64,000 nucleotides of DNA from positions 1 through 64,000 of the IMG/VR virus record IMGVR_UViG_3300025120_000017; one strand, 5' to 3'. The position numbers and the translations under genes were made by a program. This document shows positions 1-64,000 of this stretch, one piece after another. The notes beneath the pieces were generated by a model. That model ran no database searches, had not been told where the DNA came from, and saw only the letters and a program-made list of their open reading frames with translations. The DNA is from a virus. Position 1 is the first letter of the stretch; each line of letters begins with the position of its first letter.

Positions 1-19
1 CTTTTATAGGGTAGTTCAT

Positions 20-403
20 TTAAGAGTCTTTAAATACTTTACTTAAACTAATATTTCTGTATATCTGAATAGGCGGTATGCTAATCTTTTCCATTCCTAT
101 TGACATTTCTCTTAGCTTATTGATACAACTTGGGTCATTAAGAATTGGTTTTCTTTCAAATGATGGAAATACTCTAAAATCTCTAACCTTTTGGTTTTTT
201 AAAATATGAAGAGTCATTGAGTAAACTTCTTCAATATCTTCTTGGATTGCTCCTGCACAATAATCTAGTTCATATGCCCATGAACCAACAAACCCAACTC
301 TTATTCTATTGCCAAACATGACAGGGTGAATTCCGATTTCAATTTCACCATCACTATGTCTAAAAAACATATGGTCGTTTATGCTATCATCAATTCTTTT
401 CAT
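20..403 (-). CDS. hypothetical protein
   Basis: 127-aa ORF overlapping the upstream ORF by 14 nt; no recognised motif. Confidence 0.6.
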   Translation of the reverse strand: MKRIDDSINDHMFFRHSDGEIEIGIHPVMFGNRIRVGFVGSWAYELDYCAGAIQEDIEEVYSMTLHILKNQKVRDFRVFPSFERKPILNDPSCINKLREMSIGMEKISIPPIQIYRNISLSKVFKDS

Positions 404-650
404 TTTTATTTTGCTTAAGGTACTTATAATACTTATTTAGTTTATTTCCTAAATCTTTTTCTGATTTACTATTTTTAATCATTTTAATTATAACGTCATT
501 GTCTAAAACAATTCGGCTGTTCTTCTTTTTCATTTTCTTTAACAGTTTATTTTTTAGCTTTAGCATTTTAACAGCCATCTTATCGCTTTTAGCATAAGTT
601 ATTCCATAATGAAATGCTGTTTTTAATACCTTTATATTTTTAGATTCCAT
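390..650 (-). CDS. hypothetical basic protein
   Basis: 86-aa Lys-rich ORF. Confidence 0.55.
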   Translation of the reverse strand: MESKNIKVLKTAFHYGITYAKSDKMAVKMLKLKNKLLKKMKKKNSRIVLDNDVIIKMIKNSKSEKDLGNKLNKYYKYLKQNKNEKN

Positions 651-712
651 TTAACAATTATATACAATAGTTTTCACAACCTGAAATAAATATATAAAGA
701 ATATATAAAAAT

Positions 713-1318
713 ATGAAAAGTCTTAATTATTTTCTAAAAGAGTCAAGCGGTGACATATTAAAAACCAAAAGAGATAAGTGGGTTAAGTTTGATCCAAAGA
801 AATTATCTGACACAGAAAAAGAAGAACTTAGTAAAGAATTTATAGATCTTATACAAACTGCATATGCACCTATCGGAGGTCATGTTAAATTTACAACAGC
901 TGATGATGTATTTAGCGATAGCTCAATAGAATTTTGGGAAGTAATTGACTTACATGGAACAAATGATGCCGATGTTATAGTTTTTGGTAAAGAAGGTAAG
1001 TTTGGTATTAAGTATACTGGAGTAGGCCATGATGGTGAAAAGGATAGTAAAAGAACATACCTAAACAGTAAAGCAAAAACACTCTCAATGCCTGGTTACT
1101 ATAATGAAGTATCTGGAAAGATTGCGGAAATTATGCTAGGTAAATATAAAGTACCTGCGGTCACTAGTGAAGAAGCTGTTAAGAAAGTTCTTAAGAAAGA
1201 TATTACATGGCATGGTAAACATCCTGATGGTAAAACACCTGGAGATGGTTGGTACAGCAGAAAGATTGCTGGTGGAAATCATACTAAAATATTATTAGGA
1301 AAACCAAAGGGAGTTTAG
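713..1318 (+). CDS. putative capsid-internal protein (CTS-like N-terminus)
   Basis: Starts MKSLNYFLKES; AATAAATA at 685-692 upstream. Confidence 0.6.
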   Translation: MKSLNYFLKESSGDILKTKRDKWVKFDPKKLSDTEKEELSKEFIDLIQTAYAPIGGHVKFTTADDVFSDSSIEFWEVIDLHGTNDADVIVFGKEGKFGIKYTGVGHDGEKDSKRTYLNSKAKTLSMPGYYNEVSGKIAEIMLGKYKVPAVTSEEAVKKVLKKDITWHGKHPDGKTPGDGWYSRKIAGGNHTKILLGKPKGV

Positions 1319-1791
1319 AGATTCCCTTTTTTTAACTTCATTACATATTTTTCAAAAACGTTGAAAGGTGTTCTGTGTCCAATAGGTTCTCTATGTATTT
1401 TAAACTTATTCATTCCTTTATTAATCGACCTCTCTGTTTGGTCTGGTTTTACAACCTTATCAAAGTTACCAAGAACCAAAGTATTCATAGGATATCTTGA
1501 CCCGGTTTTATCAATTTTAGGTTCTATGCTTCTTCCTTGTAATGCAGGATTGAATAGTAATGTAGGGATTCCCATCTTCTTGCCTAAATTATATGCAAAC
1601 CATCCACCCATTGAGCTTCCTATAATATAGTTAGGCCTAAACTTAATAAGATCATTATATATTTTATTCCATATATCTGGCTCACTATAATCAATAACAG
1701 GATCATACACTCTATTAAAGTTCTTTTTTAAAAAAGTGTTTTTACGTCCAATGCCATCAGACTCCAATCCATGCAAGTAAGCAATGTTCAT
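1315..1791 (-). CDS. alpha/beta hydrolase, YqiA-like esterase
   Basis: YLHGLES oxyanion segment, GSSMGG nucleophile elbow, D-x-V-V and GH near the C-terminus. Confidence 0.8.
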   Translation of the reverse strand: MNIAYLHGLESDGIGRKNTFLKKNFNRVYDPVIDYSEPDIWNKIYNDLIKFRPNYIIGSSMGGWFAYNLGKKMGIPTLLFNPALQGRSIEPKIDKTGSRYPMNTLVLGNFDKVVKPDQTERSINKGMNKFKIHREPIGHRTPFNVFEKYVMKLKKGNL

Positions 1792-1929
1792 AATTATAAT
1801 TATTTTCTATATTTAATCATTATCATTAACATCAGCATTATCATAATTTGATAAAACATACTTGGTCAGCACTCCTAAAATGGTTGTAGCTATGAATAGT
1901 CCGCCTATCATACCCATTCTTTTGCATTC

Positions 1930-2187
1930 TTATTTTTTTACTATCTTGGTGTGGTGTAGAGAGTTTCCTAGATTATACAATTCTTTTATAGAATTATTAC
2001 TATTGCTATCTATTATTATCTTTAACGCATCAATTAGCTCATGCGTTTCAAATATTAAGATATCTTCAATATTTTTATTTAGAATATCTCTAAGAAATTC
2101 TAAATCTTCTATTGAAAGTCTACTTATCTCTAGTAGATTACTTAGCTTAATCGTTATTTTCAGTAGCCTCTTCTTCAGCATCAGCAT
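1930..2187 (-). CDS. hypothetical protein
   Basis: 85-aa ORF, start uncertain. Confidence 0.4.
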   Translation of the reverse strand: MLMLKKRLLKITIKLSNLLEISRLSIEDLEFLRDILNKNIEDILIFETHELIDALKIIIDSNSNNSIKELYNLGNSLHHTKIVKK

Positions 2188-2581
2188 CAGTATTTAGTTC
2201 TACGTCTGTTAATGCGTCTGGTGTCTCTATCCAATCAAGAGGTTTAAGATTAGGATTCTTTCTAAGAATTTCAACAGGGATTCCTGTTTTATCTGATAAT
2301 TCCTTTAATTCTAATTCCTTGTTTTTTTCTGCTAATCTTGCGGCTGATTTAGCCTTACGCTCTTTTGCGTGGCTATACCCACCTGCAACAGCTGCAGTTA
2401 AACCTGGATCAGTTTCTCTTTCTTTATACTTAATTTTCTTTTGGTTTTCTGTCAAGCATTGGTCAACTGCCGTGACGTCTTTAATACCTTTTCTTTCTTT
2501 GTAATTAGCATTTTTAGCTTCTCTCATCATGTTGTCTAATGCAACATCGCCTTTATGCCTTCCTTGATAACCTTTACCCAT
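2147..2581 (-). CDS. hypothetical protein (probably early)
   Basis: 144-aa ORF with acidic tail, preceded by a TATATTTG promoter box. Confidence 0.65.
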   Translation of the reverse strand: MGKGYQGRHKGDVALDNMMREAKNANYKERKGIKDVTAVDQCLTENQKKIKYKERETDPGLTAAVAGGYSHAKERKAKSAARLAEKNKELELKELSDKTGIPVEILRKNPNLKPLDWIETPDALTDVELNTDADAEEEATENND

Positions 2582-2612
2582 AGTTGTTTAATTTTTTTGT
2601 TTATGTTTTAAA

Positions 2613-2631
2613 TAGTACAAATCAAATATAA
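2613..2631 (-). promoter_or_regulatory. putative early promoter, Bacteroidota -7 box
   Basis: Minus-strand TATATTTG (2623-2630) followed by nnTTGTACTA, the same context as the ligase promoter at 10813-10830. Confidence 0.6.
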
Positions 2632-2782
2632 AAAAGAAACTTTAATATTAATACATTATATTAATTATTTTTTAATCATTTTTATCATTTATAAATGATC
2701 TATAATTATCACGATTATTTATTTTATTTATATAAAATTTGAATATCCTAAATAAATATATTAGTAAAATTAACTTAAGATA

Positions 2783-3277
2783 ATGAGTAATGAACAAAAG
2801 CCTAAATTAAATATACTATCATCAATTAAATCTAATTGGGCTTCTATGTTAACTATAGCAGCTGCTATATCAGTTGTAATAAACTTTTATTGGAAGGCAG
2901 ATGAATTTATAGTATCCAGAGCTAAAGATGCTATTAAGGCTGAAATCTCTACATATCATAAAGAAGCTAAAAACGAAAGGGATAGTATAATATCAAGCAT
3001 AAGCTCTGATTATTTTAAACCGTTAGAGAAACAAGTTAACCTTAATGAATTTTTTCTAAATCAATCTGTACATGGTCTTAATGCAGAATTTGATCCATAT
3101 CCATATAAAGGTAAACTCTTTTATCGCTCTAATAAAAATAGTAGTGGATATTCAATGTATTGGTATATTTTTGAAAGGAATAATAGATGGGAGATTTATC
3201 AAGTAAACTATAATGCAACTTGTGATTGTTTTGAATACTATGATATTATTGAAAGTAAGAATAAGCGAATTAAATAA
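2783..3277 (+). CDS. single-TM membrane protein (possible lysis role)
   Basis: Hydrophobic segment WASMLTIAAAISVVINFYW; AATAAATA at 2751-2758. Confidence 0.55.
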   Translation: MSNEQKPKLNILSSIKSNWASMLTIAAAISVVINFYWKADEFIVSRAKDAIKAEISTYHKEAKNERDSIISSISSDYFKPLEKQVNLNEFFLNQSVHGLNAEFDPYPYKGKLFYRSNKNSSGYSMYWYIFERNNRWEIYQVNYNATCDCFEYYDIIESKNKRIK

Positions 3278-3297
3278 TAAAAGAATGATTTTAAGCT

Positions 3298-3579
3298 ATG
3301 AAAAACTTAAACGAATTTTTAAACGAAGCAAGTAAGATGGATAGAAAAACATTTAATGCTGCTGTTATAGAAATTATACAACAATTACCAAAAAATATTA
3401 TAAAAACTAAAACACAATTCAATAACTTAAAAAGAGAACTGGAAGATATATATGACAGCGGTGACATTAATACCAGAGAGGATATTGATGATAACATAGA
3501 ATTTATTTTAGGAAACCATATAGTCCGCCAAAAAGTTTTAAATGAATTTTTAAACGAGTCTGAAAACTGGAATAAATAA
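3298..3579 (+). CDS. putative capsid-internal protein
   Basis: Starts MKNLNEFLNEA; motif repeated near the C-terminus (VLNEFLNES). Confidence 0.65.
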   Translation: MKNLNEFLNEASKMDRKTFNAAVIEIIQQLPKNIIKTKTQFNNLKRELEDIYDSGDINTREDIDDNIEFILGNHIVRQKVLNEFLNESENWNK

Positions 3580-3616
3580 CTCCTAGAAAAAAATAAAACA
3601 AAAGAAAAGAAATAAT

Positions 3617-4339
3617 ATGAGAGATTTAAATGAATTTATAAACGAGGCTAAAAAAGGAAGAGCCTGGTCTGGAAAGATTAATCAAATAGATGGACTTATG
3701 TCATGGCTATATGATAAAGACATTTTAGGAAAAGGTGAAAAGAATAAGAAAGATTCAATATTTAGACAATATTATAGATATTATAATGATGGTGATTTTC
3801 CGCGTGCTCTTTCTAGTAAAGGAATAGGTAAATATAACCATCCTGATCAGATTGAAAATGCTCTTGAGGAATTGCTTGATGATTTTATTAAAAAGATATT
3901 AACGAAGTATCTTCCTAAGATTAATAGAACAGAGTTTAGATATGACCAAGCATTGTCAGAATTAAAATCTCTTAAAGGAGCAATAGATGATGATAACTGG
4001 CACGGAGTTACTAATTATTGGGGTAAGAGAACTAAAGTTGATAGCCCAGAATTTAATAAATTATTAAGCACTCTTGAAAAGGAATATGTTTCATATAAGA
4101 AATCTGTTGATGATCATATGAAAACCTTAGATCTTTCTAAATATGGAGAGTATTCATTTGAACAGCCTTCATCTAATCACTCAATTAAATCAAATAGAGA
4201 AAAGATGAAAGGAAAGGGTGATTGGCCAAAAAATCTTGAAAAAGGTTATCAGAATCTTGAAGATATTACCAGAGAAATGGGATATAAAGTAAATGATGTT
4301 ATTGTATTTACACAGAGAGCAAAAGAATTATTAGAATAA
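3617..4339 (+). CDS. putative capsid-internal protein
   Basis: Starts MRDLNEFINEA; AATAAATA at 3571-3578. Confidence 0.65.
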   Translation: MRDLNEFINEAKKGRAWSGKINQIDGLMSWLYDKDILGKGEKNKKDSIFRQYYRYYNDGDFPRALSSKGIGKYNHPDQIENALEELLDDFIKKILTKYLPKINRTEFRYDQALSELKSLKGAIDDDNWHGVTNYWGKRTKVDSPEFNKLLSTLEKEYVSYKKSVDDHMKTLDLSKYGEYSFEQPSSNHSIKSNREKMKGKGDWPKNLEKGYQNLEDITREMGYKVNDVIVFTQRAKELLE

Positions 4340-4380
4340 ACGAAATACGTTTTTAGGACCGTGTATAGTTTCGGCTATTA

Positions 4381-4418
4381 AAACCCTCAGAATTCGCTAC
4401 TCTGAGGGTTTCTTTTAT
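4381..4418. terminator. bidirectional intrinsic terminator
   Basis: AAACCCTCAGA-9 nt-TCTGAGGGTTT perfect 11-bp stem between convergent genes. Confidence 0.8.
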
Positions 4419-4419
4419 T

Positions 4420-4635
4420 TTACTCTACTATTTCAATAATGTTAGCCTTTCCTGTGCTAATAAATTGAGTTAAGAAATCTTCAAAATTAATCATATCTTC
4501 TGGCTGATTCCCATTTTTATCAAATGTACTTGATAGAGACTTATCTTTTTCAATTAGCTCCATACACTCAATTGGGTTTTTAGTTGATGCAGCAGACAAT
4601 TGGCCATCATCATCAATAGTTACAAATACTTTCAT
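4420..4635 (-). CDS. hypothetical protein
   Basis: 71-aa ORF with an AAACA-N16-TATTAAA site upstream. Confidence 0.6.
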   Translation of the reverse strand: MKVFVTIDDDGQLSAASTKNPIECMELIEKDKSLSSTFDKNGNQPEDMINFEDFLTQFISTGKANIIEIVE

Positions 4636-4659
4636 AATATAATTTATTTTAGTTATTAT

Positions 4660-4689
4660 TTTAATACAAATATTAAGATAATTGTTTAA
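4660..4689 (-). promoter_or_regulatory. putative middle (ECF) promoter
   Basis: TTAAACA-N16-TATTAAA. Confidence 0.55.
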
Positions 4690-4702
4690 GAAATTATAGT
4701 AC

Positions 4703-5233
4703 TTAGCTTATGAAAATTCTTTTAATACTATTTGCTTGATTAGGCATTGATTTGATTAAAGATTTAATTACTTTATTCTTATCTGATTTTGATAGCTTAT
4801 TAAATTCTTTAATCTTTTCATTATTAGATTCTGTTGCTTTTTTATATTGTGATCCACTATCTATATAATCTGTAGTGAAATCATAGCTTAATAGGCTTCT
4901 TAAAACCTTTTCATATGGAGATAAGAGCTTATCAGCAAAGTAATTACTTATTTCATATTTACTTGACTTGCGCTTATTTAGGTAAAATTCCCATTCATAT
5001 CTATATGAACCTACTTTATACATATGAACTACGTCTTTACCTATAACTATCTTAAACTTAATTCCTTTATCAGAAGATTCGTCAGATATGCTATCAATGT
5101 CTTTTTTACCATTAGGTAATGCAGGATTTATACTAATTAATGCATCTTCTAATAAATCTTCAGGAGTTCCAAATTTAGATTTAGAGTTTTTATAATCTTT
5201 ATATGATTGATAAAATTCGTTTAAGTACTTCAT
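4703..5233 (-). CDS. putative capsid-internal protein
   Basis: Starts MKYLNEF; ATGA-coupled to the upstream tagged gene. Confidence 0.55.
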   Translation of the reverse strand: MKYLNEFYQSYKDYKNSKSKFGTPEDLLEDALISINPALPNGKKDIDSISDESSDKGIKFKIVIGKDVVHMYKVGSYRYEWEFYLNKRKSSKYEISNYFADKLLSPYEKVLRSLLSYDFTTDYIDSGSQYKKATESNNEKIKEFNKLSKSDKNKVIKSLIKSMPNQANSIKRIFIS

Positions 5234-5616
5234 ACTTTAATGATTTTTTGATTTCGACCTACTCTAAATTCAGCTCCTCTATATAAAGTAATAACAACAA
5301 ATGATAGTTCATTTCCTTTCTTTTCCATTATTCCTACAACTGTTAGTCCATCGCCTTCTCTTTGCAAAATAACCCTATCTTTGTTAATATCTGTAGTGTC
5401 ATTAACTAAATCTCTTATGAGTATTTCAGTTGCCTTGCTTATGATAGAATTAACTTCTTTAAATGTAACAGGTTCATATGAAGAATTTCCTTGCTCATCT
5501 TTTCTATTTAGTCTTTTAATTGCATGTGATGTTGACTCTATATCAATATCAAACTTAATCTTTCTAGATATATGACCTTCAGCTTTTTCATTCATTATTT
5601 GTTTATAACTCTTCAT
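5230..5616 (-). CDS. putative capsid-internal protein, possible BECR-fold RNase-like
   Basis: Starts MKSYKQIMNE; TSHAIKRLNR helix and terminal VVITLY strand; AATAAATA at 5622-5629. Confidence 0.5.
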   Translation of the reverse strand: MKSYKQIMNEKAEGHISRKIKFDIDIESTSHAIKRLNRKDEQGNSSYEPVTFKEVNSIISKATEILIRDLVNDTTDINKDRVILQREGDGLTVVGIMEKKGNELSFVVITLYRGAEFRVGRNQKIIKV

Positions 5617-5640
5617 ATTATTATTTATTTAAAGATGCTA

Positions 5641-5898
5641 TTAAAATAATCTGTTAGGCTTAGGATATTTTATTAATACTGATACGGTTTTAATATTTTT
5701 TATTTGCTCATCCATCATTAATCCATTTATAAGCAAGTTTTGAAATGTAGGCAATTCGTTTTTTGGAATATCATCATATGAAGGCGCTAACCCAAATGAA
5801 TATTCTAAAGGATCTTCATTATCTCTAGTGAATGTAACACAGAGAATTTTGTTATGCTTAAGTACTCCTTGAAAATGTTTGGTTACTCTTATGTCCAT
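5641..5898 (-). CDS. hypothetical protein
   Basis: 85-aa ORF in an operon with the deaminase; ends NRLF. Confidence 0.55.
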   Translation of the reverse strand: MDIRVTKHFQGVLKHNKILCVTFTRDNEDPLEYSFGLAPSYDDIPKNELPTFQNLLINGLMMDEQIKNIKTVSVLIKYPKPNRLF

Positions 5899-5900
5899 AA

Positions 5901-6308
5901 TTATAATTTTCTAATTTTTATGTTTTTTCCTATAGGATGATTCATCAACCAATCTAATGAATCTGGGCAATATACATTTTCATAAATAATTTCATTTACC
6001 TTTGCTTGAATTAATTTCTTTGCACAAGACTTACATGGGCTATGTGTAATGTATACCTTTTTATATGGTTCACTATAATCTAATTTTATTAAAGCATTCT
6101 CTTCGGCATGAATAAATCCGCTACCTCCAGTATCCATACTTTCACGTTCATTAGATCCACCATGTTCATCTCCATTATACCCAACTGAAAGTACTCTTGT
6201 GTTATCTTTATTTATGATTACGCACGCAATCTTATATTTAGCATCAACGCTTCTCTTGGCAATTTCTTTTGTAAAATTCATCCAAGTTTCATCCCAAGTA
6301 GGTCTCAT
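5901..6308 (-). CDS. cd: dCMP deaminase
   Basis: RPTWDE N-terminus, GYNG, HAEENA and SPCKSC zinc motifs. Confidence 0.92.
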   Translation of the reverse strand: MRPTWDETWMNFTKEIAKRSVDAKYKIACVIINKDNTRVLSVGYNGDEHGGSNERESMDTGGSGFIHAEENALIKLDYSEPYKKVYITHSPCKSCAKKLIQAKVNEIIYENVYCPDSLDWLMNHPIGKNIKIRKL

Positions 6309-6589
6309 AATTTAATATATGTTGCAGTCATTTGTAATTCATTGTAATTATTAGGCAATAACCTATTCTTTAATAAATGTTCTTTAATGCCATCAATAGG
6401 AAAGTTAAGTATAACCGATAGAGTATCAGTGTATGAACATTCTAAAAGAGCTGGATCCGATAAAATATGCTTAATATCTGTACGATGTTCTTTAGTAACC
6501 TGATCTTTATATAACCATGCAATTGGGCCATTTTTAGTATCTGATATGTTCCATCCGCTTTTTGCTAATTTAATAACAGTTTCTTTCAT
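6305..6589 (-). CDS. hypothetical protein
   Basis: 94-aa ORF with ATGA overlap with the deaminase. Confidence 0.55.
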   Translation of the reverse strand: MKETVIKLAKSGWNISDTKNGPIAWLYKDQVTKEHRTDIKHILSDPALLECSYTDTLSVILNFPIDGIKEHLLKNRLLPNNYNELQMTATYIKL

Positions 6590-6598
6590 TTTTATTAG

Positions 6599-7201
6599 TT
6601 AAGAGTGTATGCTTATTTTATAATTTGAAAATAATATTAAATATTCTTCTATGCTAGTTCCGTTGCCATCAGTAGGACATTTCTTTCCATTGCTTTTAAG
6701 CCATTTTCGTACGTTACCTCCGCCTACTAAATGGGCTGCTGCAAGTATTCCACTTTCAGTAACATATACCCCATTTATAACTTTCCCTACATATTTTTTG
6801 ATATATGTTTTAATTCTTTTTCTATTTAATTTAAACAACTCAACAACCAGAGAGTCTTGTACATGTTCAGGAAATGTATTAGGATTAATTCTGAATGAAT
6901 CAATGTTAAGAGTGTAGTTAAGATCAGTTAGAGCAGCCTTTCCCATTTGATATTTGCCAGCATATCCAAACCTGTTTATTACTTTCCAGTTTCTGCTAGA
7001 TTCTCTAAAAGATAATTTATCAAGAAACTCCTTAAAAGTCTTTTGTTTTTTTAACTTAATAAAATCTGTTTTATTTAAAGATATGCTATCTTTATAAAAT
7101 ACACCAGGTTCAATATCAGTTATTATTCTTTTAGGAATTGTTAAGTTTGATAGTATTATTGAAGCCATGAAAATGATGGCGAGCCTATTTAAAGTTGTCA
7201 T
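6599..7201 (-). CDS. lysozyme-like / lytic transglycosylase with N-terminal hydrophobic anchor
   Basis: RESS catalytic Glu, GYAGKYQMG motif, AAAHLVGGG; hydrophobic residues ~7-21. Confidence 0.7.
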   Translation of the reverse strand: MTTLNRLAIIFMASIILSNLTIPKRIITDIEPGVFYKDSISLNKTDFIKLKKQKTFKEFLDKLSFRESSRNWKVINRFGYAGKYQMGKAALTDLNYTLNIDSFRINPNTFPEHVQDSLVVELFKLNRKRIKTYIKKYVGKVINGVYVTESGILAAAHLVGGGNVRKWLKSNGKKCPTDGNGTSIEEYLILFSNYKISIHS

Positions 7202-7254
7202 GATTAATGTTATTGGTTACTTTAAATATAATAAAATTATTTATGATACAAAAA

Positions 7255-7554
7255 TTAAAAGAAAGGATTATCTATTAAAGATTCAAAACGTCTATCTGCT
7301 GATGTAATCATGTCATCAAGAGCTGAAAAACTTAAAGGACACTCAAACCACTCTCCTTGTATTTTGTACTCTTTATAGTATCTTTTAAGATATGCTTCTA
7401 TTTTTGAATAGTGCTTTACTTCTCTTTCATAATATAATTTAATAACATCATCATTACCAGTCTGTAAAGCCTTTAATCTCTTTAACGGATTTTTTGAAAA
7501 TCCTATCTTAAACCTATCACGCTCTTCATTATATATTATGTAAATGCTTTTCAT
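7255..7554 (-). CDS. GIY-YIG family protein (T5orf172-like)
   Basis: IYII...FKIGFSKNPLKRLKALQTGN...E...GEWF. Confidence 0.85.
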   Translation of the reverse strand: MKSIYIIYNEERDRFKIGFSKNPLKRLKALQTGNDDVIKLYYEREVKHYSKIEAYLKRYYKEYKIQGEWFECPLSFSALDDMITSADRRFESLIDNPFF

Positions 7555-7557
7555 ATA

Positions 7558-7929
7558 TTATGATCCTACCAATTCTTTATATTGAGAAGCTGTAAGTAAA
7601 GAGCCTATTTCGCTTTCATCATCTATACTTATCTTTGCTAACCACCCTGTACCGTAAGGATCATTGTTTACTTGGTCAGGCATATCTTCTAGGCTATCAT
7701 TTATTTCTATAATATTTCCAGTTATAGGAGCATATATATCACTTACTGTTTTAACTGCCTCTATTGATCCCATTACTTCACCAGAAACTGCTGCCTCATT
7801 TTCTATTTCAACATAAACGATATCTCCTAACTGATCTTGAGCAAAATAGGTAATTCCTATAATAGCCACACCATCTTCTATCTGAATCCATTCATGGTCT
7901 TCAGTGTATAATAAATCTTCTTTAATCAT
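7558..7929 (-). CDS. gcvH: glycine cleavage system H protein
   Basis: YTEDHEW, GITYFAQDQLGDIVYVE, lipoyl-Lys motif EAVKTVSDIYAP, VNNDPYGTGW. Confidence 0.95.
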   Translation of the reverse strand: MIKEDLLYTEDHEWIQIEDGVAIIGITYFAQDQLGDIVYVEIENEAAVSGEVMGSIEAVKTVSDIYAPITGNIIEINDSLEDMPDQVNNDPYGTGWLAKISIDDESEIGSLLTASQYKELVGS

Positions 7930-8068
7930 TTTCTATATTATTAACAGGTTCTTTAAATTCGTCATATACATAAGTATCATCACAAATTATTACATTACCG
8001 TTTGGTTGTAATATATAGTTTCCATTACATGATGATATGTATCTGCCTTTCCAGTGATTGCTTTCCAT
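7922..8068 (-). CDS. small hypothetical protein (48 aa, not in ORF track)
   Basis: Hand translation MESNHWKGRYISSCNGNYILQPNGNVIICDDTYVYDEFKEPVNNIEND*; fills the gap and overlaps the gcvH start. Confidence 0.5.
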   Translation of the reverse strand: MESNHWKGRYISSCNGNYILQPNGNVIICDDTYVYDEFKEPVNNIEND

Positions 8069-8079
8069 TATAATTCTAT

Positions 8080-9069
8080 TTATAAAGGTGATAATGATGA
8101 CTTATATTCTTTAGGATATTCGTTTTTCATATCTTTCCTATGCTTATTTTGTATATCTGTAAGTTCTTTATTAACATCATTTGACATTTTTGCATTATAT
8201 GCCATTTTTAGCCATGCTTCATATAGAACTTTAAAATGTGATGGGCCTATCCCTGGAGCTCCATTAATTTCAGGAACCCATAACTCACCATCATTATCAA
8301 GCATTAGGTCAATATTATAAAAATCTAATTTAACTTTGGTTTCTAATTGCTTTTGAATCTTTTTTATTTTATCCATGTATGGAAATTTATCCATATCTTG
8401 GTCAATATAAATTAAATCTATTTTTTCTTCAGCGTCTTTTTCACCAACTGATTTATCATTTTGTGTATTTGTTATTCTCTCAGCAATTAAAAGAATTTTG
8501 CCATTCATGATAAATGCTCTAAATTCTCTATCAAGATCTTTAGCTTCGCACCAAATATCAAATTCTAAATCAGATTTTTTAGCATCTTCATATGAATCAA
8601 ATTTTTCAATCCCCTGTGCGCTAAATCCTTCAGCAGGTTTAGCAATAATAGGTAATGTAAGATCTTCAATATCATCTAATGAATATACGGTTTTAGGAAT
8701 ACATTCACAAGTATCACCAAGCTCTTTTGAAAATACTTTCTTATCTGCGCTTATTGCATAATCATCTATTTTGTTAAAGATAACAGCATCATCAGATTCA
8801 ATAAAGTCATTAGGAGTAGATGTAAAATTTAAAATAGGATATTCATATGATATTTTATTTTTCCTATTTTCTGGAACATCATCATCAGTATTATAATTGC
8901 TTTCTTTTTTAATAAGAACTAGCCTAATGTATTTTTCATAAAGGCGTTTCATTGCTTTCTTTGTAAAGTCTTCTTCTTTTGAGGTAAGTCCTATGTTACC
9001 TCTCATTATAATTTGCATTGGCATATTATATGAAACTAATTCATTTATGAAATACTTTAAACTTTTCAT
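8080..9069 (-). CDS. ATP-grasp (RimK-like) ligase with CTS-like N-terminus
   Basis: DK, IPKT, PIIAKPAEGFSAQGI, EFRAF, IDLM, EINGAPG; starts MKSLKYFINE. Confidence 0.8.
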   Translation of the reverse strand: MKSLKYFINELVSYNMPMQIIMRGNIGLTSKEEDFTKKAMKRLYEKYIRLVLIKKESNYNTDDDVPENRKNKISYEYPILNFTSTPNDFIESDDAVIFNKIDDYAISADKKVFSKELGDTCECIPKTVYSLDDIEDLTLPIIAKPAEGFSAQGIEKFDSYEDAKKSDLEFDIWCEAKDLDREFRAFIMNGKILLIAERITNTQNDKSVGEKDAEEKIDLIYIDQDMDKFPYMDKIKKIQKQLETKVKLDFYNIDLMLDNDGELWVPEINGAPGIGPSHFKVLYEAWLKMAYNAKMSNDVNKELTDIQNKHRKDMKNEYPKEYKSSLSPL

Positions 9070-9125
9070 ACATATCTTATTTACTATATTTAATTATTGC
9101 TAATATTTAAAAACGTGATTACACT

Positions 9126-9172
9126 AAAATCCCTGCAGATTTAAAAACATATTTTAAAAATGCAGGGATTTT
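9126..9172. terminator. long hairpin / terminator
   Basis: AAAATCCCTGCA...TGCAGGGATTTT inverted repeat with an AT-rich inner stem. Confidence 0.7.
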
Positions 9173-9177
9173 ATATT

Positions 9178-9387
9178 TTAAATAGTTACTTCGCTAGGCC
9201 ATTCAATGAGCTTTAAGTATTTCTTCTTTTTGAAAAAGAAAGCATCTGCCCTACAAAGAGTTCCTAATTCCCTATCATTAGGAACAAGTTTACTTATACT
9301 AAATGGGATTAAAGATCTTAGTGTTTTTCCTAGTTCCCAATCGTTTGGAATCTCTTTTATTGTTTTTTCATAGAGTGTGTAATTCAT
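9178..9387 (-). CDS. hypothetical protein with internal repeat
   Basis: IPNDWELGKTLR / VPNDRELGTLCR duplication. Confidence 0.6.
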   Translation of the reverse strand: MNYTLYEKTIKEIPNDWELGKTLRSLIPFSISKLVPNDRELGTLCRADAFFFKKKKYLKLIEWPSEVTI

Positions 9388-9407
9388 ATTAAATTATTTA
9401 TTGGTTT

Positions 9408-10799
9408 TTAAGATAATTTCTTTTTCATATTCTCAATTTGTAACATATCATCATAAGAATCTGCAGTTGATTTATCATCTCTTATTTCAATAAACACTGG
9501 GTGAAGTAATGATTTAGACCCTTTACTATTTTCAGATAATCCTGAACATTTTACTTTAATAATCTTACCTAATAAATCTTGTTGGTTAGCAGTTACATAT
9601 TCCATATCATCTTCTGACATTCCAGCTGGACTAGTTTTTACAATTCCATCAGATGATTGAACAGTGACAGATGATATTAGGTTTTCGTTTTTAGATCCAG
9701 GTGTACCTAAATTAAAACCTATAATTTCCATATCAAGATCCATTTCTAATTTCATTTTACATTGCCATTTAGGCTTTCCATCTTTCCATGCACCGTTCAA
9801 TGATTTAAGAATTGTACCTTCCTCTCCTCTGTTTAAACATTCAAGAAAATGTTCAACAGCTTCACTATATGAATTAACTTGTTTAGATTCAACTAACCTA
9901 ATCATTATAGGATTATATGTTGATATTAGTTTATGTAGTGTATTAAGTCTTACTGAGTATACTGTATCTGACTTATTATCCGCATATTCATCAGGTGTTA
10001 TGCAATCCCATACAGTAAACACGATACGGTCTAACGCATCTTGTAAGCTCATTTTATGTTTTTTGCTAAACTTGATAAGTTCTTTATCAATATCTTTACC
10101 TTCAGTTCGCTTTTTCCCGATTGAAATACATGAAGCAATAATACCATTAGATTCATACCTAGTAACATTATCCATAGTAAGTTCACCATTCAAAACAATG
10201 TTATCATTAAATTCTTTTAATTCATTTAAGAATTTTGATCCTTCTAAGTAACTTGGTTCTCCTCCTCTTGATTCTAATCTAATTGTTCCACCGTCAATTA
10301 ATGCATTACAATATCTTCCATCCATCTTAACATCGGATACTGCTCCATTACTTGTACTTAAAATATCTTTAGCGATAGATTCTTTAAATGCAACAGCTCC
10401 CATATATGGAGTCTTTTCAATAAAATTCTTTCCTAATATTTTATTAATATTAGTTGAGCCCATGCCGATCTTTACATCTTTTTCTATAATTCTTTCAATA
10501 ACATATGCATTATCTTCAGAAACTTTAGATAATAAATTACTAAGAAAATTACTTGCATCTTTACCAGTCACGTTTCTCTTATATATTTGATAGAGTTCAG
10601 TTATAGCATTTTTTAAACTTAGTTCACCAGTATTCTCTGAGTATTCAGGAATTTGCTTGATGTAGAATTTTACTCTTTTTGACTCTGCTAAATACAAGAC
10701 AGCTTTTAGAATTTCATTGTCTTTGTAAGTTTTCAGAATATCCATTTTTTTATTCGTGGATGATTCTGAAGCAATCTCGTTTAGGATGTTTTTAATCAT
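9408..10799 (-). CDS. gp30: ATP-dependent DNA ligase
   Basis: KMDGRY motif I, LNGEL, VWD, EGTILK, CKMK, C-terminal OB domain with HPVFIEIRDDK. Confidence 0.95.
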   Translation of the reverse strand: MIKNILNEIASESSTNKKMDILKTYKDNEILKAVLYLAESKRVKFYIKQIPEYSENTGELSLKNAITELYQIYKRNVTGKDASNFLSNLLSKVSEDNAYVIERIIEKDVKIGMGSTNINKILGKNFIEKTPYMGAVAFKESIAKDILSTSNGAVSDVKMDGRYCNALIDGGTIRLESRGGEPSYLEGSKFLNELKEFNDNIVLNGELTMDNVTRYESNGIIASCISIGKKRTEGKDIDKELIKFSKKHKMSLQDALDRIVFTVWDCITPDEYADNKSDTVYSVRLNTLHKLISTYNPIMIRLVESKQVNSYSEAVEHFLECLNRGEEGTILKSLNGAWKDGKPKWQCKMKLEMDLDMEIIGFNLGTPGSKNENLISSVTVQSSDGIVKTSPAGMSEDDMEYVTANQQDLLGKIIKVKCSGLSENSKGSKSLLHPVFIEIRDDKSTADSYDDMLQIENMKKKLS

Positions 10800-10822
10800 A
10801 TTTTATTTGTTTTAGTACAATA

Positions 10823-10854
10823 CAAATATAACTAGAAATAATGAGATTATCAAA
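10823..10854 (-). promoter_or_regulatory. Bacteroidota sigma-A type early promoter
   Basis: TTTG (10851-10854)-N20-TATATTTG (10823-10830), an exact match to TTTG-N19-21-TAnnTTTG. Confidence 0.75.
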
Positions 10855-10857
10855 GAT

Positions 10858-11529
10858 TTATCTATCTATTTTCTTTAAATTAAAGTGTCTTTTATATACA
10901 TGTAGATTAACTGCATGATGATAATAATAACCAACATCTAATCCTAATTTATCTGCAACCATTTTTTGGAGCTTAGAGAAAAAATACTGATCATTACAAA
11001 AACCAAATACTAAATCATTACTTCTCATTTGAACACTCATGTTTAATTTTTCAGGAGTTTGTGGTGTACTGTAAAAAGTGATTGCATTTGTACATGGAGT
11101 ATCAAATTCATAATCATCTATTTCTTTACCGTCATATATTGAAATAACAGCTTGTCTTGTGTAAGGATCTTTTCTTAATTTATCAATTACCTTTTGTAAC
11201 TGATTATTTCTTTCCCATTGATAACCATAATTAGAGTTTACTTTTTTCTCTGCATCATCTGGGTTATACATTTTTGACCAAATCTTTGCACGCTTCTCTA
11301 ATTGCTCAACAGATCTATCACCACTTAAGTACCATTCCCATTCATAATCAGCATATTCTTTATTCCATTTTCGCCAAGGAGTATTTATCTGATTATCTTC
11401 AGGGTTTTCTATAATGAAGCCGATATCGAAAATGGCTTTAGTACCTATGTACACTAAGCCATTTTCATTTATTGCATCAAATAATTTTTCAAATGCATCT
11501 TGTGCATTAGTGAATGAATTATACCACAT
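10858..11529 (-). CDS. gp42: dCMP hydroxymethylase-like enzyme (thymidylate synthase fold, T4 gp42 type)
   Basis: EWY, KIW, NSNYG, PCTN, MRSNDLVFGFCND, LHVYKRHF; Asp at the base-specificity position as in gp42, where ThyA has Asn. Confidence 0.8.
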   Translation of the reverse strand: MWYNSFTNAQDAFEKLFDAINENGLVYIGTKAIFDIGFIIENPEDNQINTPWRKWNKEYADYEWEWYLSGDRSVEQLEKRAKIWSKMYNPDDAEKKVNSNYGYQWERNNQLQKVIDKLRKDPYTRQAVISIYDGKEIDDYEFDTPCTNAITFYSTPQTPEKLNMSVQMRSNDLVFGFCNDQYFFSKLQKMVADKLGLDVGYYYHHAVNLHVYKRHFNLKKIDR

Positions 11530-11542
11530 AGTCTTTTTATTG

Positions 11543-11570
11543 TTAAATTAAAAGTTTCTTAATATTGTTT
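11543..11570 (-). promoter_or_regulatory. putative middle (ECF) promoter
   Basis: AAACA-N16-AATTTAA. Confidence 0.5.
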
Positions 11571-12188
11571 TTCAATCTCTTCAAATCCTTCAACAATTGC
11601 TTCTGCAACTCGTCTTCTCATTTCAGGATTATTCATTTTTTCAGCATCTTTTCTATTATCAAAAAACCACATTTCAAGCAACATAGCAGGCATTGCAGTT
11701 TTTCTAAGAACATAATAGTTTGCTTCTTTATCAATGTCACCATCAGACCATGTATCTAATCTAAACTTTTCATCTGGAAAGTTCTTCATTATTGATTCCA
11801 TCACAGCTGTAGCATACTTATCAGACATAGTTTCTCCCTTACTTGTAAATATCTCTATGCCATGTGCTTTTGTGTTGGCTGCATTACCGTGCATAGAAAA
11901 ATAACCACATCTTCTATCGCCTCTATAAAAATCATTAGCTTTTTCTACTCGCTGTCTTAAAGGCTTATCATATTCCGTATCAACAACATCAATATACTTC
12001 ATTCCTTTAACATTCATAATGTCTTTAACCATTTCAATGACTTGTCTATTAAAAACACCTTCATATAAGACGAACCCATCTTCAAATGTATGCATCTTTG
12101 CTGGTGCTGTAGCATATACTAATTTTCCTTTACCATCATTAATCATTCCTCCATGACCTGCATCTAATAACCATGTAATTCTTTTCAT
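11559..12188 (-). CDS. N-acetylmuramoyl-L-alanine amidase (Amidase_3), endolysin
   Basis: LLDAGHGG, YEG, SMHGNA, PAMLLE; AATAAATA upstream at 12195-12202. Confidence 0.92.
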   Translation of the reverse strand: MKRITWLLDAGHGGMINDGKGKLVYATAPAKMHTFEDGFVLYEGVFNRQVIEMVKDIMNVKGMKYIDVVDTEYDKPLRQRVEKANDFYRGDRRCGYFSMHGNAANTKAHGIEIFTSKGETMSDKYATAVMESIMKNFPDEKFRLDTWSDGDIDKEANYYVLRKTAMPAMLLEMWFFDNRKDAEKMNNPEMRRRVAEAIVEGFEEIEKQY

Positions 12189-12209
12189 GTTACTTATTTA
12201 TTTTTATAT

Positions 12210-13550
12210 CTAATTAACTATTTTAGAAAGATCTTTTTTAAGATCATATAAATCCTGTAAGTATAGATCTTGTTCTGTTTTTGCCTTAAGATTCTTAATA
12301 TTAGATTCAGTTTCTATTAAATCATCTTTAAGCTTTATCAATTCTTCCTTTGTTAATTTCTTAAGAGGTAGCTTTATCAAATATTCATATGATCCATCTA
12401 TTTTTTTAAAGTTAAGTTTTTCAAAATCATTAAGTACATCTTCAATAGGTCTTTTAGCAATTATAAGACTTCCATCCATATACATTTTTATAAACCTTAT
12501 AAGATTCTTCTTAAACTCTAGCTCGTATTTATATTGCTTTAAAAGAACTTCTTTTCTTTTTGAATATATACCAAGCCTATACTTAATAAAGTGATCACAG
12601 AGAGATTGTATAGTACTAAACTTAATTATTTGAAAGTTTTCATCAAGCAGTGTAAGATTTTCTGTTTTGCTCTCCGTTAACTTAAAGGCTTTAAAAATAA
12701 AATCTTTTTGGATTAGGTCAGATAATATCTTTCTTTCCATTTTTATCGTGTACTCAGGAAATTCAGAAGAATTATCTTCATATGATTTTATTAATCCGTT
12801 ATCTTGCAATTTTACCAAGTGTTCTTCAAAATCTTCATATGACTTACTTGGAGGTATTTCAGTTATTTTTAAAGTAGTTGAATTAACTACATCATAAGTA
12901 CCTGAATATTCCCAAGAACCGTTTGTGAGTGTTATTGGTCCATTAAATCCTTTAAGATAAAGAGAAGGTTCTTTCCACTTTCCATTTTTTACAAGACTTG
13001 TTATTGAATTTACTAAATCTAGAGGATTTCTATTAAGAACTTCGCTACCGTGACCTACTGCTATACCTTTTTGTCCATTTAATAAAACTGTAGGAATTAT
13101 AGGATAATATAAAACAGGCTCTATTTTCTGCCCTTCTTCATATTTATATTCAACTATATTAAGATCTCTAAATAGTTTACTAAATACATCATTTACTTTA
13201 ACTCCTATATATCTAGGTGCACCTGCTTCAGGGCTTCTTAATGAACCAAATTGACCATCTCTATCAAAATATGGCAAAGAATTTTTAAAGTCCTGTGACA
13301 TATTTATTATTGAACTATTAAGTGATGCATCGCCGTGAGCATAATTCATATCTGATGCAACTATTCCAGTTAACTGAAATATTTTATAGTATTTTGTTTT
13401 AGCTTTTTGTAATGCTGCAGTTATAATTTTTCTATGAACTGGCTTAAATCCATCAATGACTGATGGTATAGCCCTATCTTCTACAACACCTTTAGCATAT
13501 TCTAAATATTTAGTATCTAAATAATTAGTTACTGTTATTTTATTGTTCAT
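12210..13550 (-). CDS. gp52: DNA topoisomerase II medium (GyrA/ParC-like) subunit
   Basis: RAIPSVIDGFKPVHRK, YAHGDASL, GQFGS, APRY catalytic Tyr, GIAVG. Confidence 0.95.
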   Translation of the reverse strand: MNNKITVTNYLDTKYLEYAKGVVEDRAIPSVIDGFKPVHRKIITAALQKAKTKYYKIFQLTGIVASDMNYAHGDASLNSSIINMSQDFKNSLPYFDRDGQFGSLRSPEAGAPRYIGVKVNDVFSKLFRDLNIVEYKYEEGQKIEPVLYYPIIPTVLLNGQKGIAVGHGSEVLNRNPLDLVNSITSLVKNGKWKEPSLYLKGFNGPITLTNGSWEYSGTYDVVNSTTLKITEIPPSKSYEDFEEHLVKLQDNGLIKSYEDNSSEFPEYTIKMERKILSDLIQKDFIFKAFKLTESKTENLTLLDENFQIIKFSTIQSLCDHFIKYRLGIYSKRKEVLLKQYKYELEFKKNLIRFIKMYMDGSLIIAKRPIEDVLNDFEKLNFKKIDGSYEYLIKLPLKKLTKEELIKLKDDLIETESNIKNLKAKTEQDLYLQDLYDLKKDLSKIVN

Positions 13551-13564
13551 GGAGTTTACTTAAT

Positions 13565-13597
13565 AAAAAAACGGGACTCAATATCGAATCCCGTTTT
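13565..13597 (-). terminator. intrinsic terminator
   Basis: Minus-strand ACGGGAUUCG/UGAGUCCCGU stem followed by a U run. Confidence 0.7.
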
Positions 13598-13600
13598 AGT

Positions 13601-13927
13601 TTATTTCAGCTTTTTACGAATATCATTCATTTGCTGATCATATTCATTCATCTTATCATCAGGCCTAATCTTTGTTCTTATAATAGAATTCTGATCATAT
13701 AAATTTCTTTTTGAAATTTTTAAACCTTCAAGCTCAATGATAAGTCTTAAATCATTTTTAGAAACTGTATTACTTATTAAAGAATCTTGTAACTTAACAA
13801 CATTTTCTAATTTAACAATATCTTTCTTTAATGATTTTATTTTACTTTTTGTACCACAGGTATTCATAAATACTATTATCATAAATACTACTGCGGTGAT
13901 AGGAATGTAATGTTTAATCTTTTCCAT
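13601..13927 (-). CDS. membrane-anchored coiled-coil protein
   Basis: N-terminal TM followed by Cys and a heptad region. Confidence 0.6.
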   Translation of the reverse strand: MEKIKHYIPITAVVFMIIVFMNTCGTKSKIKSLKKDIVKLENVVKLQDSLISNTVSKNDLRLIIELEGLKISKRNLYDQNSIIRTKIRPDDKMNEYDQQMNDIRKKLK

Positions 13928-13941
13928 TTAAAGCAGGTTTT

Positions 13942-14475
13942 TTATATTTGTGGTCCATCAGAAAGTTGTGTAGATGATTGAACTTCAGCAGATTGTTCTC
14001 TTAATTGCTCAGGATCAATCCCTTGTCTCTTAGCTTCCATTTCAAAAGAAGCATCTCTTAAGTTAGTTTCAGCCTCATTAATTTCCTTAACAACTAATGA
14101 TACCTTTTCAAGAACACTCATTTGCAAGTTCATAAATTCCGTACCTTTACTTGCATACTCATTTAGGTAATGAAATAGAGCTCTCACAGATTCTCTTTCA
14201 CAAAGTACTATTTTATCAGCTACTAATGTAGTTGAAATTTCTCTAAGTGCTTTAATTCCATATACTTCAGTTCCTTTCCACTTAGCTCCTTCAAGAACCT
14301 GTATTCCAATAAACTGAATTTCAGCAGTAGATAATTCAATACCATACTTTTCTTTTTCATAAGAATCTAACAATACTTGAAAATCTTTTCCTAATTCATC
14401 TACATCCTTTTCGTAGAAGCTTTTTAAAACTGTCTTTGCCATTTGTCTTGTTGGGTTTTCTGTTACTTTTTCCAT
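13942..14475 (-). CDS. hypothetical protein
   Basis: 177-aa ORF with AAACA-N16-TATTAAA upstream. Confidence 0.65.
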   Translation of the reverse strand: MEKVTENPTRQMAKTVLKSFYEKDVDELGKDFQVLLDSYEKEKYGIELSTAEIQFIGIQVLEGAKWKGTEVYGIKALREISTTLVADKIVLCERESVRALFHYLNEYASKGTEFMNLQMSVLEKVSLVVKEINEAETNLRDASFEMEAKRQGIDPEQLREQSAEVQSSTQLSDGPQI

Positions 14476-14491
14476 AATAATCTATTTATTT

Positions 14492-14521
14492 TTTAATACA
14501 AGTTTTTTATAATTTGTTTAA
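14492..14521 (-). promoter_or_regulatory. putative middle (ECF) promoter
   Basis: TTAAACA-N16-TATTAAA. Confidence 0.55.
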
Positions 14522-15016
14522 GTTAGCATTAATTCTTAACATAATTTCATCGAGCTTTTTTATTATATGAATGATAATATCATTAACAGGTAATATAGAG
14601 TCATCATCATTTATATTATTAAAATAATTAGAGCGCATTAATTCTATTACAGCATCTTTAGTATTAGCAAGCAAATTTATGCAATAATTTATTCTATCAT
14701 CATCATTAAGATCATATACTTTATTTATAATATTACCATCATCATCAGTATATTTAGATTTTGGTATATCAATTTCTTGTAAATTAACATTATAAAGCTT
14801 ATGATCATTCTCATGAGTCTTTAATAAAAATGCCCAGTTATTTTGAATGAACTTTAAATCAGCCATAATCAAATTATTAACAAAATCATCATCAGCAAAA
14901 AACTCAAAGTATATTTTATTAAGTATGTCTACTTCAATAAACACTGTTTCACTAATCCTATCTCTAAAATCATCTAAGTCATCTTCTTTTATCGGTAATT
15001 TAATTTCTTTTTCCAT
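14507..15016 (-). CDS. hypothetical acidic protein
   Basis: 169-aa ORF directly downstream of gp60. Confidence 0.6.
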   Translation of the reverse strand: MEKEIKLPIKEDDLDDFRDRISETVFIEVDILNKIYFEFFADDDFVNNLIMADLKFIQNNWAFLLKTHENDHKLYNVNLQEIDIPKSKYTDDDGNIINKVYDLNDDDRINYCINLLANTKDAVIELMRSNYFNNINDDDSILPVNDIIIHIIKKLDEIMLRINANLNKL

Positions 15017-15018
15017 AA

Positions 15019-15498
15019 TTATTTTATTTTTTCTTTTCGCTTATCTCTAAATTCTTTATCTTTATGAAACCAATCTATTAAGGTTTTCTCTGTTATATAA
15101 TCTTCATCAATAATTGTAATATTAGGTTCATGAAGTATTTTTTTATATGACTTATCATCTAATGCCGCAAGACCTTTTTTATATGCAACTTTATATCTTG
15201 ATAATTTTGAAGAATTTTTAGATTCCCATAATTTATATTCATCAATAGAATAGAAATCCAATGTGGTTTTTCCATCCTTTGCTTGAAGTATAGGAGTGTT
15301 GCATATTTCTAATTTATTATGTTGGATTATTTCAGGCCAATACTTATAGAAAAAATTAATAAGCTGTGCGCATATTGAATAACCATCCGTATCAGCATCA
15401 GTACATATAACAACTGTACCGTATCTAAGAATATTATTAACTATAGGGCGCCTTCTCCTAACATTTTCTTTATCTAAATCTAACTTTATTATTTCCAT
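15019..15498 (-). CDS. gp60: DNA topoisomerase II small subunit (C-terminal Toprim half)
   Basis: LRYG..VICTDADTDG, FFYKYWP, TPI, YKKGLA. Confidence 0.92.
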   Translation of the reverse strand: MEIIKLDLDKENVRRRRPIVNNILRYGTVVICTDADTDGYSICAQLINFFYKYWPEIIQHNKLEICNTPILQAKDGKTTLDFYSIDEYKLWESKNSSKLSRYKVAYKKGLAALDDKSYKKILHEPNITIIDEDYITEKTLIDWFHKDKEFRDKRKEKIK

Positions 15499-17286
15499 TT
15501 AAAATAATCCCTTTGTTTTACCTTTTTTAATAACTTCTTTAACCTTATCATCTGATAAGCCTTTTTCTTTTAAGTATTTCTCAATTTCCTTTTCCTTTCC
15601 TTTTACTTGAGATGTATCAATCACAGGTTCTTCTGTTATAATTTTGGTTTTAGTCTTAATCACTTCCGTCTTAACCTGTTTAGTTATTAAATCTATTTTA
15701 ACTTCTTTTGGTTTAAGATTAACTAATTTTTTTGCAAGTACCCATTTTCCATTTACTAAAATCTCCTCGTTTTCATCAACTGTTATATAACCATCATTTA
15801 GAAGTATCTTAACTTTCTTACCACTTAATGGGACCATTTCAAACGCATCTTCTCCTAACTTAAGACCTAGTGATTTTACAAGATCTTGTACTTCATTATT
15901 TTGAATAACATCTACATTAGATTTTTCAAGCACATTCATAAATTTACCCTTAAGTGGATAACATCCATGTATTTGTGGATTTCTGAATTTTCTTACTGCT
16001 GACATTGCTGACTTACCTTCCATTATGTAGAGTTTAGCTTCATGACGTCTTTTAGTTTTTGCATCTAATAAATTAATAGGTAGAGCTCCGCCGATTTTTT
16101 TATTCAGCTTACGCATTTCAGCCTTCTCATCAGCTGCCTTTTTCTTATCAACCCAATCCATTATAGATGCAGTGATGTCAGATTTTACTATTTGTTTAAG
16201 AATCTTATCAGGTATAGTAAGGTCACATCCTAAATCTTTAGCAGCTGTACTTAATACTTCTTTAGTTTGGCCTTTAAATCTAGGATTAGTTACAAGACAG
16301 TTAGCAAAAATACCAAAATGATTTCTAACATCACTAGGTTTAATATCATATTTAGTTTTTCTTTTAATGTATGTCCTGGTAAAATCAATAATCTGATTCT
16401 CTATTTGTCTAATGTGAGTACCTCCACCAAAAGTATCAACTGAATTAACAAAAGACTTTTGATAGAAACCTCTATCACTTGCCACAATAGCAATATCAGC
16501 TCTTTTATTCTTGATAAAGAAATGATCTGTAAAATCATCAAGGTAAAACTTAATATATTCTGTAAAGTCTTTAAACTTAAACTTATCACTTTCTTTAGAA
16601 GTACTTGATTTAATTATTATGTTTACGGATAATCCTGGGTTACTTGCAGCCACATCTAAACATCTCTTTCTTAATTGAAGAACATGGTCATCATCAATAG
16701 AAACCATGTTAAATCTTTCTAAATCAGGCACATATGTAATAGAAGTTCCTTTAAGTTTAGATGGTTTAATAATAGGACTTTCTTTTTTAGCCATATTATT
16801 TGAAAACTTTTGAGTATATTGCTTCTTTCCATCTGCTGTATCTATTGTGAAGCTTTTAGAATAAATGTTAACAAGAACTGATCCTAATCCGTTGGTTCCC
16901 ACAGTAGTTCTCTCCTCAGTGTCATCAAAATTTGATCCTGAATACATTTCACTAAAAATCATTTCAGGAATATATCCACCATACTCTTTATGCTTTTCAA
17001 CAGGTATGCCTCCATTATCTTTAATTTGAATAGTTCCTCTAACATCTATATGTACATCTATTTTATTAAGTTTAGGGTTTCTCTTATGTTCATCTGATGA
17101 ATTGCTAATAATTTCATCAAAGAGTTTTAAGAATCCTGGATTATGCTTAACATCTTTTTCAAATACATTACCTTCTTTACATACCCAAGCTGTAATAGGC
17201 TCAGTTATAAGTGATCCTATGTACATATCAGGTCTATGTAAAACATGCTCAACATTAGTAAGCTTTTGATATTTAGGTTTAGACAT
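15499..17286 (-). CDS. gp39: DNA topoisomerase II large subunit (GHKL ATPase plus N-terminal Toprim half)
   Basis: EHVLHRPDMYIGS, EIISNSSD, DNGGIP, GTNGLG, GGTH, QTKE, EGKSA, PLKGK. Confidence 0.95.
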   Translation of the reverse strand: MSKPKYQKLTNVEHVLHRPDMYIGSLITEPITAWVCKEGNVFEKDVKHNPGFLKLFDEIISNSSDEHKRNPKLNKIDVHIDVRGTIQIKDNGGIPVEKHKEYGGYIPEMIFSEMYSGSNFDDTEERTTVGTNGLGSVLVNIYSKSFTIDTADGKKQYTQKFSNNMAKKESPIIKPSKLKGTSITYVPDLERFNMVSIDDDHVLQLRKRCLDVAASNPGLSVNIIIKSSTSKESDKFKFKDFTEYIKFYLDDFTDHFFIKNKRADIAIVASDRGFYQKSFVNSVDTFGGGTHIRQIENQIIDFTRTYIKRKTKYDIKPSDVRNHFGIFANCLVTNPRFKGQTKEVLSTAAKDLGCDLTIPDKILKQIVKSDITASIMDWVDKKKAADEKAEMRKLNKKIGGALPINLLDAKTKRRHEAKLYIMEGKSAMSAVRKFRNPQIHGCYPLKGKFMNVLEKSNVDVIQNNEVQDLVKSLGLKLGEDAFEMVPLSGKKVKILLNDGYITVDENEEILVNGKWVLAKKLVNLKPKEVKIDLITKQVKTEVIKTKTKIITEEPVIDTSQVKGKEKEIEKYLKEKGLSDDKVKEVIKKGKTKGLF

Positions 17287-17764
17287 ATGTAATAATTGAT
17301 ATTATACTGATTAATATAAGAGTAATCAAGAATGGTTTAACAAGCGCTTTAAAAATATTTCCATATCCTAAATGTTCATATGACGGAGTTAATGTAATTA
17401 AGATACTATAGCTCTCATCTATCCTACCTTCAATTTCAGGAACCATATACTCAGTTACGCCAATAGGTAATTGAACTTGTAATATAGATAAACTTTGAGA
17501 AAATGCTGCTTGTAATGTAGCCTCATTTAAAAATAGCTCTTTACTTGTAAAGTTTATAATGTAATAAACTTGACTAGTCTCTGGGTTTAATCTAACAGGG
17601 TCTTCAACCATATTAGCTGGATAACTAAAATTCTTTAAAAATAGTTTTTGTAAACCTTTCGATTCTGACTCAAAAAATATAGCAAGACCTTTTTTAAGAT
17701 TCTTTTCACTGTTATATGATTTCCAAAAATCATAATTAATCAAATATTTTAGAAATTTCTTCAT
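17279..17764 (-). CDS. hypothetical protein with C-terminal TM
   Basis: Hydrophobic C-terminus FLITLILISIISIITYV. Confidence 0.6.
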   Translation of the reverse strand: MKKFLKYLINYDFWKSYNSEKNLKKGLAIFFESESKGLQKLFLKNFSYPANMVEDPVRLNPETSQVYYIINFTSKELFLNEATLQAAFSQSLSILQVQLPIGVTEYMVPEIEGRIDESYSILITLTPSYEHLGYGNIFKALVKPFLITLILISIISIITYV

Positions 17765-18395
17765 ATTCTTTTGTTAGTATTTGCTTTATTTGTTTTTTGC
17801 CATGAAATATTCTATTTTTAACTATTTGTATTTCAATGTTATACTTATTAGCCAATTCTTTATATTTAAGGCCATTATAATAATGATCATAAACAATTTC
17901 AAAGAACTTTGCTTTTTTAACCAATGACCAAAAGATATTTCTAGTTTCATTATCTATATAAACATCTTCATCACTTAAGGTTACCCTAGAATTAATTGCA
18001 TTTATATATTTTCCATGTTTGCCACTAGCTACATCAACATTAGTAAAACTAATATTATCAGATATTTCAGAATTTTCTTGCATAAAATCGCTTCCATTCC
18101 CAGTCGCTCGTTCTTTTTTTAGATTATGTCTTATAATACTTTGTTTTGTTTTAAGGTATACATTGGTACTTACAGAATAATTAACAATATCTAATTTATC
18201 GATGTTTGCCCAAAATGAAATCATTGCTTCATTATAAGAGTCTTCAACAATTTGATGATCTTTGCCAAAATTAGAATAATAATTTATGACGCCTCCTCTA
18301 AGCCTATCATAAATTTCTTTAAATGCTTTTTCAGATTTAGTGCGTTTGAACTCTGCTCCTAGTGTGTTAATAGGAGTCAGTTTTAGTCTACTCAT
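17736..18395 (-). CDS. ECF-type sigma-70 factor
   Basis: Region 2 (AFKEIYDR...VEDSYNEAMISFW...ST) and region 4 HTH (GLKYKELA...VKNRIFHGK). Confidence 0.8.
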   Translation of the reverse strand: MSRLKLTPINTLGAEFKRTKSEKAFKEIYDRLRGGVINYYSNFGKDHQIVEDSYNEAMISFWANIDKLDIVNYSVSTNVYLKTKQSIIRHNLKKERATGNGSDFMQENSEISDNISFTNVDVASGKHGKYINAINSRVTLSDEDVYIDNETRNIFWSLVKKAKFFEIVYDHYYNGLKYKELANKYNIEIQIVKNRIFHGKKQIKQILTKEYEEISKIFD

Positions 18396-18425
18396 AGTGT
18401 TTATTGGATTTAGTAATTGAAGTTT

Positions 18426-18458
18426 TAAATATATAAAAATCTTTTCCGGTAATACAAA
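18426..18458 (-). promoter_or_regulatory. putative early promoter for the ECF sigma
   Basis: TTTG-N21-TATATTTA, one mismatch to the Bacteroidota consensus. Confidence 0.5.
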
Positions 18459-18626
18459 TTATTTTAGTTTTTTTATTATAATTTTTTTTGGTGTTGCTCT
18501 AGAAGAATCAGAGTCTCAGATTCTTTCAGATATTTTACAATATATTAAATACACAATTTTTTATTTTGTTTAAAAAAATATGAAAAAAATAAAAATTCAT
18601 ATAAAAACCACAAACAACCTTACTTA

Positions 18627-18634
18627 AATAAATA
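18627..18634 (+). promoter_or_regulatory. putative late (gp55) promoter
   Basis: AATAAATA 18 nt before the sheath ATG; resembles T4 TATAAATA. Confidence 0.5.
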
Positions 18635-18652
18635 TTAAAAAAATATATAACA

Positions 18653-21600
18653 ATGGCATTACCGAGTTATTTAACTACGATAAAGTCTTCAGGAGTATAC
18701 ACGTTTGAGTTTGACCAAAGTCAAATCATTACAAGTACTGTTAGTACATTAAGAATGATTATAGGATTTTCAAAAGTTGGTCCATTCAATACGCCTGTTT
18801 TCTGCGAAGACACTAAATTCTTTACTGGCATTTATGGTGAAAGAGACAAATCTCTAGAGAGAAAAGGTTCTTACTTTCATTTATCTGCTTTAGAAATGCT
18901 AAGAGAGTCGCCTATCATTGCTCTAAACCTAAGAGCTCTTAATGATACATTAGACAAAACTGAGTTTATCAGTTACTCTGCAAATGCATCTGAAATTAAT
19001 CAAAATATTGGAAGCGCTCCGCTATCTAAATATTATGATACTTCTAAGTTTTGGAAACTTGATACTGACGAAGCTTTAAAAAATATTAATAATACATCAG
19101 GATATACTAAATCCATATTGAACTTTGCTAATGTTGGTACTAATTCTGTATCTGTTCTTGTAACAAATAAAAAGATACTAGGACTTGACATTTCTGCTAA
19201 AGATTGGTATGGTGAAGGAAATGTTCCTGAATTTATGGATGAACAAGATTACATTAATGATTATGCAGTAAATGTACAAATTATTAAAGGAGATTTTTCT
19301 GATTACCAAAAACTATCAGTAGATCCACTATTTGGAGATTACTTTGATACAAATGGTCTTAAGAAAACTTATAAAGATACAAATGGAAATGAATTTGATG
19401 GTTTAGATAAATTTGTTGAATTAAAAGAAGTTGTTGTGTTATCATCAATAGATGGTGTAATTATACCAAACTTCTTAGATAAAAATGGAAATGAATTATA
19501 CATTCAAGATATTGTAAACTTACAAACAGCATTCACTGGTATATATTGTGCAGTAGATGAAAACTTGTTTGATACTGGTTCAGTAATTTCTGGTAAAGAT
19601 GGAGGTATTGATTTAATTGGAGGTACTATTGATGGAAACACTGTTTCTGTTATTGACTACCTTGGATACTTTGGTACAATTGCTGAAAATCTTCAATATG
19701 CGGATACTTCTCCTTTTGCTGCAGCAGTTTCTCAGACGTTTATTACAAACACTGCTGATAACATTGCCGATGGTGCATATTCAGGAGCCGCAAATGCTGT
19801 TGTGTCATTAACTGATAACACTGCATATACATCAAGCACTGATAAGTATGACACTATTACAGTTTACTCACCGACATCAGTAGATGCAGCAAAACCTACA
19901 GCAAATGCATTTGCTACTGATGCTCTATGGTTAGCATGGGCTCAGTCAATTAAAGTAAGCTCTTCATTTATAAATATTTCTAAAACTTTAGCAGGTGGTG
20001 GGGCCGGTGGAGTTTCAACTAAATCAGTTGTGAAGGATGTTGCTAGGCTAGCAGATAAGGTTATTATCCAATTAAGTGCTGCTAATGAAACTGCTACTGA
20101 AGAATTATTCATAGATGGATCCACTCTCACTACAAGTACTGATTATAATGTACCTACATTTTCTGCAGTTAAGTTTGTGGCAAGTAATGGTGCAAGTGAT
20201 TATTTAGCATCATATGATTCTAGTGCTGGAGTTGATTTTAGAAGTGGTACATTATCAAGTGGGGATGAAGTTAAAGTAGGAGCATCATCGTTTGAAGTTT
20301 TTACAGTTGTTTCTGCTCAAGGAGATGGAAATGCAGATGATCTTGATACTCTTTTAGGATCTGAGGTACTTTCACACAAGATTACGTATTATACATTTAA
20401 CGCACAGTCAAGTATTACTACTCCGTTAAGTTTTAAGTCAAAAGCAGGAAACATTAATCAGTCATTCACTGTTGTTAAAGTTAATGACTATGAATTTACT
20501 ATTGATAATTCAAGTGGTTTATTCACTGGTAACATTAAACCAGAGGATTTTATTATGAGAGGATTTGAAAATGGTGCAACATTCACTAACATTGATTCAC
20601 GCACAGGTAATACAAGATATACAAGAATTATTTCAGTAAAAGAATCTACTGCTACTATAACAGTTAAGACAAAGGACCCAATTTACTTTACTAATTCTAA
20701 CACATCTGTTGAGAGATATAAATCAGTTCAAAACTTTGTAACTAATTATCAATTTACTAAGCTTGATGGATTTACATTAAGACCTGACACAATGCCTAAT
20801 GGGCAAGCAACAAGACAAGGTGAAATATTAAGTACATTAGTAAACACTGGGTTATTTAATGCTCTTGCAGATAAAGAAGCAATATCATTTAGATATGTAA
20901 TAGATACATTTGAAGGTACAATAGAACCAGGTACTAAAAACATATTAAGTGACCTTTGTAAAACTAGACAGTTTGCTTTTGCTATTCTTAATAGCCCAAG
21001 TGTTAAACAACTAAGTGAATCTACAAATCCACTGTTTAAATTAAATGCACAGTCAAATTATAGCGCTAGGTATATATCAACTGGAGGAAACCAAGAGTTT
21101 AATCCAAGTAATACATTATCATTGCCTACTATTCAACAAGGTGCAAATTATGCAGGTTACTTCCACCCGAATTTAATTCTTAAAGAAGGTGCATCTGTTA
21201 AAACAGTACCACCTGCTCCATATGTTTCAAATAACTTTATGGAGAAGTATAGAACTGCTCAGCCATATTCAATTGTAGCTGGTCCTAGAAGAGGAATTAT
21301 TGCAGGCCAGAATATAACAGGTGTTGAATATGTTTATGATAGAAATGGACTTAATTCACTTGAGCCATTTGGGTTTAATGTAATCTTGCCTAAACAAGGA
21401 TTAGGATTAGTAATTAATTCAAACCAAACAGCACAACAATCTGTTAAGTCAGCATTATCTAAAATACATGTAAGAGAATTATTAATCTATATTGAGGAAG
21501 AGGTTGAAAATATCTTAAAAGGTTACCAATTTGAATTTAACACAGTTCAAACAAGATTGGAAATTAAAACTCTAGTAGATGGATTCTTATCGCAAATACA

Positions 21601-21796
21601 AAATGACCAAGGGTTATATGCGTATGAAACGGTTATGAATTCTGTTAATAATACTCCTGAGGTTATTGATAATGACTTCGGTATTATTGATCTTGCAGTA
21701 GAACCTGTAAAAGGTCTTGAGAAATTAGTTCAGAGAGTTACGATTCTTAAAACTGGTGGAATTGCTTTAGGACAATTCCAAATTCAAGGAACATAA
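18653..21796 (+). CDS. gp18: tail sheath protein
   Basis: SSGVYTFEFD, GFSKVGPFNTP, C-terminal PPAPYV, AGPRRG, SALSKIHVRELL, FEFN, NTPEVIDN. Confidence 0.95.
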   Translation: MALPSYLTTIKSSGVYTFEFDQSQIITSTVSTLRMIIGFSKVGPFNTPVFCEDTKFFTGIYGERDKSLERKGSYFHLSALEMLRESPIIALNLRALNDTLDKTEFISYSANASEINQNIGSAPLSKYYDTSKFWKLDTDEALKNINNTSGYTKSILNFANVGTNSVSVLVTNKKILGLDISAKDWYGEGNVPEFMDEQDYINDYAVNVQIIKGDFSDYQKLSVDPLFGDYFDTNGLKKTYKDTNGNEFDGLDKFVELKEVVVLSSIDGVIIPNFLDKNGNELYIQDIVNLQTAFTGIYCAVDENLFDTGSVISGKDGGIDLIGGTIDGNTVSVIDYLGYFGTIAENLQYADTSPFAAAVSQTFITNTADNIADGAYSGAANAVVSLTDNTAYTSSTDKYDTITVYSPTSVDAAKPTANAFATDALWLAWAQSIKVSSSFINISKTLAGGGAGGVSTKSVVKDVARLADKVIIQLSAANETATEELFIDGSTLTTSTDYNVPTFSAVKFVASNGASDYLASYDSSAGVDFRSGTLSSGDEVKVGASSFEVFTVVSAQGDGNADDLDTLLGSEVLSHKITYYTFNAQSSITTPLSFKSKAGNINQSFTVVKVNDYEFTIDNSSGLFTGNIKPEDFIMRGFENGATFTNIDSRTGNTRYTRIISVKESTATITVKTKDPIYFTNSNTSVERYKSVQNFVTNYQFTKLDGFTLRPDTMPNGQATRQGEILSTLVNTGLFNALADKEAISFRYVIDTFEGTIEPGTKNILSDLCKTRQFAFAILNSPSVKQLSESTNPLFKLNAQSNYSARYISTGGNQEFNPSNTLSLPTIQQGANYAGYFHPNLILKEGASVKTVPPAPYVSNNFMEKYRTAQPYSIVAGPRRGIIAGQNITGVEYVYDRNGLNSLEPFGFNVILPKQGLGLVINSNQTAQQSVKSALSKIHVRELLIYIEEEVENILKGYQFEFNTVQTRLEIKTLVDGFLSQIQNDQGLYAYETVMNSVNNTPEVIDNDFGIIDLAVEPVKGLEKLVQRVTILKTGGIALGQFQIQGT

Positions 21797-21804
21797 AAAA
21801 TAGA

Positions 21805-21842
21805 AAATCTGGGAAGATTTAAAAACCTTCCCAGGTTTCTTA
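21805..21842 (+). terminator. intrinsic terminator
   Basis: CTGGGAAG...CTTCCCAG stem followed by a T-rich tail. Confidence 0.7.
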
Positions 21843-21870
21843 ATAAATAATTAAAAATAATTAAACTATT

Positions 21871-22425
21871 ATGGCAGGATTACCGCATTACAGAAATAGT
21901 AAAGCAGCTGTTAATAAATATGAGCCAGTTTATACTAACCTATTTGAAGTTACTATACTTCCACCTCCTGGTGTTTCAGGTGGCTCTATATTATTAGAGC
22001 ATGTTAGAAGTATAAGTGGCTTAAACACCGAAAAAGGTGCTGAGGTTGTAGAGCAAGAATATAAATTTGCTCAAAGATCTTATGCAAATGGACGGCCTAC
22101 ATCAACTACTGTAGATCTAACAGTTAACTTTTCATTAAACCTTAATGATAACAAAGAAATGTACGTTTATAAAACATTAAGAGATTGGAAGAGACTAATT
22201 TATAACCCACTAACTGGAGAAGAAGGTCTAAAAAAAGATTATGCTGATTCTAGAATGATAGTTACTATGTTTGATAGAACTGGAGATATTTTTTGGCAAA
22301 GAACTTTTCATGACTGTTTTATTGTAAATGATATTCCTGAATTAGGACTTGATTATTCAACAGGAGATCCTCTTGAAATGGAAGTTCAAATTAGATCTGA
22401 CTACTGGACAGAAAACATGGTATAA
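21871..22425 (+). CDS. gp19: tail tube protein
   Basis: Follows the sheath; NLFEV, W..LIYNPLTG, LDY, SDYW ending; 184 aa. Confidence 0.88.
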   Translation: MAGLPHYRNSKAAVNKYEPVYTNLFEVTILPPPGVSGGSILLEHVRSISGLNTEKGAEVVEQEYKFAQRSYANGRPTSTTVDLTVNFSLNLNDNKEMYVYKTLRDWKRLIYNPLTGEEGLKKDYADSRMIVTMFDRTGDIFWQRTFHDCFIVNDIPELGLDYSTGDPLEMEVQIRSDYWTENMV

Positions 22426-22447
22426 GAAACTTTTATAAGAAATTTAC

Positions 22448-22471
22448 GGGCGGGGAAACTCGCCCATTTTT
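22448..22471 (+). terminator. intrinsic terminator
   Basis: GGGCGGG-GAAA-CTCGCCC followed by ATTTTT. Confidence 0.75.
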
Positions 22472-22512
22472 AGGTTTATTAAATAATACGTTAGATATTA
22501 AAAAGCGCAATT

Positions 22513-23529
22513 ATGAATAATAACAAAGATGCAGAAAAGAATGCATTAGATAAGCTTGACCAAGAGCTTAACAAAAACTCTACAAATTCAATCGAAGATC
22601 AGGTAAACAGTTTAGGTAAAGCCGAAGAGTCTGCCTATAGTGAACCTAAAGGGCTAGGAAAGGTTGAAAGATTTGACCACGCAGCACAAGATGTTAAAGA
22701 AACTGAAAAGAAGTTTGGATGGCATAGATTACATGCTGAAAACTTTCCATCTATCGGAAGATATTATGAGACAGATATTAAAGTTGTAATTAAAGCTGCT
22801 ACTGTAAATGAAATTAAACATTTTTCTATAATAGATGAAAGCGACCCATATAGTGTCGATGATGCTATTACTGATTTATTAAAAATATGTGTAAAAGTTT
22901 CATATGATAATAGACAAGGATCTTGGAAAGATATTAAAGAAGAGGATAAGGTATACATCGTATTAGCAATAAGGGAACTTACATTTGCTGAAGATGAAAA
23001 CCGAATATCATTTGAGGTAAAATGCAGCTCATGTAAAGCACCAAACCAAATGGAAATAAAAAATGAAAATTTCCAACGCAGGGAGTTACCTGAGAGAATA
23101 TCAAAATACTATTCTGAAGAGTCTCGGATATTTATAATTAAATCAAAAACTTTTGGAGAAATACGAATGTCACCGCCTAGCATAGGTTCTATGCGAATAA
23201 TTGCTGAGTATATTAAAAATCTTTCACAAGCAGGCGAAGATATTAAAGAGTATATGCCTTTTCTAAAAGTACTTCCATATTTATCACCTGACTGGAGAGG
23301 ATTATCAATTCCTAAGATTAATAATCTTAAAATGGATTTTTTAAGATGGGATAAAAAACAATTCCTATTATACACTCAGCTATCTGAAAAGCTACAAGTT
23401 GGTGTAAAGGAAAAAATGCTAAAGAAATGTGATTCTTGTGCAGAACCTATTGAGGCAGAAATTCAATTACCTACTGGTATTAAAGGATTATTTGTTGAAG
23501 AAGGTATTTTAGATGATGAATTGGAATAA
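22513..23529 (+). CDS. baseplate hub / tail assembly protein (gp26-like)
   Basis: Lies between tube and tape measure; D..YI..AIRE.T motif and two CxxC pairs. Confidence 0.65.
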   Translation: MNNNKDAEKNALDKLDQELNKNSTNSIEDQVNSLGKAEESAYSEPKGLGKVERFDHAAQDVKETEKKFGWHRLHAENFPSIGRYYETDIKVVIKAATVNEIKHFSIIDESDPYSVDDAITDLLKICVKVSYDNRQGSWKDIKEEDKVYIVLAIRELTFAEDENRISFEVKCSSCKAPNQMEIKNENFQRRELPERISKYYSEESRIFIIKSKTFGEIRMSPPSIGSMRIIAEYIKNLSQAGEDIKEYMPFLKVLPYLSPDWRGLSIPKINNLKMDFLRWDKKQFLLYTQLSEKLQVGVKEKMLKKCDSCAEPIEAEIQLPTGIKGLFVEEGILDDELE

Positions 23530-23535
23530 TAAATT

Positions 23536-23557
23536 AAAGGGGTTAATACCCCTTTTT
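23536..23557 (+). terminator. short intrinsic terminator
   Basis: AAAGGGGT-TAAT-ACCCCTTT followed by further Ts. Confidence 0.6.
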
Positions 23558-23570
23558 ATTTCTCTATATA

Positions 23571-23891
23571 ATGGTTTATAAAGTTAAATTAACAAATAAA
23601 CAGCTATTCAAATCGTTTCAGATAGATATTAGGCAGTATTTTACAATGCGTGCTCGTCTATTATATCATTTTAGGTTACAGCCATCTGAATATGAAAATA
23701 GACCTTTTTATGAATATCAATATTATGTTAAAGATCTTATTGATATTTTAAAAGAAAAGAATGAAAGTGAAGATGGTAATAAATATAACGTAGATGATAC
23801 TTATGATAAGATGAAAAACGATTCATCAAAGTATATGAAAGGCATAGGAGGTGGTAAAATGCCAAAAATGCCAAAAATGCCAAAAATATAA
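23571..23891 (+). CDS. baseplate hub assembly protein (gp51-like)
   Basis: QPSEYENRPFYEYQYY resembles the E.E.M.P.E..Y pattern; position; ends (MPK)x3. Confidence 0.55.
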   Translation: MVYKVKLTNKQLFKSFQIDIRQYFTMRARLLYHFRLQPSEYENRPFYEYQYYVKDLIDILKEKNESEDGNKYNVDDTYDKMKNDSSKYMKGIGGGKMPKMPKMPKI

Positions 23892-23900
23892 TAAAACCTA

Positions 23901-26795
23901 ATGGGTGGTAATTTAGTAGTAAACATTCTTGATAAGATATCATCATATGCAGAGGCTAATGTTCAAATCAATGCCCAGATATTAGTTGCTACTAAAAAGA
24001 GTAATGAAATTTTAAGTAAGCAAATACATAATGAGCTTAAAAAACATACAGGTCTTTTAGAAAAATTAATAAAGGCAACTGGCAAATCTGGATCTACATC
24101 ATTTAGTTTATTTGGAGGTGGAGGTAAAATGGTTAAAAAGCTTGCTGCATTTCTTACTGAGATTAGCCCTAAGAAGATTGATGCTATGGGTAAATCAGTC
24201 GGTACTTTAGCTAATTCCATAACTAAGTTCGTTGAATCTATAAATAAGCTAGATGAAAAAAAGCTTACATTAGTTTCAATGTTCTTTACTAAAATGTCAA
24301 AAGGAATAGCGCTATTTGCAATTACTGTTGCACTATCAGCACCATTATTAATAATAGGAACTATAGTCACGCTGCCTCTTATATTACTGTGGGGTGCAGC
24401 TTTTAATTTCTTAGGTAAATACGAAAAACAAATTACATCAGGAGCAAAAACTATTTTTAAAATGGGAGTAGCAGTTGCTGTACTAGCTCTTGCTGTAGCA
24501 GGATTTATATTCATTAATGGAGGTGTTGCTGGGTCAGTAATAAATTCAGCAACAGTAGCTTTTAGTTTATTCATACTGACACTCCCTATGATTTTTATTG
24601 CAAAGAGGTCTAAGAATTTAACTAAAGCTGCTATAGGAATAGCAGTAATGTCATTAGCAATATATTTGTTAGGCTTAGGAATAGAATCTTTCTTTAAGTC
24701 ATTAGGTGCAGCTGCATCAGATCCTATGGCTGCTCTTATTAGTGTAGGAATTGCTGCTCTAGCAATAGCAGTAATTGGCGGTGTTATGTTTGTAATGGGT
24801 AAAATAATGAAACCTATTATTAAAGGAGCCCTTGCAATGATAGTAGCAGGAGTTGCTGTAGTCATAATAGCAAAATCTGTACAGATGTTTATGAAAGCAA
24901 AGGCTACAAAAGAAGACATGGGCTTATTAGGTTTAGTTATTGTTGGCATAGGAGCTGCAATGGCAGTAGCAGGAGCAGGTCCTGTACCTGGGTTTATTTT
25001 AGCAGGAGCCGCAGCGATGATAGTAGCAGGAGTTGCTGTAGTCATAATAGCAAAATCTATACAGATGTATATGAAAGCAAAGGCTACAAAAGAAGACATG
25101 GGCTTATTAGGTGTAACGATAGTTGGATTAGCTGCAGCAATGACACTTATTGGTAATCCATTTACCATAGCATTCACTCTTGCTGGTGCTGGTGCTTTAG
25201 TTGTAATGGGGGCAGGTTTGGTTTTATTTACAAAATCTTTAGAGCAGTATAAAAAAGCAGCATGGACAGATGCAGATTCAACTACTTTAATGTTTGCTAT
25301 GAAAACTATTTTAAAAGGATTTATTAAAATATTTGATGATATTGATAGTGAAGACATTGATAAAGCAATAAAAGGTACTGAACTATTAGGGGATTTAGGT
25401 AACTCAATGTCTCAATTTGCTGAAGGTGTTGCTGCAATGGCAAAGCTACAGGTTCCTACATATGCTGTTAAGAAAGGTAAGCTAGTTTTAGTAGGAACAA
25501 AGCCATTAGATCCTAATTTTGCTCAGCAAGTAGGTGAAAATATTGCTAACATGTTAAATGCAGTTATAGACCCACTTAAAAAGCTAGGAGAAAATGAAGG
25601 AATGTTCTTTGATGGAGCTATAGGTAAAGGAGTAGACTTATTAGGTAGGCTAGGTAATTCTCTAAGTCAGTTTGCTCTAGGTGTTCAAGCGATGGCTAAT
25701 TTACAAGTTCCTACATATGAAGTTAAGAAAGGTAAGCTAGTCCTAAAATCAACAGAGCCAATCTCGCCAACTTTTGCTACAGATTTAGGTACTAACATTG
25801 GCATGATGACAGATGCTCTTATTTTACCAATGAAAAGGTTAGGAGAGCAAGAAGGAATGTTCTTTTCTGGCGCTGTTGGTAAAGGAGTAGACTTATTAGG
25901 TAGGCTAGGTAATTCTCTTGCTAGCTTTGCTTTAGGCGTTCAAGCGATGGCTAATTTACAGGTTCCTGTATATGAAGTTAAGAAAGGTCAGCTAGTCCTA
26001 AAAGACACTAAGCCAATGGATGCAGATTTTACTAAAAATGTTAAGAAAAATATACAAAAATTAGTAAAAGCTCTTACAGGACCTATAGAACTATTAGGAA
26101 CAAAATCAGGAACTTTTTTTAATTCAAATTTTGAAACAGGTCTTAAAATGCTAGGAAAGTTAAGTAAGCCTATATCACAAATTGGTGAAGGAGTTAAGGC
26201 CTTTGCAGCAATGTCAGTAGGAGGGTTTAGTGGAAGAAAGATGGCAAAAGAAATAGGATATTTTGTTAATGGAATCCAAGCAGCATTCAGTAAGAACAGT
26301 GGATATGATGACAGCTCAGAAAGAAATATGAAACAGTTCGGTACATATCTTACTTGGATTTATGCCGCATTTGCTAAAGATGTTAAGGAAAAACCTACAC
26401 AAGCTGTAGGAAATGCTATTAATATAATAAGCAAAGCTGTAAATGAGCTAGATATGAATAAATTAATACAATTGAATAGGTTTATGGATAAATTTACTCT
26501 TATGGCTAAAACTTTAGGAAAGCAGTTTGATAACATTGAGGATACGTTAAAAATGTTAAGGAACATTATTGAAGAGCTGTCATCACTGCAGGAAAATACT
26601 CTTGTGAGTTTTGAAAAATACGGCGGACTTTTACCAGGTGCTAATGATTCAAGTAATCAATCTACAGGTAATGCTTTAAGTAATACTGAAGAAGGTGGTA
26701 AGATAGATGACATAGTAAGTAGTCTTGAAGATCTTCAGGTAATTCTATTAGGTACTCTTGATGTACGTGTAGAAGACAATTTAATTAATGGATAA
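23901..26795 (+). CDS. tape measure protein
   Basis: 964 aa, Ala/Gly-rich, many TM segments and internal repeats, follows tube and hub genes. Confidence 0.8.
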   Translation: MGGNLVVNILDKISSYAEANVQINAQILVATKKSNEILSKQIHNELKKHTGLLEKLIKATGKSGSTSFSLFGGGGKMVKKLAAFLTEISPKKIDAMGKSVGTLANSITKFVESINKLDEKKLTLVSMFFTKMSKGIALFAITVALSAPLLIIGTIVTLPLILLWGAAFNFLGKYEKQITSGAKTIFKMGVAVAVLALAVAGFIFINGGVAGSVINSATVAFSLFILTLPMIFIAKRSKNLTKAAIGIAVMSLAIYLLGLGIESFFKSLGAAASDPMAALISVGIAALAIAVIGGVMFVMGKIMKPIIKGALAMIVAGVAVVIIAKSVQMFMKAKATKEDMGLLGLVIVGIGAAMAVAGAGPVPGFILAGAAAMIVAGVAVVIIAKSIQMYMKAKATKEDMGLLGVTIVGLAAAMTLIGNPFTIAFTLAGAGALVVMGAGLVLFTKSLEQYKKAAWTDADSTTLMFAMKTILKGFIKIFDDIDSEDIDKAIKGTELLGDLGNSMSQFAEGVAAMAKLQVPTYAVKKGKLVLVGTKPLDPNFAQQVGENIANMLNAVIDPLKKLGENEGMFFDGAIGKGVDLLGRLGNSLSQFALGVQAMANLQVPTYEVKKGKLVLKSTEPISPTFATDLGTNIGMMTDALILPMKRLGEQEGMFFSGAVGKGVDLLGRLGNSLASFALGVQAMANLQVPVYEVKKGQLVLKDTKPMDADFTKNVKKNIQKLVKALTGPIELLGTKSGTFFNSNFETGLKMLGKLSKPISQIGEGVKAFAAMSVGGFSGRKMAKEIGYFVNGIQAAFSKNSGYDDSSERNMKQFGTYLTWIYAAFAKDVKEKPTQAVGNAINIISKAVNELDMNKLIQLNRFMDKFTLMAKTLGKQFDNIEDTLKMLRNIIEELSSLQENTLVSFEKYGGLLPGANDSSNQSTGNALSNTEEGGKIDDIVSSLEDLQVILLGTLDVRVEDNLING
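24834..25112 (+). repeat. ~100-bp near-identical duplication at 180-bp spacing in the tape measure gene
   Basis: AMIVAGVAVVIIAKS.QM.MKAKATKEDMGLLG occurs twice. Confidence 0.85.
25370..26135 (+). repeat. three 255-bp (85-aa) repeats in the tape measure gene
   Basis: LLG.LGNS...FA.GV.AMA.LQVP.Y.VKKG.LVL occurs three times at 255-nt spacing. Confidence 0.85.
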
Positions 26796-26849
26796 ATAAA
26801 GACATTTAATAAGATTAACGTCTATTTATATAAAAACATATGTAAACAG

Positions 26850-26878
26850 AAAAGAACCGTAACTAGCGGTTCTTTTTT
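26850..26878. terminator. bidirectional terminator
   Basis: AAAAGAACCG...CGGTTCTTTT between convergent units. Confidence 0.75.
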
Positions 26879-26967
26879 ATCTTAATACTATCTATAATGA
26901 TTCACTTCTTCTTTAATTTTATGTGTAAATGGCATATCATGTCTTTTTCTGTTTTATTCAACATATC

Positions 26968-27528
26968 TTAAATAATTTCATCAATAACACCAAGCTCTAA
27001 TGCTTCACTAGATTTTAAATACCAATCTTGTTTTCTTTTATAAACTTTCTTTAGTTTTTTCTTAGTAATATTAGTGTACTTAATTGTTATTTTTTCTAAT
27101 TTCTTTAAAAGATTTTTTGATTGTTTAATACTTTCTTCCATATCTTTAACTGTACCAGAAGCCCGTGAAGACACTTGGTGATATAGAGGAGTAGAGTGTT
27201 CATATGCAAACCTCTTATGACCACATATAAGTAATACAAACCCACAACTCATAGCAGCCCCTGTGCATATTGTATGTATAGGTGTTTTTGATTTTTCTAT
27301 AACTGAAACAAGACCAAGTATTTGATAGACTTGTCCTCCATATGAATCTATGTATATTTTAACAGGAGATGGGCTATATTCTAAGTTATTGATTTTATAA
27401 AGCTTCTTTAGATATTCATCATTATTATTAATATCTAAAATTTTTTGAGTTAACGCTCCTATAGTCTTTTGGTCTACTTGAGAGCTAAACATAATGGATC
27501 TTTCCATTGGAATAGGTAGTGCATTCAT
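26968..27528 (-). CDS. clpP: ClpP-family serine protease
   Basis: KIYIDSYGG, GAAMSCG (Ser), LYHQ (His), DWYL..EALELGVIDEI. Confidence 0.92.
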   Translation of the reverse strand: MNALPIPMERSIMFSSQVDQKTIGALTQKILDINNNDEYLKKLYKINNLEYSPSPVKIYIDSYGGQVYQILGLVSVIEKSKTPIHTICTGAAMSCGFVLLICGHKRFAYEHSTPLYHQVSSRASGTVKDMEESIKQSKNLLKKLEKITIKYTNITKKKLKKVYKRKQDWYLKSSEALELGVIDEII

Positions 27529-27947
27529 TATTCTAAGTCTTTAATATTTACAATTTTATCTATGCTTTTTGAAATTATATGTACCTTTACATTATCTTTA
27601 TTAATTCGTTCTTTAACTACTACGATTGTTTCAAGAGTCTTAAGTATAAAAAACTGCCCAGGAGTAACAGCTTCAGATGATTCATCTATAATTGCTTTAC
27701 TATCATGTGATACGATATATTTTAAAATATCATTTTGAGTATCAATAATACTAGCAAGCCCTTTAACCATATTAATTAAAAGCTTTTCATTATTAGATGA
27801 TAGGTTAAACGAGTTCGCTAACGGATATTCATCTGAAGATCTTACACCTGGTTTATGAATAGTTGATTGAATATTTTTTATACTCTTTAAGACATTTTCT
27901 ACGTTTGAAAAGTATCTTGCTCCACTTTTAAATTCACTATTATCCAT
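27528..27947 (-). CDS. hypothetical protein
   Basis: 139-aa ORF coupled to clpP. Confidence 0.55.
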   Translation of the reverse strand: MDNSEFKSGARYFSNVENVLKSIKNIQSTIHKPGVRSSDEYPLANSFNLSSNNEKLLINMVKGLASIIDTQNDILKYIVSHDSKAIIDESSEAVTPGQFFILKTLETIVVVKERINKDNVKVHIISKSIDKIVNIKDLE

Positions 27948-27952
27948 TAGAA

Positions 27953-28219
27953 TTATTTTAAGGTTAAAATCAGTTCATCATCATTTTGCTTTATATCATC
28001 AACATGATATATAATGCTATTATATAAAACACGAGTGTCTTTACAAACGCCGTTATCCCAAACACTTTGATATTTTTGTATCTGTAGCATAGAACCATCA
28101 GATAAATGTAATGTAATATACTTATTTGATTTGTTTAGAACTTTATAATTATATGTTCTTTCTAGCAGAAATAGCGTTTCTTGTGAGTTTTTCGTTATTT
28201 TCAATACGTTTTCTTTCAT
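27953..28219 (-). CDS. hypothetical protein
   Basis: 88-aa ORF; start may lie further downstream. Confidence 0.45.
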   Translation of the reverse strand: MKENVLKITKNSQETLFLLERTYNYKVLNKSNKYITLHLSDGSMLQIQKYQSVWDNGVCKDTRVLYNSIIYHVDDIKQNDDELILTLK

Positions 28220-29348
28220 GATCTGGCATTTCTTTAGAGTATTTATTAAGTATCCATTCTGTTACTTTTAAAGATTCATCTAATAATCCATTAAAGTAAA
28301 GTATTACACTCATATTATCATAAAACCTCCATGTGTATATATCAGTTTCTATAAATAAAGAAGCTGTGTTTTTATTATTATGTAAAATGTCATGAGCAAT
28401 ATCAGCCACCATCTTAGCATTTCTCCACATCTTAGCATTTCTATACAAAGTAGTTAATTCAAATATATGCTCAATCCTACCGTTGGAATTATATTCTTCA
28501 CATTTGCTTAATTCAAATATAACATGCTCATTACTTGAAACATACCAACTTAGCCTGCCTATCATTAACTGTGAATAATAAATCTCTTCATTAAATCCAC
28601 CGCCTGTAGCAACTCTATCTTTATAAAAATTAATAGACTTTTTAAGTAAATCTAAACCACGCTCATTTTTAATATTTTTGCCAAGAGCAATCAACGCAGC
28701 ATCTTTATAACTTTGTGCCAGATAAAATGTCCATCTAGGATCTGCCCAATCATTCTTTTCTTGATATTCTAATAAAATATCTGCATGATCTTCGTATTTT
28801 TTACTAACATCTCCTCTCCATGAATTACCTTCAGCCCTAATAAAAACATCACCATATGAAAATGCTAATGCGTTTTCATTCTTTACATCATTAGTTCTAA
28901 GTATTTCATGTACTGGGCCATACCAATGGTAATCAGACTTAAAATTATATAGCTGAGATCTGTTATATTTTAATGAACCATATACACATTTAAACAATAA
29001 CTGATCTGGCATTTGCTTAATAAGTTCTTGCTTAAATTTATTTTTGTCCCAACTTGAATTTAATCTAAGCTCTTCATCTGCATCTATCCAAAAGCCATAA
29101 TCTCCTAGATCTTTTCCATGTTCAATTGATTTATTTCTACACTCCTCAAAGTTTGTAAATTCAAAATCAATTATCTTTCCAGAAATTCTTGGGTGCTTAT
29201 CAAAAAAAGCATTAATTATATCTTTTGTCTTATCCGTTGATCCTGTGTCAACTATGCAGTATGCATCTATGAGATCTATGCAAGAATTAAGAACACGCTC
29301 CATCACGTGCTCCTCATTCTTTACTATCATTGTTAAAACAACCTTCAT
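28149..29348 (-). CDS. GT2 glycosyltransferase with TPR-like C-terminus
   Basis: MIVKNEE, VDTGSTD, RN, IDADE, GPVHE; helical DPRWTFYLAQSYKD and EEIYYS segments. Confidence 0.88.
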   Translation of the reverse strand: MKVVLTMIVKNEEHVMERVLNSCIDLIDAYCIVDTGSTDKTKDIINAFFDKHPRISGKIIDFEFTNFEECRNKSIEHGKDLGDYGFWIDADEELRLNSSWDKNKFKQELIKQMPDQLLFKCVYGSLKYNRSQLYNFKSDYHWYGPVHEILRTNDVKNENALAFSYGDVFIRAEGNSWRGDVSKKYEDHADILLEYQEKNDWADPRWTFYLAQSYKDAALIALGKNIKNERGLDLLKKSINFYKDRVATGGGFNEEIYYSQLMIGRLSWYVSSNEHVIFELSKCEEYNSNGRIEHIFELTTLYRNAKMWRNAKMVADIAHDILHNNKNTASLFIETDIYTWRFYDNMSVILYFNGLLDESLKVTEWILNKYSKEMPDHERKRIENNEKLTRNAISARKNI

Positions 29349-29591
29349 CTAACCTTCTGTTGCAACATTATCAATATCAGGACCATTTGACTCATCTTCT
29401 TTAGTCGGAGCTAATAGGCTAATTGATTGGCTAATTAATTTTAAATCATTCCAATCAAATATTCCATTTTTTCTACCTAAGTCAGCTGCCTGTATCAATA
29501 CATGAATAGCTTGTCCAACATTAGTAACATCCACATCTTGTGAAGTTTCTGCTTTCGCTTCTGGAGCGTCTTTTACATTTTCTGTGCTCAT
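29349..29591 (-). CDS. hypothetical protein
   Basis: 80-aa ORF; stop abuts the GT2 start. Confidence 0.6.
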   Translation of the reverse strand: MSTENVKDAPEAKAETSQDVDVTNVGQAIHVLIQAADLGRKNGIFDWNDLKLISQSISLLAPTKEDESNGPDIDNVATEG

Positions 29592-29613
29592 TATCTATTT
29601 GTTTAAAAATTAA

Positions 29614-30561
29614 TTATTTACCTAACATTATATTTATTTCTTGGTTATCTAAGTCAGAAACTATCTTACCTGTGAATTTATATGCAGGTAATAATAATAC
29701 TTCTGAAAACTTAAATGATACTGGCATATTAACATCTTCTAAATCTACTGACTTATCAACTTTTAATGTCCCATTCCCGTTTGTTAATTCAGGAATAAAT
29801 TTTGAACTATTTCCTATTTCGTGACTAGTTGCGCCCCAATCTGCTGTATCTAAAGTATTTATTACAACATTTGCCGTGCCATCAACTCCACCTAATGCAG
29901 TATCAGTTGATACAAGAACCCATTTGCTTGTATCAAGATTATAAACAAATATTACATCTAGTGCTTGATTAACATATGAGTAATATTCTTTATTTGCAGG
30001 ATATGGGTTTGCAGTTGCTCCTGTTGCACCAGTTACTCCAGAAAAGTATAAAAAGTTACTGGATAAAACTGCGCTAAATTGATGATCATATAAATCTTTT
30101 ACTTTAGGAGCAGATGCACCTGTAGGACCCAGAGCGACTGTTGTATCTAAATAACTAAATTCGTTACTTAACATATATTCAGTGTATTGAGTAGTTTGAA
30201 AAGTTGCTAAGCTAGGTATTGGAGCTGTTTTACCGCTGCTTGCAGTTGCACCGCTGCTACAACCACAATTACTTCCTACTGAAGATATAGATGAGCATGC
30301 ATCATATATAGTTAAAGAGCCATCATTATCAGAAGACTTGGGCTTGTCTAACCAACGTAATCTAACAAATAAAAATTTCCATTTCCCATCTATCACAATC
30401 TCTTCGTTTTTATTAAGTAAGTATGTTGAGCTACTCCAATTATCTACTGATTGTGTGAAGTCTTTAAGACTTAATGATACATCACTAAATACTAAGTTTC
30501 CATTACTTGTTATTTTTGGCCCATTTTCATTAATATTGATGTTTTTATTATATGCAGTCAT
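29614..30561 (-). CDS. probable virion structural protein, Ser/Thr/Gly-rich
   Basis: Beta-rich composition with GPTGA, GVTGATGAT and GAT motifs. Confidence 0.5.
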   Translation of the reverse strand: MTAYNKNININENGPKITSNGNLVFSDVSLSLKDFTQSVDNWSSSTYLLNKNEEIVIDGKWKFLFVRLRWLDKPKSSDNDGSLTIYDACSSISSVGSNCGCSSGATASSGKTAPIPSLATFQTTQYTEYMLSNEFSYLDTTVALGPTGASAPKVKDLYDHQFSAVLSSNFLYFSGVTGATGATANPYPANKEYYSYVNQALDVIFVYNLDTSKWVLVSTDTALGGVDGTANVVINTLDTADWGATSHEIGNSSKFIPELTNGNGTLKVDKSVDLEDVNMPVSFKFSEVLLLPAYKFTGKIVSDLDNQEINIMLGK

Positions 30562-30571
30562 TAGAACTTTA

Positions 30572-31195
30572 TTATTTTTTAGAACTGTTCGGTGTTCCTT
30601 TTTCTATTTTTTTGTCTGATACGTTTAATACCTTTAAAGTTTTTGTAGGATCTAGGTTACTCCAAAATGGATTAATGCTTTTAACCTTCTTATCTTTAGT
30701 AGATTTTTCTATAGGCTTCTCTTTAGTAGATTTTTCTATAGGCTTCTCTTCAATAGATTCTAATTTACTAGGATTCAAATAATCTAATAAAGATTTCATA
30801 AATCCTAATGCAACTACTGGCAAAATTCCTCCGCTTATTATTGTAAATATTCTTTTTTGAATATCAGGATCTTCATCTATTAAACTAAGTAAATGAATCC
30901 ATTCTGATAAATCTTTAGCATTTATCCAAGCCCAATACATATTACAATGTACTTGAAATATCGTTAGCACTATAAATAAACTCCAAATAAGCGTTTTATT
31001 TCCTCTTGAAATTAATAAACCTCCAAGAGATGCAATTGCACCTAATTCAAAGGCTAAAGCTAAAGACCAGCTTAATCCTATGCCATTTGATAATTTAAAG
31101 AACTCTACGCTATGAATAGTACTTACTGTACTAACTATTAACCATAAGCCAATATATGTACTTATCCAAAATTTTTCCTGAAGTGTTAATTTCAT
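30572..31195 (-). CDS. multi-pass membrane protein
   Basis: About four hydrophobic segments; C-terminal EKPIEKSTK twice (27-bp tandem at 30693-30746). Confidence 0.7.
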   Translation of the reverse strand: MKLTLQEKFWISTYIGLWLIVSTVSTIHSVEFFKLSNGIGLSWSLALAFELGAIASLGGLLISRGNKTLIWSLFIVLTIFQVHCNMYWAWINAKDLSEWIHLLSLIDEDPDIQKRIFTIISGGILPVVALGFMKSLLDYLNPSKLESIEEKPIEKSTKEKPIEKSTKDKKVKSINPFWSNLDPTKTLKVLNVSDKKIEKGTPNSSKK

Positions 31196-31626
31196 TTCTT
31201 AACTTTCTCATTTATGAGTTTGTCTATCTCCTTTAGATATTTAATTAACTCAGGCTCTTTTAATTTCTTAAGCACTGATAAATCATTAGATCCTAATCTT
31301 AACTTATTTACCATATATAGTAAACAATCTGGGTCTATGCTTTTTGAGTTTTTAGGTGATGTTAGCTTAGCAAAGTTAACTTTGGCAGGTAATGGGTCTT
31401 TCTTAGCAGAGTATATCAATTTAAAATATCCATTCCAAAAATCCGTTGCAATTACTGGGTTGGTTTTTAAATGGCTAAATGATGCAGATAATTCAGGATA
31501 TATCCTAGCAAGATGCCTATTAACCATAAAGATATGCCTACCTTTATCAACAGCAGATACATTATCATAAGCAGGTTTACCAAGTACCTTTAAAATATCA
31601 AAATATGATTTAATTTCAATACTCAT
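31192..31626 (-). CDS. putative clamp-loader small subunit (gp62-like)
   Basis: FD and FMVNRHLA motifs, size, same operon as gp44. Confidence 0.5.
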   Translation of the reverse strand: MSIEIKSYFDILKVLGKPAYDNVSAVDKGRHIFMVNRHLARIYPELSASFSHLKTNPVIATDFWNGYFKLIYSAKKDPLPAKVNFAKLTSPKNSKSIDPDCLLYMVNKLRLGSNDLSVLKKLKEPELIKYLKEIDKLINEKVKK

Positions 31627-32927
31627 AATCCTAAATGTTTAAATAAGTTAGCACTTGTTGATTGCTGTTCATAAGTATCTTTTGTGTAGTGCGGATTTTT
31701 TTGCAATAAAGATTTATATGAAAGCATATCTTTTAGGTTAAGATCATTAGTATCATAAGTTTCTTCAATCCAATCAACCATGGTTTCATATATGCTTTGT
31801 GGTAGACAACCATGATGTAATCCCATAAGATCTCTATTAATTTTTATATTATTACATATGCTATCAGTTGTAAAAGTTTTTGTAGGTTTAAAGTTTCTTA
31901 GTATTGAATTAGCAAGAGATACTATAAAATCATTATTAAAAAAATCTAAAAAGTTATATTTATTATAATCTAATTCTTTTTTTATTTTATCAATAGCTCG
32001 TTTTCCTATTCTAACATCTCTCCACTGTCCTTTTCGTTTACCTGACATAAATTTTCTAGGCTCCATGATAACTGATCTAACATTATCACCATCATCTCCT
32101 GTTAATATTTTAGTAAAGATAATATCAAAAGGATCTTCTACTACTAAATTAATATCATTGCTTTGTGTGAACCCGTTAAATTTATTTCTAATTAATGAAT
32201 CGTTTGTTAATAGATATTGTGCAGTGTCATTACACATTACAATTTTCTTTTCAGTTTTCTTATGATGTATAACAAATGATTCACTTACATGATTATGTCC
32301 TATTAACTGTTTAAGATCATTATCTCCACTATATATCATAACAGATTTTGCTTTAGCCATGTAGTGAGCAGATATGGCAAATATAAGATCATCACCTTCA
32401 CATCCATTAATCTTAACAGTTTTAATACCTACAAGCTCTTTAATATCTTTTAAGAATTCATCAAATATCGAATACACTGCAGACCAATTAAATGATTTGT
32501 CTTTTACTCTAGTTCCTTTATAATCTATTGATAATGATGCAATGTCTTGTAAGTGTTTTAATTGTTCAGCTTCAGCATTTTTATATTCTTCAGCAGTTGC
32601 AATTACATTTCCTTCTAAATCTAAAAGGTTTCCACTTTTATCTAAATCTGGCTCATATGATGCATATGATTTGTCTTGAAAGAAATCATTTCTCCAAGAG
32701 TAATCATCTACTGTAATAATAATTTCATTTATTATATTTGCAGACTTTCTAACATCTGAAGATAAATCCATTGTGAGTTTATGTATTAATGAATTTTTAT
32801 CTTTTTCTTGCTTATCTTTATCATCTGTTTTTAAAAACATTGGAGATGTTGTATCAAATGCTCCGCATACTGATAAAGTTTTATGTAAATAGAAGTTTCC
32901 ATCTATTAAGTAAGTTAATTTTTTCAT
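31623..32927 (-). CDS. rnh: RNase H / 5'-3' flap exonuclease
   Basis: LIDGN, YKGTR, EGDDLI, SGDNDLKQL, GDDGDNV. Confidence 0.9.
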   Translation of the reverse strand: MKKLTYLIDGNFYLHKTLSVCGAFDTTSPMFLKTDDKDKQEKDKNSLIHKLTMDLSSDVRKSANIINEIIITVDDYSWRNDFFQDKSYASYEPDLDKSGNLLDLEGNVIATAEEYKNAEAEQLKHLQDIASLSIDYKGTRVKDKSFNWSAVYSIFDEFLKDIKELVGIKTVKINGCEGDDLIFAISAHYMAKAKSVMIYSGDNDLKQLIGHNHVSESFVIHHKKTEKKIVMCNDTAQYLLTNDSLIRNKFNGFTQSNDINLVVEDPFDIIFTKILTGDDGDNVRSVIMEPRKFMSGKRKGQWRDVRIGKRAIDKIKKELDYNKYNFLDFFNNDFIVSLANSILRNFKPTKTFTTDSICNNIKINRDLMGLHHGCLPQSIYETMVDWIEETYDTNDLNLKDMLSYKSLLQKNPHYTKDTYEQQSTSANLFKHLGL

Positions 32928-33883
32928 GAATTTGTTAATTTATGAATGTTAAATACTAATGCTGCTAATGCGTTCATCTTATCAGCAACAAACTGTGACT
33001 TGTACATCCAATCTGCTTGCAGTGATGTGATAGGACCTAATAGCATTATTTTATCGCTTTGTTCTTTATTAATGTAATCGCCTAAATCCTTTCCTAAAGC
33101 CATAATAACATTATCTTCGTTACCTAGATAGTTTTTATAAATATAACTATAAATTTGAAAATATGTTACCTTTTTGATGAAGAACATTTCAAATAATTCT
33201 TTAAATTCTCCTGTAAATTTATCCAAGTCATCTTCGTTAATAACTGTCTTACCTTCAGAGTTAATACTCTGTAAAAAAGTAATGGTACTTCTAAGATCTG
33301 GAAAGTATTCTTTAACTATTTTAAGTATTGCAGGTGGTGTAATTTGTATTCCTTCGTTTTTAGAAATTTTATGAACTCTTATGATATATTGCTTTATTAA
33401 ATCCCTTTCATCTTCTTTACTAAAATTAAAATCAACACAATCAAATCTAGATTTCATATGATCAGGTATCTTAGTGAAATAATTACAGGTTGCAATAAAT
33501 TTAGTAGTTGAGGAAAATTGTTCCATTGCACCTCTCATTGCTTTAAAATAAGAATCTGATGCACCATCAAACTCATCAAGAATTACTATCTTTTCTTTTC
33601 TATCTACACCTTCAAAGCTTAATGCAATATTTGAACAAAAATCAGTAATCTTATTTCTAACCGTATCTACACCAGTTTCGATAGAGCAATTTATATACAT
33701 AGAGCTTTTACCTTTTGCAATGATACGTGCTAGGCTAGTTTTACCCAACCCTGCTGATCCATGCAGTAGCATATGATTCTGAATTCCATTATTTACCTTA
33801 GTGATAATCCGCTCAGGAAGAATCATATCTTCTATGCTTTGTGGTCTATACTTCTCTACCCAAATGCTATTTTTAATGCTCAT
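32924..33883 (-). CDS. gp44: clamp loader large subunit (RFC-like AAA+)
   Basis: WVEKYRP, GSAGLGKT, ILDEFD, FIATCN, SRF, FPDLR. Confidence 0.95.
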   Translation of the reverse strand: MSIKNSIWVEKYRPQSIEDMILPERIITKVNNGIQNHMLLHGSAGLGKTSLARIIAKGKSSMYINCSIETGVDTVRNKITDFCSNIALSFEGVDRKEKIVILDEFDGASDSYFKAMRGAMEQFSSTTKFIATCNYFTKIPDHMKSRFDCVDFNFSKEDERDLIKQYIIRVHKISKNEGIQITPPAILKIVKEYFPDLRSTITFLQSINSEGKTVINEDDLDKFTGEFKELFEMFFIKKVTYFQIYSYIYKNYLGNEDNVIMALGKDLGDYINKEQSDKIMLLGPITSLQADWMYKSQFVADKMNALAALVFNIHKLTNS

Positions 33884-33901
33884 ATAATGTATTTTTATTT
33901 G

Positions 33902-33929
33902 TTAAATACAATAGATGGTTAATATGTTT
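33902..33929 (-). promoter_or_regulatory. putative middle (ECF) promoter
   Basis: AAACA-N16-TATTTAA upstream of gp44. Confidence 0.6.
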
Positions 33930-33936
33930 TAAAAAA

Positions 33937-34575
33937 ATGAAAGAAATAGCTGAAGTGACTTATATTAAAAATGAATTAAGCCCATCATGGTTTATTGAAA
34001 AACCTATAGATTTTGAATATAAGGTATATCAACTAATGGCGTTTTTAAAGAAATGTGGAAATAATGTAAATAATGGATATTGGTTTCCAGATTTTGAAAT
34101 AATAGAAAAACGATATAAAGACATCGAAAGTTTTAAAGAAAGCTCTGAAATTATTTATGCTAATAAACATGATAAAGAGCTATTTGATTACATCTATGAT
34201 TTACCTAATAACTCTAATGAGTATGCTCAAGTGACTAGGATAGTTGAATTTGGTTATAATGTAATTGGTAATATGTACTATGAGTTAAGAGCTCATATGG
34301 AATATATTATTGCAAATATTAAAATTTTTAATAAAATAAAAAATAAAAGAAAATCTCCTATATATTTTATAGAATCTTGTGATACTGGAATTATAGAAAA
34401 ATATAAAGTAGGAAAATCATCAATTATTAATTTAGGGACGTTTCATTCAAATAATTATAGTTTTTTAAACAATGAAGAAAACTACATACAAATAATTTCA
34501 AATATATCTATAGATGCTGAAAGGTGTTTGATTCCTATTGCTAGGAATCTTATTAAATCGGGAGATTATTTTTAA
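33937..34575 (+). CDS. hypothetical protein
   Basis: 212-aa ORF with WFIEKPIDFEYKVYQLMAFL segment. Confidence 0.6.
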   Translation: MKEIAEVTYIKNELSPSWFIEKPIDFEYKVYQLMAFLKKCGNNVNNGYWFPDFEIIEKRYKDIESFKESSEIIYANKHDKELFDYIYDLPNNSNEYAQVTRIVEFGYNVIGNMYYELRAHMEYIIANIKIFNKIKNKRKSPIYFIESCDTGIIEKYKVGKSSIINLGTFHSNNYSFLNNEENYIQIISNISIDAERCLIPIARNLIKSGDYF

Positions 34576-35188
34576 TGCTTTTATATATTCCGCTTATTTT
34601 AGTTTTATCATCAGGGTATATGCTTCTTAAATAGTTTTTATGCCTATTAAGTATTTTATTTAAAATAGCCTTTTCATTATCTTGTTCAAGCTTAAAAAAA
34701 TCTATTATGTTTTTAGAAAACTTTTCACCATATAATGATTTGATATTAGAACTATAATGAAAGCTGCTGTTGCTCTTTAAAAAGTGTAAACTAGTGCATC
34801 TACTGCATATGAAATGCCTAATGTTTCTTGATCCCCATTCTACAAATATTTCAGCTCCACAATTTATACAATTATATTCTGTGCCTGTGCTTATTTTATA
34901 AAAATCATTTTTTGAGACAACTGTCTTTTGATTATATAGTGGAATAAATGAAGGGTATAATGGAAAAAGGCGCTTAGCTTTAGTAGATGATATTTTAGTA
35001 TAAATAGTTTCATTCCATTGAACTAACATATTACAAAACCTATCATCACCATAAAAGGAAGAAAGATATTTATGAGTTGTAAACAAATGTCTTCCATTCT
35101 TAGAAAATTTATTAGTAGATAATCCTTTAAATATTCTATCTACTGCAAACCCTTTCCTATATTTATGCCTTTTAAATTTATGAAGCAC
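34553..35188 (-). CDS. hypothetical zinc-ribbon protein
   Basis: CINC...CSRC. Confidence 0.55.
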   Translation of the reverse strand: MLHKFKRHKYRKGFAVDRIFKGLSTNKFSKNGRHLFTTHKYLSSFYGDDRFCNMLVQWNETIYTKISSTKAKRLFPLYPSFIPLYNQKTVVSKNDFYKISTGTEYNCINCGAEIFVEWGSRNIRHFICSRCTSLHFLKSNSSFHYSSNIKSLYGEKFSKNIIDFFKLEQDNEKAILNKILNRHKNYLRSIYPDDKTKISGIYKSIKNNLPI

Positions 35189-35191
35189 TAA

Positions 35192-36364
35192 TTATGATTT
35201 TAAGAAATGTGATAATGGTTTAATACGAGATTCGCCTAACTTTTTAAGATCCTCTTTTGCTTTCTTTTCATCTTTTTTGAGCTCAGCAATATCTTCCTTA
35301 TTGTCATCAATAAGTTTCTTTTCTTTTTGAATTAATTGTGTAAATTTATCAGTATCTGTTGCTGATTTCTTTTTATCTTCTAATTCTTTAATCTTTTCGT
35401 TAGAAGAATCAATATCCTTTTGTGCTTGTTCAGCTGCATCATTATATCCTTTAATGTCTGCCTCTAATTTACTTCTAGGATCATCATCTTTAGGTTCTTC
35501 TTTAGGTTCTTCTTTAGGTTCTTCATCTTTAGACTCACCATCTTCAGCAGATTTAGTTAAAGGTTCAGTATCTTTAGACTCATCATCTTCAGCAGATTTA
35601 GTTAAAGGTTCAGTATCTTTAGACTCACCATCTTTATCGTCATCTTTAGCAGAATCATCTTCTGCTTTCTTTACTGCGTCTTTTGCATCTTTATTTGTAA
35701 TAGGCTCACCATCATCATCGGTTTTTTGCTTAACCTCTTTTTCAATACTACCAATCTCTGCAGCAATTTCTCCGATTTCTGATTTTATACTAGCAATTTC
35801 AGAATTATATGCTCTTACATTTGCCATAGAAACTTGAAACTTCTTATGTAATTTAAAAAGACTTAGTTGATATTTTAACTTAGCATACTTTTCATATTTT
35901 GAAACTACTGGAGATTCTTTCTTTAGATCATCAAGAGGTTTCTTTACTTTATCATCTATTGATTTAATTGCTGCATCATATGATTTTTTTAATGCAACTC
36001 TTTCTTTATCTTTTATTTCAGATTCTTTATCATTATCACTTATGCTTTTTGACTTTTGTACATAATTTTTTGCTGCTTGGTCATATCCTTTATACTTAGC
36101 TTTAACTAATTTACGGCCTCTTAGAACATTTCTAATGTCTTTAAAAAGACCTTCGTTAATAAACCCGTTAGATTCTAATAAAAGGTCATTAATGCTCATT
36201 TCTATATTAGATTCGCAAAACGTATCAACACCTGCAGGTGCAATAATATACAAATATGCTGCTAGCCACTCTGCTTTAGTATACTTATCATATTCTGGGC
36301 AAGATCTATTCAAGAGAAATGTTTCATTCATTTCTTCATATTGTGATATATTTAAAAGCATCAT
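35192..36364 (-). CDS. coiled-coil / low-complexity protein, possible head core component
   Basis: MNE, LLES, INEG and LGES sites; acidic repeats; C-terminal IKPLSHFLKS. Confidence 0.55.
   Translation of the reverse strand: MMLLNISQYEEMNETFLLNRSCPEYDKYTKAEWLAAYLYIIAPAGVDTFCESNIEMSINDLLLESNGFINEGLFKDIRNVLRGRKLVKAKYKGYDQAAKNYVQKSKSISDNDKESEIKDKERVALKKSYDAAIKSIDDKVKKPLDDLKKESPVVSKYEKYAKLKYQLSLFKLHKKFQVSMANVRAYNSEIASIKSEIGEIAAEIGSIEKEVKQKTDDDGEPITNKDAKDAVKKAEDDSAKDDDKDGESKDTEPLTKSAEDDESKDTEPLTKSAEDGESKDEEPKEEPKEEPKDDDPRSKLEADIKGYNDAAEQAQKDIDSSNEKIKELEDKKKSATDTDKFTQLIQKEKKLIDDNKEDIAELKKDEKKAKEDLKKLGESRIKPLSHFLKS
35489..35632 (-). repeat. intragenic tandem repeats (12-bp EEPK units; 45-bp ESKDTEPLTKSAED x2)
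   Basis: Direct repeats visible in both DNA and protein. Confidence 0.85.
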
Positions 36365-36816
36365 GATTTTCTATTTTGTATTTTTCTATAAACTAATTCA
36401 AATGTAATTGAAAAAATAGTTTTCATTGTTACAAATGATATTACTATATTTAATAAGCTATCAAATAATAAAATTGATTTTGCTAGGAATATTAAACTGA
36501 ATTGAATATTTTGCAGTAGGTGCCAACCATCTGTAAAGCTGACTAATATAGTTGAGCTATATGGAAACCTTTCTATGTACATAGGTTTATGCATTCCTAA
36601 ATAATACCAAGGTTTTTTATAGTTAGGTAATGGCATCTTATTTGAATATGATGTTTTATCTAAATACACTGTTTTATCTATTTTCCATTTCATTTTCCAA
36701 CTACTACTCTTATTCCACCAATTCTTCTTAAATCTGCCTAATGCGCTACTATCTTTTAACGCATTTATAAAACCAATAAGTATTGTGAATATTATTATTA
36801 TGAATATATCTAACAT
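36361..36816 (-). CDS. membrane protein
   Basis: Three hydrophobic segments; W-rich loop and TDGWH. Confidence 0.65.
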   Translation of the reverse strand: MLDIFIIIIFTILIGFINALKDSSALGRFKKNWWNKSSSWKMKWKIDKTVYLDKTSYSNKMPLPNYKKPWYYLGMHKPMYIERFPYSSTILVSFTDGWHLLQNIQFSLIFLAKSILLFDSLLNIVISFVTMKTIFSITFELVYRKIQNRKS

Positions 36817-36830
36817 TGTAATGTTTTATT

Positions 36831-37538
36831 TTAATCCCACCAGTATTTATTAATTAATTGAACAAATTTACTTCTATAATTCTGAAATAACTCTATATGC
36901 TCTAATCCCTCTATCTTATCTACTATTTCAAATAACCGTTCACCGCCTGATTTACCTTTATGATCAGCTTGTTTAATATCCATAGTAATAAACATTTTAG
37001 AACCTTCTCCTAGCCTAGTTAATAAGGCATACATAGTATGAGGATCGCATGATTGTCCTTCATCTACAAGAACTACTGCAGTTTCCATAGAATCACCTAA
37101 ATTCCTTCCTCTTAAATAAGGCATAGGTAAAAACACTATCTCTTCCTCATCAATAGCTTTATTAATTCTATTTAGTTTAGAAGCACCGTTACTATAATTT
37201 GCTTTAATAGCATCTAAGAATGGTTGCATATAAACTGCGTTTTTATCCTTTTCAGTTCCAGGGATAGCACCAAATTTAGCAAACTGAGATAATTCTACAG
37301 GCGGTCTTGTGCAATATATTTTTTGGATTTCCCCTCTAAATAATAAATCTAAAGCAACATTCATTGATAGTGTAGACTTTGAAGTCCCTGGACTACCATT
37401 TAATATTGAACACGTAGATGTTAGCATTATAGCTTTAGCTTCCTTTTGTTCTTGAGTAAGAGTAATATCAAACTTAATAGGACTCTTTCTTTTCTTTTTT
37501 GGATGAACTTGTGTTATGCTTTTATTTGAGTGTGACAT
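36831..37538 (-). CDS. phoH: PhoH-like ATPase
   Basis: GSPGTSKS, TRP, GAIPG, YLRGRN, VDEGQ, LLTRLGEGSK, QAD, RS. Confidence 0.93.
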   Translation of the reverse strand: MSHSNKSITQVHPKKKRKSPIKFDITLTQEQKEAKAIMLTSTCSILNGSPGTSKSTLSMNVALDLLFRGEIQKIYCTRPPVELSQFAKFGAIPGTEKDKNAVYMQPFLDAIKANYSNGASKLNRINKAIDEEEIVFLPMPYLRGRNLGDSMETAVVLVDEGQSCDPHTMYALLTRLGEGSKMFITMDIKQADHKGKSGGERLFEIVDKIEGLEHIELFQNYRSKFVQLINKYWWD

Positions 37539-37574
37539 AATTATTGATTTTAATATTTATTAATTATATATGCA

Positions 37575-37607
37575 TAAAAAAACGCTAGGAAAAAATCCTA
37601 GCGTTTT
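37575..37607 (-). terminator. intrinsic terminator after the capsid gene
   Basis: AAAACGCTAGGA...TCCTAGCGTTTT with a U run on the minus strand. Confidence 0.85.
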
Positions 37608-37641
37608 ATAAATTATGATCTAAGGGTTAATCCTTTAAGGA

Positions 37642-39327
37642 TTATGCCCAGTATCCATCAACTAAATCGGAAACTCCGAATGTTAAGTACATTGTTTCTG
37701 GGTGGTGACCTGCTCTAACTAATGCATATCTAGATTTGATAGCAATTTTTGGAGCCATAGTACCTTCAGCAATTGTCTCAACAGTATCAGCCATAATATA
37801 AGGCATGAATACTAAACCAGGAGTTTGACCATCACCTTTTCTACCAATAGCAATTCTTGTATCTCCCCATTCCATGTTAGGATCAACATAGATAGCAAGA
37901 CCAGCAAGATTACCAATTGGGTAAAGTGCGCCAGCAACTTGGTTTATTGTATTAGCGATTGGTGCAGCAATAAATCCAGCACAGTCTTGTAAACCTGAAG
38001 CAGTTTGAGCAGAACATACTGCAAACGTAGCAGGTCCTCTTCTTCCTCTAACAGAAACCATATTTGATGCAGCAAGAATTCTTGACATCAATCTTCTCTG
38101 TCTAGTTGAAAGGTTTTCAGCACCTGTGTTAACTGCATCAACTTGAGTAACTGAAGTACCTGCGCCAAAATACATAAATGATGGAGTTGAAACCTGAGCT
38201 TCTGTACCTACAGTTAATGTTGCAGCAGTAGCACCTAATACTAAGTGAAGTGATACACCAGATGTTGCAGTGATGTTAGCGTGATTAATTTTACCTAGGT
38301 CAAAAATGTTTCCTAAGATATCCTTATTCACGTTTTGAGTTAATTCATTTGCTAAGATTTGGTTTACTTGAGCAACAGCATCAATACCAAACTGCTTTAA
38401 ATCCTGAACTTGCTCTCTTGTTACAGCTGCAGCAGCTTGAACAGTTTTAGCCTCAACAGATTTACTGAATAATGTAATGTTCATTGTATTATCTGGAGTA
38501 GTTTCTCCTTCTAATCTTGACATTGCATCAGTTGAATCATATCGGTTACTTGAGAATCCTTGAATATGATCTTCTACACCTTTTACTAATTCTGCTTTAG
38601 AAATAATCTTTGTTGTAGCACTTGCACCAGTAACAGCAATTGCAGTTCCACCAACAGCAGTGTTAGCAGGAATAGCATCAGCAACTGAGTAATTTACACC
38701 AGCTGAATCAACCAATACTTCTGGCAATTTGAAAATTGCAAATCCATCAATTCTAGACTGACCTAAGAATGTAACAGATAAAGTACCTGTACCTGTTCCA
38801 GCAGGAATAGTATATGCAGTGTTAGCAGCTACACCTGTATAAACATCAAGTTTAGCTTTAATGAAAATTGGAGAATTTTTACCATCTCCAGCAGTTCCTG
38901 CAGGATATAGTGAATTTTGTGGAACATAACCAGCTTTACCACCAGCATAAACAAAATCCATGTAAGAAAGCATTCCAACAGGACCGTTCATTGGGATAAC
39001 AGGTACTAATTCCAATCCAATAGTTTGTGCAGCAACTTGAATTGCTAATGGAAGTAATGAATAAGGAACATCACCTGAACCTGTATCACCAGTACTCCAT
39101 CCATTACCAGGATTTTCAGGTAATGATACAGCACCCATACCATTTACAGATGCTTTATGTGCGAAAAAGTTATTTTCATTTAATGAACTGCTAGCTCTCT
39201 GAGCTTCGTAGTTCTCTTGGATTTGCAATGCTTTAGACATCCATCCAAGTTTGTGTGCAGGTACTTCTCCAACAGTTGATTCTACAACTGGCTTCCAAGT
39301 TTGCATCAATTTTGACTCGTTTAACAT
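37642..39327 (-). CDS. gp23: major capsid protein
   Basis: W.P N-terminus, PMNGPVG, SVEAKT, QDLKQFGIDA, ANEL...NK, VYVD-like IYVDP, FMPY, TMAPKIAIKSRYA. Confidence 0.95.
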   Translation of the reverse strand: MLNESKLMQTWKPVVESTVGEVPAHKLGWMSKALQIQENYEAQRASSSLNENNFFAHKASVNGMGAVSLPENPGNGWSTGDTGSGDVPYSLLPLAIQVAAQTIGLELVPVIPMNGPVGMLSYMDFVYAGGKAGYVPQNSLYPAGTAGDGKNSPIFIKAKLDVYTGVAANTAYTIPAGTGTGTLSVTFLGQSRIDGFAIFKLPEVLVDSAGVNYSVADAIPANTAVGGTAIAVTGASATTKIISKAELVKGVEDHIQGFSSNRYDSTDAMSRLEGETTPDNTMNITLFSKSVEAKTVQAAAAVTREQVQDLKQFGIDAVAQVNQILANELTQNVNKDILGNIFDLGKINHANITATSGVSLHLVLGATAATLTVGTEAQVSTPSFMYFGAGTSVTQVDAVNTGAENLSTRQRRLMSRILAASNMVSVRGRRGPATFAVCSAQTASGLQDCAGFIAAPIANTINQVAGALYPIGNLAGLAIYVDPNMEWGDTRIAIGRKGDGQTPGLVFMPYIMADTVETIAEGTMAPKIAIKSRYALVRAGHHPETMYLTFGVSDLVDGYWA

Positions 39328-39344
39328 TTTTTTGTTAATTTTTT

Positions 39345-40979
39345 TTAATGATTTGTTTTGAAGTTTTTATTATAGCCTTCAACAATTCTTAGTCTTCTAG
39401 CTGCTATTGCATTTTCTACTTCCTCAGCAGTTTTTTGCACTGGCATCTTTGAAGATTCTTTAATCATTTCAATTGTAGTGTTAGCAAATGTTGCATTCCA
39501 AAATTCTGTAACAGAACTTTCAGTTAGAAATTCACAAATTGTAGCTCTTTTAACAATTGATGATTTTTTAGATTCAGATAATGCTTCCCATAATTCTGTG
39601 TATTTTCCTGGCATCATTGATTTCCAGAAAGGTTCCTCAGTTTTATTAAACTCATTTTCCTCTTTTACTAATTCTTGTTTCTCTTCAGCTTTTTGCTTCT
39701 TAGCATCATCGATAATAGAATCAATTTTTTTATATAATCCAGTTATATATGTTTCAGATAAAGAAACATCAACTTTCTTTTTACGTTTTATTGGATTTTC
39801 TGTAAGTGCGCCTTCTTCTAATTTTGTTACAACATCAGTTGCTTCATCAGACCACTTCTCAATCCCAGTAACAGTTTCAGTAACATGTTCAGACCAATCT
39901 TCGATTCCTGATACAGTTTCAGTAACATGCTCAGACCAATTTTCGATTCCTGATACTGTAGTAGTTGCTTCATCGGACCAATCTTCGATTGCAGTAACAG
40001 TTTCAGTAACATGTTCAGACCAATCTTCGATTCCTGATACAGTTTCAGTAACATGCTCAGACCAATTTTCGATTCCTGATACAGTTTCAGTAACATGCTC
40101 AGACCAATTTTCGATTCCTGTTAGTTTATCTTCAAGAACTTTAATTCTATCAGATTCTGATTTAATTGTAGTGAACTCTTCAACTACATGATTAGACCAA
40201 TCCTCAATACCTTTAATCTTATCATTAATTAAATTTATAGATTCCTGTAATACATTACTATTGATATTATCAGCAATTTCATCATTTTGCTTAATAATTG
40301 CATTTTGTGCTTTCTGTAATTTATCAAGGTTTTCTTTAAGAGAATCAATAGTTTCTTTAGTGTATTTTGTAAATCCGTTAAGATCATCTTCAGATATAAA
40401 CTTCTGGTTATCTATTACAGGCTTCTTAGATAATTTAGATTCTGCAACTTCATACATAAAAAAGTTTGAAGATTTTGCATTTTCAATACCATAAGATTCG
40501 TTAACTGTATTTAATACTGCATTTTCAAATCCAGGGTCTGCAACTAAATCATATGTAAATAATTTATGAATCTTTACAGACTTATCTTCAGTTACTGTAC
40601 CTGCAGCTCTTGATGATATATGAAGAGGTACTCCTGCATCAACTAATGCCTTTGCATTTTTTCCTGCATCTGTATCAAGTAACTTTATTCTACCGTATAC
40701 TTTATTATCTTTTTCATCAAACCAAATTTTCTCTATAACATGAGAAGAATTTTTTAAGCTTGTTTCAAAAACCTTAGGGTGATCTAATTCACCTACAGCT
40801 TTACCTTGCTCAACTACCTTTTGTAATTGTGTTAAGTGAGGTAAAAAACCATCCTTAGTATAAATTCGACCATTTCTATTTTCTTCACCTAACTCAGTAA
40901 ACATACCCTCAAGTGTATAAGGATCAGATGTTTTCCCAATACTGGTTGATGATTTTTCTACTAATAATAATTCTTTCAT
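39345..40979 (-). CDS. gp21: prohead protease fused to a scaffold/core domain
   Basis: NRNGRIY, GELDHP, SH, DT..GK, ISSRAAG, YDLVADPGF in the first ~160 aa, then an acidic coiled coil. Confidence 0.92.
   Translation of the reverse strand: MKELLLVEKSSTSIGKTSDPYTLEGMFTELGEENRNGRIYTKDGFLPHLTQLQKVVEQGKAVGELDHPKVFETSLKNSSHVIEKIWFDEKDNKVYGRIKLLDTDAGKNAKALVDAGVPLHISSRAAGTVTEDKSVKIHKLFTYDLVADPGFENAVLNTVNESYGIENAKSSNFFMYEVAESKLSKKPVIDNQKFISEDDLNGFTKYTKETIDSLKENLDKLQKAQNAIIKQNDEIADNINSNVLQESINLINDKIKGIEDWSNHVVEEFTTIKSESDRIKVLEDKLTGIENWSEHVTETVSGIENWSEHVTETVSGIEDWSEHVTETVTAIEDWSDEATTTVSGIENWSEHVTETVSGIEDWSEHVTETVTGIEKWSDEATDVVTKLEEGALTENPIKRKKKVDVSLSETYITGLYKKIDSIIDDAKKQKAEEKQELVKEENEFNKTEEPFWKSMMPGKYTELWEALSESKKSSIVKRATICEFLTESSVTEFWNATFANTTIEMIKESSKMPVQKTAEEVENAIAARRLRIVEGYNKNFKTNH
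39828..40121 (-). repeat. seven tandem 42-bp (14-aa) repeats in the scaffold
   Basis: (S/T)GIE(N/D)WSEHVTETV units with two WSDEAT variants. Confidence 0.92.
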
Positions 40980-41006
40980 TTTTATAGAATTTTATTTTAT
41001 TTGTTT

Positions 41007-41025
41007 TATTTATTTATTTATTTAA
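41007..41025 (-). promoter_or_regulatory. putative late promoter, (TAAA)n array
   Basis: TTAAATAAATAAATAAATA upstream of the protease-capsid operon. Confidence 0.5.
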
Positions 41026-41039
41026 GTTGTGTTAACTTC

Positions 41040-42686
41040 TTAGAAGCCTAAATCCAAATCTGTATCAGGTTTACTATCTTTTTCGCTATCTTCACCTTCG
41101 TCACCTTCTTTATTATTTGTATTTATTTCTTCATCTTCTTTAGTCTTTAATTGCTCATTAAGGCGGATTTCATCTTCTGTCATTTTTAAATACTTTTTAA
41201 CAAGGTATTCATTAGAGAAGTATCTAACTTCATTACCTTCTTCATCAAAGTCAACTAATGAATCTTTAGCAGATGATATAACATCAATTCTTGCTTTAAA
41301 CATTTCCATTTCTTTAATTTCTTCAAATACATCATATTTAGACCAATCTAAATAAACATCAGCATCAAAGCTTGGGTCATCTTTAAGTTCTATAATATCT
41401 ACTTTAGTTTGTAATATAGTAGGCTTGACTAAAATTTCTTGAAATTGTGCTCGTATTCTACTTAAAAACCGCTCAAAATATATTTCTTCTCTGGTATATC
41501 CTTCAGGTGAAGATTCCCATGTAGGAGATTCATCTTTAATAAATCGGTTTTTAGGTAATTTAGAAACTGATATTAATTTATCTCTAAAGTATTCTAATTG
41601 ACCTGTGTCTGATAAATCAGGACCTTCACCGCCAATGGTTTCAATCTGTGGAGTTCCACTATCACCTTCAGGAACCCAATATTCTTTATTGAACGGTAAC
41701 ATTGGTTTACCATTAACTTCTAATTCACCGCTATCTGTATCAAAATTAATGTTTTCTCTATATGCTTGCATTAAGTTAGATACTGTTTGCTTTGCAATGT
41801 TTTTAGATTTACCTGCTACAGGTATAATAAATTTAGTTTTATATGAAGAATTTACAACAGACCAAATAATTCTTGACTGTTCCATGATTCTTAAAAGATT
41901 AAATGATCTTACAAGCCTTTCAGCATATGAAATTCTACCTTCGCTATTAATTGCAGAATATGATAATAAAATAACCTGGGAATCATTAAGTTCTCTAGCT
42001 TTAATAGGATCATTATCATATTGGATCCAACCTCTTGTACCATCTTTAAACACTTTAGGTGTTAGTGAAATTGGATCAAGTTCTTTAAATCCAATAATAT
42101 TCTTATTAGATCTATCCCAAATAATTTCAAATGATAGGTAACCATCTACTGCATATTTTTTACCATAATGCCATGCAGTATTTTCATTCTTAAAGCCGAA
42201 CATTCTATACATCTTTCTAAAATTAGAAGATAGCGTTTCATTAATTCGTTTTCTTTCTGATTTTTTTATATTAAGATCTTCTTCCCATTTAATATTAGCA
42301 AAGTATTTCTTTGTGTCATACACAATTAGTTCATCTACAAGAATATCTAAAATTTGTTCAATTTCATCTTGTAAACTATATTTTCTTAACTGATCTCTTT
42401 TAGCAGGATATTCCTGGTCAAAAAATGGAATGTTCTTTTTGCTATAAACATCTGCAGCTGCAAAATTATAAAGATCATTTAAGTCAACATTATCTTGGCC
42501 GTATCGAAGAAGTGAATTGTTTTGTTGCCATCCTAATTCATTTTCTAAACTACCAATAGCCTCAGAGTTTAGTATAACAGAATCCTTATAATCAAATCCT
42601 TTCCCTGCAAGATTTCTTAGTGAAGGTGAGTTAAATGTACTCCCTCCAGTTTTTATTGTTTTTAAGCTTTTATATATACTTGCCAT
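41040..42686 (-). CDS. gp20: portal vertex protein
   Basis: EIE..LD..VDE, VDG, ELDP, SYAER...FNLLRIME, KEYWVP, IETIGG, YFRDKL, KLPKNR, TREEIYFERFL.R.R. Confidence 0.95.
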   Translation of the reverse strand: MASIYKSLKTIKTGGSTFNSPSLRNLAGKGFDYKDSVILNSEAIGSLENELGWQQNNSLLRYGQDNVDLNDLYNFAAADVYSKKNIPFFDQEYPAKRDQLRKYSLQDEIEQILDILVDELIVYDTKKYFANIKWEEDLNIKKSERKRINETLSSNFRKMYRMFGFKNENTAWHYGKKYAVDGYLSFEIIWDRSNKNIIGFKELDPISLTPKVFKDGTRGWIQYDNDPIKARELNDSQVILLSYSAINSEGRISYAERLVRSFNLLRIMEQSRIIWSVVNSSYKTKFIIPVAGKSKNIAKQTVSNLMQAYRENINFDTDSGELEVNGKPMLPFNKEYWVPEGDSGTPQIETIGGEGPDLSDTGQLEYFRDKLISVSKLPKNRFIKDESPTWESSPEGYTREEIYFERFLSRIRAQFQEILVKPTILQTKVDIIELKDDPSFDADVYLDWSKYDVFEEIKEMEMFKARIDVISSAKDSLVDFDEEGNEVRYFSNEYLVKKYLKMTEDEIRLNEQLKTKEDEEINTNNKEGDEGEDSEKDSKPDTDLDLGF

Positions 42687-42689
42687 CTT

Positions 42690-43301
42690 CTATAGTTTTG
42701 ACGCTTTGTATTTTTTAATCATTTCATCGTAGTCAATACCTTCAAAATTCTCAATAGATAAGAATGCAACATTAATCCAAGTTTCATAACTACAAACATA
42801 TACCCTACTTTTTCTGCTTGGTATATACTTTCTTATTGCAAATGGAAATCCGTATTTTGTTAAAAGTATTTTTAGTACGTTATATTTATATTTAATTCTT
42901 GCTTGTAATAGTGCATTTCCTGCATTTCTCCCAGTAGACTGTGATTTATAGAATTCTCCATATAGTTGAGTAAGCATGTTTAAGATATACCATTTATATG
43001 GATATGGAATAAAATTAAGATTTAATGCTAAATCATAAACATTGCCATTATCTTCTTTAATCGTTCCTAAACTTATAACAATAGGCTTCTTATCATAATA
43101 ATCTAAAATCTTTTTACCTTTAGGATTATATGTAAATATGTGTATCTTTCCAGGTTCTAAATGTCCTTTTTGTTGAGGAGCACGTGCAACAGATAAATTT
43201 TCAAATTTTTTAGCGCTTGTATACCAGCTATATGAATCTGATTTAGCTTTTCGTAAACCTACACGATTTTGGATTTTTTTAATTTCAGTTAAGAGTGTCA
43301 T
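42690..43301 (-). CDS. gp2: DNA end protector protein
   Basis: PGKIHIFTYNPKGK..LDYYDKKP, LNLNFIP, IRKY. Confidence 0.8.
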   Translation of the reverse strand: MTLLTEIKKIQNRVGLRKAKSDSYSWYTSAKKFENLSVARAPQQKGHLEPGKIHIFTYNPKGKKILDYYDKKPIVISLGTIKEDNGNVYDLALNLNFIPYPYKWYILNMLTQLYGEFYKSQSTGRNAGNALLQARIKYKYNVLKILLTKYGFPFAIRKYIPSRKSRVYVCSYETWINVAFLSIENFEGIDYDEMIKKYKASKL

Positions 43302-43768
43302 ACGTTTTTAAACCAAGTCTCATCTGCTATTCTAAACTTCCATCCTTTAGATTCGCAGTATTTTAGTGCAGCTTGAAATTTGCACATATTTTTTGTGTAC
43401 TGTTCTAGATTATATAAATAACTCTTAAGTGATTTTTTTGTTTTTCTCTTTGGTTGAGAAGGTTTTAGAAGATGCTGGCGCGGCTTTACCTCTATTAATA
43501 CACGTTTACCTGTATCTAATACAATTAAAAAGTCTGGATAGTATGTAGCATATCTATTATTGTATGTATCAAAGTACTTAATGCCTACAGGTTCACTAGA
43601 CCAATTAGTTACGTTAGGATTTCTCTCAGCCCATACACAAAATCTATATTCCCATGAGCTTCTATAAATAACAGGACCTTTGCCAAAATATTTTTTAGAT
43701 TCATTTATTGGAAAATACCCTTGTTTGGTTTTGGCGTCTTTTCTAGGTTTTAAATTTTTTATTGACAA
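43298..43768 (-). CDS. gp4: head completion nuclease (TnsA-like)
   Basis: KY.G...VIYRSSWE, WSSE, YYPDF, IEVKP, KFQAA, F.I..E. Confidence 0.9.
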   Translation of the reverse strand: MSIKNLKPRKDAKTKQGYFPINESKKYFGKGPVIYRSSWEYRFCVWAERNPNVTNWSSEPVGIKYFDTYNNRYATYYPDFLIVLDTGKRVLIEVKPRQHLLKPSQPKRKTKKSLKSYLYNLEQYTKNMCKFQAALKYCESKGWKFRIADETWFKNV

Positions 43769-43783
43769 CCCATAAAATTATTT

Positions 43784-44614
43784 TTATGTATTAAATAAGT
43801 CAGTCCCATCATCATTATTAAATCCTGCATCTAGTGAAATAAACTTACCCTTATCTTTTTTAGGTCGAAGTTCTTTAAATCCTTTTGCATATCCATTGAT
43901 ACATATTGATGTAAAGTATGAAAATGGATTAGGGTCTTTTACTACTGCATTAGTTTTATAAACCCAACACTCAGAATATTTAATATCATCTTTAGGCAAT
44001 CCAAGTATTTTATACTTTACTCTAACTCTTGTTTTTAAAGGATCAAAAATACCTGTTTGATTATTTGAAAATGTTTTTAGTAATAGTTCAGAAACTGTTG
44101 GCATTTCAGGTGGTAGCCTATATCCAGGTTTTTTAAATAAGTGTGGGTTAGCTTTAATGAAACCTTCTCGTGCTACTGTCCAATCAATATTTAAGTCTGT
44201 AATCTTTAAATAACTAATTTTTTTATCTTTTCGTATTCCTATTTCAACTCCTGAAACTGTTTCACATTTTAAAATTGACTCTCTGTTGCTAGGGTCTTTA
44301 TAAAATTTCATGTCTCTTGATTCACTTGATAATTCTATTTTTCCACCACTTCCTTTATAGTCAATTAATTCAAAGCCAAAAGATCTTACAGAATAAGGAT
44401 TAAATTTTGTCCATCTTTTAATTAAATCAAAGTATGCTTCAGATAAGCAATGCTGTTTATCATCATCGCAAGAGTAATATAATTTTCTTTGTGTTCTTTG
44501 GGCAAGCTTCATTAACATGTCTAATCCTTTACGTGTTAAGCTTTCTTGTTCTATAGACAAATACAGTTCTTCTAAAAGATCTACATTGTTTACATAATTT
44601 CTTGTTCTTGCCAT
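43784..44614 (-). CDS. gp55: late sigma factor with ~150-aa insertion
   Basis: NYVNN..L start, KFNP and NPFSYFTSI motifs; likely start ATG 44614 because the longer ORF runs through a terminator and promoter. Confidence 0.8.
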   Translation of the reverse strand: MARTRNYVNNVDLLEELYLSIEQESLTRKGLDMLMKLAQRTQRKLYYSCDDDKQHCLSEAYFDLIKRWTKFNPYSVRSFGFELIDYKGSGGKIELSSESRDMKFYKDPSNRESILKCETVSGVEIGIRKDKKISYLKITDLNIDWTVAREGFIKANPHLFKKPGYRLPPEMPTVSELLLKTFSNNQTGIFDPLKTRVRVKYKILGLPKDDIKYSECWVYKTNAVVKDPNPFSYFTSICINGYAKGFKELRPKKDKGKFISLDAGFNNDDGTDLFNT

Positions 44615-44637
44615 TTTTAGAGTATTTGGTATAATTA

Positions 44638-44667
44638 TTAAATCAAATAACTTGGAGAAATGTTTAA
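44638..44667 (-). promoter_or_regulatory. putative middle (ECF) promoter for gp55
   Basis: TTAAACA-N16-GATTTAA. Confidence 0.55.
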
Positions 44668-44693
44668 AAAAACGGGCAGCAAATGCCACCCGT
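44666..44693 (-). terminator. intrinsic terminator
   Basis: ACGGGUGGC-AUUU-GCUGCCCGU followed by a U run; G-U pairs form only on the minus strand. Confidence 0.8.
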
Positions 44694-44721
44694 CTAATAT
44701 AATTTAAGAATTGTTTTTAAC

Positions 44722-45309
44722 CTATTTTTTATGAGTATATCCTAACTTAGACATTCTCTCATGATCTTCAGGTTTTTCTGCTTTATATGCTTTTCCTGTT
44801 TCAGTATCATACATCATATGGGGTTTAAACTCTTTTTCATTAGTTTCACCTGCAACACAATCATCACAGTCTTCATCATAAGAGCTATGTACATCACATG
44901 ATTCATTAACTACAGATTCAAATATCCATTGAGCAAGTTCCTCACCTTCCATAGATTTCATTACATTAATAATATCCTCAGCTACATAATTAAGCTCATC
45001 CCATATTGCAAATCTACCTAAATCCTCAGTAAAAGTTTCTCCATCAGATACATTAACTGTAAATGTTGTATCAGGTTTACCTTCACTGCCATCTCTACCC
45101 CAATCATGCGCTATCTCTAAAATAAATGAGTTTGCACGTTGTTTGAATTCATATGTAATTGTTCTTGAATACTTATCAACTCTAAATTTAGCTAATTTTA
45201 CTTTATATGGTTTAAGCTGTTTAGCTAATTCCTTGCTAACACCATTCCAAAAACCCTTATCATTATATGATTCTTTTGATTCATTTAAGAACTCTCTATA
45301 TCCTTTCAT
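44722..45309 (-). CDS. putative capsid-internal protein
   Basis: Starts MKGYREFLNES; internal IFES, VNES, TNE; C-terminal FKPHMMYD...GYTH module. Confidence 0.65.
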   Translation of the reverse strand: MKGYREFLNESKESYNDKGFWNGVSKELAKQLKPYKVKLAKFRVDKYSRTITYEFKQRANSFILEIAHDWGRDGSEGKPDTTFTVNVSDGETFTEDLGRFAIWDELNYVAEDIINVMKSMEGEELAQWIFESVVNESCDVHSSYDEDCDDCVAGETNEKEFKPHMMYDTETGKAYKAEKPEDHERMSKLGYTHKK

Positions 45310-45327
45310 CTTAGGTTACTTTTTATT

Positions 45328-45903
45328 TTATATGGTTATAGAATTAAGCATTTCTTCTTTTCTAAATACTAAACTTCTTGGATCATCAGAAAGAGCAAAG
45401 GTAGTACTGTACATAGCGCTAAGCTTAGCACCAATATCTTTACCATTTTTATCAGTTACGATATATTCTTTAAATGCATTTGATGCTCTACCAAAGTCTT
45501 TAACAGTATAAACATTAGTGTCTGTGTTAAACTTAGAACCAATCTTTATTTTATTGAAGATTTTAGTTCCAAGCATGCTAATTTTGCTTCCAGATATATC
45601 TGCTTCATTAACATGCTTTGCTTCATCAAGTAATTCTTCTTTATCAGCCAAGAAATCATTCAATGAAATTCTAATTGCATTCAAATCATCTTCTGCTTCA
45701 TCAATTAACCTTTTGTGTTCTGGTACTTTAACATTTCTTGTTTTTGCAAGTACTTCTTCATGACAAGTATCAATTAACCCCCAAATTTCTGAAATTGTAA
45801 TAATATCTTTCTTATCTTTCTTAGAAAAATTCTTAGACTTCTTTATTTGTTTGATAGTTTCTTTGTCGTAATTTTCATTTAAAAAGCTTTTATAACTCTT
45901 CAT
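45328..45903 (-). CDS. putative capsid-internal protein
   Basis: Starts MKSYKSFLNEN; internal LDEA and VNEA. Confidence 0.65.
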   Translation of the reverse strand: MKSYKSFLNENYDKETIKQIKKSKNFSKKDKKDIITISEIWGLIDTCHEEVLAKTRNVKVPEHKRLIDEAEDDLNAIRISLNDFLADKEELLDEAKHVNEADISGSKISMLGTKIFNKIKIGSKFNTDTNVYTVKDFGRASNAFKEYIVTDKNGKDIGAKLSAMYSTTFALSDDPRSLVFRKEEMLNSITI

Positions 45904-45922
45904 CTAAAATGTTTTTTATTTT

Positions 45923-47602
45923 TTATTCATAAGGAACAAAACTAAATGTCTTATCCATCTTATCTGAGTCATTATCCTTTTCTTCATATGAAATTACATC
46001 GCCAACCATTGCAATAGTGTCAACATAAAAGTTATAAACATCAAGACCTATTGTTTTACTTAAAACTTTCTTTGGTTTATTACCTAAGTATATTGCACCA
46101 TCTTCACGAAATTGATAATCATCTGTATCTTTTCTTAATTTCTTAAAAACGCTCTTAACTGTATCAGATAATGCTTTTGGTACTGATGCAACAAATTCAT
46201 CAAATGACTTATCTTCATTAACTTTTCCTAAAGCTTTCTTTAATTCAATGTTAAGTAATTCAAGAACATTAGTAATTCCATCAACTTCTTCATTTGTATA
46301 CTTTGCTTTAGCTTCTAACAAAAACTTAACCTTTTCAGATTTAGCAATAGTACATTTAGAATCTAAAGATTTAAAAGATTTAGAACAATCTGACTTTTCT
46401 CCTTCGTTCATTGAATCATAAAAAGATAACGCTTCATCAAGTTCAGTAAAGATTGCATCAGAATCTTTAACCATTTTTGATAAATTGATGTCTTTAACCT
46501 TTTTAGCAAATTCTACTGCCTTTAAGTTTACTTTAATACTTTCAAGAACTGGGATAATATCTAACTTATAACCTTTAGCAAAAGATTCCACAATAGAATC
46601 AAAATTGTCTCCGGTAATTTCTGTCATTTCATTTGTTCTTTCAAAAGAATTTACAGTATTAAGTAATATTTTGTTATTTGCTAATTTAATGAAAGATGTT
46701 TTAAAACTTTCGTTAGCCATTTTTATACTCTTTACACATTCAATAACAGCATACTCATTAGCGTTATCAAACATAAACTCAAGTACTGATTTAACATCTT
46801 TGTCAAAATAATCAACAACTCTTGTTACATTAAGAGCAGTTAATATAGATTCTTTCCCAAAGAATTCATTTTCACCGATAAAGAATTTGTTTTCGCCTTC
46901 ATCAGTTGCTACTATTTTAATATAGCCATTTTTTGTTTCCATTACAAATTCACCAGCATCTGCATTAAACATAGATAATGCTCTAAGTCCATAATTAAAT
47001 TTACCAGAAACTTTACCTTCAAATTTCTTTAGACTTGTTAGTGATGAGTTGGTTTCGTAATTTATTCCATTTAAGTTAAAAACATAACCACTTTCAGTAA
47101 TCATTACTGGTGATACATGTTCTTTTTCAACAATTGCTTTAACAGAGTTGCTTACCGCAAATTCCACCTTTTCATAATTTTCTAAAAATACTCTTAAAGA
47201 TGGTATAAATTTAAAAGCTTTTAATTTATGTAAGTTTTCTTTAATCTTAGATTCCTTCATAGGAACTAATTCATTAAGAGTGTCAATTGCAGACTGATAA
47301 GTTGCTCTATGATTACTTGAATCTAATGAGTTAAGAATCTGTTCTAATTGTACACCTACTTGATTTTCATTGATAAACTTAGAGTAATCATTGATGAATC
47401 CATCAACTTCTGAAATCCAATTGTATGCATTAAGAGTGTTCATAAAAGAACCGAATAATCCAGGATTAACACCTTTCTTAAATTCATATATACCTTTTGA
47501 GCAAATACTATTAGCTTCAGCATGATCTTTAACAGATTCATTAAGAGTTTCTAATTTTTCAATTAAGTTAAATTTTTCTTTGATATTGATTTTCATTTCC
47601 AA
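45923..47602 (-). CDS. large late protein, possible head core component
   Basis: AATAAATA at 47618-47625; many xNE/xxES sites (LNES, INEN, ITES, ANES, VNED). Confidence 0.5.
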   Translation of the reverse strand: MEMKINIKEKFNLIEKLETLNESVKDHAEANSICSKGIYEFKKGVNPGLFGSFMNTLNAYNWISEVDGFINDYSKFINENQVGVQLEQILNSLDSSNHRATYQSAIDTLNELVPMKESKIKENLHKLKAFKFIPSLRVFLENYEKVEFAVSNSVKAIVEKEHVSPVMITESGYVFNLNGINYETNSSLTSLKKFEGKVSGKFNYGLRALSMFNADAGEFVMETKNGYIKIVATDEGENKFFIGENEFFGKESILTALNVTRVVDYFDKDVKSVLEFMFDNANEYAVIECVKSIKMANESFKTSFIKLANNKILLNTVNSFERTNEMTEITGDNFDSIVESFAKGYKLDIIPVLESIKVNLKAVEFAKKVKDINLSKMVKDSDAIFTELDEALSFYDSMNEGEKSDCSKSFKSLDSKCTIAKSEKVKFLLEAKAKYTNEEVDGITNVLELLNIELKKALGKVNEDKSFDEFVASVPKALSDTVKSVFKKLRKDTDDYQFREDGAIYLGNKPKKVLSKTIGLDVYNFYVDTIAMVGDVISYEEKDNDSDKMDKTFSFVPYE

Positions 47603-47620
47603 ACCATTTATTTTTTATAT

Positions 47621-48469
47621 TTATTCACTTTCTTTGTTAGGATAAAAGTTGCCCTTATTATTTTCTGTTGGCCACACTGATTTAGTGACTGTATATTTAC
47701 CTCCTGAACTATCTGTTTCATTAGCAGGAGTTTCACGAGTTGCAGGCGATGATGCATTAACTGTGTTTACTTTATATACAATCTTGCTCATAGAAGTACC
47801 TGCAAAAAGTTCAGTATCTTTCTTAAATAATGGATAATCAGCATGCACTTCTATATCAAATGTTACTTTTATTTCTTTCTTATCAGTAAAACTAAATTCC
47901 ATAGTTCTTTCCTTTTCAACACTATCAGGAATAAAAAAATGACAAGGTACTTTAATACCTTGTGTATCTACATAATAGTAAACATTCTTATATAAGTTTT
48001 CCATTGTTGATTGAATACATTTAAAAATATCTATAATAGAGTCAACAAATATAGTTATTGACATATCAACTTTAAGTGGCATATTTTGAAATTCTGCATT
48101 ATATTCAAGAACTTCGCCATCTGATGTATTTTTTAAAAAGTTAGCTCGAGTAAATTTATTTGTTAAGTATTCTTCTTGTATTGAAATATTATTTAATGAT
48201 ACATGAGCTCTTGGGTATTTATTATAAACAGATTCAGCTGCTTGACCATTATCAAGGTTATATTCATTTAAAAATATATCACTTAAAAATCTTTCAGATC
48301 CTGCAATCGTAAAGTAAAAAGGTACATCTACTTTAGTTTTTTCACTATTAATAACATTATGCCAATATATCTTATCTTTAAAAGAATGCAAGGTACCTAC
48401 TAGAATTGATCTTATAAGTACATCATCTTTATTTTGAAAAGTATTATATATGTGTGGAAGGTCGCTCAT
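47621..48469 (-). CDS. tail sheath stabilizer / completion protein (gp15-like)
   Basis: VPFYF...ERFL, PR, P.K.D.SI.I, Q..ME, F.IEV pattern; late motif upstream. Confidence 0.6.
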   Translation of the reverse strand: MSDLPHIYNTFQNKDDVLIRSILVGTLHSFKDKIYWHNVINSEKTKVDVPFYFTIAGSERFLSDIFLNEYNLDNGQAAESVYNKYPRAHVSLNNISIQEEYLTNKFTRANFLKNTSDGEVLEYNAEFQNMPLKVDMSITIFVDSIIDIFKCIQSTMENLYKNVYYYVDTQGIKVPCHFFIPDSVEKERTMEFSFTDKKEIKVTFDIEVHADYPLFKKDTELFAGTSMSKIVYKVNTVNASSPATRETPANETDSSGGKYTVTKSVWPTENNKGNFYPNKESE

Positions 48470-48481
48470 ATAATATATTTA

Positions 48482-50185
48482 TTATGTTTTTTCTATTGCC
48501 ATTTCACTAAAGCCACTTTTCTTAACAACTTCTATCTTATAATCAAAAATCTCTGATGGTAATTCAGCATGATTTATCACAAATACATTCATATCAAGCT
48601 CATCAACTATTTTTCTAGTTAATGAAAGCAATTCATAAATACCATGACCATCAATATTTCCAAGAAGCTCATCAAGAAATAATAAATTAATTCCAGGAAA
48701 GTTTCTTTTCATTATTTTAATAATTGATATAAGGACAGCAAAATCAGCTTTTTTATGTTCACCTGTGCTTAATGTCTTTACAGAAATAGTAGAACCCATG
48801 CTTGTAATAACTGAATTAAATTTATCATCTATTTCAATTTTATATGGAAAATGCAATTTTCTAGTAAATTCATTAATTGACTTATTTAATCCAGGTAAAA
48901 CAGATTTAAGGATTTGTTTCTTAACACCATCCTCTGCAAATATTTTAGATATTTCAGAATATAGGAATTCTTCCTTACTTAAATTATCTAAGCTATTCAT
49001 AAGATTGTCTATTTTATCAACAGTATTCTTTAATATGCCATCAAATTCTGAGCTGTCGCTTTCAAGACTTTCTTTTGTCATTTTATATTCATGTGCAAGA
49101 GTTGATAAATTACTCTTAATAGTGCTTAGCTTATTACTTAACTGTGATCGCTTGTCTTGAACCTTTTTACTTGCATCAAGAATAGTAGTTCTCATTGCAT
49201 TTTTAGAATCAACTAATTTATCAAAATCTTCTTTCTTTTTAATTAAGCTAGTCCGTGTCTTAAGCAATTCATTCTTAAGATCTTTATGATAATCAGTTGT
49301 TAAATCACTTGTGCAGGTTGGGCATTTACCTAAATCATATAAATCTATTTGCTTATCAACATTTTTAATCTCTGTTTTATATTTTGATATATCAGAATTA
49401 TAAGTAGATATATCTGATCTTAAATCAGAATCTTTTTGTGTTATTAAATCTTGTTTACCTTTAATAGTTACTAATACATCTTCTATTTTTTTTGACGTTT
49501 CCCGCAAATCTTTAATCCTTGGAATTAAACTATCAAGAGCTTCATTAATCTTTTCTTTATTAAGGCTATTCATGGTTTCTAACTTCTGAGTAATATCTGA
49601 TTTGCTCTCGGTAAGAACTGTGATTTTTCCATTAATGTTTTTAAGCTCGGTGTTATAATCAAGTACTTTCCTATTTAGTCTCTCATAAACCTTATTGAAT
49701 ACAATAAAGCTAAATATCTGGTCAATGATTTTTCTCTTATCAGACGGAGACATATTTAAAAACGACTTAAACTTATCTATTGATATAGTTACAATGTTGT
49801 TATATGTGCTTTGTGGTATTTTATAGTATTCTGTTTCAAGTATCTCCTGTACATTCTTTTTACCTGCAGTATCTTCAGGTTCACCATCTATAGTTACATC
49901 AAATATATTAGGCTTCATACCTCTTTTTAATTCAATAATGCTTCCTCCTGCCTCAAATAAGATTCGACCATAGAGATCTTTTTTATTTGTCCGATTAGGA
50001 AGATCGCCCATGTTCTTACCATCAACTTTACCATATAAAAGATATCCAATAACTTCTCTTATTGTGCTTTTACCAACTCCTGAAACACCGTAAAGTAAAT
50101 AGAAGTTAGGATCTCTTAAATCAACTTTTTGCAATCCATTTCCATATGAATTGAAATTTTTAAATTCTAATTCTAATATTCTCAT
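48482..50185 (-). CDS. gp46: Rad50/SbcC-like recombination ATPase
   Basis: KNFNSYGN, GVSGVGKS, CPTC hook, LSTGE, LFLDE, NH. Confidence 0.95.
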   Translation of the reverse strand: MRILELEFKNFNSYGNGLQKVDLRDPNFYLLYGVSGVGKSTIREVIGYLLYGKVDGKNMGDLPNRTNKKDLYGRILFEAGGSIIELKRGMKPNIFDVTIDGEPEDTAGKKNVQEILETEYYKIPQSTYNNIVTISIDKFKSFLNMSPSDKRKIIDQIFSFIVFNKVYERLNRKVLDYNTELKNINGKITVLTESKSDITQKLETMNSLNKEKINEALDSLIPRIKDLRETSKKIEDVLVTIKGKQDLITQKDSDLRSDISTYNSDISKYKTEIKNVDKQIDLYDLGKCPTCTSDLTTDYHKDLKNELLKTRTSLIKKKEDFDKLVDSKNAMRTTILDASKKVQDKRSQLSNKLSTIKSNLSTLAHEYKMTKESLESDSSEFDGILKNTVDKIDNLMNSLDNLSKEEFLYSEISKIFAEDGVKKQILKSVLPGLNKSINEFTRKLHFPYKIEIDDKFNSVITSMGSTISVKTLSTGEHKKADFAVLISIIKIMKRNFPGINLLFLDELLGNIDGHGIYELLSLTRKIVDELDMNVFVINHAELPSEIFDYKIEVVKKSGFSEMAIEKT

Positions 50186-51246
50186 GATACTTCTTTAATT
50201 ATTTCATCAATTATCTTTATTGCTTTTTTCCTATCAGTTTCTTCAGGAAGTCTCTTTTTAATTTCTGTTTGGATTAATTCATCATGATCCATATTTTCAC
50301 TTACCTCAGCTACATCATCATCAATAACCTCATCTTCATATTGTTGAAGTTCTAGGTTCCTAGCAAGATCCTTTATCTTTTCAGCAGATTTCCAGAATTT
50401 TGATGCATTCTTTGCGAGAACTGAGTTAGCAACCTGAATGTCTATAAAATTATTAGGTGCAACTTTGGCTATTTTTTCAAATAGCTCTTTATTGAATTCC
50501 GTGAACCTAAATTTAAGATGTTTAGGAGATATAGTATTTTCATAAAAAGTTTCATTACCTGTCTCAAGATCCAAATAATACATTCCTTTTTTATTATCTG
50601 CATCACCTCTTGTGATTTCAAAAGGACTTCCCATGATATTAATATTCTTAACATCTTGTTGCCAATGTATATGTCCAGAAAATACTCTTTTATATCCTGC
50701 AGTTGATGTTGTTGATCCACCTTCTTTCGCATCAATCTTTACATACTTATTATATTGAGTTCCGCTAAATGTACCATGCATAAATGCGTAATCTGGTTTA
50801 TATTGCTTTTGATATTCTTTAAGCGTTTCACCTTCCTCTTTAACTGTTGCTCTCCAAGGCATTAAAAATAACTTATGCTGTCTTACATTAATACATGCAG
50901 GATTTTTCCATATGTTTACATTAGGAATCCATTTAAGAGAATCAAGACTTGTGATTTCTGTGCTATCTTTTTTATAAATATCATGATTTCCTGCAATGAT
51001 ATGAACTTGTCCTAATTTTGCTAGTCTTTCATAAACCTTTATTCCTATATCAAGTGCTTTTAGATTTGTACTTTGTCTATTATCAAATACATCTCCACAA
51101 TGTATGATAAGATCACCTTCTTTCCAATTCTTTTCAATCGTTGGTATAATAAAGTTAAAATGCGCAGATGAAATAATATCCATCCACTCATTACTATTAC
51201 TTCTTGCGCCTATATGCGTGTCCGTAAAAAGCCAAATTCCTGCCAT
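50182..51246 (-). CDS. gp47: Mre11/SbcD-like nuclease
   Basis: DTHIG, GDVFDNR, GNHD, MH, SGHIH, GSP. Confidence 0.95.
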   Translation of the reverse strand: MAGIWLFTDTHIGARSNSNEWMDIISSAHFNFIIPTIEKNWKEGDLIIHCGDVFDNRQSTNLKALDIGIKVYERLAKLGQVHIIAGNHDIYKKDSTEITSLDSLKWIPNVNIWKNPACINVRQHKLFLMPWRATVKEEGETLKEYQKQYKPDYAFMHGTFSGTQYNKYVKIDAKEGGSTTSTAGYKRVFSGHIHWQQDVKNINIMGSPFEITRGDADNKKGMYYLDLETGNETFYENTISPKHLKFRFTEFNKELFEKIAKVAPNNFIDIQVANSVLAKNASKFWKSAEKIKDLARNLELQQYEDEVIDDDVAEVSENMDHDELIQTEIKKRLPEETDRKKAIKIIDEIIKEVS

Positions 51247-51684
51247 TTAAAATAATGCTTTTGATTTATAATGGCCACTATCTGATAATTCAGATAATAG
51301 CATTTCTTTAAATTTTATTGATAATTTTGCGTAAAAATCTTTAGGTTCTATATTAAGATATGACGTTGCAATATCAAATATTTGTACTTGTGTATACTGT
51401 GATTCTAATCTAAGCTTACAGAATCCATAAAATTTATTAGTTTCTTCTATATTTAAAGTAATTCTCTTTTTAATATCAGCAGTAGGTATTTTATCTACAA
51501 TTTTTCTTATTACACTATCATTATTAATATGATTCTCAAGATCTTTAATGCTTTGTAATTTCTCAACATAGTCTTGTTCATAATTAGTATAAACAGGAGA
51601 GTTTGTGTCAATTTCTAATTTAGTATCATGCTTTGTGACATCTGCATCATAATACCGGTTTTCATTATAATATGATTTATCCAC
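51247..51684 (-). CDS. hypothetical protein, possible gp33-like late co-activator
   Basis: C-terminal helical pattern IFDIATSYLNIEP...KLS..FKEML..EL, ending KALF; GTG start. Confidence 0.35.
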   Translation of the reverse strand: MDKSYYNENRYYDADVTKHDTKLEIDTNSPVYTNYEQDYVEKLQSIKDLENHINNDSVIRKIVDKIPTADIKKRITLNIEETNKFYGFCKLRLESQYTQVQIFDIATSYLNIEPKDFYAKLSIKFKEMLLSELSDSGHYKSKALF

Positions 51685-51700
51685 GTTTTTTTATTTTTTT

Positions 51701-52993
51701 TTAATTATCTTCTACTAAAACATCAGTTTCTGATAATATCATATAATCATAATCAATGTTTAATAAACATTTAGTGTGTTTACCAGCGCCATCTCTTACT
51801 TTAAGTAATTTAAGCCAGTATTCTTTATTAAGATTCATCTCAGAGTCTTGAATAATTGCCATGATATTATCGGCAGTATGAGCTAAACCAGCAGATTCAG
51901 CAATATTTGCCATAGTAACTTCAGTAGAATCAAAGCCACCTCTATTTGTTTGTGTTGCGCTAATCACAACAACATCATTCTTTTGTGAAAACGCTCTAAG
52001 ATCTTCAGATATATTCTTAATTTTAATATACGTTTGTTCTGTGTTTGGGTTTCTAATATCTCTAAGAATATTAATGTAATCAATAATAACAACATCAAAC
52101 TTAATGCCTGTAGTTTCTTGAATATTTTTAAGATACACATCAATGTCATCAACAGTTCCAGTGGATGTAGGGAATTCAACAACTCTTAATTCACCTGGAT
52201 CCATTAGAGATTGATTTTTGAATGCTTTAATCTTTTTCTCCATGAATTCAGTATTCCTAGATTTTGATTCATAATCATCTATTGAGATTCCTAATACATT
52301 TGCACCAACTCTTTTAAGAATCTTTTGGCCACTCATTTCAAGAGTTACATATATAACATTCTTGCCTTTTTTAATATACTCAGCAGCATCATGTGCCATG
52401 AATAATGATTTCCCTGTGTTAGGCGGTGCAACATAAACATTTAATGTCTTTTTTGTATACCCGCCCATCAGTCTATCAACAAACATATAATTAGTTGTGA
52501 TAGTTGAAAGTGAATCTAATTTATGATCTATTGCATTATAGAAACTTAATCCTAAATCATTATTAAAATTGATTGAATTTCTGCCATTTATAATATCCTT
52601 AACTTGTCTTATTATACCTTCAACATTTTCAGGAGATACTTGTTGTGTGCTAACGAACTCAAGGGTATCTGTTAAACTACTATCTAGGTTTTTCCATAAT
52701 ATCCAAGATTCTGCAGTTCTTTTAACCCAGTCAATATCATATTTCTCTAAAGGATTTTCAAAGATTTTATTATATAACCCACCGTCAATTTGAATATCTT
52801 TAGATTTAACTAACATCCATAACTGTTCCTTAGTTGGAGTTTGTTTAAATTTACTCCAATATGCTTTTACTATTATTGCTAAAGTATCAATTTCTTTAAT
52901 TTCAAAGAATCCTTTATCAACAGAAGAAAGATAATGAGGATTCTCTAAAGCATATAGTAAAAAAACTTTTTCAAATTCACCAGTATTAATCAT
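51701..52993 (-). CDS. gp41: replicative DnaB-like helicase
   Basis: APPNTGKS, YVTLEM, EFPT, IDYINI, SATQTNR, AESAGL. Confidence 0.95.
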   Translation of the reverse strand: MINTGEFEKVFLLYALENPHYLSSVDKGFFEIKEIDTLAIIVKAYWSKFKQTPTKEQLWMLVKSKDIQIDGGLYNKIFENPLEKYDIDWVKRTAESWILWKNLDSSLTDTLEFVSTQQVSPENVEGIIRQVKDIINGRNSINFNNDLGLSFYNAIDHKLDSLSTITTNYMFVDRLMGGYTKKTLNVYVAPPNTGKSLFMAHDAAEYIKKGKNVIYVTLEMSGQKILKRVGANVLGISIDDYESKSRNTEFMEKKIKAFKNQSLMDPGELRVVEFPTSTGTVDDIDVYLKNIQETTGIKFDVVIIDYINILRDIRNPNTEQTYIKIKNISEDLRAFSQKNDVVVISATQTNRGGFDSTEVTMANIAESAGLAHTADNIMAIIQDSEMNLNKEYWLKLLKVRDGAGKHTKCLLNIDYDYMILSETDVLVEDN

Positions 52994-53002
52994 TTTTTAT
53001 TT

Positions 53003-53032
53003 TTAAATAGTTATTAAGTATGAAATGTTTAA
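53003..53032 (-). promoter_or_regulatory. putative middle (ECF) promoter
   Basis: TTAAACA-N16-TATTTAA upstream of the helicase. Confidence 0.6.
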
Positions 53033-53045
53033 AAGAATCTGAATA

Positions 53046-54299
53046 TTAATCAACTAATTCATCAGATTCTTCAATTTCATCTATCAAACTATCAATTTCT
53101 TCTTCAATTTCATCAGATCCAAATGAAAATGCTTCTACGATTACTTCATCAAGCCTATCTTTTACTGGCTCCATTACTCTTGCAGTAAAAAGCTCAGATT
53201 TATCAACAGTTTCACCTAGATGCTCAACCACAAATTTTAATGCGCTTTCTCTAGGTTCAAAATATAGGGTAACAGTTTCTTCGCCTGTTTTAGTTTCTTT
53301 AGTAGAAGTAAATGGTTTACAAATTTTCTTACTTGATTCTGATAGCTTATCAAATTGCTTTTGTGTCCATATTTTTCCTTTGCCAATTCCACAATTATCC
53401 CAGCTTATAAAAGGATGTACTCCAATGTATCTATTAAACCTCTTTCTAAAGTCAATATGGAATTCTATTGCTATAGGTTGTGCAAATCTATTCTTTAGAG
53501 TTTTTGCTTTACATATGATGCCTGTTTGTCGTTTAACATCTTTTTTATCTTCTCTTAATTTAGATTTGCTTAAACAGAGTGTAACTGATGCACTGTACTT
53601 ATTACCTTCTCCACCTCCTACAACCATAGGATCTCCATACCCGCCAATGTTTACACCAACATGATTGGTATAAATCATAGGTACTCCGATTAATCCAAGA
53701 TCTAATGTAATATTTCTAAATAAGGATCTTATTCCTTTTGCTCTTGTAAAATCTGCTTTATGGTTTTCTTCTTTTGCATCTTCAATTTCTTTATTAGATG
53801 CAATCATTCCAATGCTATCTAATATAATTAACATCTTTGGAATAGTTCCCCCACTTATTTTTACTTCTTTAAGGTCCTTAACAACTGTGGTTAAAGTACT
53901 CTTTAGTTTATCAATATCACCTACTGGCATATACATAAACTTACTCTTTCCTTTTAGGCTTGTATCTATTCCAAACTTTTCTAACATTGAATGATCTAAT
54001 GCTGCCTCAGTATCAATGTACATTATAGAATACCCAGATTCTTGAGCATTCTTAATAACATTTAAACATACAAATGTTTTACCTGCACCAGATTCACCTG
54101 CCATTTGATAAATCTTATTATTTGCTATGCCGCCTTTTATTGATCCTGAGACTGCTGCATTTAAAATCCAATTTCCTGTATCAATTTGGTCAGTTATTCT
54201 ACCAATATTTGAATTGCCAAGATCCATTGTACTTAATGGGTTTATTTTATTTAAGCTCCCAAAAATATCATCTATTGATCTTTCTTGTTTTTTTGCCAT
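53046..54299 (-). CDS. uvsX: RecA-like recombinase
   Basis: LNAAVSGS, GESGAGKT, YIDTE, ILDSIG, KE..DA, AD.TRAK, NH, GGG.G..Y.AS, KNRF. Confidence 0.95.
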   Translation of the reverse strand: MAKKQERSIDDIFGSLNKINPLSTMDLGNSNIGRITDQIDTGNWILNAAVSGSIKGGIANNKIYQMAGESGAGKTFVCLNVIKNAQESGYSIMYIDTEAALDHSMLEKFGIDTSLKGKSKFMYMPVGDIDKLKSTLTTVVKDLKEVKISGGTIPKMLIILDSIGMIASNKEIEDAKEENHKADFTRAKGIRSLFRNITLDLGLIGVPMIYTNHVGVNIGGYGDPMVVGGGEGNKYSASVTLCLSKSKLREDKKDVKRQTGIICKAKTLKNRFAQPIAIEFHIDFRKRFNRYIGVHPFISWDNCGIGKGKIWTQKQFDKLSESSKKICKPFTSTKETKTGEETVTLYFEPRESALKFVVEHLGETVDKSELFTARVMEPVKDRLDEVIVEAFSFGSDEIEEEIDSLIDEIEESDELVD

Positions 54300-54310
54300 A
54301 TCTTTTTATT

Positions 54311-55528
54311 TTAAAATAATTTTTTAGCAGTATGAAGACTCGCTGTAAGTGGTTTATATTTCATTGCCTCTATGATGTTATTTACTGGACCCAGTAAAGT
54401 TTTCTCAAATTGAGTATCATAATCCATAGCCAAAGCAAACTCTTTAGGGTGATCTCCTCGCCTATATGAAAATTTATCAAACTTTTCAGATATACTTGCT
54501 GCATAATACCACTTAACCTTATCACCTGATCTTAGGCTATCATACTTATTCTTTAGCTTTGGATTTTTATTAAGTAAATGATTATGTACACCTGCTCCTC
54601 TAACGTGTGCAGGACAGTGAGGACCTATTTCTAGAGATGCTTCATCTTCTAATATAAATTTATTATAATCACCTATAGATGTGTTTTTAGAAATATCATC
54701 TATATCTGATATTAGAAATTGCTTCTTTATGCTAGATAATTCATTAGCCAAATCCTTAATTTCAAAAGAAGCACCTTTCTTAAACATCCACTTTACTACA
54801 TCAGCAAGAATATTTCTACAAAATGCTGGAGTTTGTGCTTGAATCATTTCTAATCCAGTTGCTTTAATTTTTTGGAGAGGTTCATAAATTTTACCATCTG
54901 CCCATGCCATTTCTTGAACATACTTTTTCTTTGCTGTCCAAATCCCATGATATGCTATAGATTCTAATTCAAACATTAAGTAATTATCTGTATTATAATG
55001 CTTTGCATATTTTTCAAATGCATTTGTTAAATAACTACCTAATCTTGCGTCTGTCATAGTAAGAACAAAATCATTTACATGACCTGTCCAATTAACATTA
55101 TCCAATGCTTCTTGAAATGTTGCATAGCAAGAATCTGTGTCCATATAAACAACTACAGGATTTTCACATGGCTTTACATTTTCTGTTATAACATCTGGGC
55201 ATTTTTCTTTAAGTGCATTAAGAAGTTCTTTATCTCTATGAAATGCTTTCCAGAAATATTGATTTAGAACAGTTTCACTATACTTAATTGCATCTTGTCC
55301 TTGTAATGTGATTGCTTCTGCTAATCTAACATCAAAGAATCTAAAATGCTCATTACCTAATGCACCATAAATACTGTTAAGTGCAATTTTTTCGGCCATT
55401 TGCATAGTGTCATACACAAGAGCTTCATTTTCAAGCTGATGAATAGTGTTAACCAATTCTTGTTTACTTAAAGAATTAAAGTCAACACTATCCAGCTCAT
55501 CAGTATGAATTTCTGATATATTAATCAT
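54311..55528 (-). CDS. gp43B: family B DNA polymerase, C-terminal part
   Basis: KIALNSIYGALGN, ITLQGQ, YMDTDS, KKKY, GLE. Confidence 0.93.
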   Translation of the reverse strand: MINISEIHTDELDSVDFNSLSKQELVNTIHQLENEALVYDTMQMAEKIALNSIYGALGNEHFRFFDVRLAEAITLQGQDAIKYSETVLNQYFWKAFHRDKELLNALKEKCPDVITENVKPCENPVVVYMDTDSCYATFQEALDNVNWTGHVNDFVLTMTDARLGSYLTNAFEKYAKHYNTDNYLMFELESIAYHGIWTAKKKYVQEMAWADGKIYEPLQKIKATGLEMIQAQTPAFCRNILADVVKWMFKKGASFEIKDLANELSSIKKQFLISDIDDISKNTSIGDYNKFILEDEASLEIGPHCPAHVRGAGVHNHLLNKNPKLKNKYDSLRSGDKVKWYYAASISEKFDKFSYRRGDHPKEFALAMDYDTQFEKTLLGPVNNIIEAMKYKPLTASLHTAKKLF

Positions 55529-56286
55529 TAATCAACTGTATCAGTTAAAGCAACTACATTTATAATCTTTTCATCTACGCTCTTTAAGATTATTTTATCA
55601 TCAAATGTATATGCTGAATAAGTTTCATTTTCAACTAATGCCATTAAAGTCTTATCTACTTTATATTCACCTTCAGTTGAAACTTGATCCATGTTATCAT
55701 TAATGTCAATTTCAAAAGAATTTTCTGATTTAACTTTAATACTTCCATTAATTGAGAATGTAATGTAAGGATTGGTATCAAACTTCTCTAAACTTTTAAT
55801 TTGCTTTAATTCATTAGATGTTATCTGAAATGAATTCCCAGCAGAATCACAATTAGTTAAAGTATCAATAGCTTTCTGAGGAACACTAACAAATTCAATT
55901 AATGCAGGATCACCACCTTTAAGAGTAACTTTTAATTTACCATCAGTTATAACAAATCTAGTTGCAAAATTTTCAGATTCATATTCATTATAATCAATAG
56001 TGATTCTTATGTCATTCCCATTGAGGTATGAAAATGCATCAGCAAGTTTTTTACCACTATAAAAAGTACATTTTACAACACTATTAATAGTATCTTCTTC
56101 AAAGAAATCTGATAATTTGTATCTTAGTGATTTAATCAGTGACTTACTCTCAATATAAGAATCTGAAATTATCTTATCATTGTCAATTGTAAAGTACACT
56201 GTGCTAGCTGAGCTTAATTTAGCAAGCATTCCAATAAATTTTGTAAACTCTGTTACATTTACTCCAGTTAATTCTACTTTTTTCAT
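55528..56286 (-). CDS. gp45: probable sliding clamp
   Basis: 252 aa, acidic, repeating alpha/beta pattern; replisome context with the clamp loader present. Confidence 0.65.
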   Translation of the reverse strand: MKKVELTGVNVTEFTKFIGMLAKLSSASTVYFTIDNDKIISDSYIESKSLIKSLRYKLSDFFEEDTINSVVKCTFYSGKKLADAFSYLNGNDIRITIDYNEYESENFATRFVITDGKLKVTLKGGDPALIEFVSVPQKAIDTLTNCDSAGNSFQITSNELKQIKSLEKFDTNPYITFSINGSIKVKSENSFEIDINDNMDQVSTEGEYKVDKTLMALVENETYSAYTFDDKIILKSVDEKIINVVALTDTVD

Positions 56287-56303
56287 AAATTTTACGTTTT
56301 TAA

Positions 56304-56333
56304 TTTAATACTAATTATGTTACATTTGTTTAA
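56304..56333 (-). promoter_or_regulatory. putative middle (ECF) promoter inside the split polymerase locus
   Basis: TTAAACA-N16-TATTAAA upstream of clamp and gp43B. Confidence 0.6.
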
Positions 56334-57789
56334 GCTTTTGTTTTAATTCATGTGCAAGCTTATCACATTTCTTAAATCTAGTTTGGTCAATTTTACGTTG
56401 TGCATATAAATTATCAAAAATGGTCTTAAGAGTACTCCCATTTGTTGTAAATTTACAACCTGATATAGATATAATTTCTTTATTATTAGATCTATCTATT
56501 TTTTTAGATAATTCTTTATACTTATCAAAAGATTCTTCTTTTCCATACTTATCTGTCATATTAGGTGTATTTTTACCTATAAATGATTCAGGTGATAAAT
56601 TTAACTGACGAGCAATGGATGGATATAGTGAACTAAAGTCAAAGCATGTTGCAGCACCGTGCATTCCAGTAATAGGCGCTTTAACATATGCACCTACATA
56701 TTCTTCTTTTTCATTTCCTCTGCCTGATTTTTTTGGAATTACTTTATATTCTGCTAAATATCCTTTTGACATTAATCCTTCAGTAATGTTTACTGCTGAT
56801 TGACATTTAGCAACTTCGCATGCTGACATATTTGATAATGCTAATAATGCATTAAGAGTTTTACAAGTGTCATGAATTAATAATACATTAATTGTATCTA
56901 CATTATTATAGAGAACATATTTCTTATAATCATTTTCATACATTTCTTGTAATGTCCCGCCATATTTTAATTTACCTACACCTAACACAGCATTAGATAT
57001 AAATTCAAGGCTTAATGATTCTTTAACTCTAATAGTTTTATCATTCTTTTCAAACACTTTCATGTAATCAATGATTACAAAATGATTAGGGTTATTATAT
57101 CTATCTAATGTATTGGTTGGTGATATTTGTTTATAATCTAAACCAAGATTCATCATTCTTCTTTTTAGATAAGGCCAATCAAAGTCTTCAAAATACCATC
57201 CTGTTATAATATGAAACTTTTTACATATTTCTATAAAAAATTGAAGAAGCTCAGTTTCATTATTAACTTTCTTATATTTAAAAACTATAGGTCTATTGTT
57301 ATTTACTGATGTAAAATAGTCATCAATAAATCCTTGCATCTTATTTTGCTGCTCATGATTAAAATCTTCTTTATATCCAACAGTGATGCTTTGAATCTTT
57401 TTATTTTTATCCACATAAGTAAAAGTAATAGTGGTTACTTTTTCTTTTGCTACATTTACATCAGGAAATCCATCAATGACCTCGGTCTCAATATCACAAA
57501 ATAGCATTTTAGGAAATGCTAATTTATATAGAGTATTTTGCAACTCTTTAGGCTGTGTATTAATCCATTCCCATATAGAAAACTTATTTATATTATATTT
57601 ACTAGCCTTTTCATAGTTTTTCTTTACTGGCTTTCCTAAATAAGATTTGAATGTTTTATCTGCTTTTGCTGATTTACATTCATCCCAATACCAAAAATTT
57701 TCTTTAGGTACATCTATAAATTTACGTTCATTATTTTCTATATAAGATATTTTTACTATCTTATGTGTTTGCTCTGTCGCTAGTATCAT
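56320..57789 (-). CDS. gp43A: family B DNA polymerase, N-terminal part (exonuclease plus motif A)
   Basis: DIET, TGW...FD.PY, YNNVD, GAYV, FDFSSLYPS, NLSPE; ends in the fingers helix. Confidence 0.93.
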   Translation of the reverse strand: MILATEQTHKIVKISYIENNERKFIDVPKENFWYWDECKSAKADKTFKSYLGKPVKKNYEKASKYNINKFSIWEWINTQPKELQNTLYKLAFPKMLFCDIETEVIDGFPDVNVAKEKVTTITFTYVDKNKKIQSITVGYKEDFNHEQQNKMQGFIDDYFTSVNNNRPIVFKYKKVNNETELLQFFIEICKKFHIITGWYFEDFDWPYLKRRMMNLGLDYKQISPTNTLDRYNNPNHFVIIDYMKVFEKNDKTIRVKESLSLEFISNAVLGVGKLKYGGTLQEMYENDYKKYVLYNNVDTINVLLIHDTCKTLNALLALSNMSACEVAKCQSAVNITEGLMSKGYLAEYKVIPKKSGRGNEKEEYVGAYVKAPITGMHGAATCFDFSSLYPSIARQLNLSPESFIGKNTPNMTDKYGKEESFDKYKELSKKIDRSNNKEIISISGCKFTTNGSTLKTIFDNLYAQRKIDQTRFKKCDKLAHELKQKLKQM

Positions 57790-58006
57790 CTTTAGGGTTG
57801 TCTACAGGTTTAAAGTTTTCATATATTAAATTTACTAAACCAATCTCGTCATCAGTAAATTCAATAATGTTTGGTTTATCACTCTTGAATCCTATGCTAT
57901 CGTCTTTTAAAGATGATTCATGTATTCTTTTTAAGATAGTAATAAAGGTATCTATTTCTTCACCAACTAATTCTAAACCTAGTATAGTTTCTAAATTTAT
58001 TGTCAT
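57761..58006 (-). CDS. hypothetical protein
   Basis: 81-aa acidic ORF between the dCTPase and polymerase. Confidence 0.55.
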   Translation of the reverse strand: MTINLETILGLELVGEEIDTFITILKRIHESSLKDDSIGFKSDKPNIIEFTDDEIGLVNLIYENFKPVDNPKDDTSDRANT

Positions 58007-58007
58007 A

Positions 58008-58487
58008 TTAGTATCCTTGTTTTTGTCTATTTACGTTTTCACTTGCTTTAGCAAAGTACATATTATAGACTTCTTTAGGAGTAATTCCAATAATTATTCC
58101 AAAATTCATAAAGAAATGAAACATATCAACAAACTCCATTTTAAGTTCTTTAATATCGCCTGGTGTTAAATCAGATATTTTTTTACCTCTAATAGAAGAA
58201 TTGCTTTTTTTCCAAGGTTTCCATGCAGCATTACCTACGCCATCTTCTATTCCACCTAAAGCATCCATAAATTCGCCGATTTCATCATTAAGAGCATGTT
58301 TATTCATAAAGCTAAAATCAACAATCTCACCAATAGTGATTTTTGAAAAATCATACCCATATACAGTTTCTTGCATATATTTTTGATGATTCCAGCAATT
58401 TGCTAAAGTATCTTCATTATTGTCTAAATCTACTTTATGCACATCATTAACTTTTAATTCTGATAGCTTATTATCTATATTTGCCAT
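58008..58487 (-). CDS. gp56: dCTP/dUTP pyrophosphatase (all-alpha, T4 gp56 type)
   Basis: DE..E...LG, WKPWK, E.K.E.VD.FHF..N, Y..K..EN..RQ..GY. Confidence 0.85.
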   Translation of the reverse strand: MANIDNKLSELKVNDVHKVDLDNNEDTLANCWNHQKYMQETVYGYDFSKITIGEIVDFSFMNKHALNDEIGEFMDALGGIEDGVGNAAWKPWKKSNSSIRGKKISDLTPGDIKELKMEFVDMFHFFMNFGIIIGITPKEVYNMYFAKASENVNRQKQGY

Positions 58488-58499
58488 AATCTTTTATTA

Positions 58500-58530
58500 T
58501 TAAATATCAAGCAATAGCTAAAATGTTTAA
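58500..58530 (-). promoter_or_regulatory. putative middle (ECF) promoter
   Basis: TTAAACA-N17-TATTTAA. Confidence 0.5.
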
Positions 58531-59029
58531 GATGGTTGAAAATTTATTTACAGAAGATGGAAAAACTAATCCATTTGCAATATGTGAACATACCTTTAAG
58601 TGGATTTTAGAGCATATACCTAAAGGATCTACTATTGTTGAATTAGGTAGTGGGACAGGAACTAAAGAACTGTGTAAGCACTATACTGTATATTCTGTTG
58701 AAGATAACCTAAAATGGGTAAATTATGTTAATGAGTCTAATTACATACATGCTCCTTTAATATCATACGGAGATCATATGTGGTTTAATGAATCTATCAT
58801 TAAAGAAAGGTTGCCAAGTGATTATTCATTTTTATTAATAGATGGACCTCATGCACATCGAGTAGGATTTCATAAGCATATTAATCTGTTTAATCAAACC
58901 ATACCTTGGATTTTTGATGACACTCATGCTGATCATAATTTATTAGAGGCTATAAAATGCTCAGAATTATTAAAAAGACCATATAAAACATATCAAGGAG
59001 TAATTAAGAAATTTACTATAATTAAATAA
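58523..59029 (+). CDS. class I SAM-dependent methyltransferase
   Basis: IVELGSGTGT, SVE...W, LLIDGP, IFDD; start may be 58532. Confidence 0.8.
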   Translation: MFKMVENLFTEDGKTNPFAICEHTFKWILEHIPKGSTIVELGSGTGTKELCKHYTVYSVEDNLKWVNYVNESNYIHAPLISYGDHMWFNESIIKERLPSDYSFLLIDGPHAHRVGFHKHINLFNQTIPWIFDDTHADHNLLEAIKCSELLKRPYKTYQGVIKKFTIIK

Positions 59030-59051
59030 AATATACCATATAATAAATATA

Positions 59052-59636
59052 ATGAAAACTAGAACAGACTTATTAGAATTTATAATAAGTGAAAAAAAAC
59101 CAAAAAAATATCTTGAGATTGGAATACAACAGGGATTCAATTTTGATACAATAAAAGTACCTTATAAAGTAGGTGTTGAACCTTTTCCTAGGAGAGTTCA
59201 AGATAATGTACTAACTCTTAAATCAGATGATTTTTTTAAAAGTGATAATCCTGAATATAAGGGGTTTGATTTAATTTTTATAGATGGGCTACATACTGAA
59301 GATCAAACATGGAGAGATTTGCTTAATTCATTAGACCGTTTGAATCATGGAGGTATAATTGTAATGCATGATGCATTGCCTCATAATTTAAAATACACTA
59401 CTATGTCATGGTGTGGAACTTCATATAAAGCAATAATGAAAGCAGCACAGACACCTGGATTAATTGTTAAAACCTGGGAGCAAGATCATGGATGTGCAGT
59501 GATTGTTAAAGAAAGTAAGAATGATTTATATGTATCTACAATCACTACAGACTTTGAAGATCTTTGGAAAGATAATGCAGCTATTGTAGGTAAATCTAAT
59601 ACTGAGGAAATCATTAACTTTATTAAATCTTTATAA
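59052..59636 (+). CDS. class I SAM-dependent methyltransferase (Methyltransf_24-like)
   Basis: YLEIG, SDDFF, FDLIFIDGLH, GGIIVMHD. Confidence 0.88.
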   Translation: MKTRTDLLEFIISEKKPKKYLEIGIQQGFNFDTIKVPYKVGVEPFPRRVQDNVLTLKSDDFFKSDNPEYKGFDLIFIDGLHTEDQTWRDLLNSLDRLNHGGIIVMHDALPHNLKYTTMSWCGTSYKAIMKAAQTPGLIVKTWEQDHGCAVIVKESKNDLYVSTITTDFEDLWKDNAAIVGKSNTEEIINFIKSL

Positions 59637-59638
59637 TA

Positions 59639-60193
59639 ATGGAACTTAGCATATTATTATGTTCACTGCCTAACAGACTTAAACAATTTTCAGTAATAGA
59701 AGAACTTACAAAACAGGCTAAAGGTAAGCCAGTTGAAATTTTATATCTTGGTGATAATTGGCAAATGAGCGTAGGTGAAAAGAGAAATAACTTAATATAT
59801 CTTGCAACTGGTAAATACATATGTTTTGTAGATGATGATGATCGGGTTGAGCCTAATTATGTTAGTGATATTTTAGATGCAATAAATCAACATGGTACAG
59901 ATTGCATTAATTTTCAAGCATCTGTTAGTATAAACGAATCTAATCCTATGATTTGCCATTATTCAAAAGAGTTCACTGAAAATGTAAATTTACCAACAAT
60001 GTATTTAAGACAACCTAATCATTTAATGGTATGGAAAAAGAGTATTGTTGAATTGTTTCCAGAAATTAATGTAGGTGAAGATAATCTCTTTGGTGAAAAT
60101 ATGGCCAAAAAAAATTATAGTGAATATAATATAGATAAAGTCCTATACCACTATGATTTTAATTCAAATACAACTGAAGCACAAAAAAGATAA
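59639..60193 (+). CDS. GT2 glycosyltransferase
   Basis: LSILLC, GEKRN, A.GKYICFVDDDD, GED. Confidence 0.88.
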   Translation: MELSILLCSLPNRLKQFSVIEELTKQAKGKPVEILYLGDNWQMSVGEKRNNLIYLATGKYICFVDDDDRVEPNYVSDILDAINQHGTDCINFQASVSINESNPMICHYSKEFTENVNLPTMYLRQPNHLMVWKKSIVELFPEINVGEDNLFGENMAKKNYSEYNIDKVLYHYDFNSNTTEAQKR

Positions 60194-60195
60194 TT

Positions 60196-60780
60196 ATGAA
60201 AAACAAGATTTTAATAACCGGTACAGGTAGAAGCGGTACAACTATTCTTGTAAAATTGTTATCATTACTAGGATTAGATACAGGATACCAAAACCTAACA
60301 AGTGATGAAATAGAACAGTATATAAATCAAAATAGCAGAGGAGGTCTTGAAATCTATTTAGATCCAGATAATGAAAATTATCCATTAATATGTAAAGCAC
60401 CTCAATTTTATAATAGAATACCTGAATTATCTAAGAAGTACAAAATTAAGAAAGTATTTGTACCTATGAGAGATTTAGAAATAACAGCAAAATCTAGAGC
60501 AAAGCATGGAGTAAGTCCAGGCGGGTTATGGAATGCAAGTGATGTAAACAGCCAAATGAATCATAATGCTAAAGTAGTTTATCAAATAGCAATAGATTGT
60601 GCATCAAATGACATACCTTTAGATTTTATAGACTTTGATAGATTTACAAGCGATAGCTTATATGCATATAATGTTTATAGTAGATTTTGTGAATTAGCAT
60701 CTGATAATAAACATGACTTTACATCATTCTTAAACATTTATAAAAGTATAATAGATCATAGTAAAATAACAACTAAATGA
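60196..60780 (+). CDS. sulfotransferase-like P-loop protein
   Basis: ITGTGRSGTT (5'-PSB-like), K.P, MRD......S (3'-PB-like). Confidence 0.65.
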   Translation: MKNKILITGTGRSGTTILVKLLSLLGLDTGYQNLTSDEIEQYINQNSRGGLEIYLDPDNENYPLICKAPQFYNRIPELSKKYKIKKVFVPMRDLEITAKSRAKHGVSPGGLWNASDVNSQMNHNAKVVYQIAIDCASNDIPLDFIDFDRFTSDSLYAYNVYSRFCELASDNKHDFTSFLNIYKSIIDHSKITTK

Positions 60781-61511
60781 AAGAAGTAGACATTGTAATT
60801 ATAAGTAATGCAAAAGATGGAGCTCTTTTAAATGAAACTCAGAGATGTATTGAATCTCTTTATGAATCAGAAGATGCATTTATTATACAATTTAATGTAT
60901 TTGTGGTTGAGAGCAATAAAGATGTTAATTATGATACATATTATAATGTAAAAACTATTTACACTGAATTACCTTTTGGTTATCATAGATACTTAAATAT
61001 TGGTAGAAAAGCAGGAAATGCTGAATATGTGGTTCTTTGTAATAATGATTTAACATTTGATAAGAATTGGGCATCAATCGCAATTGATGTAATGAAAAAG
61101 AGAAATATATGGAGTGCAGGATGCTGTAACCCAAATAAAAAAAATCATATATCATATATTGAATCTGGTAAAGAATATGAAGATGGTTGGGCAGTATCAA
61201 ATCATATCACGGGATGGTGTATATTCCAAAAGCGAGAAATATATGAACATATAGGAGATCTTGATGAAGATTTTGAATTTTGGTATTGTGATAATGATTA
61301 TTCAAGAACTTTACAAGAACATTTATTTTATCATACTCTTATAATTGGCTCAAGAGTATTTCATCATAATGGTAATTTAGGAGTTACTGTAAAAACCGAA
61401 GAAGATGAAGATAGAAAAGCCTACCTTACATCAGGTGGTGAAAAAACATATCAAAACAAGTGGGGTGTTGGAGGTTGGATGACTCTTAAGAAATTAACTA
61501 AAAAAGACTAG
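60777..61511 (+). CDS. GT2 glycosyltransferase
   Basis: VDIVIIS, VVES, LN.G, LCNND, GWC, LDE.F..WYCDND, V.H. Confidence 0.88.
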   Translation: MKEVDIVIISNAKDGALLNETQRCIESLYESEDAFIIQFNVFVVESNKDVNYDTYYNVKTIYTELPFGYHRYLNIGRKAGNAEYVVLCNNDLTFDKNWASIAIDVMKKRNIWSAGCCNPNKKNHISYIESGKEYEDGWAVSNHITGWCIFQKREIYEHIGDLDEDFEFWYCDNDYSRTLQEHLFYHTLIIGSRVFHHNGNLGVTVKTEEDEDRKAYLTSGGEKTYQNKWGVGGWMTLKKLTKKD

Positions 61512-61530
61512 AAATAATCCTAGTCTTTTT
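61501..61530. terminator. bidirectional terminator
   Basis: AAAAAGACTAG...CTAGTCTTTTT between convergent genes. Confidence 0.8.
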
Positions 61531-61531
61531 A

Positions 61532-62197
61532 TTATTTTTTGTCTACATAATGTGGAAGTCCTTTTTCCTTAGTCTTTGCAAACTTTCTTAACGTTTTTTC
61601 AGGAAGCTCAGAAATTTTAATAATTTCTTCAGCATATTCAGGTTCTAATTCTTCTTTTGTTATATTGCCTCTCTTATATTGAAGTGCAATAGCAAATAAC
61701 CTTCGCTGTGCTTTAGAATCAGCTCTCTCAAGCAAAGAATCTAAATTTTCCATAACTTCTATGCCAGTTTTAGATTCAATAAAATCTTTAACCATTTTAT
61801 AAAACTCTTCTCTATCATCAGAGTTTTTAAGTAGTTTAGCAGCGTCTCTTAATTTACTTTTAAGTATAGTAAACATCATTCCCATTTTTTCTGAAACTTC
61901 ATCTAGTGTATCTGATACACCTTCGGTTAAAAACACAACACTATCATTAGATGAATTATCTAACTTAAGTCTATATTTCTTAACAGCAGAATCAATGACT
62001 TTTTGAATGTCTGGGTATTCAGCGCCAGCTTTAACCAATTCATCTATACTTATTATGAGAGTATCTTTTTTATTACTATCATCTATGTATATTTCAAATC
62101 CTTGGGTAAACTTTCCTAACTTTTTTTCTATAGTTTTTTTAGCATTTTCCAAAGATTCATTAATATTCACGGAATAAAAATTATCAAGATCTTTCAT
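61532..62197 (-). CDS. putative capsid-internal protein with C-terminal DUF3008-like module
   Basis: MKDLDNFY...INES; C-terminal SKAQRR..A.AL..KRG...LRKFAKTKEKGLP. Confidence 0.6.
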   Translation of the reverse strand: MKDLDNFYSVNINESLENAKKTIEKKLGKFTQGFEIYIDDSNKKDTLIISIDELVKAGAEYPDIQKVIDSAVKKYRLKLDNSSNDSVVFLTEGVSDTLDEVSEKMGMMFTILKSKLRDAAKLLKNSDDREEFYKMVKDFIESKTGIEVMENLDSLLERADSKAQRRLFAIALQYKRGNITKEELEPEYAEEIIKISELPEKTLRKFAKTKEKGLPHYVDKK

Positions 62198-62206
62198 TTA
62201 CTAATA

Positions 62207-62464
62207 TTATTTTTTTACAACCTTTGCAATAACTTCTTTATTACCAGCTACTATTGCTTTATGTTCTGATCTATTAATACTATATGACTTTCCGTCAATT
62301 ATAACATTTTTTTGGTTAAGAGATTCAACTTTTAAATCACCAGAAGATTTAGCAGGTTCAGGAATTACTGTTTTAGATTCTTCTTTAGAACCTTCAGTAG
62401 TTTCAACATTCTTTAACTTCTCAACAGCCTCGTCTAAAGTTTTTTCAGTTTTCTTTTTAGCCAT
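62207..62464 (-). CDS. hypothetical protein
   Basis: 85-aa Lys/Glu-rich ORF. Confidence 0.6.
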   Translation of the reverse strand: MAKKKTEKTLDEAVEKLKNVETTEGSKEESKTVIPEPAKSSGDLKVESLNQKNVIIDGKSYSINRSEHKAIVAGNKEVIAKVVKK

Positions 62465-62475
62465 AACGTGTATTT

Positions 62476-63669
62476 TTATTTTTTGTTTTTAAATTTTCGC
62501 CAATCACTAAAACTATAATAGTTTTCATTTATAGTTTCTTTAGCAATCTTTGAATGTATTAGCCTTACATAATTATTTATATACTTTTTCATATTTATAT
62601 CTATAATTGGAGTAATTTTTTTACGCTCTTTTCTAAATGATGAAAATAGTATTTTATAAATATCTGCAAGATTTGGGTTATTATTAATAATATCTTGTAT
62701 TTTTTTATTCTTTATAAATGATGTATTAAGTTTAAACTCAGGCATTAAAGCAAATGTAGGTTTCTTTAAATCAAAGTCTTCTATAAAAATAGAATTATCA
62801 TCTATGAACATTGATATTAATGTACTTAATAAATCTATATATCTTTCATCAGGACTACTTCCTATTGCATTTACCTTTGTCATTGAATCAGTTTCACCAA
62901 GCCATTCAATGAACTTATATATCAATAATCCTATTTCATCTGATGAAGATTTATTAACTTTTTTATGTAATGATAGTTGATGAAATATCGGATCTATAGT
63001 TTTTGCTGTGTAAACTTTATCATTGTTGCTAAACTCAAATATAAAACCTTCAATAGATTTGTCAATGTCTCCATTTAATGTAGTTTTCTTTAATCTAGGA
63101 TTTAAAATTTTAATAATATGTCGTGTAAAACTATTTGTGTTAAAACTAATCATTAAATCAGACTTATCAGTTTTTATAAAATTCAAAATCTTTTCTTTTT
63201 GTAATTCGCTTAACTCTCCATTAAAATACACTTTAGGTGTAGATGTTTTAAGAAGTTTTGACCACTTAAGAAGTGTTTTAGTGTCATTTATAATAGAATT
63301 ATCATCTTTATCTTCTAATCCTATTAGATGTGTTAATATAAGTCCATTCTTAGGAATATTTTCATATATAACATTAGTAGGCTTATTATTATAAAAATAT
63401 TCAAAAAAGAAGAATACTTCATCAGGAATTTTTGATAAATCTAATGAATTTATATGAGCAATAGGCTTTTCATATAGAGATGTTATAGTTCTTTGTATTT
63501 TATTAAGAGGATATCTCTTATCTCTAGCAAAAAATATTAATTCATTGTTGCTTTTCTTAAATCCAAATTTAGTTCCAGTAAGTTTTTCAGATACTTTTAC
63601 ATTTGAATTAAGAAGTTGCTTCAGAAAGTCTTCACCTAGTTCGTTATAGAAATCTTTTATTTCCTTCAT
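62476..63669 (-). CDS. ATP-dependent ligase-fold nucleotidyltransferase (RNA-ligase-like) with CTS-like N-terminus
   Basis: SEKLTG (motif I), FFEY (III), IEGFIF (IV), AKTID (V); starts MKEIKDFYNE. Confidence 0.6.
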   Translation of the reverse strand: MKEIKDFYNELGEDFLKQLLNSNVKVSEKLTGTKFGFKKSNNELIFFARDKRYPLNKIQRTITSLYEKPIAHINSLDLSKIPDEVFFFFEYFYNNKPTNVIYENIPKNGLILTHLIGLEDKDDNSIINDTKTLLKWSKLLKTSTPKVYFNGELSELQKEKILNFIKTDKSDLMISFNTNSFTRHIIKILNPRLKKTTLNGDIDKSIEGFIFEFSNNDKVYTAKTIDPIFHQLSLHKKVNKSSSDEIGLLIYKFIEWLGETDSMTKVNAIGSSPDERYIDLLSTLISMFIDDNSIFIEDFDLKKPTFALMPEFKLNTSFIKNKKIQDIINNNPNLADIYKILFSSFRKERKKITPIIDINMKKYINNYVRLIHSKIAKETINENYYSFSDWRKFKNKK

Positions 63670-63701
63670 TCTTTACGAATTTATAGTTTTAATATTTAAT
63701 T

Positions 63702-63729
63702 AAACAACAAAGACGGTCCGAAGACCGTC
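63702..63729 (-). terminator. UUCG-tetraloop terminator
   Basis: GACGGUC-UUCG-GACCGUC followed by UUUGUUGUUU. Confidence 0.85.
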
Positions 63730-63760
63730 CTTATAATATTTATTATTAGAATTTAAGATG

Positions 63761-64000
63761 CTAATTAAGAGCTTGGCTTAAATAAAAATCAACATCACCA
63801 CTAACTTTAGCGTAGTCCTTTTTAATATTAGGCTCTTTTAAGATACTTGAAATTATTTTCATATCTACATCGCCTTGTGGATATGACTGATCTAATCTAC
63901 TTGATAAATCATTTAAAACGCTAGCAACATCAGGCTCATCTTTTTCTATATCTTTAATAGTAAACTCAAGTTGTCTTTGAAGATACGGTGAATCTATAGT
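63761..64000 (-). CDS. 3' end of a gene truncated by the window edge
   Basis: Open frame TIDSPYLQRQ...YLSQALN* from 64000 to TAG at 63761. Confidence 0.6.
   Translation of the reverse strand, partial: TIDSPYLQRQLEFTIKDIEKDEPDVASVLNDLSSRLDQSYPQGDVDMKIISSILKEPNIKKDYAKVSGDVDFYLSQALN

Follow-up and report, generated by a model that had tools for sequence, protein, structure and literature searches.

The capsid targeting sequence (CTS) of the T4 internal proteins IPII and IPIII is reportedly the subject of work by Mullaney and Black dating from 1996. The products of ipII and ipIII begin with the same ten residues, MKTYQEFIAE, a leader that is removed by the protease gp21 (PMC9026906, PMC3012670); in IPIII, residues 4 and 7 govern targeting and residues 8 and 10 govern processing (PMC9026906). 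The protease gp21 cleaves after I/L-x-E, is active within the prohead, and subsequently destroys itself (PMC12991175). The T4 head also carries an enzyme, the ADP-ribosyltransferase Alt, which is packaged, has both termini trimmed by gp21, and enters the host by injection (PMC9026906). In the literature examined, CTS-like leaders are mentioned for T-even relatives only, and the breadth of the tag reported here, both in this phage and in IMG/VR, thus appears to be undescribed there.

In phiKZ-like giant phages the cut motif is S/A/G-x-E, and the propeptides are long and are not known to share a short address. In such phages, for example SPN3US, ejection and inner-body proteins are processed by a gp21-related protease (PMC5694885, PMC7411985, PMC10052503). 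The phage examined here would resemble them in that a T4-related prohead protease matures many head-internal proteins for ejection into the host, but it differs in the presence of a short common decapeptide. Multi-domain effectors that enter with the DNA are also known from phages and conjugative elements as polyvalent proteins (Iyer, Burroughs, Aravind, and co-workers, as cited in PMC7824862), and they share with the proteins described below a mix-and-match multi-domain make-up. Each polyvalent protein, however, is a very large single chain for which no T4-type leader is known, whereas the modules here are small, stand behind a CTS-like leader, and are split by protease-type linkers.

The material is a 76,225-bp contig that represents part of the genome of an uncultured jumbo phage and has 99 non-overlapping genes; the window comprises its first 64,000 nt. 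An earlier note on this DNA had quoted ten N-termini of otherwise unrelated proteins as sharing one pattern, and each reads as quoted at the start given. The genome-wide motif scan that the note had proposed was run on the contig with the strict pattern ^M[KR].[LYI]..[FI][LIMY][NK]E applied to gene N-termini. A total of 9 of 99 genes matched, versus 0.001-0.003 expected from amino-acid composition; a looser pattern matched 13 of 99. None of the 176 spurious or overlapping ORFs on the contig has the strict tag, which was found at 2 of 458 internal Met positions; one of these two is in fact the true start of the ORF that ends at 63761. Immediately past the window are five further tagged genes. 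It could be argued that such matches arise by chance in an AT-rich genome in which genes often start with Met-Lys, given that 34 of 99 genes begin with MK and that native N-termini can mimic the tag. Nine strict matches against 0.003 expected, even with N-terminal composition taken into account, together with their absence from the 176 spurious ORFs, refute this explanation for the set as a whole and leave it a negligible probability, although it still applies to single borderline members.

Two such members were recognized. The gene at 62476..63669 (- strand) begins MKEIKDFYNE and was among the ten proposed earlier. Its best Foldseek match is T4 Rnl2 (E 3e-6, probability 1.0), and an EKLTG motif at residues 28-32, in which Glu28 is invariant, accompanies a nucleotidyltransferase fold with the motif I lysine; against Pfam RNA_ligase the match is sub-threshold only. 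Tyr8 and Gly12 are invariant in relatives of 613-676 aa that start MAGIKYLTDIYEKKG, and in the structural model residues 1-10 have a pLDDT of 77 and a helix at 4-11 continues into the domain. As the tag-like start is thus probably part of the RNA-ligase fold, this gene is likely a false positive as tagged cargo. The gene at 7255-7554 (MKSIYIIYNE) fits the looser pattern only, and its start resembles that of GIY-YIG proteins.

The tag consensus in this phage is M-[KR]-x-[LYI]-x-x-[FI]-[LIVM]-N-E. When the first 14 residues were cut off, BLASTP detected no mutual similarity among the bodies of 15 tagged proteins, in agreement with the earlier description of the bearers as unrelated, with the single exception of a 66-residue module (88% identity) in two genes beyond the window. 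None of 29 annotated genes (16 for replication, nucleotide metabolism, transcription, or lysis, 10 for virion proteins, and 3-4 others) carries the tag, versus 13 of the 70 remaining genes (Fisher p 0.009), and the earlier observation that replisome genes lack it thus extends to the annotated structural genes. Because about a dozen unrelated proteins are tagged, a large ready-made protein cargo is probably carried into the host. We consider it probable that the shared N-terminus is a T4-type CTS and that the tagged proteins are loaded into the head, lose the leader by cleavage, and leave with the DNA. As such, the finding is an extension of the known T4 mechanism and the mechanism itself is not new.

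The likeness to T4 is close: the leader has ten residues with the same functional positions 4, 7, 8, and 10 (MKGYREFLNE here, MKTYQEFIAE in T4), it precedes unrelated bodies, and it co-occurs with the same protease family and the same head gene set. Position 4 is L, Y, or I and position 7 is F or I in 14 of 14 leaders, and a canonical aliphatic-x-Glu occupies positions 8-10 in 10 of 15. Among the five leaders without it are those of the gene at 4703-5233, of an out-of-window gene (..INQ), and of the doubtful 62476-63669 (Tyr at 8); the other two have [VI]-N-E no more than 6 residues downstream. The systems differ in that Asn replaces the Ala of T4 at position 9 and in that 76 kb contain at least 13 bearers, whereas T4 has three internal proteins. 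Here the leader is in some cases extended or without Glu10, and the protease forms a fusion with its scaffold. The bodies are also non-homologous to IPI-III and many are acidic. In searches of PHROGs and Pfam, no tagged gene matched the internal-protein family (IPI, IPII, IPIII), and the leader alone is in common.

The leader could conceivably serve another purpose, as a peptide recognized by a modifying enzyme, an element acting at translation start, or a recombination junction without protein function. In a four-tag sub-family (MKSYKSF..) the first 30 nt are 87-97% identical in DNA sequence, which resembles a cassette junction, and four tagged genes have an upstream element in common. Across the tags, however, codon identity is 0.50 at third positions (background 0.42) and 0.69 at first and second positions combined, and since synonymous sites vary, selection acts on the peptide; conservation thus falls on amino-acid-determining rather than third positions. 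Orthologues from other lineages (40-80% identity) retain the four residues on different DNA, the 76-kb record (~27% complete) contains no radical-SAM enzyme, and near-identity to the tested T4 CTS would have to be coincidence. This reading is therefore barely credible.

The predicted cargo, in which the leader would act as a CTS, is mixed and includes enzyme-like folds, small basic proteins, and acidic multi-module proteins. The tagged gene at 713..1318 (+; MKSLNYFLKE/S) has an AF2 model with a pLDDT of 90, in which residues 1-9 (<50) are unstructured ahead of a confident fold. The best structural matches of the model are all GNAT acetyltransferases (5isv, Z 8.9, 135 residues aligned, 4.0 A), a G-x-G-H-D-G loop is conserved, and no Pfam match was obtained; the protein is likely a GNAT-fold protein and a putative acyltransferase. 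The tagged gene at 8080..9069 (-; MKSLKYFINE/L) matches Pfam R2K_3 (27.6 bits, cut-off 26.3) and Dala_Dala_lig_C (26.2 bits, cut-off 24), placing it in the ATP-grasp family as a likely RimK-type/R2K ligase. Other members within the window include a small gene at 3298..3579 (+; MKNLNEFLNE/A) with the tag repeated at the C-terminus (..VLNEFLNESENWNK), a gene at 3617..4339 (+; MRDLNEFINE/A) with a weak DUF7403 match and two relatives in viral contigs, a small basic protein at 5230..5616 (-; MKSYKQIMNE/K), and a partial tag at 4703..5233 (-; MKYLNEFYQS) that fits at positions 4 and 7. At 61532..62197 (-) an extended leader, MKDLDNFYSVNINE/S, places INE at residues 12-14 ahead of a C-terminal DUF3008 domain (Pfam), and 63761..64000 (-) is the C-terminal part of a multi-module tagged gene whose start, MKSYKSFLNE, lies 744 nt past the window end. 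Two tagged genes adjoin the head genes. One, at 44722..45309 (-; MKGYREFLNE/S), has two modules joined by an internal ..ESVVNE/S linker, the second being a widespread C-terminal FKPHMMYD module that follows many different leaders in 401 viral contigs; the other, at 45328..45903 (-; MKSYKSFLNE/N), has an internal ..KHVNE/A site.

The four functional positions are conserved well beyond this phage. In the family of 713..1318, positions 4, 7, 8, and 10 are kept in 74, 70, 75, and 72 of 79 homologue clusters, respectively, and in that of the predicted ATP-grasp ligase, where nearly all of 67 clusters have a tag-like leader, in 66, 66, 62, and 55. Other leader positions vary by lineage (e.g., MKSLKYFLNE, MKHIKLFENFINE, MIKLVDLLLE, and MRLSELKNIIRE). 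The leader might instead be a mere substrate or regulatory propeptide of the head protease, a late on/off switch for cytoplasmic proteins that involves no packaging. The aliphatic-x-Glu cleavage-type motif is the most conserved element, and substrates outside the head can also be cut by gp21-type proteases (PMC12991175). Nevertheless, the residues that in T4 direct targeting rather than cleavage, those at positions 4 and 7, are conserved equally with 8 and 10, and T4 gp21 is active within the prohead before its self-destruction (PMC12991175), which renders a cytoplasmic switch highly unlikely.

Scanning IMG/VR for MKxYxxF[LIVM]NE yielded at least 109 distinct matches; among the matches listed, 63% are at ORF starts versus 12.6% for control ATGAAR sites. 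An S77 protease is encoded in 7 of 8 near-complete IMG/VR records with a true N-terminal tag, a hand-picked sample of long contigs that favors T4-like phages. In a cultured relative, Tenacibaculum phage pT24, the 4/7/8/10 rule holds for 7 of 321 ORFs versus 2 of 1618 internal Met positions. A search of LR756500, the nearest phage by capsid protein, found no strict tag, and the tag sequence is thus lineage-specific.

The window also encodes the machinery that T4-type processing would require. A prohead protease of the gp21/S77 family (39345..40979, -; Pfam Peptidase_S77, 44.7 bits; PHROG head maturation protease) is fused to a long coiled scaffold-like tail, and its His and Ser align with the catalytic pair His85 and Ser140 of T4 gp21. 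Within this gene are six tandem 42-nt (14-residue) repeats (39871..40120, -), most units of which contain V-T-E, and S77-scaffold fusions are also found in pT24 (531 aa) and LR756500 (635 aa). The adjacent genes encode a gp23-type major capsid protein with an N-terminal propeptide (37642..39327, -; Pfam Gp23, 127.6 bits) and a gp20-type portal protein (41040..42686, -; Pfam Portal_T4, 199.8 bits). The capsid protein has L-N-E at residues 2-4 and 53-56, and its S-L-N-E adjoins the position of the F-L-T-E65 cut site of T4 gp23 in the alignment; its maturation site is likely also L-N-E. A 559-residue protein (45923..47602, -), flanked by the tagged pair on one side and a gp15-like gene on the other, has ..KLETLNE/S at residues 14-20 and no match in PHROG or Pfam family searches, and is a candidate processed head protein.

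Internal [LIVM]NE[SAG] sites are enriched in the tagged bodies (10 versus 1.9 expected, p 3.5e-5), and many of the cargo proteins are acidic (pI 4.5-5.8). This composition raises the question of whether the whole tagged set, or at minimum its acidic multi-module members, is prohead-core material comparable to T4 gp22, gp67, and gp68, chopped into peptides during maturation rather than delivered as effectors. Several members indeed combine a pI of 4.5-5.4 with multiple internal [VI]-N-E/S sites, two acidic members adjoin head genes, and T4 core proteins are likewise annotated as substrates cut by gp21. The ATP-grasp and GNAT folds, on the other hand, have no obvious scaffold role, and their whole domains are kept in the 67 and 79 homologue clusters; the protease gene already supplies a scaffold-like tail, and the linker-bounded modules show conservation as well as wide exchange, as FKPHMMYD illustrates, which fits functional units. 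A core function is thus unlikely for the set, and the earlier proposal of an enlarged T4-type repertoire that includes enzymes is supported by the functional positions, the S77 protease and its association with the tag, the capsid site, and orthologue conservation, less one probable false positive and with several acidic members that may be core material.

If the leader is a CTS, tagged proteins would bind the assembling prohead core late in infection, with aromatic or aliphatic residues 4 and 7 as the address. After shell closure, the gp21-family protease would cut behind the aliphatic-x-Glu (mostly [LIV]-N-E) of positions 8-10, and also at similar internal linkers, and the freed mature proteins or modules would remain in the head beside the DNA and exit together with it when the next cell is infected. 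Host proteins could then be modified by the ATP-grasp ligase and the GNAT-fold proteins in the manner of Alt, which is a precedent for a host-protein-modifying enzyme delivered ready-made from the capsid but differs from these predicted enzymes and their IPIII-type leaders; small basic cargo proteins would be comparable to the T4 internal proteins. A role of the cargo in takeover or anti-defence may follow. More tentatively, and with doubt somewhat outweighing conviction, a hydrophobic residue at positions 4 and 7, an aliphatic one at 8, and Glu at 10 could form a lineage-tunable capsid-loading code extending from T4 to Lak/pT24-related jumbo phages. Conservation of this four-position address would then make the injected protein set readable from phage sequence, here including an ATP-grasp ligase, two GNAT-type proteins, and multi-module proteins cut by the head protease into separate effectors at module-exchange linkers.

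Should the tag act as in T4, proteins delivered before phage gene expression would be predictable from sequence, including in uncultured jumbo phages. Such proteins would be the first to act in host takeover and counter-defence, and injected protein-modifying enzymes (the ATP-grasp ligase and the GNAT-type proteins) would broaden what Alt, the sole precedent in T4, has shown. By means of the tag, foreign proteins could also be loaded into the capsids of phages other than coliphages.

Late timing of the tagged genes is suggested by upstream motifs. TAAATA lies 20-35 nt upstream of ~22 genes, including those for sheath, tube, and baseplate, and the earlier attribution of TAAATA late motifs to the tagged genes is borne out for five of them, whereas four others have a different upstream element in common with the head-protease gene. 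That element, ATAAAATAAAA, lies at -22 of 44722..45309 and at -23 of 45328..45903. A Shine-Dalgarno signal is absent from this phage, and relatives infect Tenacibaculum, Chryseobacterium, and Prevotella, which makes a Bacteroidota host plausible.

All ten N-termini that the earlier note had singled out as a shared leader of about ten residues were verified at their start codons, confirming the observation. The strict form of this tag (M[KR]x[LYI]xx[FI][LIMY][NK]E) opens 9 of the 99 non-overlapping genes of the contig, against an expectation of 0.001-0.003 matches from overall or N-terminal amino-acid composition, and was found in 0 of 176 spurious ORFs and at 2 of 458 internal Met positions, one of which is clearly the true start of a gene ending at 63761. 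A further five tagged genes, beginning MKSYKSFLNE, MKSYKRFINK, MKSYKSFVNE, MRSLGQIILE, and MKRLKKFINQ, are located a short distance beyond the end of the window. The tagged proteins had been described as otherwise unrelated, and with the leader removed no BLASTP similarity was detected between their bodies, apart from one 66-residue module common to two of the tagged genes outside the window. The tag was present on 0 of 29 annotated genes (16 replication, nucleotide, transcription, or lysis genes, 10 virion genes, and 3-4 others) versus 13 of the 70 remaining genes (p = 0.009); the claim that replisome genes lack it is borne out by 0 of those 16 genes being tagged. Identity among tag codons is 0.50 at third positions, against a background of 0.42, and 0.69 at first and second positions. 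Because third positions are thus near background, the conserved entity is the tag peptide and not its DNA. Four MKSYKSF leaders form a sub-family with DNA identity of 87-97%, which may have spread by recombination. Additionally, the tagged 93-residue protein 3298-3579 carries a second tag copy at its C-terminal end (..KVLNEFLNESENWNK), which may be the leader remnant of a lost downstream cassette; such an origin would fit recombination at tags.

The likeness of this leader to the capsid targeting sequence (CTS) of phage T4 is close. In the T4 record, ipII and ipIII both begin MKTYQEFIAE, from which one leader of the phage studied here, MKGYREFLNE, differs at four positions, and the consensus of its tags is M-K-S-[LY]-K-x-F-[LI]-N-E. 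According to a review of the T4 work, residues 4 and 7 of IPIII mainly govern targeting and residues 8 and 10 processing, and Asp at position 10 blocks cutting without blocking targeting (PMC9026906); the T4 prohead protease gp21 cleaves after I/L-x-E (PMC12991175). These same positions, 4, 7, 8, and 10, are the invariant tag positions in this contig. A rule of hydrophobic residues at 4 and 7, an aliphatic residue at 8, and Glu at 10 was obeyed, position by position, in 74, 70, 75, and 72 of the 79 clusters (28-80% identity) of the 713-1318 family, and in 66, 66, 62, and 55 of the 67 clusters of the family of the ATP-grasp protein 8080-9069. The other leader residues and the leader length vary by lineage (MKSLKYFLNE, MKHIKLFENFINE, MIKLVDLLLE, MRLSELKNIIRE), with the body still alignable. 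Constancy of four positions in an otherwise variable leader fits the idea that the head machinery of each lineage reads the leader as an address. A radical-SAM partner enzyme, which would belong to a rival reading of the tag, was not found in the 76,225-bp record, the CheckV completeness of which is about 27%.

A protease that could cut such a leader is encoded at 39345-40979, where the ORF matches Pfam Peptidase_S77 (44.7 bits). In the alignment, the counterparts of His85 and Ser140 of T4 gp21, mutation of which inactivates that enzyme (PMC12991175), are likewise His and Ser. Beyond the protease part, the reading frame runs on as a coiled tail of 370 residues. This tail contains six 14-residue repeats in tandem, most of which end in V-T-E, and looks like a fused scaffold, putatively cuttable at each repeat. 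The fusion recurs in two huge metagenomic phages and in the cultured Tenacibaculum phage pT24, there as a 531-residue frame. The capsid protein retains the propeptide signature of T4, as WKPVVE here and WKPLLE in T4, and its S-L-N-E at residues 53-56 adjoins the alignment column of the T4 F-L-T-E65 cut, so that the tag end and the predicted capsid maturation site share one motif. The tagged proteins contain 10 internal copies of [LIVM]-N-E-[SAG] versus 1.9 expected from untagged proteins (p = 3.5e-5), and these typically lie in ..ES-V-N-E|S.. linkers joining modules. The FKPHMMYD.. module that follows one such linker in 44722-45309 was found in 401 viral contigs, preceded across contigs by many different leaders, many of them CTS-like.

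The timing suggested by upstream motifs was examined as well. The earlier note had placed most tagged genes behind TAAATA late-type motifs or in late operons. TAAATA lies 20-35 nt 5' of about 22 genes, among them those for sheath, tube, and baseplate and five of the tagged genes, and the claim about this motif holds only in part; four other tagged genes have the element ATAAAA(0-2)TAAAA. Of its 11 copies in the contig, five stand 21-23 nt before a start codon, namely those of these four genes and of the protease-scaffold gene. On motif evidence only, this suggests that tagged genes may be co-expressed with head genes.

PHROGs and Pfam searches of the tagged proteins in the window were uninformative except for an ATP-grasp match, which identifies 8080-9069 as an ATP-grasp ligase, DUF3008 at the C-terminal end of 61532-62197, and a weak DUF7403 match. 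For ATP-grasp enzymes of the R2K type, a role in phage-host conflicts through modification of host proteins has been proposed (PMC4431377, PMC7824862). The model of 713-1318 contains a confident GNAT-like domain (pLDDT 90) preceded by unstructured residues 1-9, and the best rows of its structure search were all GNATs (Z 8.9). Its family profile gave no match among PDB sequences, and the ESM Atlas returned nothing usable for 713-1318 or 3617-4339. The out-of-window MKRLKKFINQ gene is a GNAT by Pfam. The remaining tagged proteins, with pI values spanning 4.5-9.3, have no assignable function, and for the acidic, multi-module ones the main rival explanation is that they are prohead-core material. 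We favor a T4-type tag for capsid loading and trimming on an enlarged, partly enzymatic cargo; loading and cutting are judged likely, and the injection and early function of the cargo that the earlier note had envisaged are held with less confidence. The loading mechanism is already known from T4, and CTS use by T4-like phages to load varied proteins has been suggested in a review (PMC9026906). Four aspects are new here, namely the scale of the tagged set, a cargo that includes enzymes, conservation of the four positions among distant jumbo phages, and linkers that carry protease sites.

Not every N-terminus resembling the tag belongs to this set. The ORF 62476-63669, included among the tagged proteins by the earlier note, was rejected as cargo on homologue alignment and fold analysis and is probably a false positive. 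It has an RNA-ligase fold (best match T4 Rnl2, E = 3e-6, the N-terminus of which reads MFKKYSSLENHYN), its first helix is modeled with the domain, and relatives of 613-676 residues that begin MAGIKYLTDIYEKKG keep its Tyr8 and Gly12 without exception, even at 30% identity. Its tag-like start is most likely native structure. The 99-residue ORF 7255-7554, beginning MKSIYIIYNEERDRFKIGFS, fits a looser tag pattern but not the strict one and was rejected because by eye it reads as the start of a GIY-YIG nuclease. The DNA ligase 9408-10799 begins MIKNILNEIAS; its L-N-E, which departs from the four-position rule, is probably native, and the occurrence of this motif near an N-terminus is a caution for scans by motif alone.

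Beyond this contig, an IMG/VR scan for the exact pattern M-K-x-Y-x-x-F-[LIVM]-N-E gave at least 109 distinct matches. Among the matches listed, 63% are at ORF starts versus 12.6% of control ATGAAR sites at the same loci (p = 4e-35), and some contigs carry arrays of four tags. Three uncultured viral contigs with G+C of 23-24% (L049, 3821-5053; L076, 3760-5046; L085, 4139-5396) each have four consecutive small genes (71-146 residues), every one beginning MKKY[NK]QFINE, and these arrays resemble T-even internal-protein loci. An S77 protease was found in 7 of 8 near-complete records whose tag is truly N-terminal and in neither of two complete 77-kb records with an internal match only, an association that is indicative only, the long contigs having been hand-picked. 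In pT24, the four-position rule is obeyed by 7 of 321 ORFs versus 2 of 1618 internal Met positions, in the variant M-K-x-I-S-x-Y-[LIV]-x-E, and a homologue of 713-1318 is among these seven; a literature search found no pT24 virion proteome. The strict pattern gave no match in LR756500, the nearest phage by capsid protein.

The record, 64 kb of which is the window, has a G+C of 29%. Identical proteins are also carried by a 171,834-bp contig, and a search of a phage collection returned no near-identical DNA. The window encodes a T4-type gene set comprising a gp23-like major capsid protein (37642-39327), the gp21/S77 protease (39345-40979), a gp20 portal (41040-42686), further head genes (gp2-like, gp4-like, and gp15-like), tail genes (sheath, tube, and one baseplate protein), and a T4-style replisome (gp41, gp43 in two pieces, gp44, gp46/47, UvsX, topoisomerase II, and ligase). 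By capsid protein, the nearest record is a 462-kb metagenomic phage (47.6% identity), and Lak megaphages, Sphingomonas phage PAU, Tenacibaculum phage pT24, and Chryseobacterium phages follow at 30-34%. A Shine-Dalgarno signal precedes 6 of 99 genes versus a background of 8% and is thus absent as a genome feature, which makes a Bacteroidota host plausible. The T4-type DNA polymerase is split into an N-terminal half (56320-57789) and a C-terminal half (54311-55528), between which lies a 252-residue ORF (55528-56286) without a family match. Besides the S77 head protease there is a ClpP-family protease gene (26968-27528; Pfam CLP_protease, 94.9 bits). Two sigma-like genes are present (17736-18395 and 43784-44689), one with a match to a phage RNA polymerase sigma factor and one, adjoining the head genes, with a weak match to the late sigma factor gp55. 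Two glycosyltransferase-like genes and one weakly DNA-methyltransferase-like gene are located at 28149-29348, 59052-59636, and 60777-61511. Finally, tandem copies of AAAATGCCA at about 23856-23900 lie immediately 5' of a 964-residue gene at 23901.
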